A DNA stretch of 64,000 nt. Source: the human T2T-CHM13v2.0 reference genome, Homo sapiens. The position numbers and the translations under genes were made by a program. Below are positions 1-64,000 of this stretch, piece after piece. How positions within the stretch are numbered: position 1 is the stretch's first letter; every line of letters starts with the position of its first letter. The notes under the pieces were generated by a model. That model was not told where the DNA came from and searched no databases. It saw only the letters and a program-made list of their open reading frames with translations. The DNA is taken from NCBI GenBank assembly GCA_009914755.4, contig CP068257.2, forward strand, positions 832,001-896,000. Direction: 5' to 3'.

Positions 1-913
1 TACACGGCATTGTGACTTATCACTGCACTGATCACCCAGGCGATACAACTCTTGTCTAGGCTCTGCCTACAATGGTCTTGTGACATATCTCTGCACTGAT
101 CACCCAGGTGATATAACTCTTCTCTAGGATCTGACCACGGGGTGCTTTGTGAAATATCCCTGCAATGATCACCCAGGTGATATACCACTTGCCAAGGCTC
201 TGCTTACAGGGGCATTGCAATGTATCTCTGCACTGATCACCTAGGTCTTGTAGCTATTTTCTAGGATCTGCCTACAGGGTGCTTTGTGACGTGTCCCAGC
301 AAAGATTACCCAGGTGATGTACCTCTCACCAAGGCTCTGCCTACAGGCACATTGCGATATATCTCTGCACTGATCACCTAGGTCATGTAACTTTTGTCTA
401 GGCTCTACCTACGATGGTATTGTGACATATCTCTGCACTAATCATCCAAGTGATGTAACACTTGTCTAGGATGTGCCTAAATTAACTTTTTGACATAACC
501 CTGTACTGATCATCCAGGTGATGGGGCTTTTGTCTAGGCTCTGCCTAAGGGGGCATTGTGACATATTTGTGCATTGATCACCCAGGTGGCGAACTCTTCT
601 CTCGGATCTGCCTATGGGGGCATTGTGAGAAATCTCTGCACTGATAACCCAGGTGATGTAACTGTTGTGTAACCTCTGCCTACAGGGGAATTGTGAGAGA
701 TCTCCCCACTGATTACCCAAGTGATGTAACCATTGTCCAGGCTTTGCGTACAGGGGGCTTTGTGACATACCTTTGCACTGATCACCCAGGTGATGTAACA
801 CATCTAAGTTCGGCCTAAAGGAGCTTTGTGACACATCTCTGCACTGATCACTTAGGTGATGTAACACTTTTATAATCACTGCCTACAGGGAATTTTGACA
901 AATCTCTGCACTG

Positions 914-927
914 ATCACCTAGGTGAT
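914..927. other. Perfect 14-bp palindrome ATCACCTAGGTGAT (AvrII site at its centre), the variant form of the core in monomers 4, 6, 13 and 14 of each HOR
   Basis: read directly at 911-930 (ctgatcacctaggtgatgta). Confidence 0.8.
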
Positions 928-1450
928 GTAACTCTTGTCTACCCTCTGTCCAACGGGGCATTGTGAAATATCTCAGCACTGAACACCCAGGTGATTCAAC
1001 TCTTGACTAGGAACTGCCTACAGAGGTTATTGTGAAATATCTCTGCACTGATAAACTAGGTGGTGTAACCCTTGTCCAAGCTCTGCCTACAGGGGCGTTT
1101 CCACATATCCCTGAACTGATGACAAAGGTGATGTAACTCTTGCCTAGGCTTTGCCTACAGGGACATTGGACATATATCTGCACTGATCACCCAGGAGATG
1201 CAACTCTTGCCTAGGCTTTGCCTACAGGGTACTCTGTGACATATCTCTTCAATGACCACTCATGTGATGCATCTCTTGCCTAGGCTTTGCCAACAGGGGA
1301 CATTGTGACATATCTCTGCACTGATCTCCCTGGTACTGTAACTTTAGTCTAGGCTCTGGCTACACGGCATTGTGACATATCACTGCACTGATCAACCAGG
1401 TTATATAACTCTTGTATAGGCTCTGCCTACAGGGGGCTTGTGACCTACCT

Positions 1451-1519
1451 CTGCACTGATCACCCAGGTGATATAACTCTTCTCTAGGATCTGCCTACAG
1501 GGTGCTTTGTGACATATCC
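1451..1519. repeat. Representative single monomer (69 bp), monomer 22 of HOR unit 1, close to the array consensus
   Basis: ctgcactgat begins at 1451 and again at 1520. Confidence 0.85.
1457..1472. other. Example of the conserved per-monomer dyad core TGATCACCCAGGTGAT. It has arms ATCACC/GGTGAT and contains the E-box CAGGTG plus CCAGG and a BclI site. It recurs about 29 times per HOR and about 940 times in the window.
   Basis: read directly; ATCACC is the reverse complement of GGTGAT. Confidence 0.8.
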
Positions 1520-1973
1520 CTGCACTGATCACCCAGGTGACCTAACTCTGGTCTAAGCTCTGCCTAAAGGGGCATTGTGACAGATCTCTGCACTGATCAC
1601 TCAGGTGATGTAACTATTGTCTAGGCTCTGCTTAAAGGGGCCTTGTCACATATCCCTGCACTGATCACCCAGGTGATGTAACTCTTGTCTAGGCTCTGCT
1701 TCCAGGGCATATTGTGACATAACTATGCACTGATCACCTTAGTGATTTAACACTTGTGTAGGCTCGGCCTACAGAGGAATCTTGACATATCTCTGAACTG
1801 TTAAACGAGGTGATTTAACTCTTGTCTAGGCTGTGCCCACAGGGGGATTGAGACATATCTCTGCACTGATCCCGAGGTGATCCAACTCTTGCCTGGTCTC
1901 TGCCTACTGGGGACATTGTGACATATCTCTGCACTGATCTCCCAGGTGCTGTAAATTTTGTCTAGGCTCTGGC

Positions 1974-3946
1974 TACACGGCATTGTGACTTATCACTGCA
2001 CTGATCACCCAGGCGATACAACTATTGTCTAGGCTCTGCCTACAATGGTCTTGTGACATATCTCTGCACTGATCACCCAGGTGATATAACTCTTCTCTAG
2101 GATCTGACCACGGGGTGCTTTGTGAAATATCCCTGCAATGAGCACCCAGGTGATATACCACTTGCCAAGGCTCTGCTTACAGGGGCATTGCAATGTATCT
2201 CTGCACTGATCACCTAGGTCTTGTAGCTATTTTCTAGGATCTGCCTACAGGGGGCTTTGTGACGTGTCCCAGCAAGGATTACCCAGGTGATGTACCTCTC
2301 ATCAAGGCTCTGCCTACAGGCACATTGCGATATATCTCTGCACTGATCACCTAGGTCACGTAACTTTTGTCTAGGCTCTACCTACGATGGTATTGTGACA
2401 TATCTCTGCACTAATCATCCAAGTGATGTAACACTTGTCTAGGATGTGCCTAAATTAACTTTTTGACATAACCCTGTACTGATCATCCAGGTGATGGGGC
2501 TTTTGTCTAGGCTCTGCCTAAGGGGGCATTGTGACATATTTGTGCATTGATCACCCAGGTGGCGAACTCTTCTCTCGGATCTGCCTATGGGGGCATTGTG
2601 AGAAATCTCTGCACTGATCACCCAGGTGATGTAACTGTTGTGTAACCTCTGCCTACAGGGGAATTGTGAGAGATCTCCCCACTGATTACCCAAGTGATGT
2701 AACCATTGTCCAGGCTTTGCGTACAGGGGGCTTTGTGACATACCTTTGCACTGATCACCCAGGTGATGTAACACATCTAAGTTCGGCCTAAAGGAGCTTT
2801 GTGACACATCTCTGCACTGATCACTTAGGTGATGTAACACTTTTATAATCACTGCCTACAGGGAATTTTGACAAATCTCTGCACTGATCACCTAGGTGAT
2901 GTAACTCTTGTCTACCCTCTGTCCAACGGGGCATTGTGAAATATCTCAGCACTGAACACCCAGGTGATTCAACTCTTGACTAGGAACTGCCTACAGAGGT
3001 TATTGTGAAATATCTCTGCACTGATAAACTAGGTGGTGTAACCCTTGTCCAAGCTCTGCCTACAGGGGCGTTTCCACATATCCCTGAACTGATGACAAAG
3101 GTGATGTAACTCTTGCCTAGGCTTTGCCTACAGGGACATTGGACATATATCTGCACTGATCACCCAGGAGATGCAACTCTTGCCTAGGCTTTGCCTACAG
3201 GGTACTCTGTGACATATCTCTTCAATGACCACTCATGTGATGCATCTCTTGCCTAGGCTTTGCCAACAGGGGACATTGTGACATATCTCTGCACTGATCT
3301 CCCTGGTACTGTAACTTTAGTCTAGGCTCTGGCTACACGGCATTGTGACATATCACTGCACTGATCAACCAGGTTATATAACTCTTGTATAGGCTCTGCC
3401 TACAGGGGGCTTGTGACCTACCTCTGCACTGATCACCCAGGTGATATAACTCTTCTCTAGGATCTGCCTACAGGGTGCTTTGTGACATATCCCTGCACTG
3501 ATCACCCAGGTGACCTAACTCTGGTCTAAGCTCTGCCTAAAGGGGCATTGTGACAGATCTCTGCACTGATCACTCAGGTGATGTAACTATTGTCTAGGCT
3601 CTGCTTAAAGGGGCCTTGTCACATATCCCTGCACTGATCACCCAGGTGATGTAACTCTTGTCTAGGCTCTGCTTCCAGGGCATATTGTGACATAACTATG
3701 CACTGATCACCTTAGTGATTTAACACTTGTGTAGGCTCGGCCTACAGAGGAATCTTGACATATCTCTGAACTGTTAAACGAGGTGATTTAACTCTTGTCT
3801 AGGCTGTGCCCACAGGGGGATTGAGACATATCTCTGCACTGATCCCGAGGTGATCCAACTCTTGCCTGGTCTCTGCCTACTGGGGACATTGTGACATATC
3901 TCTGCACTGATCTCCCAGGTGCTGTAAATTTTGTCTAGGCTCTGGC
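1974..3946. repeat. HOR unit 2 (A), 1973 bp
   Basis: tacacgg at 1974; ORF-track peptides repeat at +1973. Confidence 0.9.
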
Positions 3947-5919
3947 TACACGGCATTGTGACTTATCACTGCACTGATCACCCAGGCGATACAACTATTG
4001 TCTAGGCTCTGCCTACAATGGTCTTGTGACATATCTCTGCACTGATCACCCAGGTGATATAACTCTTCTCTAGGATCTGACCACGGGGTGCTTTGTGAAA
4101 TATCCCTGCAATGAGCACCCAGGTGATATACCACTTGCCAAGGCTCTGCTTACAGGGGCATTGCAATGTATCTCTGCACTGATCACCTAGGTCTTGTAGC
4201 TATTTTCTAGGATCTGCCTACAGGGGGCTTTGTGACGTGTCCCAGCAAGGATTACCCAGGTGATGTACCTCTCATCAAGGCTCTGCCTACAGGCACATTG
4301 CGATATATCTCTGCACTGATCACCTAGGTCACGTAACTTTTGTCTAGGCTCTACCTACGATGGTATTGTGACATATCTCTGCACTAATCATCCAAGTGAT
4401 GTAACACTTGTCTAGGATGTGCCTAAATTAACTTTTTGACATAACCCTGTACTGATCATCCAGGTGATGGGGCTTTTGTCTAGGCTCTGCCTAAGGGGGC
4501 ATTGTGACATATTTGTGCATTGATCACCCAGGTGGCGAACTCTTCTCTCGGATCTGCCTATGGGGGCATTGTGAGAAATCTCTGCACTGATCACCCAGGT
4601 GATGTAACTGTTGTGTAACCTCTGCCTACAGGGGAATTGTGAGAGATCTCCCCACTGATTACCCAAGTGATGTAACCATTGTCTAGGCTTTGCGTACAGG
4701 GGGCTTTGTGACATACCTTTGCACTGATCACCCAGGTGATGTAACACATCTAAGTTCGGCCTAAAGGAGCTTTGTGACACATCTCTGCACTGATCACTTA
4801 GGTGATGTAACACTTTTATAATCACTGCCTACAGGGAATTTTGACAAATCTCTGCACTGATCACCTAGGTGATGTAACTCTTGTCTACCCTCTGTCCAAC
4901 GGGGCATTGTGAAATATCTCAGCACTGAACACCCAGGTGATTCAACTCTTGACTAGGAACTGCCTACAGAGGTTATTGTGAAATATCTCTGCACTGATAA
5001 ACTAGGTGGTGTAACCCTTGTCCAAGCTCTGCCTACAGGGGCGTTTCCACATATCCCTGAACTGATGACAAAGGTGATGTAACTCTTGCCTAGGCTTTGC
5101 CTCCAGGGACATTGGACATATATCTGCACTGATCACCCAGGTGATGCAACTCTTGCCTAGGCTTTGCCTACAGGGTACTCTGTGACATATCTCTTCAATG
5201 ACCACTCATGTGATGCATCTCTTGCCTAGGCTTTGCCAACAGGGGACATTGTGACATATCTCTGCACTGATCTCCCTGGTACTGTAACTTTAGTCTAGGC
5301 TCTGGCTACACAGCATTGTGACATATCACTGCACTGATCAACCAGGTTATATAACTCTTGTATAGGCTCTGCCTACAGGGGGCTTGTGACCTACCTCTGC
5401 ACTGATCACCCAGGTGATATAACTCTTCTCTAGGATCTGCCTACAGGGTGCTTTGTGACATATCCCTGCACTGATCACCCAGGTGACCTAACTCTGGTCT
5501 AAGCTCTGCCTAAAGGGGCATTGTGACAGATCTCTGCACTGATCACTCAGGTGATGTAACTATTGTCTAGGCTCTGCTTAAAGGGGCCTTGTCACATATC
5601 CCTGCACTGATCACCCAGGTGATGTAACTCTTGTCTAGGCTCTGCTTCCAGGGCATATTGTGACATAACTATGCACTGATCGCCTTAGTGATTTAACACT
5701 TGTGTAGGCTCGGCCTACAGAGGAATCTTGACATATCTCTGCACTGTTAAACGAGGTGATTTAACTCTTGTCTAGGCTGTGCCCACAGGGGGATTGAGAC
5801 ATATCTCTGCACTGATCCCCAGGTGATCCAACTCTTGCCTGGTCTCTGCCTACTGTGGACATTGTGACATATCTCTGCACTGATCTCCCAGGTGCTGTAA
5901 ATTTTGTCTAGGCTCTGGC
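3947..5919. repeat. HOR unit 3 (A), 1973 bp
   Basis: tacacgg at 3947; ORF periodicity. Confidence 0.9.
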
Positions 5920-7891
5920 TACACGGCATTGTGACTTATCACTGCACTGATCACCCAGGCGATACAACTCTTGTCTAGGCTCTGCCTACAATGGTCTTGT
6001 GATATATCTCTGCACTGATCACCCAGGTGATATAACTCTTCTCTAGGATCTGACCACGGGGTGCTTTGTGACATATCCCTGCAATGATCACCCAGGTGAT
6101 ATACCACTTGCCAAGGCTCTGCTTACAGGGGCATTGCAATGTATCTCTGCACTGATCACCTAGGTCTTGTAGCTATTTTCTAGGATCTGCCTACAGGGTG
6201 CTTTGTGACGGGTACCAGCAAGGATTACCCAGGTGATGTACCTCTCATCAAGGCTCTGCCTACAGGCACATTGCGATATATCTCTGCACTGATCACCAAG
6301 GTCACGTAACTTTCGTCTAGGCTCTACCTACGATGGTATTGTGACATATCTCTGCACTAATCATCCAAGTGATGTAACACTTGTCTAGGATGTGCCTAAA
6401 TTAACTTTTTGACATAACCCTGTACTGATCATCCAGGTGATGGGGCTTTTGTCTAGGCTCTGCCTAAGGGGGCATTGTGACATATTTCTGCATTGATCAC
6501 CCAGGTGGCGAACTCTTCTCTCGGATCTGCCTATGGGGGCATTGGGAGAAATCTCTGCACTGATCACCCAGGTGATGTAACTGTTGTGTAACCTCTGCCT
6601 ACAGGGGAATTGTGAGAGATCTCCCCACTGATTACCCAAGTGATGTAACCATTGTCTAGGCTTTGCGTACAGGGGGCTTTGTGACATACCTTTGCACTGA
6701 TCAACCAGGTGATGTAACACATCTAAGTTCGGCCTAAAGGAGCTTTGTGACACATATCTGCACTGATCACTTAGGTGATGTAACACTTTTATAAGCACTG
6801 CCTACAGGGAATTTTGACAAATCTCTGCACTGATCACCTAGGTGATGTAACTCTTGTCTACCCTCTGTCCAACGGGGCATTGTGAAATATCTCAGCACTG
6901 AACACCCAGGTGATTCAACTCTTGACTAGGAACTGCCTACAGAGGTTATTGTGAAATATCTCTGCACTGATAAACTAGGTGGTGTAACCCTTGTCCAAGC
7001 TCTGCCTACAGGGGCGTTTCCACATATCCCTGAACTGATGACAAAGGTGATGTAACTCTTGCCTAGGCTTTGCCTACAGGGGCATTGGACATATATCTGT
7101 ACTGATCACCCAGGTGATGCAACTCTTGCCTAGGCTTTGCCTACAGGGGACACTGTGACATATCTCTTCAATGATCACTCATGTGATGCATCTCTTGCCT
7201 AGGCTTTGACAACAGGGGACATTGTGACATATCTCTGCACTGATCTCCCTGGTACTGTAACTTTAGTCTAGGCTCTGGCTACACGGCATTGTGACATATC
7301 ACTGCACTGATCAACCAGGTGATATAACTCTTGTATAGGCTCTGCCTACAGGGGGCTTGTGACCTACCTCTGCACTGATCACCCAGGTGATATAACTCTT
7401 CTCTAGGATCTGCCTACAGGGTGCTTTGTGACATATCCCTGCACTGATCACCCAGGTGACTAACTCTGGTCTAAGCTCTGCCTAAAGGGGCATTGTGACA
7501 GATCTCTGCACTGATCACTCAGGTGATGTAACTATTGTCTAGGCTCTGCTTAAAGGGGCCTTGTCACATATCCCTGCACTGATCACCCAGGTGATGTAAC
7601 TCTTGTCTAGGCTCTGCTTCCAGGGCATATTGTGACATAACTATGCACTGATCACCTTAGTGATTTAACACTTGTGTAGGCTCGGCCTACAGAGGAATCT
7701 TGACATATCTCTGAACTGTTAAACGAGGTGATTTAACTCTTGTCTAGGCTGTGCCCACAGGGGGATTGAGACATATCTCTGCACTGATCCCGAGGTGATC
7801 CAACTCTTGCCTGGTCTCTGCCTACTGGGGACATTGTGACATATCTCTGCACTGATCTCCCAGGTGCTGTAAATTTTGTCTAGGCTCTGGC
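5920..7891. repeat. HOR unit 4 (A), 1972 bp, with a 1-bp deletion near 7459 (gtgactaactc instead of gtgacctaactc)
   Basis: tacacgg at 5920 and 7892; variant read directly. Confidence 0.85.
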
Positions 7892-9864
7892 TACACGGCA
7901 TTGTGACTTATCACTGCACTGATCACCCAGGCGATACAACTCTTGTCTAGGCTCTGCCTACAATGGTCTTGTGACATATCTCTGCACTGATCACCCAGGT
8001 GATATAACTCTTCTCTAGGATCTGACCACGGGGTGCTTTGTGAAATATCCCTGCAATGATCACCCAGGTGATATACCACTTGCCAAGGCTCTGCTTACAG
8101 GGGCATTGCAATGTATCTCTGCACTGATCACCTAGGTCTTGTAGCTATTTTCTAGGATCTGCCTACAGGGTGCTTTGTGACGTGTCCCAGCAAAGATTAC
8201 CCAGGTGATGTACCTCTCACCAAGGCTCTGCCTACAGGCACATTGCGATATATCTCTGCACTGATCACCTAGGTCATGTAACTTTTGTCTAGGCTCTACC
8301 TACGATGGTATTGTGACATATCTCTGCACTAATCATCCAAGTGATGTAACACTTGTCTAGGATGTGCCTAAATTAACTTTTTGACATAACCCTGTACTGA
8401 TCATCCAGGTGATGGGGCTTTTGTCTAGGCTCTGCCTAAGGGGGCATTGTGACATATTTGTGCATTGATCACCCAGGTGGCGAACTCTTCTCTCGGATCT
8501 GCCTATGGGGGCATTGTGAGAAATCTCTGCACTGATAACCCAGGTGATGTAACTGTTGTGTAACCTCTGCCTACAGGGGAATTGTGAGAGATCTCCCCAC
8601 TGATTACCCAAGTGATGTAACCATTGTCCAGGCTTTGCGTACAGGGGGCTTTGTGACATACCTTTGCACTGATCACCCAGGTGATGTAACACATCTAAGT
8701 TCGGCCTAAAGGAGCTTTGTGACACATCTCTGCACTGATCACTTAGGTGATGTAACACTTTTATAATCACTGCCTACAGGGAATTTTGACAAATCTCTGC
8801 ACTGATCACCTAGGTGATGTAACTCTTGTCTACCCTCTGTCCAACGGGGCATTGTGAAATATCTCAGCACTGAACACCCAGGTGATTCAACTCTTGACTA
8901 GGAACTGCCTACAGAGGTTATTGTGAAATATCTCTGCACTGATAAACTAGGTGGTGTAACCCTTGTCCAAGCTCTGCCTACAGGGGCGTTTCCACATATC
9001 CCTGAACTGATGACAAAGGTGATGTAACTCTTGCCTAGGCTTTGCCTACAGGGACATTGGACATATATCTGCACTGATCACCCAGGTGATGCAACTCTTG
9101 CCTAGGCTTTGCCTACAGGGTACTCTGTGACATATCTCTTCAATGACCACTCATGTGATGCATCTCTTGCCTAGGCTTTGCCAACAGGGGACATTGTGAC
9201 ATATCTCTGCACTGATCTCCCTGGTACTGTAACTTTAGTCTAGGCTCTGGCTACACGGCATTGTGACATATCACTGCACTGATCAACCAGGTTATATAAC
9301 TCTTGTATAGGCTCTGCCTACAGGGGGCTTGTGACCTACCTCTGCACTGATCACCCAGGTGATATAACTCTTCTCTAGGATCTGCCTACAGGGTGCTTTG
9401 TGACATATCCCTGCACTGATCACCCAGGTGACCTAACTCTGGTCTAAGCTCTGCCTAAAGGGGCATTGTGACAGATCTCTGCACTGATCACTCAGGTGAT
9501 GTAACTATTGTCTAGGCTCTGCTTAAAGGGGCCTTGTCACATATCCCTGCACTGATCACCCAGGTGATGTAACTCTTGTCTAGGCTCTGCTTCCAGGGCA
9601 TATTGTGACATAACTATGCACTGATCACCTTAGTGATTTAACACTTGTGTAGGCTCGGCCTACAGAGGAATCTTGACATATCTCTGAACTGTTAAACGAG
9701 GTGATTTAACTCTTGTCTAGGCTGTGCCCACAGGGGGATTGAGACATATCTCTGCACTGATCCCGAGGTGATCCAACTCTTGCCTGGTCTCTGCCTACTG
9801 GGGACATTGTGACATATCTCTGCACTGATCTCCCAGGTGCTGTAAATTTTGTCTAGGCTCTGGC
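7892..9864. repeat. HOR unit 5 (A), 1973 bp; near-identical to unit 1 (shares ctgataaccc at 8531 and ccattgtccagg at 8631)
   Basis: 137-aa and 63-aa ORF peptides identical to those at 466 and 612. Confidence 0.9.
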
Positions 9865-11837
9865 TACACGGCATTGTGACTTATCACTGCACTGATCACC
9901 CAGGCGATACAACTCTTGTCTAGGCTCTGCCTACAATGGTCTTGTGACATATCTCTGCACTGATCACCCAGGTGATATAACTCTTCTCTAGGATCTGACC
10001 ACGGGGTGCTTTGTGAAATATCCCTGCAATGAGCACCCAGGTGATATACCACTTGCCAAGGCTCTGCTTACAGGGGCATTGCAATGTATCTCTGCACTGA
10101 TCACCTAGGTCTTGTAGCTATTTTCTAGGATCTGCCTACAGGGGGCTTTGTGACGTGTCCCAGCAAGGATTACCCAGGTGATGTACCTCTCATCAAGGCT
10201 CTGCCTACAGGCACATTGCGATATATCTCTGCACTGATCACCTAGGTCACGTAACTTTTGTCTAGGCTCTACCTACGATGGTATTGTGACATATCTCTGC
10301 ACTAATCATCCAAGTGATGTAACACTTGTCTAGGATGTGCCTAAATTAACTTTTTGACATAACCCTGTACTGATCATCCAGGTGATGGGGCTTTTGTCTA
10401 GGCTCTGCCTAAGGGGGCATTGTGACATATTTGTGCATTGATCACCCAGGTGGCGAACTCTTCTCTCGGATCTGCCTATGGGGGCATTGTGAGAAATCTC
10501 TGCACTGATCACCCAGGTGATGTAACTGTTGTGTAACCTCTGCCTACAGGGGAATTGTGAGAGATCTCCCCACTGATTACCCAAGTGATGTAACCATTGT
10601 CTAGGCTTTGCGTACAGGGGGCTTTGTGACATACCTTTGCACTGATCACCCAGGTGATGTAACACATCTAAGTTCGGCCTAAAGGAGCTTTGTGACACAT
10701 CTCTGCACTGATCACTTAGGTGATGTAACACTTTTATAATCACTGCCTACAGGGAATTTTGACAAATCTCTGCACTGATCACCTAGGTGATGTAACTCTT
10801 GTCTACCCTCTGTCCAACGGGGCATTGTGAAATATCTCAGCACTGAACACCCAGGTGATTCAACTCTTGACTAGGAACTGCCTACAGAGGTTATTGTGAA
10901 ATATCTCTGCACTGATAAACTAGGTGGTGTAACCCTTGTCCAAGCTCTGCCTACAGGGGCGTTTCCACATATCCCTGAACTGATGACAAAGGTGATGTAA
11001 CTCTTGCCTAGGCTTTGCCTCCAGGGACATTGGACATATATCTGCACTGATCACCCAGGTGATGCAACTCTTGCCTAGGCTTTGCCTACAGGGTACTCTG
11101 TGACATATCTCTTCAATGACCACTCATGTGATGCATCTCTTGCCTAGGCTTTGCCAACAGGGGACATTGTGACATATCTCTGCACTGATCTCCCTGGTAC
11201 TGTAACTTTAGTCTAGGCTCTGGCTACACAGCATTGTGACATATCACTGCACTGATCAACCAGGTTATATAACTCTTGTATAGGCTCTGCCTACAGGGGG
11301 CTTGTGACCTACCTCTGCACTGATCACCCAGGTGATATAACTCTTCTCTAGGATCTGCCTACAGGGTGCTTTGTGACATATCCCTGCACTGATCACCCAG
11401 GTGACCTAACTCTGGTCTAAGCTCTGCCTAAAGGGGCATTGTGACAGATCTCTGCACTGATCACTCAGGTGATGTAACTATTGTCTAGGCTCTGCTTAAA
11501 GGGGCCTTGTCACATATCCCTGCACTGATCACCCAGGTGATGTAACTCTTGTCTAGGCTCTGCTTCCAGGGCATATTGTGACATAACTATGCACTGATCA
11601 CCTTAGTGATTTAACACTTGTGTAGGCTCGGCCTACAGAGGAATCTTGACATATCTCTGCACTGTTAAACGAGGTGATTTAACTCTTGTCTAGGCTGTGC
11701 CCACAGGGGGATTGAGACATATCTCTGCACTGATCCCCAGGTGATCCAACTCTTGCCTGGTCTCTGCCTACTGTGGACATTGTGACATATCTCTGCACTG
11801 ATCTCCCAGGTGCTGTAAATTTTGTCTAGGCTCTGGC
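9865..11837. repeat. HOR unit 6 (A), 1973 bp; most similar to unit 3
   Basis: peptides at 10330 and 10920 are identical to those at 4412 and 5002. Confidence 0.9.
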
Positions 11838-13810
11838 TACACGGCATTGTGACTTATCACTGCACTGATCACCCAGGCGATACAACTCTTGTCTAGGCTC
11901 TGCCTACAATGGTCTTGTGATATATCTCTGCACTGATCACCCAGGTGATATAACTCTTCTCTAGGATCTGACCACGGGGTGCTTTGTGACATATCCCTGC
12001 AATGATCACCCAGGTGATATACCACTTGCCAAGGCTCTGCTTACAGGGGCATTGCAATGTATCTCTGCACTGATCACCTAGGTCTTGTAGCTATTTTCTA
12101 GGATCTGCCTACAGGGTGCTTTGTGACGGGTACCAGCAAGGATTACCCAGGTGATGTACCTCTCATCAAGGCTCTGCCTACAGGCACATTGCGATATATC
12201 TCTGCACTGATCACCAAGGTCACGTAACTTTCGTCTAGGCTCTACCTACGATGGTATTGTGACATATCTCTGCACTAATCATCCAAGTGATGTAACACTT
12301 GTCTAGGATGTGCCTAAATTAACTTTTTGACATAACCCTGTACTGATCATCCAGGTGATGGGGCTTTTGTCTAGGCTCTGCCTAAGGGGGCATTGTGACA
12401 TATTTCTGCATTGATCACCCAGGTGGCGAACTCTTCTCTCGGATCTGCCTATGGGGGCATTGGGAGAAATCTCTGCACTGATCACCCAGGTGATGTAACT
12501 GTTGTGTAACCTCTGCCTACAGGGGAATTGTGAGAGATCTCCCCACTGATTACCCAAGTGATGTAACCATTGTCTAGGCTTTGCGTACAGGGGGCTTTGT
12601 GACATACCTTTGCACTGATCAACCAGGTGATGTAACACATCTAAGTTCGGCCTAAAGGAGCTTTGTGACACATCTCTGCACTGATCACTTAGGTGATGTA
12701 ACACTTTTATAATCACTGCCTACAGGGAATTTTGACAAATCTCTGCACTGATCACCTAGGTGATGTAACTCTTGTCTACCCTCTGTCCAACAGGGCATTG
12801 TGAAATATCTCAGGACTGAACACCCAGGTGATTCAACTCTTGACTAGGAACTGCCTACAGAGGTTATTGTGAAATATCTCTGCACTGATAAACTAGGTGG
12901 TGTAACCCTTGTCCAAGCTCTGCCTACAGGGGCGTTTCCACATATCCCTGAACTGATGACAAAGGTGATGTAACTCTTGCCTAGGCTTTGCCTACAGGGG
13001 CATTGGACATATATCTGCACTGATCACCCAGGTGATGCAACTCTTGCCTAGGCTTTGCCTACAGGGGACACTGTGACATATCTCTTCAATGATCACTCAT
13101 GTGATGCATCTCTTGCCTAGGCTTTGACAACAGGGGACATTGTGACATATCTCTGCACTGATCTCCCTGGTACTGTAACTTTAGTCTAGGCTCTGGCTAC
13201 ACGGCATTGTGACATATCACTGCACTGATCAACCAGGTGATATAACTCTTGTATAGGCTCTGCCTACAGGGGGCTTGTGACCTACCTCTGCACTGATCAC
13301 CCAGGTGATATAACTCTTCTCTAGGATCTGCCTACAGGGTGCTTTGTGACATATCCCTGCACTGATCACCCAGGTGACCTAACTCTGGTCTAAGCTCTGC
13401 CTAAAGGGGCATTGTGACAGATCTCTGCACTGATCACTCAGGTGATGTAACTATTGTCTAGGCTCTGCTTAAAGGGGCCTTGTCACATATCCCTGCACTG
13501 ATCACCCAGGTGATGTAACTCTTGTCTAGGCTCTGCTTCCAGGGCATATTGTGACATAACTATGCACTGATCACCTTAGTGATTTAACACTTGTGTAGGC
13601 TCGGCCTACAGAGGAATCTTGACATATCTCTGCACTGTTAAACGAGGTGATTTAACTCTTGTCTAGGCTGTGCCCACAGGGGGATTGAGACATATCTCTG
13701 CACTGATCCCGAGGTGATCCAACTCTTGCCTGGTCTCTGCCTACTGGGGACATTGTGACATATCTCTGCACTGATCTCCCAGGTGCTGTAAATTTTGTCT
13801 AGGCTCTGGC
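11838..13810. repeat. HOR unit 7 (A), 1973 bp; most similar to unit 4
   Basis: peptides at 11665, 11837 and 12303 match 5747, 5919 and 6385. Confidence 0.9.
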
Positions 13811-15783
13811 TACACGGCATTGTGACTTATCACTGCACTGATCACCCAGGCGATACAACTCTTGTCTAGGCTCTGCCTACAATGGTCTTGTGACATATCT
13901 CTGCACTGATCACCCAGGTGATATAACTCTTCTCTAGGATCTGACCACGGGGTGCTTTGTGACATATCCCTGCAATGATCACCCAGGTGATATACCACTT
14001 GCCAAGGCTCTGCTTACAGGGGCATTGCAATGTATCTCTGCACTGATCACCTAGGTCTTGTAGCTATTTTCTAGGATCTGCCTACAGGGTGCTTTCTGAC
14101 GTTTCCCCGCAAGGATTACCCAGGTGATGTACCTCTCATCAAGGCTCTGCCTACAGGCACATTGCGATATATCTCTGCACTGATCACCTAGGTCACGTAA
14201 CTTTTGTCTAGGCTCTACCTACGATGGTATTGTGACATATCTCTGCACTAATCATCCAAGTGATGTAACTCTTGTCTAGGATGTGCCTAAATTAACTTTT
14301 TGACATAACCCTGTACTGATCATCCAGGTGATGGGGCTTTTGTCTAGGCTCTGCCTAAGGGGGCATTGTGACATATTTGTGCATTGATCACCCAGGTGGC
14401 GAACTCTTCTCTCGGATCTGCCTATGGGGGCATTGTGAGAAATCTCTGCAGTGATCACCAGGGTGATGTAACTGTTGTGTAACCTCTGCCTACAGGGGAA
14501 TTGTGAGAGATCTCCCCACTGATTACCCAAGTGATGTAACCATTGTCTAGGCTTTGCGTACAGGGGGCTTTGTGACATACCTTTGCACTGATCACCCAGG
14601 TGATGTAACACATCTAAGTTCGGCCTAAAGGAGCTTTGTGACACATCTCTGCACTGATCACTTAGGTGATGTAACACTTTTATAATCACTGCCTACAGGG
14701 AATTTTGACAAATCTCTGCACTGATCACCTAGGTGATGTAACTCTTGTCTACCCTCTGTCCAACGGGGCATTGTGAAATATCTCAGCACTGAACACCCAG
14801 GTGATTCAACTCTTGACTAGGAACTGCCTACAGAGGTTATTGTGAAATATCTCTGCACTGATAAACTAGGTGGTGTAACCCTTGTCCAAGCTCTGCCTAC
14901 AGGGGCGTTTCCACATATCCCTGAACTGATGACAAAGGTGATGTAACTCTTACCTAGGCTTTGCCTACAGGGACATTGGACATATATCTGCACTGATCAC
15001 CCAGGTGATGCAACTCTTGCCTAGGCTTTGCCTACAGGGTACTCTGTGACATATCTCTTCAATGATCACTCATGTGATGCATCTCTTGCCTAGGCTTTGC
15101 CAACAGGGGACATTGTGACATATCTCTGCACTGATCTCCCTGGTACTGTAACTTTAGTCTAGGCTCTGGCTACACGGCATTGTGACATATCACTGCACTG
15201 ATCAACCAGGTGATATAACTCTTGTATAGGCTCTGCCTACAGGGGGCTTGTGACCTACCTCTGCACTGATCACCCAGGTGATATAACTCTTCTCTAGGAT
15301 CTGCCTACAGGGTGCTTTGTGACATATCCCTGCACTGATCACCCAGGTGACCTAACTCTGGTCTAAGCTCTGCCTAAAGGGGCATTGTGACAGATCTCTG
15401 CACTGATCACTCAGGTGATGTAACTATTGTCTAGGCTCTGCTTAAAGGGGCCTTGTCACATATCCCTGCACTGATCACCCAGGTGATGTAACTCTTGTCT
15501 AGGCTCTGCTTCCAGGGCATATTGTGACATAACTATGCACTGATCACCTTAGTGATTTAACACTTGTGTAGGCTCGGCCTACAGAGGAATCTTGACATAT
15601 CTCTGAACTGTTAAACGAGGTGATTTAACTCTTGTCTAGGCTGTGCCCACAGGGGGATTGAGACATATCTCTGCACTGATCCCGAGGTGATCCAACTCTT
15701 GCCTGGTCTCTGCCTACTGGGGACATTGTGACATATCTCTGCACTGATCTCCCAGGTGCTGTAAATTTTGTCTAGGCTCTGGC
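13811..15783. repeat. HOR unit 8 (A), 1973 bp
   Basis: periodicity and the tacacgg phase motif. Confidence 0.9.
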
Positions 15784-17756
15784 TACACGGCATTGTGACA
15801 TATCACTGCACTGATCACCCAGGCGATACAACTCTTGTCTAGGCTCTGCCTACAATGGTCTTGTGATATATCTCTGCACTGATCACCCAGGTGATATAAC
15901 TCTTCTCTAGGATCTGACCACGGGATGCTTTGTGACATATCCCTGCAATGATCACCCAGGTGATATACCATTTGCCAAGGCTCTGCTTACAGGGGCATTG
16001 CAATGTATCTCTGCACTGATCACCTAGGTCTTGTAGCTATTTTCTAGGATCTGCCTACAGGGTGCTTTGTGACGGGTCCCAGCAAGGATTACCCAGGTGA
16101 TGTACCTCTCATCAAGGCTCTGCCTACAGGCACATTGCGATATATCTCTGCACTGATCACTTAGGTCACGTAACTTTCGTCTAGGCTCTACCTACGATGG
16201 TATTGTGACATATCTCTGCACTAATCATCCAAGTGATGTAACACTTGTCTAGGATGTGCCTAAATTAACTTTTTGACATAACCCTGTACTGATCATCCAG
16301 GTGAAGGGGCTTTTGTCTAGGCTCTGCCTAAGGGGGCATTGTGACATATTTCTGCATTGATCACCCAGGTGGCGAACTCTTCTCTCGGATCTGCCTATGG
16401 GGGCATTGTGAGAAATCTCTGCACTGATCACCCAGGTGATGTAACTGTTGTGTAACCTCTGCCTACAGGGGAATTGTGAGAGATCTCCCCACTGATTACA
16501 CAAGTGATGTAACCATTGTCTAGGCTTTGCGTACAGGGGGCTTTGTGACATACCTTTGCACTGATCACCCAGGTGATGTAACACATCTAAGTTCGGCCTA
16601 AAGGAGCTTTGTGACACATCTCTGCACTAATCACTTAGGTGATGTAACACTTTTATAATCACTGCCTACAGGGAATTTTGACAAATCTCTGCACTGATCA
16701 CCTAGGTGATGTAACGCTTGTCTACCCTCTGTCCAACGGGGCATTGTGAAATATCTCAGGACTGAACACCCAGGTGATTCAACTCTTGACTAGGAACTGC
16801 CTACAGAGGTTATTGTGAAATATCTCTGCACTGATAAACTAGGTGGTGTAAACCTTGTCCAAGCTCTGCCCACAGGGGCGTTTCCACATATCCCTGAACT
16901 GATGACAAAGGTGATGTAACTCTTACCTAGGATTTGCCTACAGGGGCATTGGACATATATCTGCACTGATCACCCAGGTGATGCAACTCTTGCCTAGGCT
17001 TTGCCTACAGGGGACACTGTGACATATCTCTTCAATGATCACTCATGTGATGCATCTCTTGCCTAGGCTTTGCCAACAGGGGACATTGTGACATATCTCT
17101 GCACTGATCTCCCTGGTACTGTAACTTTAGTCTAGGCTCTGGCTACACGGCATTGTGACATATCACTGCACTGATCAACCAGGTGATATAACTCTTGTAT
17201 AGGCTCTGCCTAGAGGGGGCTTGTGACCTACCTCTGCACTGATCACCCAGGTGATATAACTCTTCTCTAGGATCTGCCTACAGGGTGCTTTGTGACATAT
17301 CCCTGCACTGATCACCCAGGTGACCTAACTCTGGTCTAAGCTCTGCCTAAAGGGGCATTGTGACAGATCTCTGCACTGATCACTCAGGTGATGTAACTAT
17401 TGTCTAGGCTCTGCTTAAAGGGACCTTGTCACATATCCCTGCACTGATCACCCAGGTGATGTAACTCTTGTCTAGGCTCTGCTTCCTGGGCATATTGTGA
17501 CATAGCTATGCACTGATCACCTTAGTGATGTAACACTTGTGTAGGCTCGGCCTACAGAGGAATCTTGACATATCTCTTCACTGTTAAACGAGGTGATTTA
17601 ACTCTTGTCTAGGCTGTGCCCACAGGGGGATTGAGACATATCTCTGCACTGATCCCGAGGTGATCCAACTCTTGCCTGGTCTCTGCCTACTGGGGACATT
17701 GTGACATATCTCTGCACTGATCTCCCAGGTGCTGTAAATTTTGTCTAGGCTCTGGC
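15784..17756. repeat. HOR unit 9 (A), 1973 bp
   Basis: periodicity. Confidence 0.9.
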
Positions 17757-19729
17757 TACACGGCATTGTGACTTATCACTGCACTGATCACCCAGGCGAT
17801 ACAACTCTTGTCTAGGCTCTGCCTACAATGGTCTTGTGACATATCTCTGCACTGATCACCCAGGTGATATAACTCTTCTCTAGGATCTGACCACGGGGTG
17901 CTTTGTGACATATCCCTGCAATGATCACCCAGGTGATATACCACTTGCCAAGGCTCTGCTTACAGGGGCATTGCAATGTATCTCTGCACTGATCACCTAG
18001 ATCTTTTAGCTATTTTCTAGGATCTGCCTACAGGGTGCTTTGTGACGGGTCCCAGCAAGGATTACCCAGGTGATGTACCTCTCATCAAGGCTCTGCCTAC
18101 AGGCACATTGCGATATATCTCTGCACTGATCACCTAGGTCACGTAACTTTCGTCTAGGCTCTACCTATGATGGTATTGTGACATATCTCTGCACTAATCA
18201 TCCAAGTGATGTAACACTTGTCTAGGATGTGCCTAAATTAACTTTTTGACATAACCCTGTACTGATCATCCAGGTGATGGGGCTTTTGTCTAGGCTCTGC
18301 CTAAGGGGGCATTGTGACATATTTCTGCATTGATCACCCAGGTGGCGAACTCTTCTCTCGGATCTGCCTATGGGGGCATTGTGAGAAATCTCTGCACTGA
18401 TCACCCAGGTGATGTAACTGTTGTGTAACCTCTGCCTACAGGGGAATTGTGAGAGATCTCCCCACTGATTACCCAAGTGATGTAACCATTGTCTAGGCTT
18501 TGCGTACAGGGGGCTTTGTGACATACCTTTGCACTGACCAACCAGGTGATGTAACACATCTAATTTCGGCCTAAAGGAGCTTTGTGACACATCTCTGCAC
18601 TGATCACTTAGGTGATGTAACACTTTTATAATCACTGCCTACAGGGAATTTTGACAAATCTCTGCACTGATCACCTAGGTGATGTAACTCTTGTCTACCC
18701 TCTGTCCAACGGGGCATTGTGAAATATCTCAGGACTGAACACCCAGGTGATTCAACTCTTGACTAGGAACTGCCTACAGAGGTTATTGTGAAATATCTCT
18801 GCACTGATAAACTAGGTGGTGTAACCCTTGTCCAAGCTCTGCCTACAGGGGCGTTTCCACATATCCCTGAACTGATGACAAAGGTGATGTAACTCTTGCC
18901 TAGGCTTTGCCTACAGGGGCATTGGACATATATCTGCACTGATCACCCAGGTGATGCAACTCTTGCCTAGGCTTTGCCTACAGGGGACACTGTGACATAT
19001 CTCTTCAGTGATCACTCATGTGATGCATCTCTTGCCTAGGCTTTGCCAACAGGGGACATTGTGGCATATCTCTGCACTGATCTCCCTGGTACTGTAACTT
19101 TATTCTAGGCTCTGGCTACACGGCATTGTGACATATCACTGCACTGATCAACCAGGTGATATAACTCTTGTATAGGCTCTGCCTACAGGGGGCTTGTGAC
19201 CTACCTCTGCACTGATCACCCAGGTGATATAACTCTTCTCTAGGATCTGCCTACAGGGTGCTTTGTGACATATCCCTGCACTGATCACCCAGGTGACCTA
19301 ACTCTGGTCTAAGCTCTGCCTAAAGGGGCATTGTGACAGATCTCTGCACTGATCACTCAGGTGATGTAACTATTGTCTAGGCTCTGCTTAAAGGGGCCTT
19401 GTCACATATCCCTGCACTGATCACCCAGGTGATGTAACTCTTGTCTAGGCTCTGCTTCCAGGGCATATTGTGACATAACTATGCACTGATCACCTTAGTG
19501 ATTTAACACTTGTGTAGGCTCGGCCTACAGAGGAATCTTGACATATCTCTGCACTGTTAAACGAGGTGATTTAACTCTTGTCTAGGCTGTGCCCACAGGG
19601 GGATTGAGACATATCTCTGCACTGATCCCGAGGTGATCCAACTCTTGCCTGGTCTCTGCCTACTGGGGACATTGTGACATATCTCTGCACTGATCTCCCA
19701 GGTGCTGTAAATTTTGTCTAGGCTCTGGC
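17757..19729. repeat. HOR unit 10 (A), 1973 bp
   Basis: periodicity. Confidence 0.9.
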
Positions 19730-21633
19730 TACACGGCATTGTGACATATCACTGCACTGATCACCCAGGCGATACAACTCTTGTCTAGGCTCTGCCTACA
19801 ATGGTCTTGTGACATATCTCTGCACTGATCACCCAGGTGATATAACTCTTCTCTAGGATCTGACCACGGGGTGCTTTGTGACATATCCCTGCAATGATCA
19901 CCCAGGTGATATACCACTTGCCAAGGCTCTGCTTACAGGGGCATTGCAATGTATCTCTGCACTGATCACCTAGGTCTTGTAGGTATTTTCTAGGATCTGC
20001 CTACAGGGTGCTTTGTGACGGGTCCCTGCAAGGATTACCCAGGTGATGTACCTCTCATCAATGCTCTGCCTACAGGCACATTGCGATATATCTCTGCACT
20101 GATCACCTAGGTCACGTAACTTTTGTCTAGGCTCTACCTACGATGGTATTGTGACATATCTCTGCACTAATCATCCAAGTGATGTAACACTTGTGTAGGA
20201 TGTGCCTAAATTAACTTTTTGACATAACCCAGTACTGATCATCCAGGTGATGGGGCTTTTGTCTAGGCTCTGCCTAAGGGGGCATTGTGACATATTTCTG
20301 CATTGATCACCCAGGTGGCGAACTCTTCTCTCGGATCTGCCTATGGGGGCATTGTGAGAAATCTCTGCACTGATCACCCAGGTGATGTAACTGTTGTGTA
20401 ACCTCTGCCTACAGGGGAATTGTGAGAGATCTACCCACTGATTACCCAAGTGATGTAACCATTGTCTAGGCTTTGCGTACAGGGGGCTTTGTGACATACC
20501 TTTGCACTGATCACCCAGGTGATGTAACACATCTAAGTTCGGCCTAAAGGAGCTTTGTGACACATCTCTGCACTGATCACTTAGGTGATGTAACACTTTT
20601 ATAATCACTGCCTACAGGGAATTTTGACAAATCTCTGCACTGATCACCTAGGTGATGTAACTCTTGTCTACCCTCTGTCCAACAGGGCATTGTGAAATAT
20701 CTCAGCACTGAACACCCAGGTGATTCAACTCTTGACTAGGAACTGCCTACAGAGGTTATTGTGAAATATCTCTGCACTGATAAACTAGGTGGTGTAACAC
20801 TTGTCCAAGCTCTGCCTACAGGGGCGTTTCCACATATCCCTGAACTGATGACAAAGGTGATGTAACTCTTGCCTAGGCTTTGCCTACAGGGACATTGGAC
20901 ATATATCTGCACTGATCACCCAGGTGATGCAACTCATGCCTAGGCTTTGCCTACAGGGGACACTGTGACATATCTCTTCAATGATCACTCATGTGATGCA
21001 TCTCTTGCCTAGGCTTTGCCAACAGGGGACATTGTGACATATCTCTGCACTGATCTCCCTGCACTGTAACTTTAGTCTAGGCTCTGGCTACACGGCATTG
21101 TGACATATCACTGCACTGATCACCCAGGTGATATAACTCTTCTCTAGGATCTTCCTACAGGGTGCTTTGTGACATATCCCTGCACTGATCACCCAGGTGA
21201 CCTAACTCTGGTCTAAGCTCTGCCTAAAGGGGCATTGTGACAGATCTCTGCACTGATCACTCAGGTGATGTAACTATTGTCTAGGCTCTGCTTAAAGGGG
21301 CCTTGTCACATATCCCTGCACTGATCACCCAGGTGATGTAACTCTTGTCTAGGCTCTGCTTCCAGGGCATATTGTGACATAACTATGCACTGATCACCTT
21401 AGTGATTTAACACTTGTGTAGGCTCGGCCTACAGAGGAATCTTGACATATCTCTGCACTGTTAAACGCGGTGATTTAACTCTTGTCTAGGCTGTGCCCAC
21501 ATGGGGATTGAGACATATCTCTGCACTGATCCCGAGGTGATCCAACTCTTGCCTGGTCTCTGCCTACTGGGGACATTGTGACATATCTCTGCACTGATCT
21601 CCCAGGTGCTGTAAATTTTGTCTAGGCTCTGGC
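19730..21633. repeat. HOR unit 11 (A), 1904 bp, 28 monomers: one monomer (position 21/22 of the HOR) lost by monomer-monomer fusion
   Basis: Around 21112-21150 the sequence reads ctgcactgatcacccaggtgatataactcttctctaggatcttcc, where other units have two monomers (…gatcaaccaggt[gt]atataactcttgtatagg… then …gatcacccaggtgatataactcttctctagg…). Confidence 0.88.
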
Positions 21634-23538
21634 TACACGGCATTGTGACATATCACTGCACTGATCACCCAGGCGATACAACTCTTGTCTAGGCTCTGCC
21701 TACAATGGTCTTGTGACATATCTCTGCACTGATCACCCAGGTGATATAACTCTTCTCTAGGATCTGACCACGGGGTGCTTTGTGACATATCCCTGCAATG
21801 ATCACCCAGGTGATATACCACTTGCCAAGGCTCTGCTTACAGGGGCATTGCAATGTATCTCTGCACTGATCACCTTGGTCTTGTAGGTATTTTCTAGGAT
21901 CTGCCTACAGGGTGCTTTGTGACGGGTCCCAGCAAGGATTACCCAGGTGATGTACCTCTCATCAGTGCTCTGCCTACAGGCACATTGCGATATATCTCTG
22001 CACTGATCACCTAGGTCACGTAACTTTTGTCTAGGCTCTACCTACGATGGTATTGTGACATATCTCTGCACTAATCATCCAAGTGATGTAACACTTGTCT
22101 AGGATGTGCCTAAATTAACTTTTTGACATAACCCAGTACTGATCATCCAGGTGATGGGGCTTTTGTCTAGGCTCTGCCTAAGGGGGCATTGTGACATATT
22201 TCTGCATTGATCACCCAGGTGGCGAACTCTTCTCTCGGATCTGCCTATGGGGGCATTGTGAGAAATCTCTGCACTGATCACCCAGGTGATGTAACTGTTG
22301 TGTAACCTCTGCCTACAGGGGAATTGTGAGAGATCTACCCACTGGTTACCCAAGTGATGTAACCATTGTCTAGGCTTTGCGTACAGGGGGCTTTGTGACA
22401 TACCTTTGCACTGATCACCCAGGTGATGTAACACATCTAAGTTCGGCCTAAAGGAGCTTTGTGACACATCTCTGCCCTGATCACTTAGGTGATGTAACAC
22501 TTTTATAATCACTGCCTACAGGGAATTTTGACAAATCTCTGCACTGATCACCTAGGTGATGTAACTCTTGTCTACCCTCTGTCCAACGGGGCATTATGAA
22601 ATATCTCAGCACAGAACACCCAGGTGATTCAACTCTTGACTAGGAACTGCCTACAGAGGTTATTGTGAAATATCTCTGCACTGATAAACTAGGTGGTGTA
22701 ACCCTTGTCCAAGCTCTGCCTACAGGGGCGTTTCCACATATCCCTGAACTGATGACAAAGGTGATGTAACTCTTGCCTAGGCTTTGCCTACAGGGACATT
22801 GGACATATATCTGCACTGATCACCCAGGTGATGCAACTCTTGCCTAGGCTTTGCCTACAGGGGACACTGTGACATATCTCTTCAATGATCACTCATGTGA
22901 TGCATCTCTTGCCTAGGCTTTGCCAACAGGGGACATTGTGACATATCTCTGCACTGATCTCCCTGGTACTGTAACTTTAGTCTAGGCTCTGGCTACACGG
23001 CATTGTGACATATCACTGCACTGATCACCCAGGTGATATAACTCTTCTATAGGATCTTCCTACAGGGTGCTTTGTGACATATCCCTGCACTGATCACCCA
23101 GGTGACCTAACTCTGGTCTAAGCTCTGCCTAAAGGGGCATTGTGACAGATCTCTGCACTGATCACTCAGGTGATGTAACTATTGTCTAGGCTCTGCTTAA
23201 AGGGGCCTTGTCACATATCCCTGCACTGATCACCCAGGTGATGTAACTCTTGTCTAGGCTCTGCTTCCAGGGCATATTGTGACATAACTATGCACTGATC
23301 ACCTTAGTGATTTAACACTTGTGTAGGCTTGGCCTACAGAGGAATCTTGACATATCTCTGCACTGTTAAACGAGGTGATTTAACTCTTGTCTAGGCTGTG
23401 CCCACAGGGGGATTGAGACATATCTCTGCACTGATCCCGAGGTGATCCAACTCTTGCCTGGTCTCTGCCTACTGGGGACATTGTGACATATCTCTGCACT
23501 GATCTCCCAGGTGCTGTAAATTTTGTCTAGGCTCTGGC
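21634..23538. repeat. HOR unit 12 (A), 1905 bp; carries the same one-monomer deletion and the same gatcttcc variant as unit 11
   Basis: Around 23025-23060: ctgcactgatcacccaggtgatataactcttctataggatcttcc. Confidence 0.88.
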
Positions 23539-25511
23539 TACACGGCATTGTGAATTATCACTGCACTGATCACCCAGGCGATACAACTCTTGTCTAGGCT
23601 CTGCCTACAATGGTCTTGTGACATATCTCTGCACTGATCACCCAGGTGATATAACTCTTCTCTAGGATCTGACCACGGGGTGCTTTGTGACATATCCCTG
23701 CAATAATCACCCAGGTGATATACCACTTGCCAAGGCTCTGCTTACAGGGGCATTGCAATGTATCTCTGCACTGATCACCTAGGTCTTGTAGCTATTTTCT
23801 AGGATCTGCCTACAGGGTGCTTTGTGACGGGTCCCAGCAAGGATTACCCAGGTGATGTACCTCTCATCAAGGCTCTGCCTACAGGCACATTGCGATATAT
23901 CTCTGCACTGATCACCTAGGTCACGTAACTTTTGTCTAGGCTCTACCTACGATGGTATTGTGACATATCTCTGCACTAATCATCCAAGTGATGTAACACT
24001 TGTCTAGGATGTGCCTGAATTAACTTTTTGACATAACCCTGTACTGATCATCCAGGTGATGGGGCTTTTGTCTAGGCTCTGCCTAAGGGGGCATTGTGAC
24101 ATATTTCTGCATTGATCACCCAGGTGGCGAACTCTTCTCTCGGATCTGCCTATGGGGGCATTGTGAGAAATCTCTGCACTGATCACCCAGGTGATGTAAC
24201 TGTTGTGTAACCTCTGCCTACAGGGGAATTGTGAGAGATCTCCCCACTGATTACCCAAGTGATGTAACCATTGTCTAGGCTTTGCGTACAGGGGGCTTTG
24301 TGACATACCTTTGCACTGATCAACCAGGTGATGTAATACATCTAAGTTCGGCCTAAAGGAGCTTTGTGACACATCTCTGCACTGATCACTTAGGTGATGT
24401 AACACTTTTACAATCACTGCCTACAGGGAATTTTGACAAATCTCTGCACTGATCACCTAGGTGATGTAACTCTTGTCTACCCTCTGTCCAACGGGGCATT
24501 GTGAAATATCTCAGGACTGAACACCCAGGTGATTCAACTCTTGACTAGGAACTGCCTACAGAGGTTATTGTGAAATATCTCTGCACTGATAAACTAGGTG
24601 GTGTAACCCTTGTCCAAGCTCTGCCTACAGGGGCGTTTCCACATATCCCTGAACTGATGACAAAGGTGATGTAACTCTTGCCTAGGCTTTGCCTACAGGG
24701 GCATTGGACATATATCTGCACTGATCACCCAGGTGATGCAACTCTTGCCTAGGCTTTGCCTGCAGGGGACACTGTGAAATATCTCTTCAATGATCACTCA
24801 TGTGATGCATCTCCTGCCTAGGCTTTGCCAACAGGGGACATTGTGACATATCTCTGCACTGATCTCCCTGGTACTGTAACTTTAGTCTAGGCTCTGGCTA
24901 CACGGCATTGTGACATATCACTGCACTGATCAACCAGGTGATATAACTCTTGTATAGGCTCTGCCTACAGGGGGCTTGTGACCTACCTCTGCACTGATCA
25001 CCCAGGTGATATAACTCTTCTCTAGGATCTGCCTACAGGGTGCTTTGTGACATATCCCTGCACTGATCACCCAGGTGACCTAACTCTGGTCTAAGCTCTG
25101 CCTAAAGGGGCATTGTGACAGATCTCTGCACTGATCACTCAGGTGATGTAACTATTGTCTAGGCTCTGCTTAAAGGGGCCTTGTCACATATCCCTGCACT
25201 GATCACCCAGGTGATGTAACTCTTGTCTAGGCTCTGCTTCCAGGGCATATTGTGACATAACTATGCACTGATCACCTTAGTGATTTAACACTTGTGTAGG
25301 CTCGGCCTACAGAGGAATCTTGACATATCTCTGCACTGTTAAACGAGGTGATTTAACTCTTGTCTAGGCTGTGCCCACAGGGGGATTCAGACATATCTCT
25401 GCACTGATCCCGAGGTGATCCAACTCTTGCCTGGTCTCTGCCTACTGGGGACATTGTGACATATCTCTGCACTGATCTCCCAGGTACTGTAAATTTTGTC
25501 AAGGCTCTGGC
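23539..25511. repeat. HOR unit 13 (A), 1973 bp
   Basis: periodicity. Confidence 0.9.
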
Positions 25512-27484
25512 TACACGGCATTGTGACATATCACTGCACTGATCACCCAGGCGATACAACTCTTGTCTAGGCTCTGCCTACAATGGTCTTGTGACATATC
25601 TCTGCACTGATCACCCAGGTGATATAACTCTTCTCTAGGATCTGACCACGGGGTGCTTTGTGACATATCCCTGCAATGATCACCCAGGTGATATACCACT
25701 TGCCAAGGCTCTGCTTACAGGGGCATTGCAATGTATCTCTGCACTGATCACCTAGGTCTTGTAGGTATTTTCTAGGATCTGCCTACAGGGTGCTTTGTGA
25801 CGGGTCCCAGCAAGGATTACCCAGGTGATGTACCTCTCATCAATGCTCTGCCTACAGGCACATTGCGATATATCTCTGCACTGATCACCTAGGTCACGTA
25901 ACTTTTGTCTAGGCTCTACCTACGATGGTATTGTGACATATCTCTGCACTAATCATCCAAGTGATGTAACACTTGTCTAGGATGTGCCTAAATTAACTTT
26001 TTGACATAACCCAGTACTGATCATCCAGGTGATGGGGCTTTTGTCTAGGCTCTGCCTAAGGGGGCATTGTGACATATTTCTGCATTGATCACCCAGGTGG
26101 CGAACTCTTCTCTCGGATCTGCCTATGGGGGCATTGTGAGAAATCTGTGCACTGATCACCCAGGTGATGTAACTGTTGTGTAACCTCTGCCTACAGGGGA
26201 ATTGTGAGAGATCTCCCCACTGATTACCCAAGTGATGTAACCATTGTCTAGGCTTTGCGTACAGGGGGCTTTGTGACATACCTTTGCACTGACCAACCAG
26301 GTGATGTAACACATCTAAGTTCGGCCTAAAGGAGCTTTGTGACACATTTCTGCACTGATCACTTAGGTGATGTAACACTTTTATAATCACTGCCTACAGG
26401 GAATTTTGACAAATCTCTGCACTGATCACCTAGGTGATGTAACTCTTGTCTACCCTCTGTCCAACGGGGCATTGTGAAATATCTCAGGACTGAACACCCA
26501 GGTGATTCAACTCTTGAATAGGAACTGCCTACAGAGGTTATTGTGAAATATCTCTGCACTGATAAACTAGGTGGTGTAACCCTTGTCCAAGCTCTGCCTA
26601 CAGGGGCGTTTCCACATATCCCTGAACTGATGACAAATGTGATGTAACTCTTGCCTAGGCTTTGCCTACAGGGGCATTGGACATATATCTGCACTGATCA
26701 CCCAGGTGATGCAACTCTTGCCTAGGCTTTGCCTACAGGGGACACTGTGACATATCTCTTCAATGATCACTCATGTGATGCATCTCTTGCCTAGGCTTTG
26801 CCAACAGGGGACATTGGGACATATCTCTGCACTGATCTCCCTGGTACAGTAACTTTAGTCTAGGCTCTGGCTACACGGCATTGTGACATATCACTGCACT
26901 GATCAACCAGGTGATATAACTCTTGTATAGGCTCTGCCTACAGGGGGATTGTGACCTACCTCTGCACTGATCACCCAGGAGATATAACTCTCCTCTAGGA
27001 TCTGCCTACAGGGTGCTTTGGGACATATCCCTGCACTGATCACCCAGGTGACCTAACTCTGGTCTAAGCTCTGCCTAAAGGGGCATTGTGACAGATCTCT
27101 GCACTGATTAGTCAGGTGATGTAACTATTGTCTAGGCTCTGCTTAAAGGGGCCTTGTCACATATCCCTGCACTGATCACCCAGGTGATGTAACTCTTGTC
27201 TAGGCTCTGCTTCCAGGGCATATTGTGACATAACTATGCACTGATCACCTTAGTGATGTAACACTTGTGTAGGCTCGGCCTACAGAGGAATCTTGACATA
27301 TCTCTGCACTGTTAAACGAGGTGATTTAACTCTTGTCTAGGCTGTGCCCACAGGGGGATTGAGACATATCTCTGCAATGATCCCGAGGTGATCCAACTCT
27401 TGCCTGGTCTCTGCCTACTGGGGACATTGTGACATATCTCTGCACTGATCTCCCAGGTGCTGTAAATTTTGTCTAGGCTCTGGC
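25512..27484. repeat. HOR unit 14 (A), 1973 bp
   Basis: periodicity. Confidence 0.9.
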
Positions 27485-29866
27485 TACACGGCATTGTGAC
27501 TTATCACTGCACTGATCACCCAGGCGATACAACTCTTGTCTAGGCTCTGCCTACAATGGTCTTGTGACATATCTCTGCACTGATCACCCAGGTGATATAA
27601 CTCTTCTCTGTGATCTGACCACGGGGTGCTTTGTGACATATCCCTGCAATGATCACCCAGGTGATATACCACTTGCCAAGGCTCTGCTTACAGGGGCATT
27701 GCAATGTATCTCTGCACTGATCACCTAGGTCTTGTAGCTATTTTCTAGGATCTGCCTACAGGGTGCTTTGTGACGGGTCCCAGCAAGGATTACCCAGGTG
27801 ATGTACCTCTCATCAATGCTCTGCCTACAGGCACATTGCGATATATCTCTGCACTGATCACCTAGGTCACGTAACTTTTGTCTAGGCTCTACCTACGATG
27901 GTATTGTGACATATCTCTGCACTAATCATCCAAGTGATGTAACACTTGTCTAGGATGTGCCTAAATTAACTTTTTGACATAACCCAGTACTGATCATCCA
28001 GGTGATGGGGCTTTTGTCTAGGCTCTGCCTAAGGGGGCATTGTGACATATTTCTGCATTGATCACCCAGGTGGCGAACACTTCTCTCGGATCTGCCTATG
28101 GGGGCATTGTGAGAAATCTCTGCACTGATCACCCAGGTGATGTAACTGTTGTGTAACCTCTGCCTACAGGGGAATTGTGAGAGATCTCCCCACTGATTAC
28201 CCAAGTGATGTAACCATTGTCTAGGCTTTGCGTACAGGGGGCTTTGTGACATACCTTTGCACTGATCAACCAGGTGATGTAACACATCTAAGTTCGGCCT
28301 AAAGGAGCTTTGTGACACATCTCTGCACTGATCACTTAGGTGATGTAACACTTTTATAATCACTGCCTACAGGGAATTTTGACAAATCTCTGCACTGATC
28401 ACCTAGGTGATGTAACTCTTGTCTACCCTCTGTCCAACGGGGCATTGTGAAATATCTCAGGACTGAACACCCAGGTGATTCAACTCTTGACTAGGAACTG
28501 CCTACAGAGGTTATTGTGAAATATCTCTGCACTGATAAACTAGGTGGTGTAACCCTTGTCCAAGCTCTGCCTACAGGGGCGTTTCCACATATCCCTGAAC
28601 TGATGACAAAGGTGATGTAACTCTTGCCTAGGCTTTGCCTACAGGGGCATTGGACATATATCTGCACTGATCACCCAGGTGATGCAACTCTTGCCTAGGC
28701 TTTGCCTACAGGGAACACTGTGACATATCTCTTCAATGATCACTCATGTGATGCATCTCTTGCCTAGGCTTTGCCAACAGGGGACATTGTGACATATCTC
28801 TGCACTGATCTCCCTGGTACTGTAACTTTAGTCTAGGCTCTGGCTACACGGCATTGTGACATATCACTGCACTGATCAACCAGGTGATATAACTCTTGTA
28901 TAGGCTCTGCCTACAGGGGGCTTGTGACCTACCTCTGCACTGATCACCCAGGTGATATAACTCTTCTCTAGGATCTGCCTACAGGGTGCTTTGTGACATA
29001 TCCCTGCACTGATCACCCAGGTGACCTAACTCTGGTCTAAGCTCTGCCTAAAGGGGCATTGTGACAGATCTCTGCACTGATCACTCAGGTGATGTAACTA
29101 TTGTCTAGGCTCTGCTTAAAGGGGCCTTGTCACATATCCCTGCACTGATCACCCAGGTGATGCAACTCTTGCCTAGGCTTTGCCTACAGGGGACATTGTG
29201 ACATATCTCTGCACTGATCTCCCAGGTGCTGTAACTTTAGTCTAGACTCTGGCTACACGGCATTGTGACATATCACTGCACTGATCAACCAGGTGATATA
29301 ACTCTTGTATAGGCTCTGCCTACAGGGGGCTTGTGACCTACCTCTGCACTGATCACCCAGGTGATATAACTCTTCTCTAGGATCTGCCTACAGGGTGCTT
29401 TGTGACATATCCCTGCACTGATCACCCAGGTGACCTAACTCTGGTCTAAGCTCTGCCTAAAGGGGCATTGTGACAGATCTCTGCACTGATCACTCAGGTG
29501 ATGTAAGTATTGTCTAGGCTCTGCTTAAAGGGGCCTTGTCACATATCCCTGCACTAATCACCCAGGTGATGTAACTCTTGTCTAGGCTGTGCTTCCAGGG
29601 CATATTGTGACATAACTATGCACTGATCATCTTAGTGATTTAACACTTGTGTAGGCTCAGCCTACAGAGGAATCTTGACATATCTCTGCACTGTTAAACG
29701 AGGTGATTTAACTCTTGTCTAGGCTGTGCCCACAGGGGGATTGAGACATATCTCTGCACTGATCCCGAGGTGATCCAACTCTTGCCTGGTCTCTGCCTAC
29801 TGGGGACATTGTGACATATCTCTGCACTGATCTCCCAGGTGCTGTAAATTTTGTCTAGGCTCTGGC
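27485..29866. repeat. HOR unit 15 (A), 2382 bp: standard 29 monomers plus a six-monomer (409 bp) internal duplication
   Basis: ORF-track spacings 27312 to 29694 and 27950 to 30332 are both 2382. Monomers 20-25 are present twice, at 28752-29160 and 29161-29569. Confidence 0.88.
29161..29569. repeat. Second copy of monomers 20-25 (six-monomer duplication). Its left about 100 bp carries family-B-type variants (ctgatctcccaggtgctgtaactttagtctagactctgg, including an XbaI site).
   Basis: Junction at 29160/29161 (cacccaggtga|tgcaactcttgcctagg). The stretch 29161-29262 matches family B 52961-53062 and does not match the A-type first copy at 28752-28850 (which has ctccctggtactgtaactttagtctaggctctgg). 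Confidence 0.75.
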
Positions 29867-31839
29867 TACACGGCATTGTGACTTATCACTGCACTGATCA
29901 CCCAGGCGATACAACTCTTGTCTAGGCTCTGCCTACAATGGTCTTGTGACATATCTCTGCACTGATCACCCAGGTGATATAACTCTTCTCTAGGATCTGA
30001 CCACGGGGTGCTTTGTGACATATCCCTGCAATGATCACCCAGGTGATATACCACTTGCCAAGGCTCTGCTTACAGGGGCATTGCAATGTATCTCTGCACT
30101 GATCACCTAGGTCTTGTAGCTATTTTCTAGCATCTGCCTACAGGGTGCTTTGTGACGGGTCCCAGCAAGGATTACCCAGGTGATGTACCTCTCATCAAGG
30201 CTCTGCCTACAGGCACATTGCGATATATCTCTGCACTGATCACCTAGGTCATGTAACTTTTGTCTAGGCTCTACCTACGATGGTATTGTGACATATCTCT
30301 GCACCAATCATCCAAGTGATGTAACACTTGTCTAGGATGTGCCTAAATTACCTTTTTGACATAACCCTGTACTGATCATCCAGGTGATGGGGCTTTTGTC
30401 TAGGCTCTGCCTAAGGGGGCATTGTGACATATTTCTGCATTGATCACCCAGGTGGCGAACTCTTCTCTCGGATCTGCCTATGGGGGCATTGTGAGAAATC
30501 TCTGCACTGATCACCCAGGTGATGTAACTGTTGTGTAACCTCTGCCTACAGGGGAATTGTGAGAGAACTCGCCACTGATTACCCAAGTGATGTAATCATT
30601 GTCTAGGCTTTGCGTACAGGGGTCTTTGTGACATACCTTTGCACTGATCACCCAGGTGATGTAACACATCTAAGTTCGGCCTAAAGGAGCTTTGTGACAC
30701 ATCTCTGCACTGATCACTTAGGTGATGTAACACTTTTATAATCACTGCCTACAGGGAATTTTGACAAATCTCTGCACTGATCACCTAGGTGATGTAACTC
30801 TTGTCTACCCTCTCTCCAACGGGGCATTGTGAAATATCTCAGCACTGAACACCCAGGTGATTCAACTCTTGACTAGGAACTGCCTACAGAGGTTATTGTG
30901 AAATATCTCTGCACTGATAAACTAGGTGGTGTAACCCTTGTCCAAGCTCTGCCTACAGGGGCGTTTCCACATATCCCTGAACTGATGACAAAGGTGATGT
31001 AACTCTTGCCTAGGCTTTGCCTACAGGGGCATTGGACATATATCTGCACTGATCACCCAGGTGATGCAACTGTTGCCTAGGCTTTGCCTACAGGGGACAC
31101 TGTGACATATCTCTTCAATGATCACTTATGTGATGCATCTCTTGCCTAGGCTTTGCCTACAGGGGACATTGTGACATATCTCTGCACTGATCTCCCTGGT
31201 ACTGTAACTTTAGTCTAGGCTCTGTCTACACGGCATTGTGACATATCACTGCACTGATCAACCAGGTGATATAACTCTTGTATAGGCTCTGCCTACAGGG
31301 GGATTGTGACCTACCTCTGCACTGATCACCCAGGTGATATAACTCTTCTCTAGGATCTGCCTACAGGGTGCTTTGTGTCATATCCCTGCACTGATCACCC
31401 AGGTGACCTAACTCTGGTCTAAGCTCTGCCTAAAGGGGCATTGTGACAGATCTCTGCACTGATCACTCAGGTGATGTAACTATTGTCTAGGCTCTGCTTA
31501 AAGGGGCCTAGTCACATATCCCTGCACTGATCACCCAGGTGATGTAACTCTTGTCTAGGCTCTGCTTCCAGGGAATATTGTGACATAACTATGCACTGAT
31601 CACCTCAGTGATGTAACACTTGTGTAGGCACGGCCTACAGAGGAATCTTGACATATCTCTGCACTGTTAAACGAGGTGATTTAACTCTTGTCTAGGCTCT
31701 GCCCACAGGGGGATTGAGACATATCTCTGCACTGATTCCGAGGTGATCCAACTCTTGCCTGGTCTCTGCCTACTGGGGACATTGTGACATATCTCTGCAC
31801 TGATCTCCCAGGTGCTGTAAATTTTGTCTAGGCTCTGGC
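29867..31839. repeat. HOR unit 16 (A), 1973 bp
   Basis: periodicity. Confidence 0.9.
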
Positions 31840-33812
31840 TACACGGCATTGTGACTTATCACTGCACTGATCACCCAGGCGATACAACTCTTGTCTAGGC
31901 TCTGCCTACAATGGTCTTGTGACATATCTCTGCACTGATCACCCAGGTGATATAACTCTTCTCTAGGATCTGACCACGGGGTGCTTTGTGACATATCCCT
32001 GCAATGATCACCCAGGTGATATACCACTTGCCAAGGCTCTGCTTACAGGGGCATTGCAATGTATCTCTGCACTGATCACCTAGGTCTTGTAGCTATTTTC
32101 TAGGATCTGCCTACAGGGTGCTTTGTGACGGGTCCCAGCAAGGATTACCCAGGTGATGTACCTCTCATCAAGGTTCTGCCTACAGGCACATTGCGGTATA
32201 TCTCTGCACTGATCACCTAGGTCACGTAACTTTTGTCTAGGCTCTACCTCCGATGGTATTGTGACATATCTCTGCACTAATCATCCAAGTGATGTAACAC
32301 TTGTCTAGGATGTGCCTAAATTAACTTTTTGACATAACCCTGTACTGATCATCCAGGTGCTGGGGCTTTTGTCTAGGCTCTGCCTAAGGGGGCATTGTGA
32401 CATATTTCTGCATTGATCACCCAGGTGGCGAACTCTTCTCTCGGATCTGCCTATGGGGGCATTGTGAGAAATCTCTGCACTGATCACCCAGGTGATGTAA
32501 CTGTCGTGTAACCTCTGCCTACAGGGGAATTGTGAGAGATCTCCCCACTGATTACCCAAGTGATGTAACCATTGTCTAGGCTTTGCGTACAGGGGGCTTT
32601 GTGACATACCTTTGCACTGATCAACCAGGTGATGTAACACATCTAAGTTCGGCCTAAAGGAGCTTTGTGACATATCTCTGCACTGATCACTTAGGTGATG
32701 TAACACTTTTATAATCACTGCCTACAGGGAATTTTGACAAATCTCTGCACTGATCACCTAGGTGATGTAACTCTTGTCTACCCTCTGTCCAACGGGGCAT
32801 TGTGAAATATCTCAGCACTGAACACCCAGGTGATTCAACTCTTGATTAGGAACTGCCTACAGAGGTTATTGTGAAATATCTCTGCACTGATAAACTAGGT
32901 GGTGTAACCCTTGTCCAAGCTCTGCCTACAGGGGCGTTTCCACATATCCCTGAACTGATGACAAAGGTGATGTAACTCTTGCCTAGGCTTTGCCTACAGG
33001 GGCATTGGACATATATCTGCACTGATCACCCAGCTGATGCAACTCTTGCCTAGGCTTTGCCTACAGGGGACACTGTGACATATCTCTTCAATGATCACTC
33101 ATGTGATGCATCTCTTGCCTAGGCTTTGCCAACAGGGGACATTGTGACATATCTCTGCACTGATCTCCCTGGTACTGTAACTTTAGTCTAGGCTCTGTCT
33201 ACACGGCATTGTGACATATCACTGCACTGATCAACCAGGTGATATAACTCTTGTATAGGCTCTGCCTACAGGGGGATTGTGACCTACCTCTGCACTGATC
33301 ACCCAGGTGATATAACTCTTCTCTAGGATCTGCCTACAGGGTGCTTTGTGTCATATCCCTGCACTGATCACCCAGGTGACCTAACTCTGGTCTAAGCTCT
33401 GGCTAAAGGGGCATTGTGACAGATCTCTGCACTGATCACTCAGGTGATGTAACTATTGTCTAGGCTCTGCTTAAAGGGGCCTAGTCACATATCCCTGCAC
33501 TGATCACCCAGGTGATGTAACTCTTGTCTAGGCTCTGCTTCCAGGGAATATTGTGACATAACTATGCACTGATCACCTCAGTGATGTAACACTTGTGTAG
33601 GCTCGGCCTACAGAGGAATCTTGACATATCTCTGCACTGTTAAACGAGGTGATTTAACTCTTGTCTAGGCTGTGCCCACAGGGGGATTGAGACATATCTC
33701 TGCACTGATTCCGAGGTGATCCAACTCTTGCCTGGTCTCTGCCTACTGGGGACATTGTGACATATCTCTGCACTGATCTCCCAGGTGCTGTAAATTTTGT
33801 CTAGGCTCTGGC
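31840..33812. repeat. HOR unit 17 (A), 1973 bp
   Basis: periodicity. Confidence 0.9.
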
Positions 33813-35785
33813 TACACGGCATTGTGACTTATCACTGCACTGATCACCCAGGCGATACAACTCTTGTCTAGGCTCTGCCTACAATGGTCTTGTGACATAT
33901 CTCTGCACTGATCACCCAGGTGATATAACTCTTCTCTAGGATCTGACCACGGGGTGCTTTGTGACATATCCCTGCAATGATCACCCAGGTGATATACCAC
34001 TTGCCAAGGCTCTGCTTACAGGGGCATTGCAATGTATCTCTGCACTGATCACCTAGGTCTTGTAGCTATTTTCTAGGATCTGCCTACAGGGTGCTTTGTG
34101 ACGGGTCCCAGCAAGGATTACCCAGGTGATGTACCTCTCATCAAGGTTCTGCCTACAGGCACATTGCGATATATCTCTGCACTGATCACCTAGGTCACGT
34201 AACTTTTGTCTAGGCTCTACCTCCGATGGTATTGTGACATATCTCTGCACTAATCATCCAAGTGATGTAACACTTGTCTAGGATGTGCCTAAATTAACTT
34301 TTTGACATAACCCTGTACTGATCATCCAGGTGATGGGGCTTTTGTCTAGGCTCTGCCTAAGGGGGCATTGTGACATATTTCTGCATTGATCACCCAGGTG
34401 GCGAACTCTTCTCTCGGATCTGCCTATGGGGGCATTGTGAGAAATCTCTGCACTGATCACCCAGGTGATGTAACTGTTGTGTAACCTTTGCCTACAGGGG
34501 AATTGTGAGAGATCTCCCCACTGATTACCCAAGTGATGTAACCATTGTCTAGGCTTTGCGTACAGGGGGCTTTGTGACATACCTTTGCACTGATCAACCA
34601 GGTGATGTAACACATCTAAGTTCGGCCTAAAGGAGCTTTGTGACACATCTCTGCACTGATCACTTAGGTGATGTAACACTTTTATAATCACTGCCTACAG
34701 GGAATTTTGACAAATCTCTGCACTGATCACCTAGGTGATGTAACTCTTGTCTACCCTCTGTCCAATGGGGCATTGTGAAATATCTCAGCACTGAACACCC
34801 AGGTGATTCAACTCTTGATTAGGAACTGCCTACAGAGGTTATTGTGAAATATCTCTGCACTGATCAACTAGGTGGTGTAACCCTTGTCCAAGCTCTGCCT
34901 ACAGGGGCGTTTCCACATATCCCTGAACTGATGACAAAGGTGATGTAACTCTTGCCTAGGCTTTGCCTACAGGGGCATTGGACATATATCTGCACTGATC
35001 ACCCAGGTGATGCAACTCTTGCCTAGGCTTTGCCTACAGGGGACACTGTGACATATCTCTTCAATGATCACTCATGTGATGCATCTCTTGCCTAGGCTTT
35101 GCCAACAGGGGACATTGTGACATATCTCTGCACTGATCTCCCTGGTACTGTAACTTTAGTCTAGGCTCTGGCTACACGGCATTGTGATATATCACTGCAC
35201 TGATCAACCAGGTGATATAACTCTTGTATAGGCTCTGCCTACAGGGGGCTTGTGACCTACCTCTGCACTGATCACCCAGGTGATATAACTCTCCTCTAGG
35301 ATCTGCCTACAGGGTGCTTTGGGACATATCCCTGCACTGATCACCCAGGTGACCTAACTCTGGTCTAAGCTCTGCCTAAAGGGGCATTGTGACAGATCTC
35401 TGCACTGATCACTCAGGTGATGTAACTATTGTCTAGGCTCTGCTTAAAGGGGCCTTGTCACATATCCCTGCACTGATCACCCAGGTGATGTAACTCTTGT
35501 CTAGGCTCTGCTTCCAGGGAATATTGTGACATAACTATGCACTGATCACCTCAGTGATGTAACACTTGTGTAGGCTCGGCCTACAGAGGAATCTTGACAT
35601 ATCTCTGCACTGTTAAACGAGGTGATTTAACTCTTGTCTAGGCTGTGCCCACAGGGGGATTGAGACATATCTCTGCACTGATCCCGAGTTGATCCAACTC
35701 TTGCCTGGTCTCTGCCTACTGGGGACATTGTGACATATCTCTGCACTGATCTCCCAGGTGCTGTAAATTTTGTCTAGGCTCTGGC
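33813..35785. repeat. HOR unit 18 (A), 1973 bp
   Basis: periodicity. Confidence 0.9.
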
Positions 35786-37758
35786 TACACGGCATTGTGA
35801 CTTATCACTGCACTGATCACCCAGGCGATACAACTCTTGTCTAGGCTCTGCCTACAATGGTCTTGTGACATATCTCTGCACTGATCACCCAGGTGATATA
35901 ACTCTTCTCTAGGATCTGACCACGGGGTGCTTTGTGACTTATCCCTGCAATGATCACCCATGTGATATACCACTTGCCAAGGCTCTGCTTACAGGGGCAT
36001 TGCAATGTATCTCTGCACTGATCACCTAGGTCTTGTAGCTATTTTCTAGGATCTGCCTACAGGGTGCTTTGTGACGGTTCCCAGCAAGGATTACCCAGGT
36101 GATGTACCCCTCATCAAGGCTCTGCCTACAGGCACATTGCGATATATCTCTGCACTGATCACCTAGGTCACGTAACTTTTGTCTAGGCTCTACCTACGAT
36201 GGTATTGTGACATATCTCTGCACTAATCATCCAAGTGATGTAACACTTGTCTAGGATGTGCCTAAATTAACTTTTTGACATAACCCTGTACTGATCATCC
36301 AGGTGATGGGGATTTTGTCTAGGCTCTGCCTAAGGGGGCATTGTGACATATTTCTGCATTGATCACCCAGGTGGCGAACTCTTCTCTCGGATCTGCCTAT
36401 GGGGGCATTGTGAGAAATCTCTGCACTGATCACCCAGGTGATGTAACTGTTGTGCAACCTCTGCCTACAGGGGAATTGTGAGAGATCTCCCCACTGATTA
36501 CCCAAGTGATGTAACCATTGTCTACGCTTTGCGTACAGGGGGCTTTGTGACATACCTTTGCACTGATCAACCAGGTGATGTAACACATCTAAGTTCGGCC
36601 TAAAGGAGCTTTGTGACACATCTCTGCAGTGATCACTTAGGTGATGTAACACTTTTATAATCACTGCCTACAGGGAATTTTGACAAATCTCTGCACTGAT
36701 CACCTAGGTGATGTAACTCTAGTCTACCCTCTGTCCAACGGGGCATTGTGAAATATCTCAGGTCTGAACACCCAGGTGATTCAACTCTTGACTAGAAACT
36801 GCCTACAGAGGTTATTGTGAAATAACTCTGCACTGATAAACTAGGTGGTGTAACCCTTGTCCAAGCTCTGCCTACAGGGGCGTTTCCACATATCCCTGAA
36901 CTGATGACAAAGGTGATGTAACTCTTGCCTAGGCTTTGCCTACAGGGGCATTGGACATGTATCTCCACTGATCACCCAGGTGATGCAACTCTTGCCTAGG
37001 CTTTGCCTACAGGGGACACTGTGACATATCTCTTCAATGATCACTCATGTGATGCATCTCTTGCCTAGGCTTTGCCAACAGGGGACATTGTGACATATCT
37101 CTGCACTGATCTCCCTGGTACTGTAACTTTAGTCTAGGCTCTGGCTACACGGCAATGTGACATATCACTGCACTGATCAACCAGGTGATATAACTCTTGT
37201 ATAGGTTCCGCCTACAGGGGGCTTGTGACCTACCTCTGCACTGATCACCCAGGTGATATAACTCTTCTCTAGGATCTGCCTACAGGGTGCTTTGTGACAT
37301 ATCCCTGCACTGATCACCCAGGTGACCTAACTCTGGTCTAAGCTCTGCCTAAAGGGGCATTGTGACAGATCTCTGCACTGATCACTCAGGTGATGTAAGT
37401 ATTGTCTAGGCTCTGCTTAAAGGGGACTTGTCACATATCCCTGCACTGATCACCCAGGTGATGTAACTCTTGTCTAGGCTCTGCTTCCAGGGCATATTGT
37501 GACATAACTATGCACTGATCACCTTAGTGATTTAACACTTGTGTAGGCTCGGCCTACAGAGGAATCTTGACATATCTCTGCACTGTTAAACGAGGTGATT
37601 TAACTCTTGTCTAGGCTGTGCCCACAGGGGGATTGAGACATATCTCTGCACTGATTCCGAGGTGATCCAACTCTTGCCTGGTCTCTGCCTACTGGGGACA
37701 TTGTGACATATCTCTGCACTGATCTCCCAGGTGATGTAAATTTTGTCTAGGCTCTGGC
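35786..37758. repeat. HOR unit 19 (A), 1973 bp
   Basis: periodicity. Confidence 0.9.
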
Positions 37759-39731
37759 TACACGGCATTGTGACTTATCACTGCACTGATCACCCAGGCG
37801 ATACAACTCTTGTCTAGGCTCTGCCTACAATGGTCTTGTGACATATCTCTGCACTGATCACCCAGGTGATATAACTCTTCTCTAGGATCTGACCACGGGG
37901 TGCTTTGTGACATATCCCTGCAATGATCACCCAGGTGATATACCACTTGCCAAGGCTCTGCTTACAGGGGCATTGCAATGTATCTCTGCACTGATCACCT
38001 AGGCCTTGTAGCTATTTTCTAGCATCTGCCTACAGGGTGCTTTGTGACGGGTCCCAGCAAGGATTACCCAGGTGATGTACCTCTCATCAAGGCTCTGCCT
38101 ACAGGCACATTGCGATATATCTCTGCACTGATCACCTAGGTCATGTAACTTTTGTCTAGGCTCTACCTACGATGGTATTGTGACATATCTCTGCACCAAT
38201 CATCCAAGTGATGTAACACTTGTCTAGGATGTGCCTAAATTACCTTTTTGACATAACCCTGTACTGATCATCCAGGTGATGGGGCTTTTGTCTAGGCTCT
38301 GCCTAAGGTGGCATTGTGACATATTTCTGCATTGATCACCCAGGTGGCGAACTCTTCTCTCGGATCTGCCTATGGGGGCATTGTGAGAAATCTCTGCACT
38401 GATCACCCAGGTGATGTAACTGTTGTGTAACCTTTGCCTACAGGGGAATTGTGAGAGAACTCGCCACTGTTTACCCAAGTGATGTAACCATTGTCTAGGC
38501 TTTGCGTACAGGGGTCTTTGTGACATACCTTTGCACTGATCACCCAGGTGATGTAACACATCTAAGTTCGGACTAAAGGAGCTTTGTGACACATCTCTGC
38601 ACTGATCACTTAGGTGATGTAACACTTTTATAATCACTGCCTACAGGGAATTTTGACAAATCTCTGCACTGATCACCTAGGTGATGTAACTCTTGTCTAC
38701 CCTCTCTCCAACGGGGCATTGTGAAATATCTCAGCACTGAACACCCAGGTGATTCAAATCTTGACTAGGAACTGCCTACAGAGGTTATTGTGAAATATCT
38801 CTGCACTGGTAAACTAGGTGGTGTAACCCTTGTCCAAGCTCTGCCTACAGGGGCGTTTCCACATATCCCTGAACTGATGACAAAGGTGATGTAACTCTTG
38901 CCTAGGCTTTGCCTACAGGGGCATTGGACATATATCTGCACTGATCACCCAGGTGATGCAACTGTTGCCTAGGCTTTGCCTACAGGGGACACTGTGTCAT
39001 ATCTCTTCAATGATCACTCATGTGATGCATCTCTTGCCTAGGCTTTGCCAACAGGGGACATTGTGACATATCTCTGCACTGATCTCCCTGGTACTGTAAC
39101 TTTAGTCTAGGCTCTGTCTACACGGCATTGTGACATATCACTGCACTGATCAACCAGGTGATATAACTCTTGTATAGGCTCTGCCTACAGGGGGATTGTG
39201 ACCTACATCTGCACTGATCACCCAGGTGATATAACTCTTCTCTAGGATCTGCCTACAGGGTGCTTTGTGTCATATCCCTGCACTGATCACCCAGGTGACC
39301 TAACTCTGGTCTAAGCTCTGGCTAAAGGGGCATTGTGACAGATCTCTGCACTGATCACTCAGGTGATGTAACTATTGTCTAGGCTCTGCTTAAAGGGACC
39401 TAGTCACATATCCCTGCACTGATCACCCAGGTGATGTAACTCTTGTCTAGGCTCTGCTTCCAGGGAATATTGTGACATAACTATGCACTGATCACCTTAG
39501 TGATGTAACACTTGTGTAGGCTCGGCCTACAGAGGAATCTTGACATATCTCTGCACTGTTAAACGAGGTGATTTAACTCTTGTCTAGGCTGTGCCCACAG
39601 GGGGATTGAGACATATCTCTGCACTGATCCCGAGGTGATCCAACTCTTGCCTGGTCTCTGCCTACTGGGGACATTGTGACATATCTCTGCACTGATCTCC
39701 CAGGTGCTGTAAATTTTGTCTAGGCTCTGGC
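37759..39731. repeat. HOR unit 20 (A), 1973 bp
   Basis: periodicity. Confidence 0.9.
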
Positions 39732-41703
39732 TACACGGCATTGTGACTTATCACTGCACTGATCACCCAGGCGATACAACTCTTGTCTAGGCTCTGCCTA
39801 CAATGGTCTTGTGACATATCTCTGCACTGATCACCCAGGTGATATAACTCTTCTCTAGGATCTGACCACGGGGTGCTTTGTGACATATCCCTGCAATGAT
39901 CACCCAGGTGATATACCACTTGCCAAGGCTCTGCTTACAGGGGCATTGCAATGTATCTCTGCACTGATCACCTAGGTCTTGTAGCTATTTTCTAGGATCT
40001 GCCTACAGGGTGCTTTGTGACGGGTCCCAGCAAGGATTACCCAGGTGATGTACCTCCCATCAAGGTTCTGCCTACAGGCACATTGCGATATATCTCTGCA
40101 CTGATCACCTAGGTCACGTAACTTTTGTCTAGGCTCTACCTCCGATGGTATTGTGACATATCTCTGCACTAATCATCCAAGTGATGTAACACTTGTCTAG
40201 GATGTGCCTAAATTAACTTTTTGACATAACCCTGTACTGATCATCCAGGTGATGGGGCTTTTGTCTAGGCTCTGCCTAAGGGGGCATTGTGACATATTTC
40301 TGCATTGATCACCCAGGTGGCGAACTCTTCTCTCGGATCTGCCTATGGGGGCATTGTGAGAAATCTCTGCACTGATCACCCAGGTGATGTAACTGTTGTG
40401 TAACCTCTGCCTACAGGGGAATTGTGAGAGATCTCCCCACTGATTACCCAAGTGATGTAACCATTGTCTAGGCTTTGCGTACAGGGGGCTTTGTGACATA
40501 CCTTTGCACTGATCAACCAGGTGATGTAACACATCTAAGTTCGGCCTAAAGAGCTTTGTGACACATCTCTGCACTGATCACTTAGGTGATGTAACACTTT
40601 TATAATCACTGCCTACAGGGAATTTTGACAAATCTCTGCACTGATCACCTAGGTGATGTAACTCTTGTCTACCCTCTGTCCAACGGGGCATTGTGAAATA
40701 TCTCAGCACTGAACACCCAGGTGATTCAACTCTTGATTAGGAACTGCCTACAGAGGTTATTGTGAAATATCTCTGCACTGATAAACTAGGTGGTGTAACC
40801 CTTGTCCAAGCTCTGCCTACAGGGGCGTTTCCACATATCCCTGAACTGATGACAAAGGTGATGTAACTCTTGTCTAGGCTTTGCCTACAGGGGCATTGGA
40901 CATATATCTGCACTGATCACCCAGGTGATGCAACTCTTGCCTAGGCTTTGCCTACAGGGGACACTGTGACATATCTCTTCAATGATCACTCATGTGATGC
41001 ATCTCTTGCCTAGGCTTTGCCAACAGGGGACATTGGGACATATCTCTCCACTGATCTCCCTGGTACTGTAACTTTAGTCTAGGCTCTGGCTACACGGCAT
41101 TGTGACATATCACTGCACTGATCAACCAGGTGATATAACTCTTGTATAGGCTCTGCCTACAGGGGGCTTGTGACCTACCTCTGCACTGATCACCCATGTG
41201 ATATAACTCTCCTCTAGGATCTGCCTACAGGGTGCTTTGGGACATATCCCTGCACTGATCACCCAGGTGACCTAACTCTGGTCTAAGCTCTGCCTAAAGG
41301 GGCATTGTGACAGATCTCTGCACTGATCACTCAGGTGATGTAACTATTGTCTAGGCTCTGCTTAAAGGGGCCTTGTCACATATCCCTGCACTGATCACCC
41401 AGGTGATGCAACTCTTGTCTAGGCTCTGCTTCCAGGGAATATTGTGACATAACTATGCACTGATCACCTTAGTGATGTAACACTTGTGTAGGCTCGGCCT
41501 ACAGAGGAATCTTGACATATCTCTGCACTGTTAAACGAGGTGATTTAACTCTTGTCTAGGCTGTGCCCACAGGGGGATTGAGACATATCTCTGCACTGAT
41601 CCCGAGGTGATCCAACTCTTGCCTGGTCTCTGCCTACTGGGGACATTGTGACATATCTCTGCACTGATCTCCCAGGTGCTGTAAATTTTGTCTAGGCTCT
41701 GGC
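39732..41703. repeat. HOR unit 21 (A), 1972 bp; 1-bp deletion near 40550 (cctaaagagctttg instead of cctaaaggagctttg)
   Basis: direct reading; this shifts the ORF-track peptide at 40197. Confidence 0.85.
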
Positions 41704-43608
41704 TACATGGCATTGAGACTTATCACTGCACTGATCACCCAGGCGATACAACTCTTGTCTAGGCTCTGCCTACAATGGTCTTGTGACATATCTCTGCACT
41801 GATCACCCAGGTGATATAACTCTTCTCTAGGATCTGACCACGGGGTGCTTTGTGACATATCCCTGCAATGATCACCCATGTGATATACCACTTGCCAAGG
41901 CTCTGCTTACAGGGGCATTGCAATGTATCTCTGCACTGATCACCTAGGTCTTGTAGCTATTTTCTAGGATCTGCCTACAGGGTGCTTTGTGACGGTTCCC
42001 AGCAAGGATTACCCAGGTGATGTACCCCTCATCAAGGCTCTGCCTACAGGCACATTGCGATATATCTCTGCACTGATCACCTAGGTCACGTAACTTTTGT
42101 CTAGGCTCTACCTACGATGGTATTGTGACATATCTCTGCACTAATCATCCAAGTGATGTAACACTTGTCTAGGATGTGCCTAAATTAACTTTTTGACATA
42201 ACCCTGTACTGATCATCCAGGTGATGGGGATTTTGTCTAGGCTCTGCCTAAGGGGGCATTGTGACATATTTCTGCATTGATCACCCAGGTGGCGAACTCT
42301 TCTCTCGGATCTGCCTATGGGGGCATTGTGAGAAATCTCTGCACTGATCACCCAGGTGATGTAACTGTTGTGTAACCTCTGCCTACAGGGGAATTGTGAG
42401 AGATCTCCCCACTGATTACCCAAGTGATGTAACCATTGTCTAGGCTTTGCGTACAGGGGGCTTTGTGACATACCTTTGCACTGATCAACCAGGTGATGTA
42501 ACACATCTAAGTTCGGCCTAAAGGAGCTTTGTGACACATCTCTGCAGTGATCACTTAGGTGATGTAACACTTTTATAATCACTGCCTACAGGGAATTTTG
42601 ACAAATCTCTGCACTGATCACCTAGGTGATGTAACTCTTGTCTACCCTCTGTCCAACGGGGCATTTTGAAATATCTCAGGACTGAACACCCAGGTGATTC
42701 AACTCTTGACTAGGAACTGCCTACAGAGGTTATTGTGAAATAACTCTGCACTGATAAACTAGGTGGTGTAACCCTTGTCCAAGCTCTGCCTACAGGGGCG
42801 TTTCCACATATCCCTGAACTGATGACAAAGGTGATGTAACTCTTGCCTAGGCTTTGCCTACAGGGGCATTGGACATGTATCTGCACTGATCACCCAGGTG
42901 ATGAAACTCTTGCCTAGGCTTTGCCTACAGGGGACACTGTGACATATCTCTTCAATGATCACTCATGTGATGCATCTCTTGCCTAGGCTTTGCCAACAGG
43001 GGACATTGTGACATATCTCTGCACTGATCTCCCTGGTACTGTAACTTTAGTCTAGGCTCTGGCTACACGGCAATGTGACATATCACTGCACTGATCAACC
43101 AGGTGATATAACTCTTCTCTAGGATCTGCCTACAGGGTGCTTTGTGACATATCCCTGCACTGATCACCCAGGTGACCTAACTCTGGTCTAAGCTCTGCCT
43201 AAAGGGGCATTGTGACAGATCTCTGCACTGATCACTCAGGTGATGTAAGTATTGTCTAGGCTCTGCTTAAAGGGGCCTTGTCACATATCCCTGCACTGAT
43301 CACCCAGGTGATGTAACTCTTGTCTAGGCTCTGCTTCCAGGGCATATTGTGACATAACTATGCACTGATCACCTTAGTGATTTAACACTTGTGTAGGCTC
43401 GGCCTACAGAGGAATCTTGACATATCTCTGCACTGTTAAACGAGGTGATTTAACTCTTGTCTAGGCTGTGCCCACAGGGGGATTGAGACATATCTCTGCA
43501 CTGATTCCGAGGTGATCCAACTCTTGCCTGGTCTCTGCCTACTGGGGACATTGTGACATATCTCTGCACTGATCTCCCAGGTGCTGTAAATTTTGTCTAG
43601 GCTCTGGC
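41704..43608. repeat. HOR unit 22 (A), 1905 bp; the same monomer pair (21/22) is fused as in units 11-12, but with a different junction sequence
   Basis: Around 43090-43125: ctgcactgatcaaccaggtgatataactcttctctaggatctgcc (retains aacc and gatctgcc, unlike units 11-12). Confidence 0.88.
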
Positions 43609-45581
43609 TACACGGCATTGTGACTTATCACTGCACTGATCACCCAGGCGATACAACTCTTGTCTAGGCTCTGCCTACAATGGTCTTGTGACATATCTCT
43701 GCACTGATCACCCAGGTGATATAACTCTTCTCTAGGATCTGACCACGGGGTGCTTTGTGACATATCCCTGCAATGATCACCCAGGTGATATACCACTTGC
43801 CAAGGCTCTGCTTACAGGGGCATTGCAATGTATCTCTGCACTGATCACCTAGGTCTTGTAGCTATTTTCTAGGATCTGCCTACAGGGTGCTTTGTGACGT
43901 GTCCCAGCAAGGATTACCCAGGTGATGTACCTCTCATCAAGGCTCTGCCTACAGGCACATTGCGATATATCTCTGCACTGATAACCTAGGTCACGTAACT
44001 TTTGTCTAGGCTCTACCTACGATGGTATTGTGACATATCTCTGCACTAATCATCCAAGTGATGTAACACTTGTCTAGGATGTGCCTAAATTAACTTTTTG
44101 ACATAACCCTGTACTGATCATCCAGGTGATGGGGCTTTTGTCTAGGCTCTGCCTAAGGGGGCATTGTGACATATTTGTGCATTGATCACCCAGGTGGCGA
44201 ACTCTTCTCTCGGATCTGCCTATGGGGGCATTGTGAGAAATCTCTGCACTGATCACCCAGGTGATGTAACTGTTGTGTAACCTCTGCCTACAGGGGAATT
44301 GTGAGAGATCTCGCCACTGATTACCCAAGTGATGTAACCATTGTCTAGGATTTGCGTACAGGGTGCTTTGTGACATACCTTTGCACTGATCACCCAGGTG
44401 ATGTAACACATCTAAGTTCGGCCTAAAGGAGCTTTGTGACACATCTCTGCACTGATCACTTAGGTGATGTAACACTTTTATAATCACTGCCTACAGGGAA
44501 TTTTGACAAATCTCTGCACTGATCACCTAGGTGATGTAACTCTTGTCTACCTTCTGTCCAACGGGGCATTGTGAAATATCTCAGCACTGAACACCCAGGT
44601 GATTCAACTATTGACTAGGAACTGCCTACAGAGGTTATTGTGAAATATCTCTGCACTGATAAACTAGGTGGTGTAACCCTTGTCCAAGCTCTGCCTACAG
44701 GGGCGTTTCCACATATCCCTGAACTGATGATAAAGGTCATGTAACTCTTGCCTAGGCTTTGCCTACAGGGGCATTGGACATATATCTGCACTGATCACCG
44801 AGGTGATGCAACTCTTGCCTAGGATTTGCCTACAGGGGACACTGTGACATATCTCTTCAATGATCACTCATGTGATGCATCTCTTGCCTAGGCTTTGCCA
44901 ACAGGGGACATTGGGACATATCTCTGCACTGATCTCCCTGGTACAGTAACTTTAGTCTAGGCTCTGGCTACACGGCATTGTGACATATCACTGCACTGAT
45001 CAACCAGGTGATATAACTCTTGTATAGGCTCTGCCTACAGGGGGATTGTGACCTACCTCTGCACTGATCACCCAGGTGATATAACTCTCCTCTAGGATCT
45101 GCCTACAGGGTGCTTTGGGACATATCCCTGCACTGATCACCCAGGTGACCTAACTCTGGTCTAAGCTCTGCCTAAAGGGGCATTGTGACAGATCTCTGCA
45201 CTGATTACTCAGGTGATGTAACTATTGTCTAGGCTCTGCTTAAAGGGGCCTTGTCACATATCCCTGCACTGATCACCCAGGTGATGTAACTCTTGTCTAG
45301 GCTCTGCTTCCAGGGCATATTGTGACATAACTATGCACTGATCACCTTAGTGATGTAACACTTGTGTAGGCTCGGCCTACAGAGGAATCTTGACATATCT
45401 CTGCACTGTAAAACGAGGTGACTTAACTCTTGTGTAGGCTGTGCCCACAGGGGGATTGAGACATATCTCTGCACTGATCCCGAGGTGATCCAACTCTTGC
45501 CTGGTCTCTGCCTACTGGGGACATTGTGACATATCTCTGCACTGATCTCCCAGGTGCTGTAAATTTTGTCTAGGCTCTGGC
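43609..45581. repeat. HOR unit 23 (A), 1973 bp
   Basis: periodicity. Confidence 0.9.
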
Positions 45582-47554
45582 TACACGGCATTGTGACTTA
45601 TCACTGCACTGATCACCCAGGCGATACAACTCTTGTCTAGGCTCTGCCTACAATGGTCTTGTGACATATCTCTGCACTGATCACCCAGGTGATATAACTC
45701 TTCTCTAGGATCTGACCACGGGGTGCTTTGTGACATATCCCTGCAATGATCACCCAGGTGATATACCACTTGCCAAGGCTCTGCTTACAGGGGCATTGCA
45801 ATGTATCTCTGCACTGATCACCTAGGTCTTGTAGCTATTTTCTAGGATCTGCCTACAGGGTGCTTTGTGACGTGTCCCAGCAAGGATTACCCAGGTGATG
45901 TAGCTCTCATCAAGGCTCTGCCTACAGGCACATTGCGATATATCTCTGCACTGATAACCTAGGTCACGTAACTTTTGTCTAGGCTCTACCTACGATGGTA
46001 TTGTGACATATCTCTGCACTAATCATCCAAGTGATGTAACACTTGTCTAGGATGTGCCTAAATTAACTTTTTGACATAACCCTGTACTGATCATCCAGGT
46101 GATGGGGCTTTTGTCTAGGCTCTGCCTAAGGGGGCATTGTGACATATTTCTGCATTGATCACCCAGGTGGCGAACTCTTCTCTCGGATCTGCCTATGGGG
46201 GCATTGTGAGAAATCTCTGCACTGATCACCCAGGTGATGTAACTGTTGTGTAACCTCTGCCTACAGGGGAATTGTGAGAGATCTCGCCACTGATTACCCA
46301 AGTGATGTAACCATTGTCTAGGATTTGCGTACAGGGTGCTTTGTGACATACCTTTGCACTGATCACCCAGGTGATGTAACACATCTAAGTTCGGCCTAAA
46401 GGAGCTTTGTGACACATCTCTGCACTGATCACTTAGGTGATGTAACACTTTTATAATCACTGCCTACAGGGAATTTTGACAAATCTCTGCACTGATCACC
46501 TAGGTGATGTAACTCTTGTCTACCTTCTGTCCAACGGGGCATTGTGAAATATCTCAGCACTGAACACCCAGGTGATTCAACTATTGACTAGTAACTGCCT
46601 ACAGAGGTTATTGTGAAATATCTCTGCACTGATATACTAGGTGGTGTAACCCTTGTCCAAGCTCTGCCTACAGGGGCGTTTCCACATATCCCTGAACTGA
46701 TGACAAAGGTCATGTAACTCTTGCCTAGGCTTTGCCTACAGGGGCATTGGACATATATCTGCACTGATCACCGAGGTGATGCAACTCTTGCCTAGGCTTT
46801 GCCTACAGGGGACACTGTGACATATCTCTTCGATGATCACTCATGTGATGCATCTCTTGCCTAGGCTTTGCCAACAGGGGACATTGGGACATATCTCTGC
46901 ACTGATCTCCCTGGTACAGTAACTTTAGTCTAGGCTCTGGCTACACGGCATTGTGACATATCACTGCACTGATCAACCAGGTGATATAACTCTTGTATAG
47001 GCTCTGCCTACAGGGGGATTGTGACCTACCTCTGCACTGATCACCCAGGTGATATAACTCTCCTCTAGGATCTGCCTACAGGGTGCTTTGGGACATATCC
47101 CTGCACTGATCACCCAGGAGACCTAACTCTGGTCTAAGCTCTGCCTAAAGGGGCATTGTGACAGATCTCTGCACTGATTACTCAGGTGATGTAACTATTG
47201 TCTAGGCTCTGCTTAAAGGGGCCTTGTCACATATCCCTGCACTGATCACCCAGGTGATGTAACTCTTGTCTAGGCTCTGCTTCCAGGGCATATTGTGACA
47301 TAACTATGCACTGATCACCTTAGTGATGTAACACTTGTGTAGGCTCGGCCTACAGAGGAATCTTGACATATCTCTGCACTGTTAAACGAGGTGACTTAAC
47401 TCTTGTGTAGGCTGTGCCCACAGGGGGATTGAGACATATCTCTGCACTGATCCCGAGGTGATCCAACTCTTGCCTGCTCTCTGCCTACTGGGGACATTGT
47501 GACATATCTCTGCACTGATCTCCCAGGTGCTGTAAATTTTGTCTAGGCTCTGGC
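45582..47554. repeat. HOR unit 24 (A), 1973 bp
   Basis: periodicity. Confidence 0.9.
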
Positions 47555-49527
47555 TACACGGCATTGTGACTTATCACTGCACTGATCACCCAGGCGATAC
47601 AACTCTTGTCTAGGCTCTGCCTACAAAGGTGTTGTGACATATCTCTGCACTGATCACCCAGGTGATATAACTCTTCTCTAGGATCTGACCACGGGGTGCT
47701 TTGTGACATATCCCTGCAATGATCACCCAGGTGATATACCACTTGCCAAGGCTCTGCTTACAGGGGCATTGCAATGTATCTCTGCACTGATCACCTAGGT
47801 CTTGTAGCTATTTTCTAGGATCTGCCTACAGGGTGCTTTGTGACGGGTCCCAGCAAGGATTACCCAGGTGATGTACCTCTCATCAAGGCTCTGCCTACAG
47901 GCACATTGCGATATATCTCTGCACTGATCACCTAGGTCATGTAACTTTTGTCTAGGCTCTACCTACGATGGCATTGTGACATATCTATGCACTAATCATC
48001 CAAGTGATGTAACACTTGTCAAGGATGTGCCTAAATTAACTTTTTGACATAACCCTGTACTGATCATCCAGGTGATGGGGCTTTTGTCTAGGCTCTGCCT
48101 AAGGGGGCATTGTGACATATTTCTGCATTGATCACCCAGGTGGCGAACTCTTCTCTCGGATCTGCCTATGGGGGCATTGTGAGAAATCTCTGCACTGATC
48201 ACCCAGGTGATGTAACTGTTGTGTAACCTCTGCCTACAGGGGAATTGTGAGAGATCTCGCCACTGATTACCCAAGTGATGTAACCATTGTCTAGGATTTG
48301 CGTACAGGGTGCTTTGTGACATACCTTTGCACTGATCACCCAGGTGATGTAACACATCTAAGTTCGGCCTAAAGGAGCTTTGTGACACATCTCTGCACTG
48401 ATCACTTAGGTGATGTAACACTTTTATAATCACTGCCTACAGGGAATTTTGACAAATCTCTGCACTGATCACCTAGGTGATGTAACTCTTTTGTACCTTC
48501 TGTCCAACGGGGCATTGTGAAATATCTCAGCACTGAACACCCAGGTGATTCAACTCTTGACTAGGAACTGCCTACAGAGGTTATTGTGAAATATCTCTGC
48601 ACTGATAAACTAGGTGGTGTAACCCTTGTCCAAGCTCTGCCTACAGGGGCGTTTCCACATATCCCTGAACTGATGACAAAGGTGATGTAACTCTTGCCTA
48701 GGCTTTGCCTACAGGGGCATTGGACATATATCTGCACTGATCACCGAGGTGATGCAACTCTTGCCTAGGCTTTGCCTACAGGGGACACTGTGACATATCT
48801 CTTCGATGATCACTCATGTGATGCATCTCTTGCCTAGGCTTTGCCAACAGGGGACATTGGGACATAACTCTGCACTGATCTCCCTGGTACAGTAACTTTA
48901 GTCTAGGCTCTGGCTACACGGCATTGTGACATATCACTGCACTGATCAACCAGGTGATATAACTCTTGTATAGGCTCTGCCTACAGGGGGATTGTGACCT
49001 ACCTCTGCACTGATCACCCAGGTGATATAACTCTCCTCTAGGATCTGCCTACAGGGTGCTTTGGGACATATCCCTGCACTGATCACCCAGGAGACCTAAC
49101 TCTGGTCTAAGCTCTGCCTAAAGGGGCATTGTGACAGATCTCTGCACTGATTACTCAGGTGATGTAACTATTGTCTAGGCTCTGCTTAAAGGGGCCTTGT
49201 CACATATCCCTGCACTGATCACCCAGGTGATGTAACTCTTGTCTAGGCTCTGCTTCCAGGGCATATTGTGACATAACTATGCACTGATCACCTTAGTGAT
49301 GTAACACTTGTGTAGGCTCGGCCTACAGAGGAATCTTGACATATCTCTGCACTGTTAAACGAGGTGACTTAACTCTTGTGTAGGCTGTGCCCACAGGGGG
49401 ATTGAGACATATCTCTGCACTGATCCCGAGGTGATCCAACTCTTGCCTGGTCTCTGCCTACTGGGGACATTGTGACATATCTCTGCACTGATCTCCCAGG
49501 TGCTGTAAATTTTGTCTAGGCTCTGGC
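47555..49527. repeat. HOR unit 25 (A), 1973 bp
   Basis: periodicity. Confidence 0.9.
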
Positions 49528-51499
49528 TACACGGCATTGTGACTTATCACTGCACTGATCACCCAGGCGATACAACTCTTGTCTAGGCTCTGCCTACAAT
49601 GGTCTTGTGACATATCTCTGCACTGATCACCCAGGTGATATAACTCTTCTCTAGGATCTGACCACGGGGTGCTTTGTGACATATCCCTGCAATGATCACC
49701 CAGGTGATATACCACTTGTCAAGGCTCTGCTTACAGGGGCATTGCAATGTATCTCTGCACTGATCACCTAGGTCTTGTAGCTATTTTCTAGGATCTGCCT
49801 ACAGGGTGCTTTGTGACGGGTCCCAGCAAGGATTACCCAGGTGATGTACCTCTCATCAAGGCTCTGCCTACAGGCACATTGCGATATATCTCTGCACTGA
49901 TCACCTAGGTCATGTAACTTTTGTCTAGGCTCTACCTACGATGGCATTGTGACATATCTATGCACTAATCATCCAAGTGATGTAACACTTGTCTAGGATG
50001 TGCCTAAATTAACTTTTTGACATAACCCTGTACTGATCATCCAGGTGATGGGGCTTTTGTCTAGGCTCTGCCTAAGGGGGCATTGTGACATATTTCTGCA
50101 TTGATCACCCAGGTGGCGAACTCTTCTCTCGGATCTGCCTATGGGGGCATTGTGAGAAATCTCTGCACTGATCACCCAGGTGATGTAACTGTTGTGTAAC
50201 CTCTCCCTACAGGGGAATTGTGAGAGATCTCGCCACTGATTACCCAAGTGATGTAACCATTGTCTAGGATTTGCGTACAGGGTGCTTTGTGACATACCTT
50301 TGCACTGATCACCCAGGTGATGTAACACATCTAAGTTCGGCCTAAAGGAGCTTTGTGACACATCTCTGCACTGATCACTTAGGTGATGTAACACTTTTAT
50401 AATCACTGCCTACAGGGAATTTTGACAAATCTCTGCACTGATCACCTAGGTGATGTAACTCTTTTGTACCTTCTGTCCAACGGGGCATTGTGAAATATCT
50501 CAGCACTGAACACCCAGGTGATTCAACTCTTGACTAGGAACTGCCTACAGAGGTTATTGTGAAATATCTCTGCACTGATAAACTAGGTGGTGTAACCCTT
50601 GTCCAAGCTCTGCCTACAGGGGCGTTTCCACATATCCCTGAACTGATGACAAAGGTGATGTAACTCTTGCCTAGGCTTTGCCTACAGGGGCATTGGACAT
50701 ATATCTGCACTGATCACCGAGGTGATGCAACTCTTGCCTAGGCTTTGCCTACAGGGGACACTGTGACATATCTCTTCAATGATCACTCATGTGATGCATC
50801 TCTTGCCTAGGCTTTGCAACAGGGGACATTGGGACTAATCTCTGCACTGATCTCCCTGGTACAGTAACTTTAGTCTAGGCTCTGGCTACACGGCATTGTG
50901 ACATATCACTGCACTGATCAACCAGGTGATATAACTCTTGTATAGGCTCTGCCTACAGGGGGATTGTGACCTACCTCTGCACTGATCACCCAGGTGATAT
51001 AACTCTCCTCTAGGATCTGCCTACAGGGTGCTTTGGGACATATCCCTGCACTGATCACCCAGGTGACCTAACTCTGGTCTAAGCTCTGCCTAAAGGGGCA
51101 TTGTGACAGATCTCTGCACTGATTACTCAGGTGATGTAACTATTGTCTAGGCTCTGCTTAAAGGGGCCTTGTCACATATCCCTGCACTGATCACCCAGGT
51201 GATGTAACTCTTGTCTAGGCTCTGATTCCAGGGCATATTGTGACATAACTATGCACTGATCACCTTAGTGATGTAACACTTGTGTAGGCTCGGCCTACAG
51301 AGGAATCTTGACATATCTCTGCACTGTTAAACGAGGTGACTTAACTCTTTTGTAGGCTGTGCCCACAGGGGGATTGAGACATATCTCTGCACTGATCCCG
51401 AGGTGATCCAACTCTTGCCTGGTCTCTGCCTACTGGGGACATTGTGACATATCTCTGCACTGATCTCCCAGGTGCTGTAAATTTTGTCTAGGCTCTGGC
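49528..51499. repeat. HOR unit 26 (A), 1972 bp; 1-bp deletion near 50816 (ctttgcaacagggg instead of ctttgccaacagggg)
   Basis: direct reading. Confidence 0.85.
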
Positions 51500-53677
51500 T
51501 ACACGGCATTGTGACTTATCACTGTACTGATCACCCAGGCGATACAAATCTTGTCTAGGCTCTGCCTACAATGGTCTTGTGACATATCTCTGCACTGATC
51601 ACCCAGGTGATATAACTCTTCTCTAGGATCTGACCACGGGGTGCTTTGTGACATATCCCTGCAATGATCACCCAGGTGATATACCACTTGCCAAGGCTCT
51701 GCTTACAGGGGCATTGCAATGTATCTCTGCACTGATCACCTAGGTCTTGTAGGTATTTTCTAGGATCTGCCTACAGGGTGCTTTGTGACGGGTCCCAGCA
51801 AGGATTACCCAGGTGATGTACCTCTCATCAAGGCTCTGCCTACAGGCACATTGCGATATATCTCTGCACTGATCACCTAGGTCATGTAACTTTTGTCTAG
51901 GCTCTACCTACGATGGCATTGTGACATATCTATGCACTAATCATCCAAGTGATGTAACACTTGTCTAGGATGTGCCTAAATTAACTTTTTGACATAACCC
52001 TGTACTGATCATCCAGGTGATGGGGCTTTTGTCTAGGCTCTGCCTAAAGGGGCATTGTGACATATTTCTGCATTGATCACCCAGGTGGCGAACTCTTCTC
52101 TCGGATCTGCCTATGGGGGCATTGTGAGAAATCTCTGCACTGATCACCCAGGTGATGTAACTGTTGTGTAACCTCTGCCTACAGGGGAATTGTGAGAGAT
52201 CTCTCCACTGATTACCCAAGTGATGTAACCATTGTCTAGGCTTTGCGTACAGGGGTCTTTGTGACATACCTTTGCAGTGATCACCCAGGTGATGTAACAC
52301 ATCTAAGTTCAGCCTAAAGGAGCTTTGTGACACATCTCTGCACTGATCACTTAGGTGATGTAACACTTTTATAATCACTGCCTACAGGGAATTTTGACAA
52401 ATCTCTGCACTGATCACCTAGGTGATGTAACTCTAGTCTACCCTCTGTCCAACGGGGCATTGTGAAATATCTCAGCACTGAATACCCAGGTGATTCAACT
52501 CTTGACTAGGAACTGCCTACAGACGATATTGTGAAATATCTCTTCACTGATAAACTAGGTGGTGTAACACTTGTCCAAGCTCTGCCTACAGGGGCGTTTC
52601 CACATATCCCTGAACTGATGAAAAAGGTGAAGTAACTCTTGCCTAGGCTTTGCCTACAGGGGCATTGGACATATATCTGCACTGATCACCCAGGTGATTC
52701 AACTCTTGACTAGGATCTGCCTACAGAGGTTACTGTGAAATATCTCTGCACTGATAAACTAGGTGGTGTAACCCTTATCCAAACTCTGCCTACAGGGGCG
52801 TTTTCACATATCCCTGAAGTGATGACAAAGGTGTCGTAACTCTTGCCTAGGCTTTGCCTACAGGGGACATTGGACATATGTCTGCACTGATCACCCAGGT
52901 GATGCAACTCTTGCCTAGGCTTTGCCTACAGGGGACATTGTGACATATCGCTTCAATGATCACCCATGTGATGCAACTCTTGCCTAGGCTTTGCCTACAG
53001 GGGACATTGTGACATATCTCTGCACTGATCTCCCAGGTGCTGTAACTTTAGTCTAGACTCTGGCTACACGGCATTGTGACATATCACTGCACTGATCAAC
53101 CAGGTGATATAACCCTTGTCTAGGCTCTGCCTACAGGGGGCTTGTGACATATCTATGCACTGGTCACCCAGGTGATATAACTCTTCTCTAGGATCTGCCT
53201 ACAGGGTGCTTTGTGACATATCCCTGCAATGATCACCCAGGTGATCTAACTCTGGTTTAAGCTCTGCCTAAAGGGGCATTGTGACAGATCTCTGCACTGA
53301 TCACTCAGGTGATGTAACTATTGTCTAGGCTCTGCTTAAAGGGGCCTTGTCACATATCTCTGCAATGATCACCCAGGTGATGTAACTCTTGTCTAGCCTC
53401 TGCTTTCACGGCATATTGTGACATATCTATGCACTGATCACCTTAGTGATGTAACACTTGTGTAGGCTCGGCCTACAGGGGAATATTGACATATCTCTGC
53501 ACTGTTAACCGAGGTGATTTAACTCTTGTCTAGGCTGTGCCCACAGGGGCATTGATTCATATCTCTGCACTGATCCCGTGGTGATCCAACTGTTGCCTGG
53601 TCTCTGCCTACTGGGGACATTGTGACGTATCTCTGCACTGATCTCCCAGGTGCTGTAACATTAGTCTAGGCTCTGGC
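51500..53677. repeat. HOR unit 27, A/B hybrid, 2178 bp: A-type monomers 1-18 (to about 52690) then B-type monomers 15-29, so monomers 15-17 are present twice
   Basis: A-type 15-17 at about 52470-52690 (ctcagcactgaatacccaggtgattcaactcttgactaggaactgcc, cacttgtccaagctc, gcgtttccacat). B-type 15-17 follow at about 52691-52900 (gactaggatctgcc, cccttatccaaac, gcgttttcacat, ccctgaagtgatgac). Confidence 0.85.
52493..52902. repeat. Three-monomer (about 205 bp) direct duplication spanning the A/B family boundary, with crossover junction at about 52690-52700 inside the conserved core
   Basis: ctgcactgatcacccaggtga at 52677-52697 is preceded by the A-type monomer-18 head (cattggacatatatctgc) and followed by the B-type monomer-15 tail (ttcaactcttgactaggatctgcc). 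Confidence 0.8.
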
Positions 53678-55652
53678 TGCACGGCACTGTGACATATCAC
53701 TGCACTGATCACCCAGATGATATAAATCTTGTCTAGGCTCTGCCTACAATGGCCTTGTGACATATCTCTGCACTGATCACCCAGGTGATATAACTCTTCT
53801 CTAGGATCTGACCACAGGGTGCTTTGTGGCATTTCCCTGCAATAATCACCCAGGTGATATACCACTTGCCAACGCTCTGCCTACAGGGGCATTGCAATGT
53901 ATCTCTGCACTGATCACCTAGGTCTTGTAACTCTTCTCTTCGATCTTCCCTCAGGGTGCTTTTTGACGTATCCCAGCAAGGATTACCCAGGTGATGTACC
54001 TCTCATCAAGGCTCTGCCTACAGGCACATTGCGATATATCTCTGCACTGATAACCTAGGTCATGTAACTTTTGTCTAGGCTCTGCCTACGATGGCATTGT
54101 GACATATCTCTGCACTAATCATCCAAGTGATGTAACCCTTGTCTAGGATCTGCCTAAATTAACTTTGTGACATAACCCTGTACTGATCATCCAGGTGATG
54201 GGGCTTTTGTCTAGGCTCTGCCTAAGGGGGCATTGTGACATATTTCTGCATTGATCACCCAGGTGGCGAACTCTTCTCTTGGATCTGCCTATGGGGGCAT
54301 TGTGACAAATCTCTGCACTCATCACCCAGGTGATGTAACTGTTGTGTAACCTCTGCCTACAGGGGAATTGTGAGAGATCTCGCCACTGATCACCCAAGTG
54401 ATGTAACCATTGTCTAGGCTTTGCGTACAGGGGGCTTTGTGGCATACCTTTGCACTGATCACCCAGGTGATGTAACACATCTATGTTCGGCCTAAAGGAG
54501 CTTTGTGACATATCTCTGCACTGATCACTTAGGTGATGTAACACTTTTATAAGCACTGCCTACAGGGAATTTTGACAAATCTCTGCACTGATCACCTAGG
54601 TGATGTAACGTTTGTCTACCCTCTGTCCAACGGGGCATTGTGAAATATCTCTGCACTGATCACCCAGGTGATTCAACTCTTGACTAGGATCTGCCTACAG
54701 AGGTTATTGTGAAATATCTCTGCACTGATAAACTAGGTGGTGTGACCCTTATCCAAGCTCTGCCTACAGGGGCGTTTTCACATATCCCTGATGTGATGAC
54801 AAAGGTGATGTAACTCTTGCTTAGGCTTTTCCTACAAGGGGACATTGGACATATATCTGCACTGATCACCCAGGTCATGCAACTCTTGCCTAAGCTTTGC
54901 CTACAGGGGACATTGTGACATATCGCTTCAATGATCACCCATGTGATGCAACTCTTGCCTAGGCTTTGCCTACAGGGGACATTGTGACATATCTCTGCAC
55001 TGATCTCCCAGGTGCTGTAACTTTAGTCTAGACTCTGGCTACACGGTATTGTGACATATCACTGCACTGATCAACCAGGTGATATAACTCTTGTCTAGGC
55101 TCTGCCTACAGGGGGCTTGTGACATATCTCTGCACTGATCACCCAGGTGATATAACTCTTCTCTAGGATCTGCCTACAGGGTGCTTTGTGACATATCCCT
55201 GCAATGATCACCCAGGTGATCTAACTCTGGTTTAATCTCTGCCTAAAGGGGCATTGTGACAGATCTCTGCACTGATCACTCAGGTGATGAAACTATTGTC
55301 TAGGCTCTGCTTAAAGGGGCCTTTTCACATATCTCTGCAATGATCACCCAGGTGATGTAACTCTTGTCTAGCCTCTGCTTCCACGGCATATTGTGACATA
55401 TCTATGCACTGATCACCTTAGTGATGTAACACTTGTGTAGGCTCGGCCTACAGGGGAATATTGACATATCTCTGCACTGTTAACCGAGGTGATTTAATTC
55501 TTGTCTAGGCTGTGCCCACAGGGGGATTGAGACATATCTCTGCACTGATCCCGAGGTGATCCAACTGTTGCCTGGTCTCTGCCTACTGGGGACATTGTGA
55601 CATATCTCTGCACTGATCTCCCAGGTGCTGTAACTTTAGTCTAGGTTCTGGC
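53678..55652. repeat. HOR unit 28 (B, subtype B1), 1975 bp
   Basis: tgcacgg at 53678; 84-aa ORF at 54684; acgtttgtctacc at about 54608. Confidence 0.88.
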
Positions 55653-57625
55653 TACACGGCATTGCGACATATCACTGCACTGATCACCCAGGTGATATAA
55701 ATCTTGTCTAGGCTCTGCCTAAAATGGCCTTGTGACATATCTCTGCACTGATCACCCAGGTGATGTAACTCTTCTCTAGGTTCTGACCACAGGGTGCTTT
55801 GTGGCATTGCCCTGCAATGATCACCCAGGTGATATACCATTTGCCAACGCTCTGCCTACAGGGGCATTGCAATGTATCTCTGCACTGATCACCTAGGTCT
55901 TGTAACTTTTTTCTTCGATCTGCCCTCAGGGTGCTTTTTGACGTATCCCAGCAAGGATTACCCAGGTGATGTACGTCTCATCATTCTCTGCCTACAGGCA
56001 CATTGCGATGTATCTCTGCACTGATCACCTAGGTCATGTAACTTTTGTCTAGGCTCTGCCTACGATGACATTGTGACATATCTCTGCACTAATCATCCAA
56101 GTGATGTAACCCTTGTCTAGGATCTCCCTAAATTAACTTTGTGACATAACCCTGTACTGATCATCCAGGTGATGGGGCTTTTGTCTAGGCTCTGCCTAAG
56201 GGGGCATTGTGACATATTTCTGCATTGATCACCCAGGTGGCGAACTCTTCTCTTGGATCTGCCTATGGGGGCATTGTGACAAATCTCTGCACTGATCACC
56301 CAGGTGATGTAACTGTTGTGTAACCTCTGCCTACAGGGGAATTGTGAGAGATCTCGCCACTGATCACCCAAGTGATGTAACCATTGTCTAGGCTTTGCGT
56401 ACAGGGGGCTTTGTGACATACTTTTGCACTGATCACCCAGGTGATGTAACACATCTAAGTTCGGCCTAAAGGAGCTTTGTGACATATCTCTGCACTGATC
56501 ACTTAGGTGATGTAACACTTTTATAAGCACTGCCTACAGGGAATTTTGACAAATCTCTGCACTGATCACCTAGGTGATGTAACGCTTGTCTACCCTCTGT
56601 CCAACGGCGCATTGTGAAATATCTCTGCACTGATCACCCAGGTGATTCAACTCTTGACTAGGATCTGCCTACAGAGGTTATTGTGAAATATCTCTGCACT
56701 GATAAACTAGGTGGTGTAACCCTTATCCAAGCTCTGCCTACAGGGGCGTTTTCACATATCCCTGAAGTGATGACAAAGGTGATGTAACTCTTGCCTAGGC
56801 TTTGCCTACAGGGGACTTTGGACATATATCTGCACTGATCACCCAGGTGATGCAACTCTTGCCTAGGCTTTGCCTACAGGGGACATTGTGACATATCGCT
56901 TCAATGATCACCCATGTGATGCAACTCTTGCCTAGGCTTTGCCTACAGGGGACATTGTGACATATCTCTGCACTGATCTCCCAGGTGCTGTAACTTTAGT
57001 CTAGACTCTGGCTACACGGCATTGTGACATATCACTGCACTGATCAACCAGGTGATATAACTCTTGTCTAGGCTCTGCCTACAGGGGGCTTGTGACATAT
57101 CTCTGCACTGATCACCCAGGTGATATAACTCTTCTCTAGGATCTGCCTACCGGGTGCTTTGTGACATATCCCTGCAATGATCACCCAGGTGATCTAACTC
57201 TGGTTTAAGCTCTGCCTAAAGGGGCATTGTGACAGATCTCTGCACTGATCACTCAGGTGATGAAACTATTGTCTAGGCTCTGCTTAAAGGGGCCTTGTCA
57301 CATATCTCTGCAATGATCACCCAGGTGAAGTAACTCTTGTCTAGCCTCTGCTTTCGCGGCATATTGTGACATATCTATGCACTGATCACCTTAGTGATGT
57401 AACACTTGTGTAGGCTCGGCCTACAGGGGAATATTGACCTATCTCTGCACTGTTAACCGAGGTGATTTAACTCTTGTCTAGGCTGTGCCCACAGGGGGAT
57501 TGAGACATATCTCTGCACTGATCCCGAGGTGATCCAACTGTTGCCTGGTCTCTGCCTACTGGTGACATTGTGACATATCTCTGCACTGATCTCCCAGGTG
57601 ATGTAACTTTAGTCTAGGCTCTGGC
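55653..57625. repeat. HOR unit 29 (B, subtype B2), 1973 bp
   Basis: 65-aa ORF at 56658; acgcttgtctacc; caacggcgcattg. Confidence 0.88.
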
Positions 57626-59600
57626 TACACGGCATTGTGACATATCACTGCACTGATCACCCAGGTGATACAAATCTTGTCTAGGCTCTGCCTACAATGA
57701 CTTTGTGACATATCTCTGCACTGATGACCCAGGTGATATAACTCTTCTCTAGGATCTGACCACAGGGTGCTTTGTGGCATTTCCCTGCAATGATCACCCA
57801 GGTGATATACCACTTGCCAACGCTCTGCCTACAGGGGCATTGCAATGTATCTCTGCACTGATCACCTAGGTCTTGTAACTCTTTTCTTCGATCTGCCCTC
57901 AGGGTGCTTTTTGACGTATCCCAGCAAGGATTACCCAGGTGATGTACCTCTCATCAAGGCTCTGCCTACAGGCACATTGCGATGTATCTCTGCACTGATC
58001 ACCTAGGTCATGTAACTTTTGTCTAGGCTCTGCCTACGATGGCATTGTGACATATCTCTGCACTAATCATCCAAGTGATGTAACCCTTGTCTAGGATCTG
58101 CCTAAATTAACTTTGTGACATAACCCTGTACTGATCATCCAGGTGATGGGGCTTTTGTCTAGGCTCTGCCTGAGGGGGCATTGTGACATATTTCTGCATT
58201 GATCACCCAGGTGGCGAACTCTTCTCTTGGATCTGCCTATGGGGGCATTGTGACAAATCTCTGCACTGATCACCCAGGTGATGTAACTGTTGTGTAACCT
58301 CTGCCTACAGGGGAATTGTGAGAGATCTCGCCACTGATCACCCAAGTGATGTAACCATTGTCTAGGCTTTGCGTACAGGGGGCTTTGTGGCATACCTTTG
58401 CACTGATCACCCAGGTGATGTAACACATCTATGTTCGGCCTAAAGGAGCTTTGTGACATATCTCTGCACTGATCACTTAGGTGATGTAACACTTTTATAA
58501 GCACTGCCTACAGGGAATTTTGACAAATCTCTGCACTGATCACCTAGGAGATGTAACGTTTGTCTACCCTCTGTCCAACGGGGCATTGTGAAATATCTCT
58601 GCACTGATCACCCAGGTGATTCAACTCTTGACTAGGATCTGCCTACAGAGGTTATTGTGAAATATCTCTGCACTGATAAACTAGGTGGTGTAACCCTTAT
58701 CCAAGCTCTGCCTACAGGGGCGTTTTCACATATCCCTGATGTGATGACAAAGGTGATGTAACTCTTGCTTAGGCTTTTCCTACAAGGGGACATTGGACAT
58801 ATATCTGCACTGATCACCCAGGTGATGCAACTCTTGCCTAAGCTTTGCCTACAGGGGACATTGTGACATATCGCTTCAATGATCACCCATGTGATGCAAC
58901 TCTTTCCTAGGCTTTGCCTACAGGGGACATTGTGACATATCTCTGCACTGATCTCCCAGGTGCTGTAACTTTAGTCTAGACTCTGGCTACACGGTATTGT
59001 GACATATCACTGCACTGATCAACCAGGTGATATAACTCTTGTCTAGGCTCTGCCTACAGGGGGCTTGTGACATATCTCTGCACTGATCACCCAGGTGATA
59101 TAACTCTTCTCTAGGATCTGCCTACAGGGTGCTTTGTGACATATCCCTGCAATGATCACCCAGGTGATCTAACTCTGGTTTAATCTCTGCCTAAAGGGGC
59201 ATTGTGACAGATCTCTACACTGATCACTCAGGTGATGAAACTATTGTCTAGGCTCTGCTTAAAGGGGCCTTTTCACATATCTCTGCAATGATCACCCAGG
59301 TGATGTAACTCTTGTCTAGCCTCTGCTTCCACGGCATATTGTGACATATCTATGCACTGATCACCTTAGTGATGTAACACTTGTGTAGGCTCGGCCTTCA
59401 GGGGAATATTGACATATCTCTGCACTGTTAACCGAGGTGATTTAATTCTTGTCTAGGCTGTGCCCACAGGGGGATTGAGACATATCTCTGCACTGATCCC
59501 GAGGTGATCCAACTGTTGCCTGGTCTCTGCCTACTGGGGACATTGTGACATATCTCTGCACTGATCTCCCAGGTGCTGTAACTTTAGTCTAGGCTCTGGC
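57626..59600. repeat. HOR unit 30 (B, subtype B1), 1975 bp
   Basis: peptides at 58091 and 58632 match those at 54143 and 54684. Confidence 0.88.
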
Positions 59601-61574
59601 TACACGGCATTGCGACATATCACTGCACTGATCACCCAGGTGATATAAATCTTGTCTAGGCTCTGCCTAAAATGGCCTTGTGACATATCTCTGCACTGAT
59701 CACCCAGGTGATGTAACTCTTCTCTAGGATCTGACCACAGGGTGCTTTGTGGCATTGCCCTGCAATGATCACCCAGGTGATATACCATTTGCCAACGCTC
59801 TGCCTACAGGGGCATTGCAATGTATCTCTGCACTGATCACCTAGGTCTTGTAACTTTTTTCTTCGATCTGCCCTCAGGGTGCTTTTTGACGTATCCCAGC
59901 AAGGATTACCCAGGTGATGTACGTCTCATCAAGGCTCTGCCTACAGGCACATTGCGATGTATCTCTGCACTGATCACCTAGGTCATGTAACTTTTGTCTA
60001 GGCTCTGCCTACGATGACATTGTGACATATCTCTGCACTAATCATCCAAGTGATGTAACCCTTGTCTAGGATCTCCCTAAATTAACTTTGTGACATAACC
60101 CTGTACTGATCATCCAGGTGATGGGGCTTTTGTCTAGGCTCTGCCTAAGGGGGCATTGTGACATATTTCTGCATTGATCACCCAGGTGGCGAACTCTTCT
60201 CTTGGATCTGCCTATGGGGGCATTGTGACAAATCTCTGCACTGATCACCCAGGTGATGTAACTGTTGTGTAACCTCTGCCTACAGGGGAATTGTGAGAGA
60301 TCTCGCCACTGATCACCCAAGTGATGTAACCATTGTCTAGGCTTTGCGTACAGGGGGCTTTGTGACATACCTTTGCACTGATCACCCAGGTGATGTAACA
60401 CATCTAAGTTCGGCCTAAAGGAGCTTTGTGACATATCTCTGCACTGATCACTTAGGTGATGTAACACTTTTATAAGCACTGCCTACAGGGAATTTTGACA
60501 AATCTCTGCACTGATCACCTAGGTGATGTAACGCTTGTCTACCCTCTGTCCAACGGCGCATTGTGAAATATCTCTGCACTGATCACCCAGGTGATTCAAC
60601 TCTTGACTAGGATCTGCCTACAGAGGTTATTGTGAAATATCTCTGCACTGATAAACTAGGTGGTGTAACCCTTATCCAAGCTCTGCCTACAGGGGCGTTT
60701 TCACATATCCCTGAAGTGATGACAAAGGTGATGTAACTCTTGCCTAGGCTTTGCCTACAGGGGACTTTGGACATATATCTGCACTGATCACCCAGGTGAT
60801 GCAACTCTTGCCTAGGCTTTGCCTACAGGGGACATTGTGACATATCGCTTCAATGATCACCCATGTGATGCAACTCTTGCCTAGGCTTTGCCTACAGGGG
60901 ACATTGTGACATATCTCTGCACTGATCTCCCAGGTGCTGTAACTTTAGTCTAGACTCTGGCTACACGGCATTGTGACATATCACTGCACTGATCAACCAG
61001 GTGATATAACTCTTGTCTAGGCTCTGCCTACAGGGGGCTTGTGACATATCTCTGCACTGATCACCCAGGTGATATAACTCTTCTCTAGGATCTGCCTACC
61101 GGGTGCTTTGTGACATATACCTGCAATGATCACCCAGGTGATCTAACTCTGGTTTAAGCTCTGCCTAAAGGGGCATTGTGACAGATCTCTGCACTGATCA
61201 CTCAGGTGATGAAACTATTGTCTAGGCTCTGCTTAAAGGGGCCTTGTCACATATCTCTGCAATGATCACCCAGGTGAAGTAACTCTTGTCTAGCCTCTGC
61301 TTTCGCGGCATATTGTGACATATCTATGCACTGATCACCTTAGTGATGTAACACTTGTGTAGGCTCGGCCTACAGGGGAATATTGACATATCTCTGCACT
61401 GTTAACCGAGGTGATTTAACTCTTGTCTAGGCTGTGCCCACAGGGGGATTGAGACATATCTCTGCACTGATCCCGAGGTGATCCAACTGTTGCCTGGTCT
61501 CTGCCTACTGGTGACATTGTGACATATCTCTGCACTGATCTCCCAGGTGATGTAACTTTAGTCTAGGCTCTGGC
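59601..61574. repeat. HOR unit 31 (B, subtype B2), 1974 bp
   Basis: peptides at 59600, 60066 and 60607 match those at 55652, 56117 and 56658. Confidence 0.88.
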
Positions 61575-63548
61575 TACACGGCATTGTGACATATCACTGC
61601 ACTGATCACCCAGGTGATATAAATCTTGTCTAGGCTCTGCCTGCAATGACTTTGTGACATATCTCTGCACTGATGACCCAGGTGATATAACTCTTCTCTA
61701 GGATCTGACCACAGGGTGCTTTGTGGCATTTCCCTGCAATGATCACCCAGGTGATATACCACTTGCCAACGCTCTGCCTACAGGGGCATTGCAATGTATC
61801 TCTGCACTGATCACCTAGGTCTTGTAACTCTTTTCTTCGATCTTCCCTCAGGGTGCTTTTTGACGTATCCCAGCAAGGATTACCCAGGTGATGTACCTCT
61901 CATCAAGGCTCTGCCTACAGGCACATTGCGATGTATCTCTGCACTGATCACCTAGGTCATGTAACTTTTGTCTAGGCTCTGCCTACGATGGCATTGTGAC
62001 ATATCTCTGCACTAATCATCCAAGTGATGTAACACTTGTCTAGGATCTGCCTAAATTAACTTTGTGACATAACCCTGTACTGATCATCCAGGTGATGGGG
62101 CTTTTGTCTAGGCTCTGCCTAAGGGGGCATTGTGACATATTTCTGCATTGATCACCCAGGTGGCGAACTCTTCTCTTGGATCTGCCTATGGGGGCATTGT
62201 GACAAATCTCTGCACTGATCACCCAGGTGATGTAACTGTTGTGTAACCTCTGCCTACAGGGGAATTGTGAGAGATCTCGCCACTGATCACCCAAGTGATG
62301 TAACCATTGTCTAGGCTTTGCGTACAGGGGGCTTTGTGGCATACCTTTGCACTGATCACCCAGGTGATGTAACACATCTAAGTTCGGCCTAATGGAGCTT
62401 TGTGACATATCTCTGCACTGATCACTTAGGTGATGTAACACTTTTATAAGCACTGCCTACAGGGAATTTTGACAAATCTCTGCACTGATCACCTAGGTGA
62501 TGTAACGTTTGTCTACCCTCTGTCCAACGGGGCATTGTGAAATATCTCTGCACTGATCACCCAGGTGATTCAACTCTTGACTAGGATCTGCCTACAGAGG
62601 TTATTGTGAAATATCTCTGCACTGATAAACTAGGTGGTGTAACCCTTATCCAAGCTCTGCCTACAGGGGCGTTTTCACATATCCCTGAAGTGATGACAAA
62701 GGTGATGTAACTCTTGCCTAGGCTTTGCCTACAGGGGACAGTGGACATATATCTGCACTGATCACCCAGGTGATGCAACTCTAGCCTAGGCTTTGCCTAC
62801 AGGGGACATTGTGACATATCGCTTCAATGATCACCCGTGTGATGCAACTCTTGCCTAGGCTTTGCCTACAGGGGACATTGTGACATATCTCTGCACTGAT
62901 CTCCCAGGTGCTGTAACTTTAGTCTAGACACTGGCTACACGGCATTGTGACATATCACTGCACTGATCAACCAGGTGATATAACTCTTGTCTAGGCTCTG
63001 CCTACAGGGGGCTTGTGACATATCTCTGCACTGATCACCCAGGTGATATAACTCTTCTCTAGGATCTGCCTACAGGGTGCTTTGTGACATATCCCTGCAA
63101 TGATCACCCAGGTGATCTAACTCTGGTTTAAGCTCTGCCTAAAGGGGCATTGTGACAGATCTCTGCACTGATCACTCAGGTGATGTAACTATTGTCTAGG
63201 CTCTGCTTAAAGGGGCCTTGTCACATATCTCTGCAATGATCACCCAGGTGATGTAACTCTTGTCTAGCCTCTGCTTTCACGGCATATTGTGACATATCTA
63301 TGCACTGATCACCTTAGTGATGTAACACTTGTGTAGGCTCGGCCTACAGGGGAATATTGACATATCTCTGCACTGTTAACCGAGGTGATTTAACTCTTGT
63401 CTAGGCTGTGCCCACAGGGGGATTGAGACATACCTCTGCACTGATCCCGAGGTGATCCAACTGTTGCCTGGTCTCTGCCTACTGGGGACATTGTGACATA
63501 TCTCTGCACTGATCTCCCAGGTGCTGTAACTTTAGTCTAGGCTCTGGC
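61575..63548. repeat. HOR unit 32 (B, mosaic of B1 and B2 characters), 1974 bp
   Basis: carries acgtttgtctacc (B1-like) but the 65-aa ORF at 62581 (B2-like). Confidence 0.85.
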
Positions 63549-64000
63549 TACACGGCATTGCGACATATCACTGCACTGATCACCCAGGTGATATAAATCT
63601 TGTCTAGGCTCTGCCTAAAATGGCCTTGTGACATATCTCTGCACTGATCACCCAGGTGATGTAACTCTTCTCTAGGATATGACCACAGGGTGCTTTGTGG
63701 CATTGCCCTGCAATGATCACCCAGGTGGTATACCATTTGCCAACGCTCTGCCTACAGGGGCATTGCAATGTATCTCTGCACTGATCACCTAGGTCTTGTA
63801 ACTTTTTTCTTCGATCTGCCCTCAGGGTGCTTTTTGACGTATCCCAGCAAGGATTACCCAGGTGATGTACGTCTCATCAAGGCTCTGCCTACAGGCACAT
63901 TGCGATGTATCTCTGCACTGATCACCTAGGTCATGTAACTTTTGTCTAGGCTCTGCCTACGATGACATTGTGACATATCTCTGCACTAATCATCCAAGTG
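63549..64000. repeat. HOR unit 33 (B), partial, first 452 bp only; array continues beyond window
   Basis: tacacgg at 63549; sequence mirrors 55653-56104 and 59601-60052. Confidence 0.85.

What the first reader, a model, noticed from the sequence alone, without database searches (positions are those of the whole stretch)
1..64000. 64 kb of pure 68-bp satellite organised as a 29-monomer, 1973-bp higher-order repeat
- Monomers within one HOR differ from each other substantially.
- Whole HOR copies are nearly identical to their neighbours.
- This is the classical signature of an actively homogenising (peri)centromeric satellite, like alpha-satellite HORs but with a short monomer.
- There is no unique sequence, transposon or gene anywhere in the window.
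- I do not recognise the monomer as a named satellite family.
Basis: seen in the sequence. Interest (0 to 1): 0.6.

Follow-up and report, generated by a model that had tools for sequence, protein, structure and literature searches.

The report
Human beta satellite higher-order repeat array
The window is an uninterrupted stretch of primate (almost certainly human) beta satellite, a 68-bp "Sau3A" repeat known since the 1980s, arranged as a 29-monomer, 1973-bp higher-order repeat; the description is correct but the element is ordinary and already catalogued.

Summary
Observation confirmed. The window holds 941 head-to-tail ~68-bp monomers, all on one strand with no interruption. They form 32 complete higher-order repeat (HOR) copies: 27 x 29-mers (1972-1975 bp), 3 x 28-mers, one 32-mer and one 35-mer. 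Monomers within a HOR are ~75% alike; adjacent HOR copies are ~98.5% alike.

It is beta satellite (the Sau3A family): 68-bp unit, about one GATC site per monomer, 47% GC, multimeric HORs. The same HOR, with the same monomer order at 94-98% identity, turns up in contigs named as human-skin metagenomes and as low-coverage contaminant contigs in unrelated bacterial assemblies. In 70 of 102 related contigs the same monomer family abuts a 2.76-kb LSau/D4Z4-like unit carrying the human DUX4 C-terminus. That is the published beta-composite architecture. A 28-monomer, 1906-bp beta-satellite HOR is already described on distal acrocentric short arms of T2T-CHM13.

Hybrid junction monomers, multi-HOR block duplications and a sharp boundary between two HOR haplotypes show homogenisation by out-of-register recombination. 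There are no CENP-B boxes, genes or RNAs. "Centromeric, like alpha satellite" is an analogy, not a membership.

Verdict: already known; low interest. One unexplained aside is a 2:1 transversion excess among young copies.

The parts
1..5 (+). Last 5 bases (TACAC) of the preceding monomer (HOR position 29); the array continues beyond the left edge of the window
   Evidence: the first 5 bases equal the end of m29
6..64000 (+). Uninterrupted beta-satellite array: 941 monomers of ~68 bp, single orientation, continuing beyond the right edge of the window
6..1978 (+). Reference HOR copy H01: 29 monomers, 1973 bp. Monomers m20-m23 are paralogous to m29-m3 (94/88/91/82% against a ~75% background), an old internal duplication
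6..52660 (+). HOR haplotype domain A: H01-H26 plus the 5' part of H27; copies 97.5-99.95% identical to each other
52661..64000 (+). HOR haplotype domain B: the 3' part of H27, H28-H32 and 7 trailing monomers. About 95.1% identical to domain A and 97.8-99.7% within itself; 59 diagnostic sites
1979..13815 (+). Three-HOR block duplication: H02-H03-H04 is nearly the same as H05-H06-H07 (0.4%, 0.1% and 0.3% divergence at lag 5918/5919)
19735..23543 (+). Two adjacent 28-mer HOR copies (H11 1904 bp, H12 1905 bp). Each has one m21(5')/m22(3') hybrid monomer, at 21094-21162 and 22999-23067
27490..29871 (+). 35-mer HOR copy (H15, 2382 bp). A hybrid m25/m19 monomer at 29123-29191 is followed by a second copy of m20-m25 (29192-29600)
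41709..43613 (+). 28-mer HOR copy (H22, 1905 bp) with an m21/m22 hybrid monomer at 43069-43137. Its crossover point differs from that in H11/H12
51505..53682 (+). 32-mer HOR copy (H27, 2178 bp) with m15-m17 duplicated. The hybrid m18/m15 monomer at 52661-52728 coincides with the switch from A-type to B-type diagnostic sites
53683..61579 (+). Two-HOR block duplication in domain B: H28-H29 is close to H30-H31 (1.0% and 0.3% divergence; lag 3948/3949)

Best explanation
The window is an internal piece of a 'simple' beta-satellite array, meaning one not interspersed with LSau elements. Beta satellite is also known as the Sau3A family (BSR/Beta in repeat libraries, from my own knowledge). The source is a hominoid genome, most probably human.

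The array is non-coding constitutive heterochromatin. It is kept as a 29-monomer, 1973-bp HOR by repeated out-of-register recombination (unequal crossing-over and/or gene conversion), acting at two scales:
- Between neighbouring or paralogous monomers, which produces the 28-, 32- and 35-mers with hybrid junction monomers.
- Between whole HOR units offset by 2-4 copies, which produces the block duplications.

Two HOR haplotypes about 5% apart are joined at a single out-of-register crossover.

The most likely chromosomal setting is the distal short arm of an acrocentric chromosome. Near-identical BSat arrays are shared among chromosomes 13, 14, 15, 21 and 22 there, and exchange between those chromosomes is thought to homogenise them.

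What is shown: the anatomy, the family identity, the human provenance of identical HOR copies, and the recombination footprints. What is inferred: the chromosomal location, the heterochromatic and methylated state, and the absence of a sequence-specific function.
For: Family features:
- 68-bp unit.
- GATC present in 78% of monomers; 932 sites for 940 monomers; 64% of bases fall in 68n-bp Sau3A ladder fragments.
- 47.1% GC, against 47.0-50.3% for published subgroups.
- HOR organisation, matching the published definition.

Provenance:
- The 27-nt core occurs in 21 tiny, low-coverage contigs of unrelated bacterial and archaeal assemblies. Five of these match this HOR in register at 96.2-98.3%.
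- An m21-specific 21-mer finds 102 metagenome contigs, several of them named 'human-skin-metagenome'.
- L100, L093, L043, L081 and L077 match at 95-98% and reproduce the monomer order 1 to 29.

Name anchor:
- 70 of the 102 related contigs join monomers of this family to a 2.76-kb, 65%-GC unit.
- The ORF of that unit contains GLLLDELLASPEFLQQ and EEEYRALLEE, which are published human DUX4 peptides.
- This is the LSau/beta-composite architecture described for beta satellite.
- Primers for a human 19p12 SNP tile a diverged monomer, with the extension primer matching 20 of 21 bases.

Published HOR:
- 28 monomers, 1906 bp, 77% monomer identity, at chr22:1.53-1.61 Mb and chr15:0.58-0.64 Mb in T2T-CHM13. 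The window has 28-mer variants of 1904/1905 bp and 75% monomer identity.
- The distal acrocentric arms share a BSat block at more than 90% identity.

Mechanism:
- Hybrid monomers are found at every variant junction.
- H27 is a clean A-to-B recombinant at its duplication junction.
- Multi-HOR block duplications are present.
- CpG observed/expected is 0.165, consistent with the dense CpG methylation reported for beta satellite.

No coding or RNA content was found.
Against: - No reference beta-satellite sequence (pB3/pB4, Repbase BSR, T2T coordinates) could be aligned directly. The name rests on defining features plus association with D4Z4/LSau and human provenance.
- The published acrocentric HOR is a 28-mer of 1906 bp, whereas the dominant unit here is a 29-mer. 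Identity with it is inferred only from size, monomer number and monomer divergence. The two published arrays (59 and 74 kb of 28-mers) cannot themselves be this window.
- Published beta-satellite GC is 52% overall, against 47% here. This is explicable if the overall figure includes the 65%-GC LSau composites, but I did not verify that.
- The best external match is 98.3%, not 100%, so another great ape is not excluded.
Confidence: 0.9

Rival explanations
1. The array is beta satellite but lies at a non-acrocentric site, for example the pericentromeric blocks of chromosomes 1, 3, 9 or Y, so the reader's word '(peri)centromeric' would be literally right.
For: [quoted passage not shown] The only published HOR I could compare is a 28-mer, not the 29-mer that dominates here. 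The window itself holds no flanking sequence.
Against: - The size, monomer number and monomer divergence of the window's 28-mer variants match the acrocentric HOR.
- Close relatives of this HOR (93.5-94%) abut LSau/D4Z4-like units. From my own knowledge these are abundant on acrocentric short arms, although they also occur elsewhere.
- The same HOR was recovered many times at 94-98%, with both 28- and 29-mer variants. That fits a multi-chromosome family.
Confidence: 0.25
2. The window comes from a non-human great ape (chimpanzee, bonobo, gorilla or orangutan) whose beta-satellite HOR is related to the human one.
For: Beta satellite with Sau3A 68-bp ladders and linked D4Z4 exists in chimpanzee. 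The best match to presumably human contaminant DNA is 98.3%, not 100%.
Against: - In-register HOR matches of 96-98% over 0.5-3.2 kb occur in contigs explicitly named human skin metagenome or carrying the related ENA accession prefixes.
- That divergence lies inside the range seen within the window itself: 0.05-2.5% within a domain and 5% between domains.
Confidence: 0.12
3. It is a functional, kinetochore-forming centromeric satellite that works like active alpha-satellite HOR arrays.
For: HOR organisation with very high inter-copy identity is the hallmark of active alpha-satellite arrays.
Against: - No CENP-B box: one 1-mismatch hit, against 0.94 expected by chance.
- No excess dyad or hairpin propensity: z-scores from -0.84 to +0.51.
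- The monomer is 68 bp, not 171 bp.
- The literature assigns kinetochore association to active alpha satellite only.
Confidence: 0.03
4. The regular structure is an assembly or simulation artefact and not real genomic sequence.
For: Extreme regularity. The transition:transversion ratio among copies is close to the 1:2 expected from random errors.
Against: - Independent short-read contigs from many unrelated projects reproduce the same monomers in the same order, including the 29-mer arrangement.
- They show the same transversion excess relative to the window.
- Variants are shared between copies in block patterns.
- Junction monomers are clean hybrids.
Confidence: 0.02

Closest known systems
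Human beta satellite (Sau3A family; Meneveri 1985, Waye & Willard 1989), 'simple array' class of the T2T-CHM13 cenSat annotation
   Same: 68-bp monomer, about one GATC site per monomer, ~47% GC, multimeric HORs, human provenance, and the same monomer family next to LSau/D4Z4 units in related loci (literature).
   Different: Nothing that was tested differs. A direct alignment to a reference consensus could not be made with these tools.
1906-bp, 28-monomer beta-satellite HOR on T2T-CHM13 chr22:1,531,778-1,606,098 and chr15:579,188-638,269 (SRF paper, PMC10760446)
   Same: Same monomer family. Monomer identity is 77% there and 75% here. The window holds three 28-mer copies of 1904-1905 bp, and independent human contigs also show 28-mer variants.
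   Different: The dominant unit here has one more monomer (29; 1973 bp). Sequence identity to the published unit could not be checked. Which monomer the published 28-mer lacks is unknown.
Alpha-satellite higher-order repeat arrays
   Same: Diverged monomers nested in near-identical multimers. Structural variants arise by out-of-register crossover. There are distinct HOR haplotype domains and local block expansions.
   Different: The monomer is 68 bp rather than 171 bp and is unrelated in sequence. There is no CENP-B box. This satellite is not the site of kinetochore assembly in humans.
LSau-beta satellite composite arrays / D4Z4-linked beta satellite (4q35, 10q26, acrocentrics)
   Same: Same monomer family. 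Contigs 93.5-94% identical to this HOR start from an LSau unit.
   Different: The window contains no LSau/D4Z4 unit at all, so it belongs to the simple class and not the composite class.

Membership tests
Beta satellite (Sau3A family) | Tandem monomer of ~68 bp | tested here: met
   TRF period 68, 940.5 copies; 941 monomers with spacing 65-70 bp, mode 68
Beta satellite (Sau3A family) | Sau3A (GATC) site in nearly every unit, giving a 68-bp ladder on digestion | tested here: met
   GATC is present in 734 of 940 monomers, with 932 sites in total. The in-silico digest places 64% of bases in 68/136/204/272-bp fragments, and the rest are split by secondary GATC sites.
Beta satellite (Sau3A family) | Monomers organised in multimeric higher-order repeats | tested here: met
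   29-monomer, 1973-bp HOR. Adjacent copies are 98.5% identical, against 75% between monomers.
Beta satellite (Sau3A family) | Relatively G+C-rich satellite (published subgroups 47.0-50.3%; 52% for all arrays) | tested here: met
   47.1% GC, uniform across the window, compared with the figures
Beta satellite (Sau3A family) | Sequence homology to the reference monomer (pB3/pB4 clones, Repbase/Dfam BSR) | not testable with these tools
   No reference sequence was available. The primary papers are not held, and no printed consensus was found. Indirect anchors are the DUX4/LSau association and the human 19p12 primers.
Beta satellite (Sau3A family) | Resident of hominoid (human) genomes | tested here: met
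   The same HOR at 94-98% occurs in contigs named human-skin-metagenome and in low-coverage contaminant contigs of unrelated bacterial assemblies. There are no matches in the plasmid, phage or viral collections. This test does not exclude another great ape.
Beta satellite (Sau3A family) | Members of the family occur interspersed with LSau/D4Z4 elements (beta-composite arrays) | tested here: met
   This was tested in related loci, not in the window. 70 of 102 loci carry a 2.76-kb LSau-like unit bearing the DUX4 C-terminus next to these monomers.
Acrocentric distal-short-arm 28-mer beta-satellite HOR (SRF contig, 1906 bp) | Unit of 28 monomers, 1906 bp, ~77% monomer identity | tested here: inconclusive
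   The dominant unit is 29 monomers and 1973 bp. Three copies are 28-mers of 1904-1905 bp, and monomer identity is 75%.
Acrocentric distal-short-arm 28-mer beta-satellite HOR (SRF contig, 1906 bp) | At least 98% sequence identity to the published contig, or location at chr22:1.53 Mb / chr15:0.58 Mb | not testable with these tools
   The sequence is not in the paper text, and no supplement is held.
Alpha satellite / kinetochore-forming centromeric HOR satellite | ~171-bp monomer | tested here: not met
   Period 68
Alpha satellite / kinetochore-forming centromeric HOR satellite | CENP-B box (TTCGNNNNANNCGGG) in a subset of monomers | tested here: not met
   No exact match; one 1-mismatch match, against 0.94 expected by chance
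Alpha satellite / kinetochore-forming centromeric HOR satellite | CENP-A nucleosome occupancy | not testable with these tools
   This needs chromatin data. The literature assigns it to active alpha satellite only.

The most novel reading that the evidence does not exclude
Young variants that distinguish near-identical HOR copies are about 2:1 transversions to transitions. The usual mammalian ratio is close to 1:2 (my own knowledge). The same bias appears in independent human copies of this HOR and, at non-CpG sites, in the linked LSau units. If genuine, it would point to a distinct mutational or repair process, for example recombination-associated error-prone synthesis or oxidative damage in late-replicating, nucleolus-associated heterochromatin. 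Such a process would be acting on acrocentric short-arm satellites. In addition, the 29-mer might be a chromosome- or population-specific HOR variant that has not been explicitly described.
Probability: 0.2. Interest if true: 0.4.

Novelty: already known. Interest (0 to 1): 0.1.

Why it matters
It matters little as a discovery. Beta satellite and its HOR organisation have been known since 1985-1989 and are fully assembled and annotated in T2T-CHM13, and a near-identical 28-mer HOR has been described explicitly.

The window is nonetheless a clean textbook example of satellite homogenisation. Every structural variant carries a hybrid junction monomer, and a haplotype boundary coincides with an out-of-register crossover.

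There are two practical by-products:
1. Many public bacterial and metagenome assemblies contain this human satellite as contamination, and at least one contig is a bacterial-human chimera. That bears on published claims of horizontal transfer of beta satellite.
2. The transversion-rich variant spectrum is a small, testable oddity.

Tried and rejected
- **Printed reference sequences.** I searched paper full text for exact k-mers from the consensus. One search gave no hits. The other gave a single hit, a human ZNF208/19p12 SNP primer. This was useful only as an indirect anchor.
- **Primary papers.** Waye & Willard 1989, Eichler 1998 and Cardone 2004 are not held. The SRF paper has no supplement held.
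- **A wasted search.** A loose literature query using 'BSR' returned only plant bulked-segregant papers.
- **Flanking context from L093.** Rejected. Its 6.7-kb 'flank' is bacterial (GlyA-like and dehydrogenase-like ORFs), and one ORF fuses bacterial and satellite sequence. The contig is therefore a chimera.
- **Alu/7SL or other RNA landmarks.** Rfam found nothing in the related loci or in the window.
- **Coding potential.** The recurrent 137-aa and shorter minus-strand ORFs have no Pfam match. The 137-aa ORF is not on record as a called gene. 68 is not a multiple of 3. I treat these ORFs as chance.
- **DUX4-like ORF.** No Pfam or PDB hit. It was identified through exact matches to published DUX4 peptides instead.
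- **Gene conversion from paralogous monomers as the cause of the transversion excess.** Enrichment was only weak, 121 observed against 114.7 expected, so it is not accepted.
- **Compensating-indel artefact as the cause.** Rejected, because isolated variants still give 105 tv: 56 ts.
- **Conserved protein-binding box.** The ATCACC-CA-GGTGAT palindrome is present in only 5 of 29 monomers and the CAGGTG E-box in 13 of 29. Not supported.
- **Excess DNA secondary structure.** None.
- **Apparent high divergence of H15**. This was a multiple-alignment artefact.

Full report
**1. What is in the window**

Tandem Repeats Finder reports a single array from 6 to 64000 with period 68, 940.5 copies and 75% matches. 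Its consensus is GGCATTGTGACATATCTCTGCACTGATCACCCAGGTGATGTAACTCTTGTCTAGGCTCTGCCTACAGG. Base composition is flat at 47% GC across the window.

Self-identity over all lags from 1 to 12000 peaks at 1973 (0.725), then at 3946 and 5919. Lag 68 gives 0.477. In 500-bp blocks the identity at lag 1973 is 0.97-1.00 over most of the window. Where it drops, another lag takes over: 1972/1974/1975, 1904/1905, 2178 or 2382.

A profile search with the consensus finds 941 monomers, all on the + strand, with start spacing of 65-70 bp, so nothing interrupts the array. I labelled each monomer by its best match among the first 29. This gives 32 complete HOR copies plus 7 trailing monomers:
- 27 copies are 29-mers of 1972-1975 bp.
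- H11, H12 and H22 are 28-mers.
- H15 is a 35-mer.
- H27 is a 32-mer.

Monomers within a HOR are on average 75.2% identical, range 61.8-94.0%. Adjacent HOR copies are on average 98.5% identical, range 96.2-99.65%.

**2. Fine structure and what it says about mechanism**

The copy-by-copy divergence matrix and pairwise re-alignment show two HOR haplotype domains:
- Domain A (H01-H26) is 97.5-99.95% identical internally.
- Domain B (H28-H32) is 97.8-99.7% identical internally.
- A and B are 95.1% identical to each other.

At 59 diagnostic sites, H27 is A-type through monomer 17 and B-type from monomer 19 onward. The switch falls exactly where H27 carries its extra m15-m17. The junction monomer there (52661-52728) is an m18(5')/m15(3') hybrid.

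The other variant copies show the same kind of footprint:
- The three 28-mers each contain one m21(5')/m22(3') hybrid monomer. There are at least two different crossover points, one in H11/H12 and another in H22.
- The 35-mer contains an m25/m19 hybrid followed by a second m20-m25.

Whole-HOR block duplications are also visible. H02-03-04 is nearly the same as H05-06-07 (0.1-0.4% divergence). H28-29 is close to H30-31 (0.3-1.0%).

Inside the unit, m20-m23 are paralogous to m29-m3 (94, 88, 91 and 82%, against a background of about 75%). This is an old partial duplication that explains the secondary autocorrelation peaks at 613 and 1360 bp.

These are the classical footprints of out-of-register recombination at both the monomer scale and the HOR scale. 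That process both generates structural variants and homogenises the array. The footprints are shown directly. Which partners exchange (sister chromatids, homologues or different chromosomes) is inferred.

**3. What it is not**

- No tRNA, Rfam family or Pfam domain is present.
- The recurrent minus-strand ORFs (up to 137 aa) have no family match and are not on record as called genes. The period of 68 is not a multiple of three.
- There is no CENP-B box. One 1-mismatch hit was found, against 0.94 expected by chance.
- There is no excess single-strand folding, with z-scores from -0.84 to +0.51.
- The core near-palindrome ATCACC-CA-GGTGAT is exact in only 5 of 29 monomers, and the CAGGTG E-box is present in 13 of 29. 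I see no evidence for a selected binding site.
- The unit has no match in the plasmid, phage or viral collections.

**4. Family identity**

The literature defines beta satellite, originally named the Sau3A family, by these features:
- tandem 68-bp monomers;
- a Sau3A site in nearly every unit, giving a 68-bp ladder on digestion;
- relatively high GC;
- organisation in multimeric HORs;
- location on all acrocentric chromosomes and on chromosomes 1, 3, 9, 19 and Y.

Each sequence-testable feature is met here:
- The period is 68 bp.
- GATC is present in 78% of monomers, with 932 sites for 940 monomers and 64% of bases in 68n-bp fragments.
- GC is 47.1%, against 47.0-50.3% for published subgroups.
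- The monomers form a HOR.

I could not align a reference consensus, because the primary papers are not held. I therefore sought sequence-level anchors elsewhere.

First, the 27-nt core occurs in 21 very short, very low-coverage contigs of taxonomically unrelated bacterial and archaeal draft genomes, which is a contamination signature. Five of these match this particular HOR in register at 96.2-98.3% over 0.5-1.35 kb.

Second, an m21-specific 21-mer finds 102 metagenome contigs, several of them explicitly named 'human-skin-metagenome'. L100, L093, L043, L081 and L077 match the HOR at 95-98% and reproduce the monomer order. They include full 29-mer arrangements as well as 28-mer variants written '...28 20 2 3...'.

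Third, 70 of those 102 contigs join monomers of this family to a 2.76-kb, 64.7%-GC element. Its ORF contains GLLLDELLASPEFLQQ and EEEYRALLEE. Both are exact matches to published human DUX4 C-terminal peptides (PMC8990217). This is the LSau/D4Z4 'beta-composite' architecture that the T2T centromere paper describes for beta satellite. In L079, L076 and L114 such a unit leads, through a few degenerate monomers, into a HOR 93.5-94% identical to this one.

Fourth, the primers of a human 19p12 (ZNF208) SNP assay tile one diverged monomer, with the extension primer matching 20 of 21 bases. 19p12 is a region known for beta-satellite structures, according to the title of Eichler 1998 as cited.

Together these results place the window in beta satellite and in a human or very closely related genome.

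**5. Closest published description and likely location**

The SRF paper reports that in T2T-CHM13 the 68-bp beta satellite assembles into a 1906-bp unit of 28 monomers at 77% monomer identity. That unit is repeated 39 times at chr22:1,531,778-1,606,098 and 31 times at chr15:579,188-638,269, at 98% identity or more.

The window's three 28-mers are 1904-1905 bp and its monomer identity is 75%. Its dominant unit is that size plus one monomer.

The T2T genome paper describes a BSat block as part of the conserved telomere-to-rDNA pattern of all five acrocentric short arms. Satellite arrays there are more than 90% identical within and between chromosomes, and similarity between the arms is attributed to ectopic recombination.

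I therefore infer, with roughly 65% confidence, a distal acrocentric short-arm origin, perhaps on a chromosome or haplotype where the 29-mer predominates. This is an inference from size and architecture, not a mapped location.

The window is of the 'simple array' class, since it contains no LSau unit. Unlike many beta-satellite arrays, it contains no inversion.

**6. How it works**

The best-supported account is that this is non-coding constitutive heterochromatin with no sequence-specific function. It is propagated and kept homogeneous by unequal crossing-over and gene conversion.

CpG observed/expected is 0.165. That fits long-term germline methylation and agrees with the dense CpG methylation reported for beta satellite. 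It is not the kinetochore-forming satellite.

**7. An unexplained aside**

Among the 19 canonical domain-A copies, variants relative to the consensus are 116 transversions to 56 transitions at non-CpG sites. The bias is similar for singleton variants (72:38) and shared variants (45:23), and for isolated variants (105:56).

Independent contigs compared with the window show the same direction of bias: 122:62, and 353:257 at non-CpG sites.

LSau copies processed with the same pipeline show transitions dominating at CpG sites (3385:1513). At non-CpG sites they again show transversions in excess (4264:2891).

Import of bases from paralogous monomers explains little of this, with 121 observed against 114.7 expected. 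I have no established explanation.

**8. Verdict**

It is wrong in treating the monomer as unnamed, and its '(peri)centromeric' placement is unproven. The element is a member of a long-known, fully catalogued human satellite family. Novelty: already known. Interest: low.

Noticed in passing
window 6-52660 (19 canonical domain-A HOR copies); also L001, L002, L007, L011-L013, L018 and the same-HOR metagenome loci: Variants among near-identical HOR copies are transversion-rich: 116 tv to 56 ts at non-CpG sites, and 105:56 for isolated variants, with C>A the commonest change. Independent human copies compared with the window show the same direction. So do LSau units at non-CpG sites, whereas their CpG sites show the normal transition excess.
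   Followed up: partly
L001-L021 (GTDB genome contigs); L093 (OLDW01000434.1) 1-8041: Human beta satellite is present as short, low-coverage contigs in 21 unrelated bacterial and archaeal draft genomes. L093 is a chimeric contig joining about 6.7 kb of bacterial genes to this HOR, and one ORF (6364-6804) fuses the two. This is relevant to published claims that beta satellite has been horizontally transferred to non-primates.
   Followed up: partly
L033 3285-6049 (and 69 other loci, e.g. L046 526-3292, L048 3343-6124 and 7891-10671, L079 423-3188): A recurrent 2.76-kb, 64.7%-GC LSau/D4Z4-like unit lies between beta-satellite monomers. Its minus-strand ORF (L033 3991-4770) ends with the human DUX4 9aaTAD and KIX-binding motifs. 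Copies are 84-93% identical to one another.
   Followed up: partly
L079, L076, L114 (first ~0.4-1.6 kb and the following monomers): Array edges: an LSau unit is followed by 4-9 degenerate monomers and then by the regular HOR (entering at m9-m12 or m23) at 93.5-94% identity to the window. Arrays of this HOR family therefore abut LSau elements somewhere in the genome.
   Followed up: partly
L031, L041, L052, L055, L087, L102: Monomer strand switches occur within single contigs (for example 50 plus and 19 minus in L031, 68 plus and 22 minus in L102). This agrees with the many inversions reported for beta-satellite arrays. The 64-kb window has none.
   Followed up: no
window 6-1978 (monomers m20-m23 against m29-m3): An old internal duplication of 3-4 monomers at a distance of 9 monomers (94/88/91/82% identity) produces the secondary autocorrelation peaks at 613 and 1360 bp. 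In some independent contigs m21/m22 are labelled as m1/m2, which suggests conversion between the two paralogous segments.
   Followed up: partly
Literature: PMC5762523, Table 2 (not in the window): The assay primers for rs8105767, the ZNF208/19p12 SNP reported in telomere-length GWAS, tile one diverged beta-satellite monomer. The SNP therefore appears to lie inside a beta-satellite repeat.
   Followed up: partly
window, monomer positions ~24-41 (e.g. 97-114): The core contains the near-palindrome ATCACC-CA-GGTGAT with an E-box (CAGGTG) and the TGATCA/Sau3A site. The exact palindrome is present in only 5 of 29 HOR positions and the E-box in 13 of 29, so conservation is modest.
   Followed up: yes
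window 466-879 minus strand, repeated once per HOR; L093 7050-7463: A 137-aa ORF recurs in each HOR copy and, with a few substitutions, in an independent contig. It has no Pfam match and is not on record as a called gene. It is most likely a chance ORF preserved only because the HOR copies are near-identical.
   Followed up: yes

What the first reader, a model, noticed from the sequence alone, without database searches (positions are those of the whole stretch)
1457..1472. Conserved dyad-symmetric core in every monomer, a candidate protein-binding box
- About 27 bp (CTGCACTGATCACCCAGGTGATGTAAC) is strongly conserved across all 29 monomer positions.
- The remaining about 41 bp of each monomer diverges freely.
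- The conserved part is an inverted repeat ATCACC-N2-GGTGAT, a perfect 14-bp palindrome ATCACCTAGGTGAT in four monomers per HOR (e.g. 914-927).
- It embeds an E-box CAGGTG.
- Such position-specific conservation inside a satellite resembles the CENP-B box of alpha satellite.
- Possible explanations: a sequence-specific centromere or heterochromatin protein binds here, or the core forms hairpin or cruciform structures. Both are speculation from sequence alone.
Basis: partly seen in the sequence, partly recalled or inferred. Interest (0 to 1): 0.6.

Follow-up and report, generated by a model that had tools for sequence, protein, structure and literature searches.

The report
Conserved segment of human beta satellite
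The flagged motif is the slightly better conserved, Sau3A-site-bearing part of the well-known human 68-bp beta satellite repeat. Its short inverted repeat shows no sign of being maintained as a symmetric protein-binding or hairpin-forming element, so the finding is largely ordinary.

Summary
The whole window is one array of 68-bp beta satellite (Sau3A/BSR family). It is organised as a 29-monomer, about 1,973-bp higher-order repeat (HOR) and is 98% identical to human-derived contigs.

- The 6+6 dyad ATCACC-N2-GGTGAT is intact in 8 of 29 HOR positions (245 of 941 monomers).
- The perfect 14-bp palindrome occurs in one HOR position, not four.
- The "arm" does not diverge freely. Mean per-site agreement with consensus is 0.89 for the core and 0.85 for the arm.

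The shallow gradient is real and family-wide. It reappears in about 1,800 unique monomers from other arrays (p about 0.004, or 0.025 after correcting for window scanning). Its peak lies on CTGCACTGATCA, to the left of the dyad centre.

I found nothing that treats the dyad as a unit:
- The two arms decay independently.
- Compensatory changes are not in excess (23 observed, 37 expected).
- The hairpin is only -2.1 kcal/mol (z = -0.1).
- There is no box-present/box-absent bimodality, and no CENP-B box.
- Recent variants are spread evenly between core and arm.

Conserved sub-regions of the beta satellite unit were already reported in 1989, 2012 and 2015. Protein binding to the core cannot be excluded, but it is untested.

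The parts
6..64000 (+). Continuous array of 68-bp beta satellite (Sau3A/BSR family) monomers, about 941 copies, filling the whole window
   Evidence: TRF finds period 68 with 940.5 copies and nhmmer finds 941 hits. The published BSR primers CACTGATAACCCAGGTGA and TCCCCTGTAGGCAGAGA match the consensus. Human-contaminant contigs are up to 98.25% identical.
1956..3928 (+). One complete canonical higher-order repeat copy, 29 monomers A..c, 1,973 bp
   Evidence: The autocorrelation peak is at 1,973 bp.
1410..1477 (+). Monomer V of the first HOR copy, which contains the flagged site
   Evidence: Monomer coordinates and sequence.
1451..1477 (+). The 27-bp 'core' in this monomer: CTGCACTGATCACCCAGGTGATATAAC
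   Evidence: Sequence. Mean per-site conservation is 0.888 in the window's 29 monomers and 0.894 in other arrays.
1451..1462 (+). CTGCACTGATCA, the best-conserved stretch of the family (about 93% per site). It contains the Sau3A site GATC (1458-1461) and the BclI palindrome TGATCA (1457-1462).
   Evidence: Sliding-window minima of entropy and divergence. GATC at this position is intact in 82% and TGATCA in 69% of monomers from other arrays.
1459..1472 (.). The dyad ATCACC-CA-GGTGAT: 6-bp arms with a 2-bp spacer. It includes the E-box CAGGTG at 1465-1470.
   Evidence: It is intact in 8 of 29 HOR positions, 245 of 941 monomers, and 34% of monomers from other arrays.
914..927 (.). The perfect 14-bp palindrome ATCACCTAGGTGAT, in monomer N, the only HOR position that has it
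   Evidence: There are 31 copies in the window. It occurs in 2.4% of monomers from other arrays.
21071..21137 (+). U/V hybrid monomer at the junction of a 28-monomer HOR variant that lacks V. The exchange point is bounded to TGCACTGATCA, inside the core.
   Evidence: the monomer is U-like up to the core but carries V's C in ATCACCC.
52637..52703 (+). R/O hybrid monomer at the junction of a PQR duplication. The exchange point is bounded to CACCCAGGTGAT, inside the dyad.
   Evidence: R-specific sites are kept through GATCACC, followed by O's tail GATTCAAC.

Best explanation
The window is a human beta satellite (Sau3A/BSR) higher-order repeat array. The flagged 27 bp is that family's already described "conserved Sau3A-containing part".

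The inverted repeat ATCACC-N2-GGTGAT and its embedded CAGGTG belong to the ancestral 68-bp consensus. Every monomer inherited them by amplification, and they are now decaying one arm at a time. The array does not maintain them as a symmetric binding site or a hairpin.

The core is only about 1.4-1.5-fold less diverged than the rest, and the minimum lies on CTGCACTGATCA rather than on the dyad. I infer, but have not shown, that this shallow family-wide gradient is mainly a by-product of how the satellite is homogenised. Out-of-register exchange and gene conversion between non-equivalent monomers resolve in the longest tracts of shared identity, which lie in the core. That keeps re-homogenising this segment, so the effect reinforces itself. 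New mutations meanwhile arise evenly along the monomer.

Shown: the identity of the satellite, the size and location of the gradient, the absence of dyad-specific signals, and the even spread of recent variants. Inferred: the homogenisation mechanism.

On the confidence figure: the identity and the lack of dyad-specific function are near certain. The stated value reflects the inferred homogenisation mechanism.
For: **Identity**
- 68-bp period and 29-monomer HOR.
- Published BSR primers match the consensus.
- Human-derived contigs are 96.5-98.3% identical.

**Already described**
- Conserved sub-regions shown by a per-position frequency plot, similar to a 1989 result (PMC3488192).

**Gradient is shallow and off-centre**
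- 0.888 against 0.847 in the window and 0.894 against 0.845 in other arrays.
- The peak is on CTGCACTGAT/ACTGATCA.
- The per-column profiles of the window and of other arrays correlate with rho = 0.76.

**The dyad is not a unit**
- Arm intactness is independent.
- Compensatory changes are not in excess: 23 against 36.6 expected.
- The hairpin is -2.1 kcal/mol, z = -0.14.
- Mismatch counts show dispersion of 1.24, within the control range of 0.85-1.38.

**Mutation input is even**
- 139 of 368 recent variant events fall in the core. This fits a uniform spread (p = 0.46) and rejects the long-term share of 31% (p = 0.008). For singletons the rejection is p = 0.0014.

**Exchange in the core**
- Two of the three HOR rearrangement junction types examined in the window could be bounded, and both lie inside the core.
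- Adjacent monomers R, S and T have near-identical arms but very different cores. That is a mosaic pattern expected from segmental exchange.
Against: - Only two junctions could be mapped. The core is 40% of the monomer, so both falling there has a chance probability of about 0.16.
- The even spread of recent variants is what weak purifying selection would also give, because young variants have not yet been filtered.
- The gradient survives a correction for G/C content (core effect -0.05, t = -2.9) and recurs in all arrays sampled. Constraint from a bound protein would predict the same.
- The other arrays were found with a core-sequence pattern, which biases the estimate upward. The bounded effect is 0.872 against 0.842, p = 0.06.
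- Part of the shared column profile may simply be ancient polymorphism between monomer subtypes.
Confidence: 0.55

Rival explanations
1. The core is a real binding box for a sequence-specific chromatin protein, such as a KRAB zinc-finger protein or another asymmetric binder that contacts roughly CTGCACTGATCACC. An E-box binder (ZEB, SNAI or E-protein class) on CAGGTG is less likely. Array-level selection for a sufficient density of sites would then keep this segment closer to consensus.
For: - Family-wide lower divergence in the core, not explained by base composition or by the distribution of new variants.
- Single beta satellite units form specific complexes with nuclear extract and act as enhancers in reporter assays. 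The authors suggested the conserved part may explain why all units tested were active (PMC4787827).
- ZNF555/DiPRO1 ChIP regions are enriched in satellites (PMC11319797).
Against: - The effect is small. Only 26-34% of monomers keep the dyad and 44-52% keep CAGGTG.
- There is no co-conservation of the six E-box bases or of the two half-sites beyond independence.
- There is no present/absent bimodality.
- The ZNF555 complex was reported as specific to one unit and only partly competed by other units, which points to the variable part.
- Published DiPRO1 motifs match the consensus at best 7 of 12 bases, and that best match is in the arm.
- No paper in the searched library links beta satellite to an E-box.
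Confidence: 0.25
2. The inverted repeat extrudes as a hairpin or cruciform, for example during replication or under supercoiling, and that structure is the selected feature.
For: A 6+6 inverted repeat with a 2-nt spacer exists in the consensus. Its chance probability for one 68-bp unit is 0.037.
Against: - Only a 5-bp stem with a 4-nt loop can form. It is -2.1 kcal/mol, no better than shuffled sequence (z = -0.14 for the CA spacer, -0.53 for the TA spacer). The whole monomer gives z about 0 on both strands.
- Pairing is not preserved by compensatory change: 23 against 36.6 expected.
- The arms are intact together no more often than chance.
- An in vivo ssDNA footprinting study found cruciform motifs negatively correlated with signal. 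It attributed the beta satellite signal in other apes to G4, Z-DNA and triplex motifs (bioRxiv 10.1101/2025.11.03.686349).
Confidence: 0.03
3. The gradient is purely historical. A few ancient monomer subtypes happened to differ mostly in the arm, and all present arrays inherited those high-frequency alternative states. No constraint or biased homogenisation is involved.
For: - The most variable columns carry one or two common alternative bases shared by all arrays, for example A/T at 0.65/0.23 in GGGGCA, C/T/G at the spacer, and C/A at 0.75/0.18.
- The window and other arrays share the same column profile, rho = 0.76.
- Recent variants are spread evenly.
Against: - The rank-based test, which is not driven by a few columns, is still significant (p = 0.004).
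- A/T and G/C columns are each better conserved in the core than in the arm: 0.914 against 0.881, and 0.875 against 0.808.
Confidence: 0.15

Closest known systems
Human beta satellite (Sau3A family, RepeatMasker BSR/Beta) and its 'conserved Sau3A-containing part'
   Same: - 68-bp unit with a Sau3A GATC site in most units.
- HOR organisation.
- The consensus matches published BSR primers, and human contigs are up to 98% identical.
- The better conserved segment is the one that contains the Sau3A site, as reported by Kim et al. 2015 (PMC4787827). Giussani et al. 2012 (PMC3488192) reported conserved sub-regions and cite Agresti et al. 1989.
   Different: Nothing essential. I found neither remark in the searched literature, and here they show no signal of their own.
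CENP-B box of alpha satellite
   Same: A short motif at a fixed position inside a primate satellite monomer, present in some monomers of a HOR and absent from others.
   Different: - The 17-bp CENP-B box sequence is absent.
- Beta satellite is pericentromeric or on acrocentric short arms, not the kinetochore-forming array (10.1101/2021.07.12.452052).
- There is no present/absent dichotomy; mismatches are spread as expected for independently decaying sites.
- Intact copies are not regularly spaced in the HOR: positions B, C, J, L, N, R, V and Y.
- No binding protein is known.
ZNF555/DiPRO1 binding to the 4qA beta satellite unit 4qAe
   Same: It is the only reported sequence-specific protein interaction with a single beta satellite monomer (EMSA with mass spectrometry, ChIP and reporter assays, PMC4787827).
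   Different: - The complex was described as specific to one unit and only partly competed by other units.
- The contact site within the 67 bp was not mapped.
- The motifs later derived from ChIP-seq (PMC11319797) do not match this consensus (7 of 12).
E2-box CAGGTG/CACCTG sites of ZEB, SNAI and class I bHLH factors (identification from general knowledge, not tested here)
   Same: The hexamer CAGGTG is in the family consensus, in 15 of 29 HOR positions, and in 43.5% of monomers elsewhere.
   Different: - A 6-bp match has about a 3% chance per unit.
- Its six bases are not co-conserved beyond independence.
- No binding data are available.

Membership tests
Human beta satellite (Sau3A/BSR) | Tandem monomer of about 68 bp | tested here: met
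   TRF finds period 68 with 940.5 copies. Monomer lengths are 67-69 bp.
Human beta satellite (Sau3A/BSR) | Sau3A (GATC) site in nearly every unit | tested here: met
   There are 932 GATC in 941 monomers of the window, although some of these lie in arm variants. At the canonical position, GATC is intact in 82% of monomers from other arrays.
Human beta satellite (Sau3A/BSR) | Sequence similarity to published beta satellite sequences | tested here: met
   Primers 4qAe-r CACTGATAACCCAGGTGA and 4qAe-f TCCCCTGTAGGCAGAGA (PMC4787827) align to the consensus with one or two mismatches. Contigs of human origin are 96.5-98.3% identical over 1.2-1.35 kb. I could not obtain a direct comparison with the Dfam/RepeatMasker BSR consensus or with Waye and Willard 1989.
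Human beta satellite (Sau3A/BSR) | Multimeric higher-order repeat organisation | tested here: met
   A 29-monomer, 1,973-bp HOR. Identity is 0.948 at a lag of 29 monomers against about 0.755 otherwise.
CENP-B box | 17-bp motif nTTCGnnnnAnnCGGGn | tested here: not met
   There are no exact matches. One match with 1 mismatch was found in 64 kb, against 0.94 expected by chance.
CENP-B box | Box either intact or replaced (two monomer classes), often alternating along the HOR | tested here: not met
   The mismatch distribution over the dyad window has variance 1.24 times expected, within the control range of 0.85-1.38. Intact positions B, C, J, L, N, R, V and Y are irregular.
CENP-B box | Bound by CENP-B in centromeric alpha satellite | not testable with these tools
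   The sequence is beta satellite, not alpha satellite. No binding data can be generated here.
Palindromic (homodimer) protein-binding site | Both half-sites conserved together more than expected from each alone | tested here: not met
   In the window the counts are 8 both, 6 left only, 9 right only and 6 neither, with 8.2 expected for both. In other arrays 34.2% have both against 32.7% expected. The odds ratio of 1.28 ranks 47th of 68 among control 6-mer pairs.
Palindromic (homodimer) protein-binding site | Conservation peak centred on the dyad axis | tested here: not met
   The best 8-14-bp windows are ACTGATCA, CTGCACTGAT and CTGCACTGATCACC, to the left of the axis. The spacer C is among the most variable columns (0.65-0.69).
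Cruciform/hairpin-forming inverted repeat | Stem markedly more stable than composition-matched sequence | tested here: not met
   The stem is -2.1 kcal/mol, with z = -0.14 and -0.53. Among 200 shuffles, 71 and 58 fold at least as well.
Cruciform/hairpin-forming inverted repeat | Pairing preserved by compensatory substitutions | tested here: not met
   There are 23 compensated doubles over six pairs against 36.6 expected under independence.
E-box (CANNTG / CAGGTG) transcription-factor site | Hexamer present and retained beyond chance | tested here: inconclusive
   It is present in 15 of 29 positions and in 43.5% of monomers elsewhere. That equals the product of the column frequencies, about 0.42. 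The chance of the hexamer in one unit is 0.032. Binding is not testable here.
ZNF555/DiPRO1 target site | Match to the published ChIP-seq motifs (CAGAGGCGCACA; GGGTTAGGTTCC) | tested here: not met
   The best ungapped match is 7 of 12. For CAGAGGCGCACA that match (TACAGGGGCATT) is in the arm.

The most novel reading that the evidence does not exclude
The CTGCACTGATCACC(C/T)AGGTGAT segment is a genuine "beta box". In this reading it is the docking site of a so far unidentified sequence-specific protein, either a zinc-finger protein or an E-box-type factor. That protein would organise heterochromatin or nucleolar association of the acrocentric short arms and pericentromeres, and array-level selection for site density would explain the family-wide conservation peak.
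Probability: 0.15. Interest if true: 0.6.

Novelty: already known. Interest (0 to 1): 0.15.

Why it matters
If a specific protein did recognise the core, beta satellite would become the second human satellite with a defined protein-binding box, after alpha satellite and its CENP-B box. That would bear on the chromatin of acrocentric short arms, Robertsonian translocation regions and the 4qA allele in FSHD.

As it stands, the result mostly calibrates. A repeated short palindrome in a satellite is one ancestral event copied many times, not many independent observations. The conservation contrast here is modest and has already been published.

Tried and rejected
- **First segmentation attempt:** I set the end-gap scores the wrong way round, so I discarded it and used nhmmer/hmmalign and MAFFT instead.
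- **Edge artefact:** hmmalign left false gaps in the first and last two or three columns. I fixed this by re-cutting the monomers in a second phase and merging. The two phases agree, with mean difference 0.011 and r = 0.98.
- **Sequence-string search of the paper library** for the core: no hits.
- **Waye and Willard 1989:** not held in the library. The supplement of Kim 2015, with the 12-unit alignment, is also not held.
- **Viral contigs:** no match.
- **Mutation-rate explanation rejected:** recent variants fit a uniform spread and reject the long-term gradient. The gradient also survives G/C correction, and the CA/TG (former CpG) term is nil (t = 0.3).
- **Reversions toward consensus:** these are 3-4 times more frequent than expected in both core and arm. 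I did not interpret this, because retained ancestral states give the same pattern.
- **Mantel test of core against arm distances:** r = 0.07. It is uninformative because the two arm halves are equally uncorrelated, r = 0.10.
- **CTCF-like reading of the arm (CCTACAGGGGGC):** no match to a degenerate CTCF core in the window.
- **TRF period-33 row at 47577-47679:** spurious, as the sequence there is ordinary monomers.
- **Chromosome of origin:** could not be determined with these tools.

Full report
**What is there**

The whole 64-kb window is one head-to-tail array of a 68-bp unit. TRF reports 6-64000 with 940.5 copies at 75% matches, and a profile search finds 941 monomers of 67-69 bp. Base composition is flat at 47% G+C.

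Monomers 29 apart are 94.8% identical, while other lags give about 75.5%. The autocorrelation peak is at 1,973 bp. The array is therefore a 29-monomer higher-order repeat (HOR), present in about 32 copies. There are a few structural variants:
- Three 28-monomer copies lack monomer V.
- There is a TUVWXY duplication and a PQR duplication.
- From about 53,047 to the end there is a distinct HOR variant.

**Identity**

The consensus is TCTTGTCTAGGCTCTGCCTACAGGGGCATTGTGACATATCTCTGCACTGATCACCCAGGTGATGTAAC. It carries the Sau3A site GATC, and it matches the published beta satellite (BSR) primers CACTGATAACCCAGGTGA and TCCCCTGTAGGCAGAGA (PMC4787827).

Scanning public collections for the core pattern returned 26 low-coverage contigs in prokaryote assemblies. 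It also returned at least 120 metagenome contigs, several labelled human skin or oral metagenome. These are human contamination. Two of them are 98.25% and 96.5% identical to the window over 1.2-1.35 kb, which is within the spread among HOR copies of the window itself.

The window is therefore a human (or very closely related) beta satellite HOR array. This family is a known 68-bp satellite of acrocentric short arms and several pericentromeres (10.1101/2021.07.12.452052; PMC8125562). I could not determine the chromosome.

**Checking the observation**

The coordinates are right. Positions 1457-1472 read TGATCACCCAGGTGAT, and 914-927 read ATCACCTAGGTGAT. The quantitative claims are not right.

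I built the consensus of each of the 29 HOR positions and aligned them. The results are:
- The 6+6 dyad is intact in 8 of 29 positions.
- The perfect 14-bp palindrome is in exactly one position (N).
- CAGGTG is in 15 of 29 positions.

In the raw window there are 245 intact dyads among 941 monomers, 31 perfect palindromes and 54 exact 27-mers.

Mean majority-base frequency is 0.888 in the 27-bp core and 0.847 in the other 41 bp. Mann-Whitney p is about 0.03, a permutation test for the pre-chosen window gives 0.04, and correcting for scanning all 27-bp windows gives 0.11. The arm is therefore far from freely diverging. The best-conserved 10-mer is CTGCACTGAT and the worst stretch is CAGGGGCA, where the G-run varies in length.

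**Independent arrays**

From the 146 contigs I extracted about 2,600-2,700 full-length monomers, of which about 1,750-1,800 are unique. Most are only 78-87% identical to the window, so they come from other arrays.

After fixing an alignment edge artefact by cutting the monomers in two phases, the profile is essentially the same. The core is 0.894 and the arm 0.845, with Mann-Whitney p = 0.004 and scan-corrected p = 0.025. The peak is on ACTGATCA/CTGCACTGAT at about 93%. The dyad averages 0.897 and the right flank GTAAC averages 0.843. The per-column profile correlates with that of the window's 29 monomers at rho = 0.76.

G/C columns are more variable than A/T columns, but the core effect survives this correction (-0.05, t = -2.9). 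The contigs were found with a core pattern, so there is ascertainment bias. Dropping one anchor monomer per locus changes nothing (0.886 against 0.844). Dropping every pattern-bearing monomer gives the lower bound of 0.872 against 0.842.

The position-specific gradient is therefore real and family-wide, but shallow, at about 10.6% against 15.5% divergence per site.

**Is the dyad a functional unit?**

Several tests say no.
- **Independence of the arms.** In the window the counts are 8 both, 6 left only, 9 right only and 6 neither, with 8.2 expected for both. In other arrays both are intact in 34.2% against 32.7% expected. The odds ratio of 1.28 ranks 47th of 68 among control 6-mer pairs with the same spacing.
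- **No covariation.** Across the six potential base pairs there are 23 compensated double changes, against 36.6 expected under independence.
- **Weak hairpin.** With a 2-nt spacer, only a 5-bp stem with a 4-nt loop can form. It is -2.1 kcal/mol, with z = -0.14 (CA spacer) or -0.53 (TA spacer) against shuffles. The full monomer folds no better than shuffles on either strand. A recent in vivo ssDNA footprinting study found cruciform motifs negatively correlated with signal (10.1101/2025.11.03.686349).
- **No box-present/box-absent dichotomy.** The variance of mismatch counts over the dyad window is 1.24 times the independent-site expectation. Control windows range from 0.85 to 1.38. Intact positions in the HOR are irregular.
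- **E-box not co-conserved.** CAGGTG is intact in 43.5% of monomers, which equals the product of its six column frequencies, about 0.42.
- **No CENP-B box.** None is present.
- **Modest chance level.** All copies descend from one unit, so the relevant chance level is that of a single 68-mer. It is 0.037 for a 6+6 inverted repeat with a spacer of 2 or less, 0.13 for a spacer of 10 or less, and 0.032 for CAGGTG/CACCTG. These are modest values for features picked out after the fact.

**What makes the gradient?**

Variants that distinguish copies of the same HOR position are young. Of 368 such events, 139 lie in the core (37.8%, against 39.7% for a uniform spread, p = 0.46). Of 184 singletons, 78 lie in the core. 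Both counts reject the long-term core share of 31% (p = 0.008 and p = 0.0014).

New changes therefore arise evenly along the monomer. This argues against a mutation-rate explanation and shows no ongoing depletion within this array. Weak selection would not be visible on such young variants, however.

Of the three rearrangement junction types examined, two can be bounded, and both lie inside the core:
- The U/V hybrid monomer at 21071-21137 has its exchange point within TGCACTGATCA.
- The R/O hybrid monomer at 52637-52703 has its exchange point within CACCCAGGTGAT.

Adjacent monomers R, S and T share almost identical arms (distance 0.05-0.07), yet their cores differ at 19-37% of sites. That is a mosaic pattern and the opposite of the claimed rule.

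From this I infer that exchange between non-equivalent monomers tends to resolve in the longest shared identity tracts. This would keep the core closer to consensus as a self-reinforcing by-product. With two junctions (chance probability about 0.16) this is an inference, not a demonstration. A weak protein-binding constraint and ancient subtype polymorphism remain viable alternatives.

**Comparison with what is known**

That some sub-regions of the beta satellite unit are better conserved has been published.
- Kim et al. [quoted passage not shown]
- Giussani et al. 2012 plotted the frequency of the commonest base per position in human and chimpanzee. They noted agreement with their 1989 result and suggested a possible biological role (PMC3488192).
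- The only reported protein interaction is ZNF555/DiPRO1 with the 4qA unit 4qAe. That complex was described as specific to one unit and only partly competed by other units, which points to the variable part. The motifs later derived for DiPRO1 match this consensus at best 7 of 12 bases.
- I found no paper linking beta satellite to an E-box, and none that contains the core sequence.

**Verdict**

The motif and a modest conservation contrast exist, but the contrast is weak, is not centred on the dyad, and the counts given were too high.

Something keeps the Sau3A-containing segment slightly closer to consensus in all arrays. There is no evidence that dyad symmetry, the E-box or a cruciform is what matters, and the analogy with the CENP-B box fails the tests that could be run.

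The feature belongs to a known satellite, and its conserved segment is already described. Interest is low.

Noticed in passing
window 21071-21137 and 52637-52703: Two hybrid monomers mark unequal-exchange junctions. One is U/V and gives 28-monomer HOR copies lacking V. The other is R/O and gives a PQR duplication. Both exchange points are bounded to the conserved core (TGCACTGATCA and CACCCAGGTGAT). A third junction (Y|T, about 29099-29235) could not be resolved.
   Followed up: partly
window 1138-1342 (monomers R, S, T), recurring every about 1,973 bp: Three adjacent monomers share nearly identical 41-bp arms (distance 0.05-0.07), while their 27-bp cores differ at 19-37% of sites. This is the reverse of the claimed pattern and suggests segmental conversion or mosaic monomers.
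   Followed up: partly
window, HOR positions A/B/C against U/V/W (e.g. 1956-2159 against 1343-1546): A~U, B~V and C~W are each other's nearest relatives, so the 29-monomer HOR contains an older internal duplication of at least three monomers.
   Followed up: no
window about 53047-64000: The last five to six HOR copies are a distinct variant. The monomers at positions A and V are replaced by U-like and B-like variants that are only about 91.5% identical to their nearest class. The window therefore spans a boundary between two HOR haplotype domains.
   Followed up: no
whole window and loci L001-L146: The transition-to-transversion ratio is unusually low. It is about 0.63 for young within-HOR-position variants and about 0.71 for family-wide divergence from consensus, far below the usual human value of about 2. 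The cause is unexplained. Candidates include conversion between monomers, saturation, or counting shared states rather than independent events.
   Followed up: no
whole window: CpG is strongly depleted, with an observed/expected ratio of 0.16 (584 CpG in 64 kb). This is consistent with long-term germline methylation of the satellite.
   Followed up: no
loci L001-L026 (e.g. L001 BMRF01000120.1 Actinomadura cremea, L013 CABPVN010000063.1 Campylobacter concisus, L024 Woesearchaeota MAG): Twenty-six species-representative bacterial or archaeal assemblies contain short, low-coverage contigs made of human beta satellite. This is contamination. It bears on preprints that claim wide distribution and horizontal transfer of beta satellite DNA (10.1101/772921, 10.1101/589531).
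   Followed up: partly
window 47577-47679: The TRF row with period 33 (56% matches) is spurious. The sequence there is ordinary A and B monomers.
   Followed up: yes
arm of the monomer, e.g. window 1428-1441 (GCCTACAGGGGGCT): Some monomers carry CCTACAGGGGGC (24 in the window), which loosely resembles a CTCF core. No match to a degenerate CTCF pattern was found here. A 2026 preprint reports CTCF-motif enrichment in beta satellite on chromosomes 1, 10, 13 and 14 (10.64898/2026.07.18.739380).
   Followed up: partly

What the first reader, a model, noticed from the sequence alone, without database searches (positions are those of the whole stretch)
52470..52910. Sharp boundary between two HOR families coincides with an unequal-crossover junction and a three-monomer register shift
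- Family A reads through monomers 14-15-16-17 and the head of 18.
- At the shared core (about 52690), the sequence continues with the B-type monomer-15 tail and B-type monomers 16, 17, 18 and onward.
- The family switch and the 205-bp duplication are therefore the same event.
- That event is an out-of-register exchange between an A array and a B array, resolved inside the conserved core.
- This pinpoints a recombination breakpoint to about 10 bp.
Basis: seen in the sequence. Interest (0 to 1): 0.55.

Follow-up and report, generated by a model that had tools for sequence, protein, structure and literature searches.

The report
Recombination junction inside a beta-satellite array
Two slightly different versions of the same 2-kb beta-satellite repeat meet at one hybrid 68-bp monomer, where a single out-of-register joining event added three monomers; this is real and cleanly resolved, but it is the ordinary way satellite arrays are known to rearrange.

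Summary
The whole window is a 68-bp beta-satellite array organised as a 29-monomer, 1973-bp higher-order repeat (HOR).

- **Two versions.** Units from 6 to about 52,660 are version A and units from about 52,700 to 64,000 are version B. They have the same monomer order and differ at 79 consensus positions (4%), 54 of them fixed.
- **Sharp switch.** In the interval held out from training (50,000-54,000), diagnostic sites read 67 A : 1 B left of the junction and 0 A : 43 B right of it.
- **Chimeric unit.** Unit 51505-53682 is a 32-mer with monomer order 1-17, 15-29.
- **Hybrid monomer.** 52661-52728 is an A-type monomer-18 head fused to a B-type monomer-15 tail.
- **Breakpoint.** It lies in a 23-bp tract identical in both parents (52676-52698), not about 10 bp as claimed.
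- **Not a fresh duplication.** The two copies of monomers 15-17 are only 186/205 identical.

One out-of-register joining event explains both the family switch and the register shift. Hybrid monomers, breakpoints in roughly 20-bp conserved motifs and sharp HOR-version boundaries are all known from alpha and other satellites.

The one unexpected extra is the densest cluster of private substitutions in the window: 11 within about 400 bp, on both sides of the breakpoint. Its cause is unresolved.

The parts
6..52675 (.). Version-A array of the 29-monomer (1973-bp) beta-satellite HOR. It holds 26 full units plus monomers 1-17 and the head of monomer 18 of the chimeric unit. It contains three 28-mers and one 35-mer.
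51505..53682 (.). Chimeric 32-monomer unit (2178 bp) with monomer order 1-17 (A) then 15-29 (B). It is the only 32-mer in the window.
   Evidence: 28 A calls followed by 32 B calls
52456..52660 (.). First copy of monomers 15-16-17. It is A-type at 6 of 6 diagnostic sites and carries 6 private substitutions.
52661..52728 (.). Hybrid monomer, exactly 68 bp and in phase with the array: an A-type monomer-18 head joined to a B-type monomer-15 tail.
52676..52698 (.). Breakpoint interval TCTGCACTGATCACCCAGGTGAT. These 23 bp are identical in A monomer 18 and B monomer 15 and form the conserved core of the 68-bp monomer.
   Evidence: longest exact tract of this monomer pair = 23
52699..52864 (.). Second copy of monomers 15 (tail), 16 and 17. 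It is B-type at all informative diagnostic sites and carries 4 private substitutions.
52699..64000 (.). Version-B array of the same HOR. B1 and B2 unit subtypes alternate, with a less derived 'B0' state next to the junction and in the unit starting at 61580.
52483..52880 (.). Cluster of 11 window-private substitutions on both sides of the breakpoint. This is the highest density in the window.

Best explanation
This is a fossil junction in a beta-satellite array, with no function implied.

One non-allelic, out-of-register joining event fused the conserved core of monomer 18 of a version-A HOR unit to the same core of monomer 15 of a version-B unit. The event resolved inside the 23 bp the two monomers share exactly (52676-52698). 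The product is a single in-phase hybrid monomer and a 32-monomer chimeric unit, with pure A sequence to the left and pure B sequence to the right. The family switch and the +3-monomer shift are therefore one event.

What is shown: the hybrid monomer, the bracket, the step change, and the A and B identities of the two copies.

What is inferred: the mechanism.
- Sequence identity at this offset is high only within the one monomer pair (88%) and falls to 71-81% in the neighbours.
- I therefore think repair that needs only a short identical tract is somewhat more likely than a classical homologous crossover between misaligned chromatids. Candidates are single-strand annealing, microhomology-type end joining after a break, or a replicative template switch.
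- If A and B already lay side by side, the event was most simply a deletion (intrachromatid or unequal sister exchange) that removed the earlier boundary. The apparent 205-bp duplication would then be only the register remainder.

After the event, each side continued to be homogenised with its own family. The roughly 200 bp next to the heterology kept private mutations.
For: - Step change of 54 fixed diagnostic sites per unit: 67 A: 1 B then 0 A: 43 B in held-out sequence.
- Only one 32-mer, with order 1-17, 15-29.
- The hybrid monomer has an A-only monomer-18 head and a B monomer-15 tail, aligned against both parents.
- Left flank is 95.1-97.2% identical to A units and 92.4-93.8% to B units. 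Right flank is 95.7-97.7% identical to B units and 93.1-95.0% to A units.
- The two copies of monomers 15-17 are 186/205 identical, so this is not a fresh local duplication.
- A18 x B15 ranks 10th of 812 non-self monomer pairs by identity. The breakpoint sits in their longest exact tract, while the mean identity at offset -3 is only 0.76.
- The 28-mer junctions in the window also resolve in the conserved core; the 35-mer junction does so if its partner is a monomer-18-type tail, otherwise in only 6 shared bp.
- Literature: hybrid monomers in alpha-satellite HORs (PMC9248890). Junctions of about 20 bp in conserved motifs, citing Warburton 1993 for alpha satellite (PMC3694981).
Against: - No reads, no second haplotype and no reciprocal product (a 26-mer with a B15-head/A18-tail hybrid) are available in the window. 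The event is therefore inferred from one sequence.
- The choice between crossover, annealing and template switch is not decided by the sequence.
- One B-type base at 51548, 1.1 kb into the A side, is unexplained.
- The dense private substitutions beside the junction are not predicted by a simple recent exchange.
Confidence: 0.8

Rival explanations
1. Two independent events: an older in-register A|B boundary, plus a later local tandem duplication (slippage) of monomers 15-17 that happens to sit on it.
For: Out-of-register variants are fairly common in this array, with five junction monomers in 64 kb.
Against: - A local duplication gives two initially identical copies. Here copy 1 is A at 6 of 6 sites, copy 2 is B at all informative sites, and overall identity is only 186/205.
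- The family bracket (52663-52716) and the register bracket (52676-52698) nest within one monomer. The chance of that is about 5/940, or roughly 0.005.
Confidence: 0.04
2. Assembly artefact: a false join of two separate arrays (A and B), or a chimeric read propagated into the consensus.
For: - Satellite arrays are the hardest regions to assemble.
- The junction unit is unique in the window and carries an unusual number of private bases.
- No reads were available to check.
Against: - This is inference. Overlap or graph assemblers join sequences through long near-identical overlaps, which in a HOR array are in register. Here the two sides share only 23 identical bases at a 3-monomer offset, with 71-81% identity beyond them.
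- The join is in perfect 68-bp phase.
- The private variants on both sides are substitutions rather than homopolymer indels. They would give reads unique anchors.
Confidence: 0.07
3. The same single junction, but made by classical unequal homologous crossing-over between misaligned sister chromatids or homologues.
For: - This is the textbook route to HOR length variants.
- The product is in phase and conservative, with no inserted or deleted bases at the join.
- The exchanged monomers are among the most similar paralogous pairs.
Against: - At a 3-monomer offset the paired sequences are only about 76% identical on average. The neighbouring monomer pairs are 71-81% identical.
- From general knowledge, that is far below what mismatch-repair-policed homologous recombination usually tolerates in mammals.
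- No reciprocal 26-mer is present in the window.
Confidence: 0.3
4. The boundary is only the edge of a recent A (or B) amplification, and the hybrid unit is an old relic unit of a third, diverged version.
For: - The junction unit has 29 private variants against 0-13 in the other units.
- The B part next to the junction is the least derived 'B0' state.
Against: - Outside about 250 bp on either side of the junction and one further patch, the unit is ordinary A (14 differences from A consensus in 954 bp) or ordinary B.
- It is A at every strict site but one on the left and B at every strict site on the right. It is therefore a chimera of A and B, not a third version.
Confidence: 0.08

Closest known systems
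Alpha-satellite HOR structural variants with hybrid monomers (Warburton, Waye & Willard 1993, as cited in PMC3694981; Uralsky 2019 and HORmon, PMC9248890)
   Same: - A unit that gains or loses an integral number of monomers.
- One in-phase hybrid monomer made of the head of one monomer type and the tail of another.
- A breakpoint localised to a roughly 20-bp stretch shared by the two monomers.
   Different: - The satellite here is the 68-bp beta satellite, not the 171-bp alpha satellite.
- The hybrid also joins two diverged versions of the HOR, so both parents can be told apart on each side.
- It occurs once, not as an amplified variant unit.
HOR-haplotype domains and layered expansions in complete human centromere assemblies (Altemose et al., bioRxiv 10.1101/2021.07.12.452052; Logsdon et al., PMC11062924)
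   Same: Blocks of near-identical units of one HOR version lie next to blocks of another version a few percent different, with abrupt borders.
   Different: I did not read these papers for base-level descriptions of such borders. Here the border is resolved to 23 bp and tied to a register shift.
Satellite junctions located in conserved boxes in Meloidogyne satDNAs (PMC3694981)
   Same: Transitions between monomer types fall in a short conserved motif of about 17-20 bp. They are interpreted as illegitimate or short-homology recombination.
   Different: Different organisms and unrelated satellites. In that case the joined monomers are highly divergent (32-66% identical), whereas here they are 88% identical.
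End-of-array effect: less homogenised repeats at array edges (satellite evolution theory; recalled from memory, e.g. McAllister & Werren 1999, not checked here)
   Same: Private variants are concentrated next to a discontinuity and thin out with distance on the A side.
   Different: - The discontinuity is internal (A|B plus a register shift), not an array end.
- The scale is about 200 bp, much less than one 2-kb unit.
- The other out-of-register junctions in the window show no such effect.

Membership tests
Human-type beta satellite (Sau3A family, BSR) | Tandem monomer of about 68 bp (67-69) | tested here: met
   TRF period 68 over 6-64000. There are 941 monomers, mostly 67-69 bp. Definition taken.
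Human-type beta satellite (Sau3A family, BSR) | A Sau3AI site (GATC) in the monomer | tested here: met
   The consensus contains CTGATCACC, and most monomer-type consensi keep it. A Sau3AI site per BSR repeat is stated in PMC4787827.
Human-type beta satellite (Sau3A family, BSR) | Sequence match to known beta-satellite sequence | tested here: met
   The published BSR primers were compared with the consensus.
- TCCCCTGTAGGCAGAGA: the 15-mer CCCCTGTAGGCAGAG within it matches the reverse complement of the 68-bp consensus across the monomer boundary exactly.
- CACTGATAACCCAGGTGA matches the consensus with 1 mismatch.

Sources are and the consensus. No reference genome or Dfam model was available for a full-length comparison, so species and chromosome are not assigned.
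Human-type beta satellite (Sau3A family, BSR) | Organisation in multimeric higher-order repeats | tested here: met
   29-monomer, 1973-bp HOR. Units are 97.4-99.9% identical within A, while monomers within a unit are about 76% identical. HOR organisation of beta satellite is stated in PMC8125562.
Hybrid-monomer HOR variant from out-of-register exchange | Unit length changed by an integral number of monomers, with monomer phase preserved | tested here: met
   32 monomers; the hybrid monomer is exactly 68 bp.
Hybrid-monomer HOR variant from out-of-register exchange | One monomer is head-of-X plus tail-of-Y, with the switch inside a tract identical in X and Y | tested here: met
   A18 head and B15 tail, with a 23-bp shared tract at 52676-52698.
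Hybrid-monomer HOR variant from out-of-register exchange | Reciprocal product, or polymorphism of the variant among haplotypes | not testable with these tools
   No 26-mer is present in the window. No other haplotypes or reads are available.
Boundary between two HOR versions (HOR haplotypes) | Many linked variants change state together at one point, with no gradual mixing | tested here: met
   There are 54 strict sites per unit. Held-out counts are 67 A: 1 B on the left and 0 A: 43 B on the right. The last A marker is at about 52663 and the first B marker is at 52716.
Break-repair mutational scar (clustered mutations from error-prone synthesis or ssDNA damage) | Significant local excess of de novo substitutions flanking the breakpoint | tested here: met
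   11 private substitutions in about 400 bp, against 1.45 expected per 500 bp. The 7-monomer nearest-neighbour divergence is 15, against a mean of 1.8 and sd of 2.0.
Break-repair mutational scar (clustered mutations from error-prone synthesis or ssDNA damage) | Strand-coordinated or signature-specific spectrum (for example C>T or C>G at TpC), or one-sided distribution along the newly synthesised strand | tested here: not met
   The spectrum is mixed, with 5 transitions and 6 transversions and no TpC bias. The distribution is two-sided, 6 left and 5 right.
Break-repair mutational scar (clustered mutations from error-prone synthesis or ssDNA damage) | The mutations arose at the same time as the junction | not testable with these tools
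   This needs other haplotypes that carry the same junction.

The most novel reading that the evidence does not exclude
The symmetric, roughly 400-bp cluster of private substitutions around the breakpoint is a mutational scar left by the repair event that created the junction. The cluster is 11 sites, the densest in 64 kb, directed away from the monomer consensus and with no paralogous donor. The cause would be error-prone fill-in after resection, or template-switch synthesis. If so, satellite recombination junctions would carry a datable, recognisable signature of mutagenic break repair.
Probability: 0.15. Interest if true: 0.5.

Novelty: new member of a known kind. Interest (0 to 1): 0.28.

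Why it matters
The junction gives a clean, base-level example of how satellite arrays are remodelled, in beta rather than alpha satellite. Both parental versions can be identified on either side of the breakpoint. The exchange used only a 23-bp identical core between monomers that are otherwise 88% identical, with neighbours at 71-81%. That constrains how little homology such events need.

It also supplies a unique sequence landmark: the hybrid monomer plus 11 private bases. This is useful for read anchoring, assembly validation and tracing this array among haplotypes.

It does not change the current picture of satellite evolution. Sharp version boundaries, hybrid monomers and core-localised breakpoints are established. 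Only the mutation cluster beside the junction is a mildly surprising lead.

Tried and rejected
- **Fuzzy-regex chopping on the conserved core** found only 76 cores. It was replaced by a wrap-around alignment to the 68-bp consensus.
- **Two apparent B calls inside the hybrid monomer (52678, 52686)** were discarded as markers. A monomer 18 has the same bases as B monomer 15 there.
- **Three apparent private variants (52668, 52670, 52675)** are artefacts of aligning the monomer-18 head to monomer 15. They were removed from the cluster count.
- **An ancient 3-monomer sub-periodicity as the guide for the 3-monomer shift:** rejected. Mean identity at offset +3 or -3 is 0.76, the same as at any other offset. 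The TRF 137- and 205-bp periods are just multiples of 68.
- **A hairpin or cruciform at the core inverted repeat ATCACC-CA-GGTGAT as a break hotspot:** only -2.3 kcal/mol with z = -0.45, so there is no support.
- **Private variants as conversions from other monomer types or reversions to consensus:** rejected. Across the window 16 of 176 go toward the consensus and 145 go away from it. Few or no monomer types carry the new bases.
- **An APOBEC-like signature:** absent.
- **A general rule that out-of-register junctions carry mutation clusters:** not supported by the 28-mers, nor by the 35-mer once hybrid artefacts are removed.
- **Text searches.** A search for the 15-mer core found nothing. Waye & Willard 1989 (PMC297815) is not held.
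- **Other screens.** Rfam gave no match in 50,000-56,000. ORFs are only a recurring mechanical 137-aa frame per unit.
- **Collections not used.** The phage, plasmid, E. coli and prokaryote collections were not searched, because they cannot contain this primate satellite.

Full report
**What the window is.** Tandem Repeats Finder reports one array of 68-bp units from base 6 to 64,000. Composition is flat at 47% G+C. A wrap-around alignment to the 68-bp consensus cuts the window into 941 monomers of 65-70 bp with no foreign insert.

The consensus carries a GATC site. It also matches two published primers for the human beta-satellite repeat (BSR) of 4qA. The 15-mer CCCCTGTAGGCAGAG of one primer is an exact match across the monomer boundary, and CACTGATAACCCAGGTGA matches with one mismatch. 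Beta satellite is defined as a 68-bp Sau3A-family repeat organised in higher-order repeats (HORs) on the acrocentrics and on chromosomes 1, 3, 9, 19 and Y. I therefore file the window as beta satellite. Species and chromosome could not be assigned with the tools available.

**Higher-order structure.** Self-identity peaks at a lag of 1973 bp. Classifying every monomer against the 29 monomers of one unit gives a strict 1-29 order in 27 of the 32 complete units. There are five exceptions:
- three 28-mers that lack monomer 22 (starts 19735, 21639, 41709);
- one 35-mer that repeats monomers 20-25 (start 27490);
- one 32-mer (51505-53682) that reads 1-17, 15-29.

Sliding-lag analysis shows the same structure independently. 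The best lag is 1972-1973 up to about 50,700, then 2178 for 51,000-52,500, then 1974-1975.

**Two versions of the unit.** Consensus sequences were built from units starting before 50,000 (A) and after 54,000 (B). They differ at 79 aligned positions. Of these, 54 are strictly diagnostic: at least 95% one base in A, and 100% the other base in B.

Pairwise unit distances form two clusters: 1-52 differences within A, 7-52 within B and 90-115 between them. A and B are thus about 95-96% identical versions of one 29-mer HOR, not two different HORs.

**The switch.** Every unit before 51505 is A at 52-54 of its 52-54 scored sites. The 35-mer is the exception, at 63 A and 3 B. Every unit from 53683 onward is B at every scored site (54 of 54 in each complete unit), and the 32-mer is A then B.

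The interval 50,000-54,000 was not used to define the markers. There the counts are 67 A: 1 B left of the junction and 43 B: 0 A right of it. The lone discordant base is at 51548.

**The junction at base level.** Monomer 52661-52728 is 68 bp long.
- Its first 38 bases, GGCATTGGACATATATCTGCACTGATCACCCAGGTGAT, are monomer 18. They are in the GGCATTGG form found in 18 of 26 A units and in none of the six B units, which read GGACATTGG or GGACTTTGG.
- Its last 30 bases, TCAACTCTTGACTAGGATCTGCCTACAGAG, are monomer 15 with the B-specific T at 52716.
- The last base specific to monomer 18 is A52675, and the first base specific to monomer 15 is T52699.
- The 23 bases between them (TCTGCACTGATCACCCAGGTGAT) are identical in the two parents.

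The family switch is bracketed by about 52663 and 52716, and the register shift by 52675 and 52699. The second interval lies inside the first. The four A units nearest the junction carry CACCGAGG in monomer 18 where the hybrid has CACCCAGG. If the A parent had that variant, the interval would narrow to 52676-52690, but the A consensus has C, so I keep 23 bp.

**Not a local duplication.** The two copies of monomers 15-17 (52456-52660 and 52661-52864) are only 186/205 identical.
- The left flank (52388-52675) is 95.1-97.2% identical to A units and 92.4-93.8% to B units.
- The right flank (52699-53001) is 95.7-97.7% identical to B units and 93.1-95.0% to A units.

A slippage duplication on a pre-existing boundary would have produced two identical copies. 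It would also need the boundary and the duplication junction to coincide within one of about 940 monomers. With five such junctions in the window, that chance is roughly 0.005.

**Mechanism.** A monomer 18 and B monomer 15 are 88% identical, the 10th most similar of 812 non-self pairs. The breakpoint lies in their longest exact tract, and only 50 of 812 pairs have a tract of 23 bp or more.

The neighbouring pairs at this offset are only 71-81% identical, and the mean over the unit is 76%, no better than any other offset. From general knowledge of mammalian recombination, this is poor substrate for mismatch-repair-policed homologous crossing-over. It is adequate for annealing-type repair or template switching on a roughly 20-bp identity.

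I therefore commit to one out-of-register joining event resolved in the core (confidence about 0.8). The sub-mechanism is inferred. I rate short-homology annealing or template switching somewhat above classical unequal crossover.

If A and B were already adjacent, the simplest event is a deletion between an A monomer 18 and a downstream B monomer 15. That deletion would have erased the former border, and the '205-bp duplication' would be only the remainder in register.

The two different monomer-21/22 hybrids of the 28-mers also resolve in the conserved core. The monomer-25 hybrid of the 35-mer does so only if its partner is a monomer-18-type tail (23 shared bp); with a monomer-19 partner the shared tract is just 6 bp. 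A hairpin at the core's short inverted repeat is too weak to invoke.

An assembly mis-join cannot be excluded without reads. It is unlikely by inference, because the two sides share only 23 identical bases at a shifted register.

**An extra feature.** Bases that occur in only one copy of a monomer type in the whole window number 186 (0.29% per bp). The 500-bp interval with the most is 52451-52950, with 14. Three of those are artefacts of the hybrid alignment.

The remaining 11 lie at 52483, 52524, 52526, 52544, 52622 and 52631 on the left, and at 52733, 52783, 52834, 52835 and 52880 on the right. An independent measure, the distance of each monomer to its nearest same-type relative, gives 15 for the seven monomers 52456-52932. 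The mean is 1.8 and the sd 2.0, so this is again the window maximum.

The changes:
- are all substitutions;
- are mixed, with five transitions and six transversions;
- point away from the monomer consensus;
- are not copied from other monomer types.

A second cluster of 9 sites at 53548-53720 sits at the border between the junction unit and the first B1/B2 dimer. The 28-mer and 35-mer junctions show no comparable excess.

Three candidate causes remain:
- reduced homogenisation next to a heterology, which I favour slightly;
- error-prone synthesis at the event;
- descent from an unsampled array.

The sequence alone does not decide between them.

**Comparison with what is known.**
- Hybrid monomers made of two frequent monomers are catalogued in alpha-satellite HORs (PMC9248890).
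- Junctions confined to conserved motifs of about 20 bp are reported for nematode satellites. That paper explicitly compares them with the breakpoint length in human alpha satellite found by Warburton et al. 1993 (PMC3694981).
- Abrupt domains of HOR versions are a main result of the complete-centromere papers listed. I did not read these for base-level border descriptions.

The present junction meets every testable defining feature of that class. It differs only in being in beta satellite and in joining two distinguishable versions.

**Verdict.** The feature is a new, well-resolved example of a known kind of satellite rearrangement. Interest is modest at 0.28. The flanking mutation cluster is the only part that might repay further work.

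Noticed in passing
window 53548-53720: Second-densest cluster of private substitutions: 9 in about 170 bp, in monomers 28-29 of the junction unit and monomer 1 of the next unit. It lies where the less derived 'B0' sequence meets the first B1/B2 dimer.
   Followed up: partly
window 29123-29258 (35-mer unit starting 27490): The duplication junction of the 35-mer is a hybrid of a monomer-25 head and a monomer-18/19-type tail in the B-like state. It is followed by a monomer-20 copy with B-type bases at 3 of 3 diagnostic sites (29224, 29228, 29246). This is a small B-like (probably ancestral-state) patch deep inside the A array.
   Followed up: partly
window 21094-21161, 22999-23066 and 43069-43136: The three 28-mer units lose monomer 22 through a monomer-21/22 hybrid, but with two different breakpoints. 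The first two carry GATCACCC and the third carries GATCAACC. This suggests recurrent independent one-monomer deletions, or later conversion.
   Followed up: partly
window 53683-63553: B units alternate between two subtypes. B1 units start at 53683 and 57631, and B2 units at 55658 and 59606. There are 7-20 differences within a subtype and 45-52 between them, which amounts to a 3.95-kb two-unit super-repeat. The unit at 61580 and the B part of the junction unit share a third, less derived pattern.
   Followed up: partly
window 51548: A single B-type diagnostic base (monomer 1, column 43) sits in the last A unit, 1.1 kb left of the junction, between A-type sites at 51540 and 51575. It may be a very short conversion tract or a recurrent mutation.
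   Followed up: no
whole window: Singleton variants show about 73 transitions to 105 transversions. By general knowledge this is an unusually transversion-rich spectrum for primate point mutation. The cause was not examined.
   Followed up: no
window 1-13815: Near-identical multi-unit blocks in the A array point to recent multi-unit duplications. Unit 0 differs from unit 4 by 1 base, unit 2 from unit 5 by 2, and unit 3 from unit 6 by 7. This corresponds to a 3-4-unit (about 5.9-7.9 kb) duplication.
   Followed up: no
e.g. window 51965-52378 (-), once per unit: A 137-codon open frame (GTG start, bacterial table) recurs on the minus strand over monomers 7-13 in nearly every A and B unit. It is most likely a by-product of the repeat and was not examined further.
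   Followed up: no
HOR monomers 20 vs 29, 2 vs 22, 1 vs 21: Some monomer types within the 29-mer are much more alike than the 76% average: 20/29 at 96-97%, 2/22 at 91-94% and 1/21 at 90-91%. This indicates older internal duplications in the HOR.
   Followed up: no
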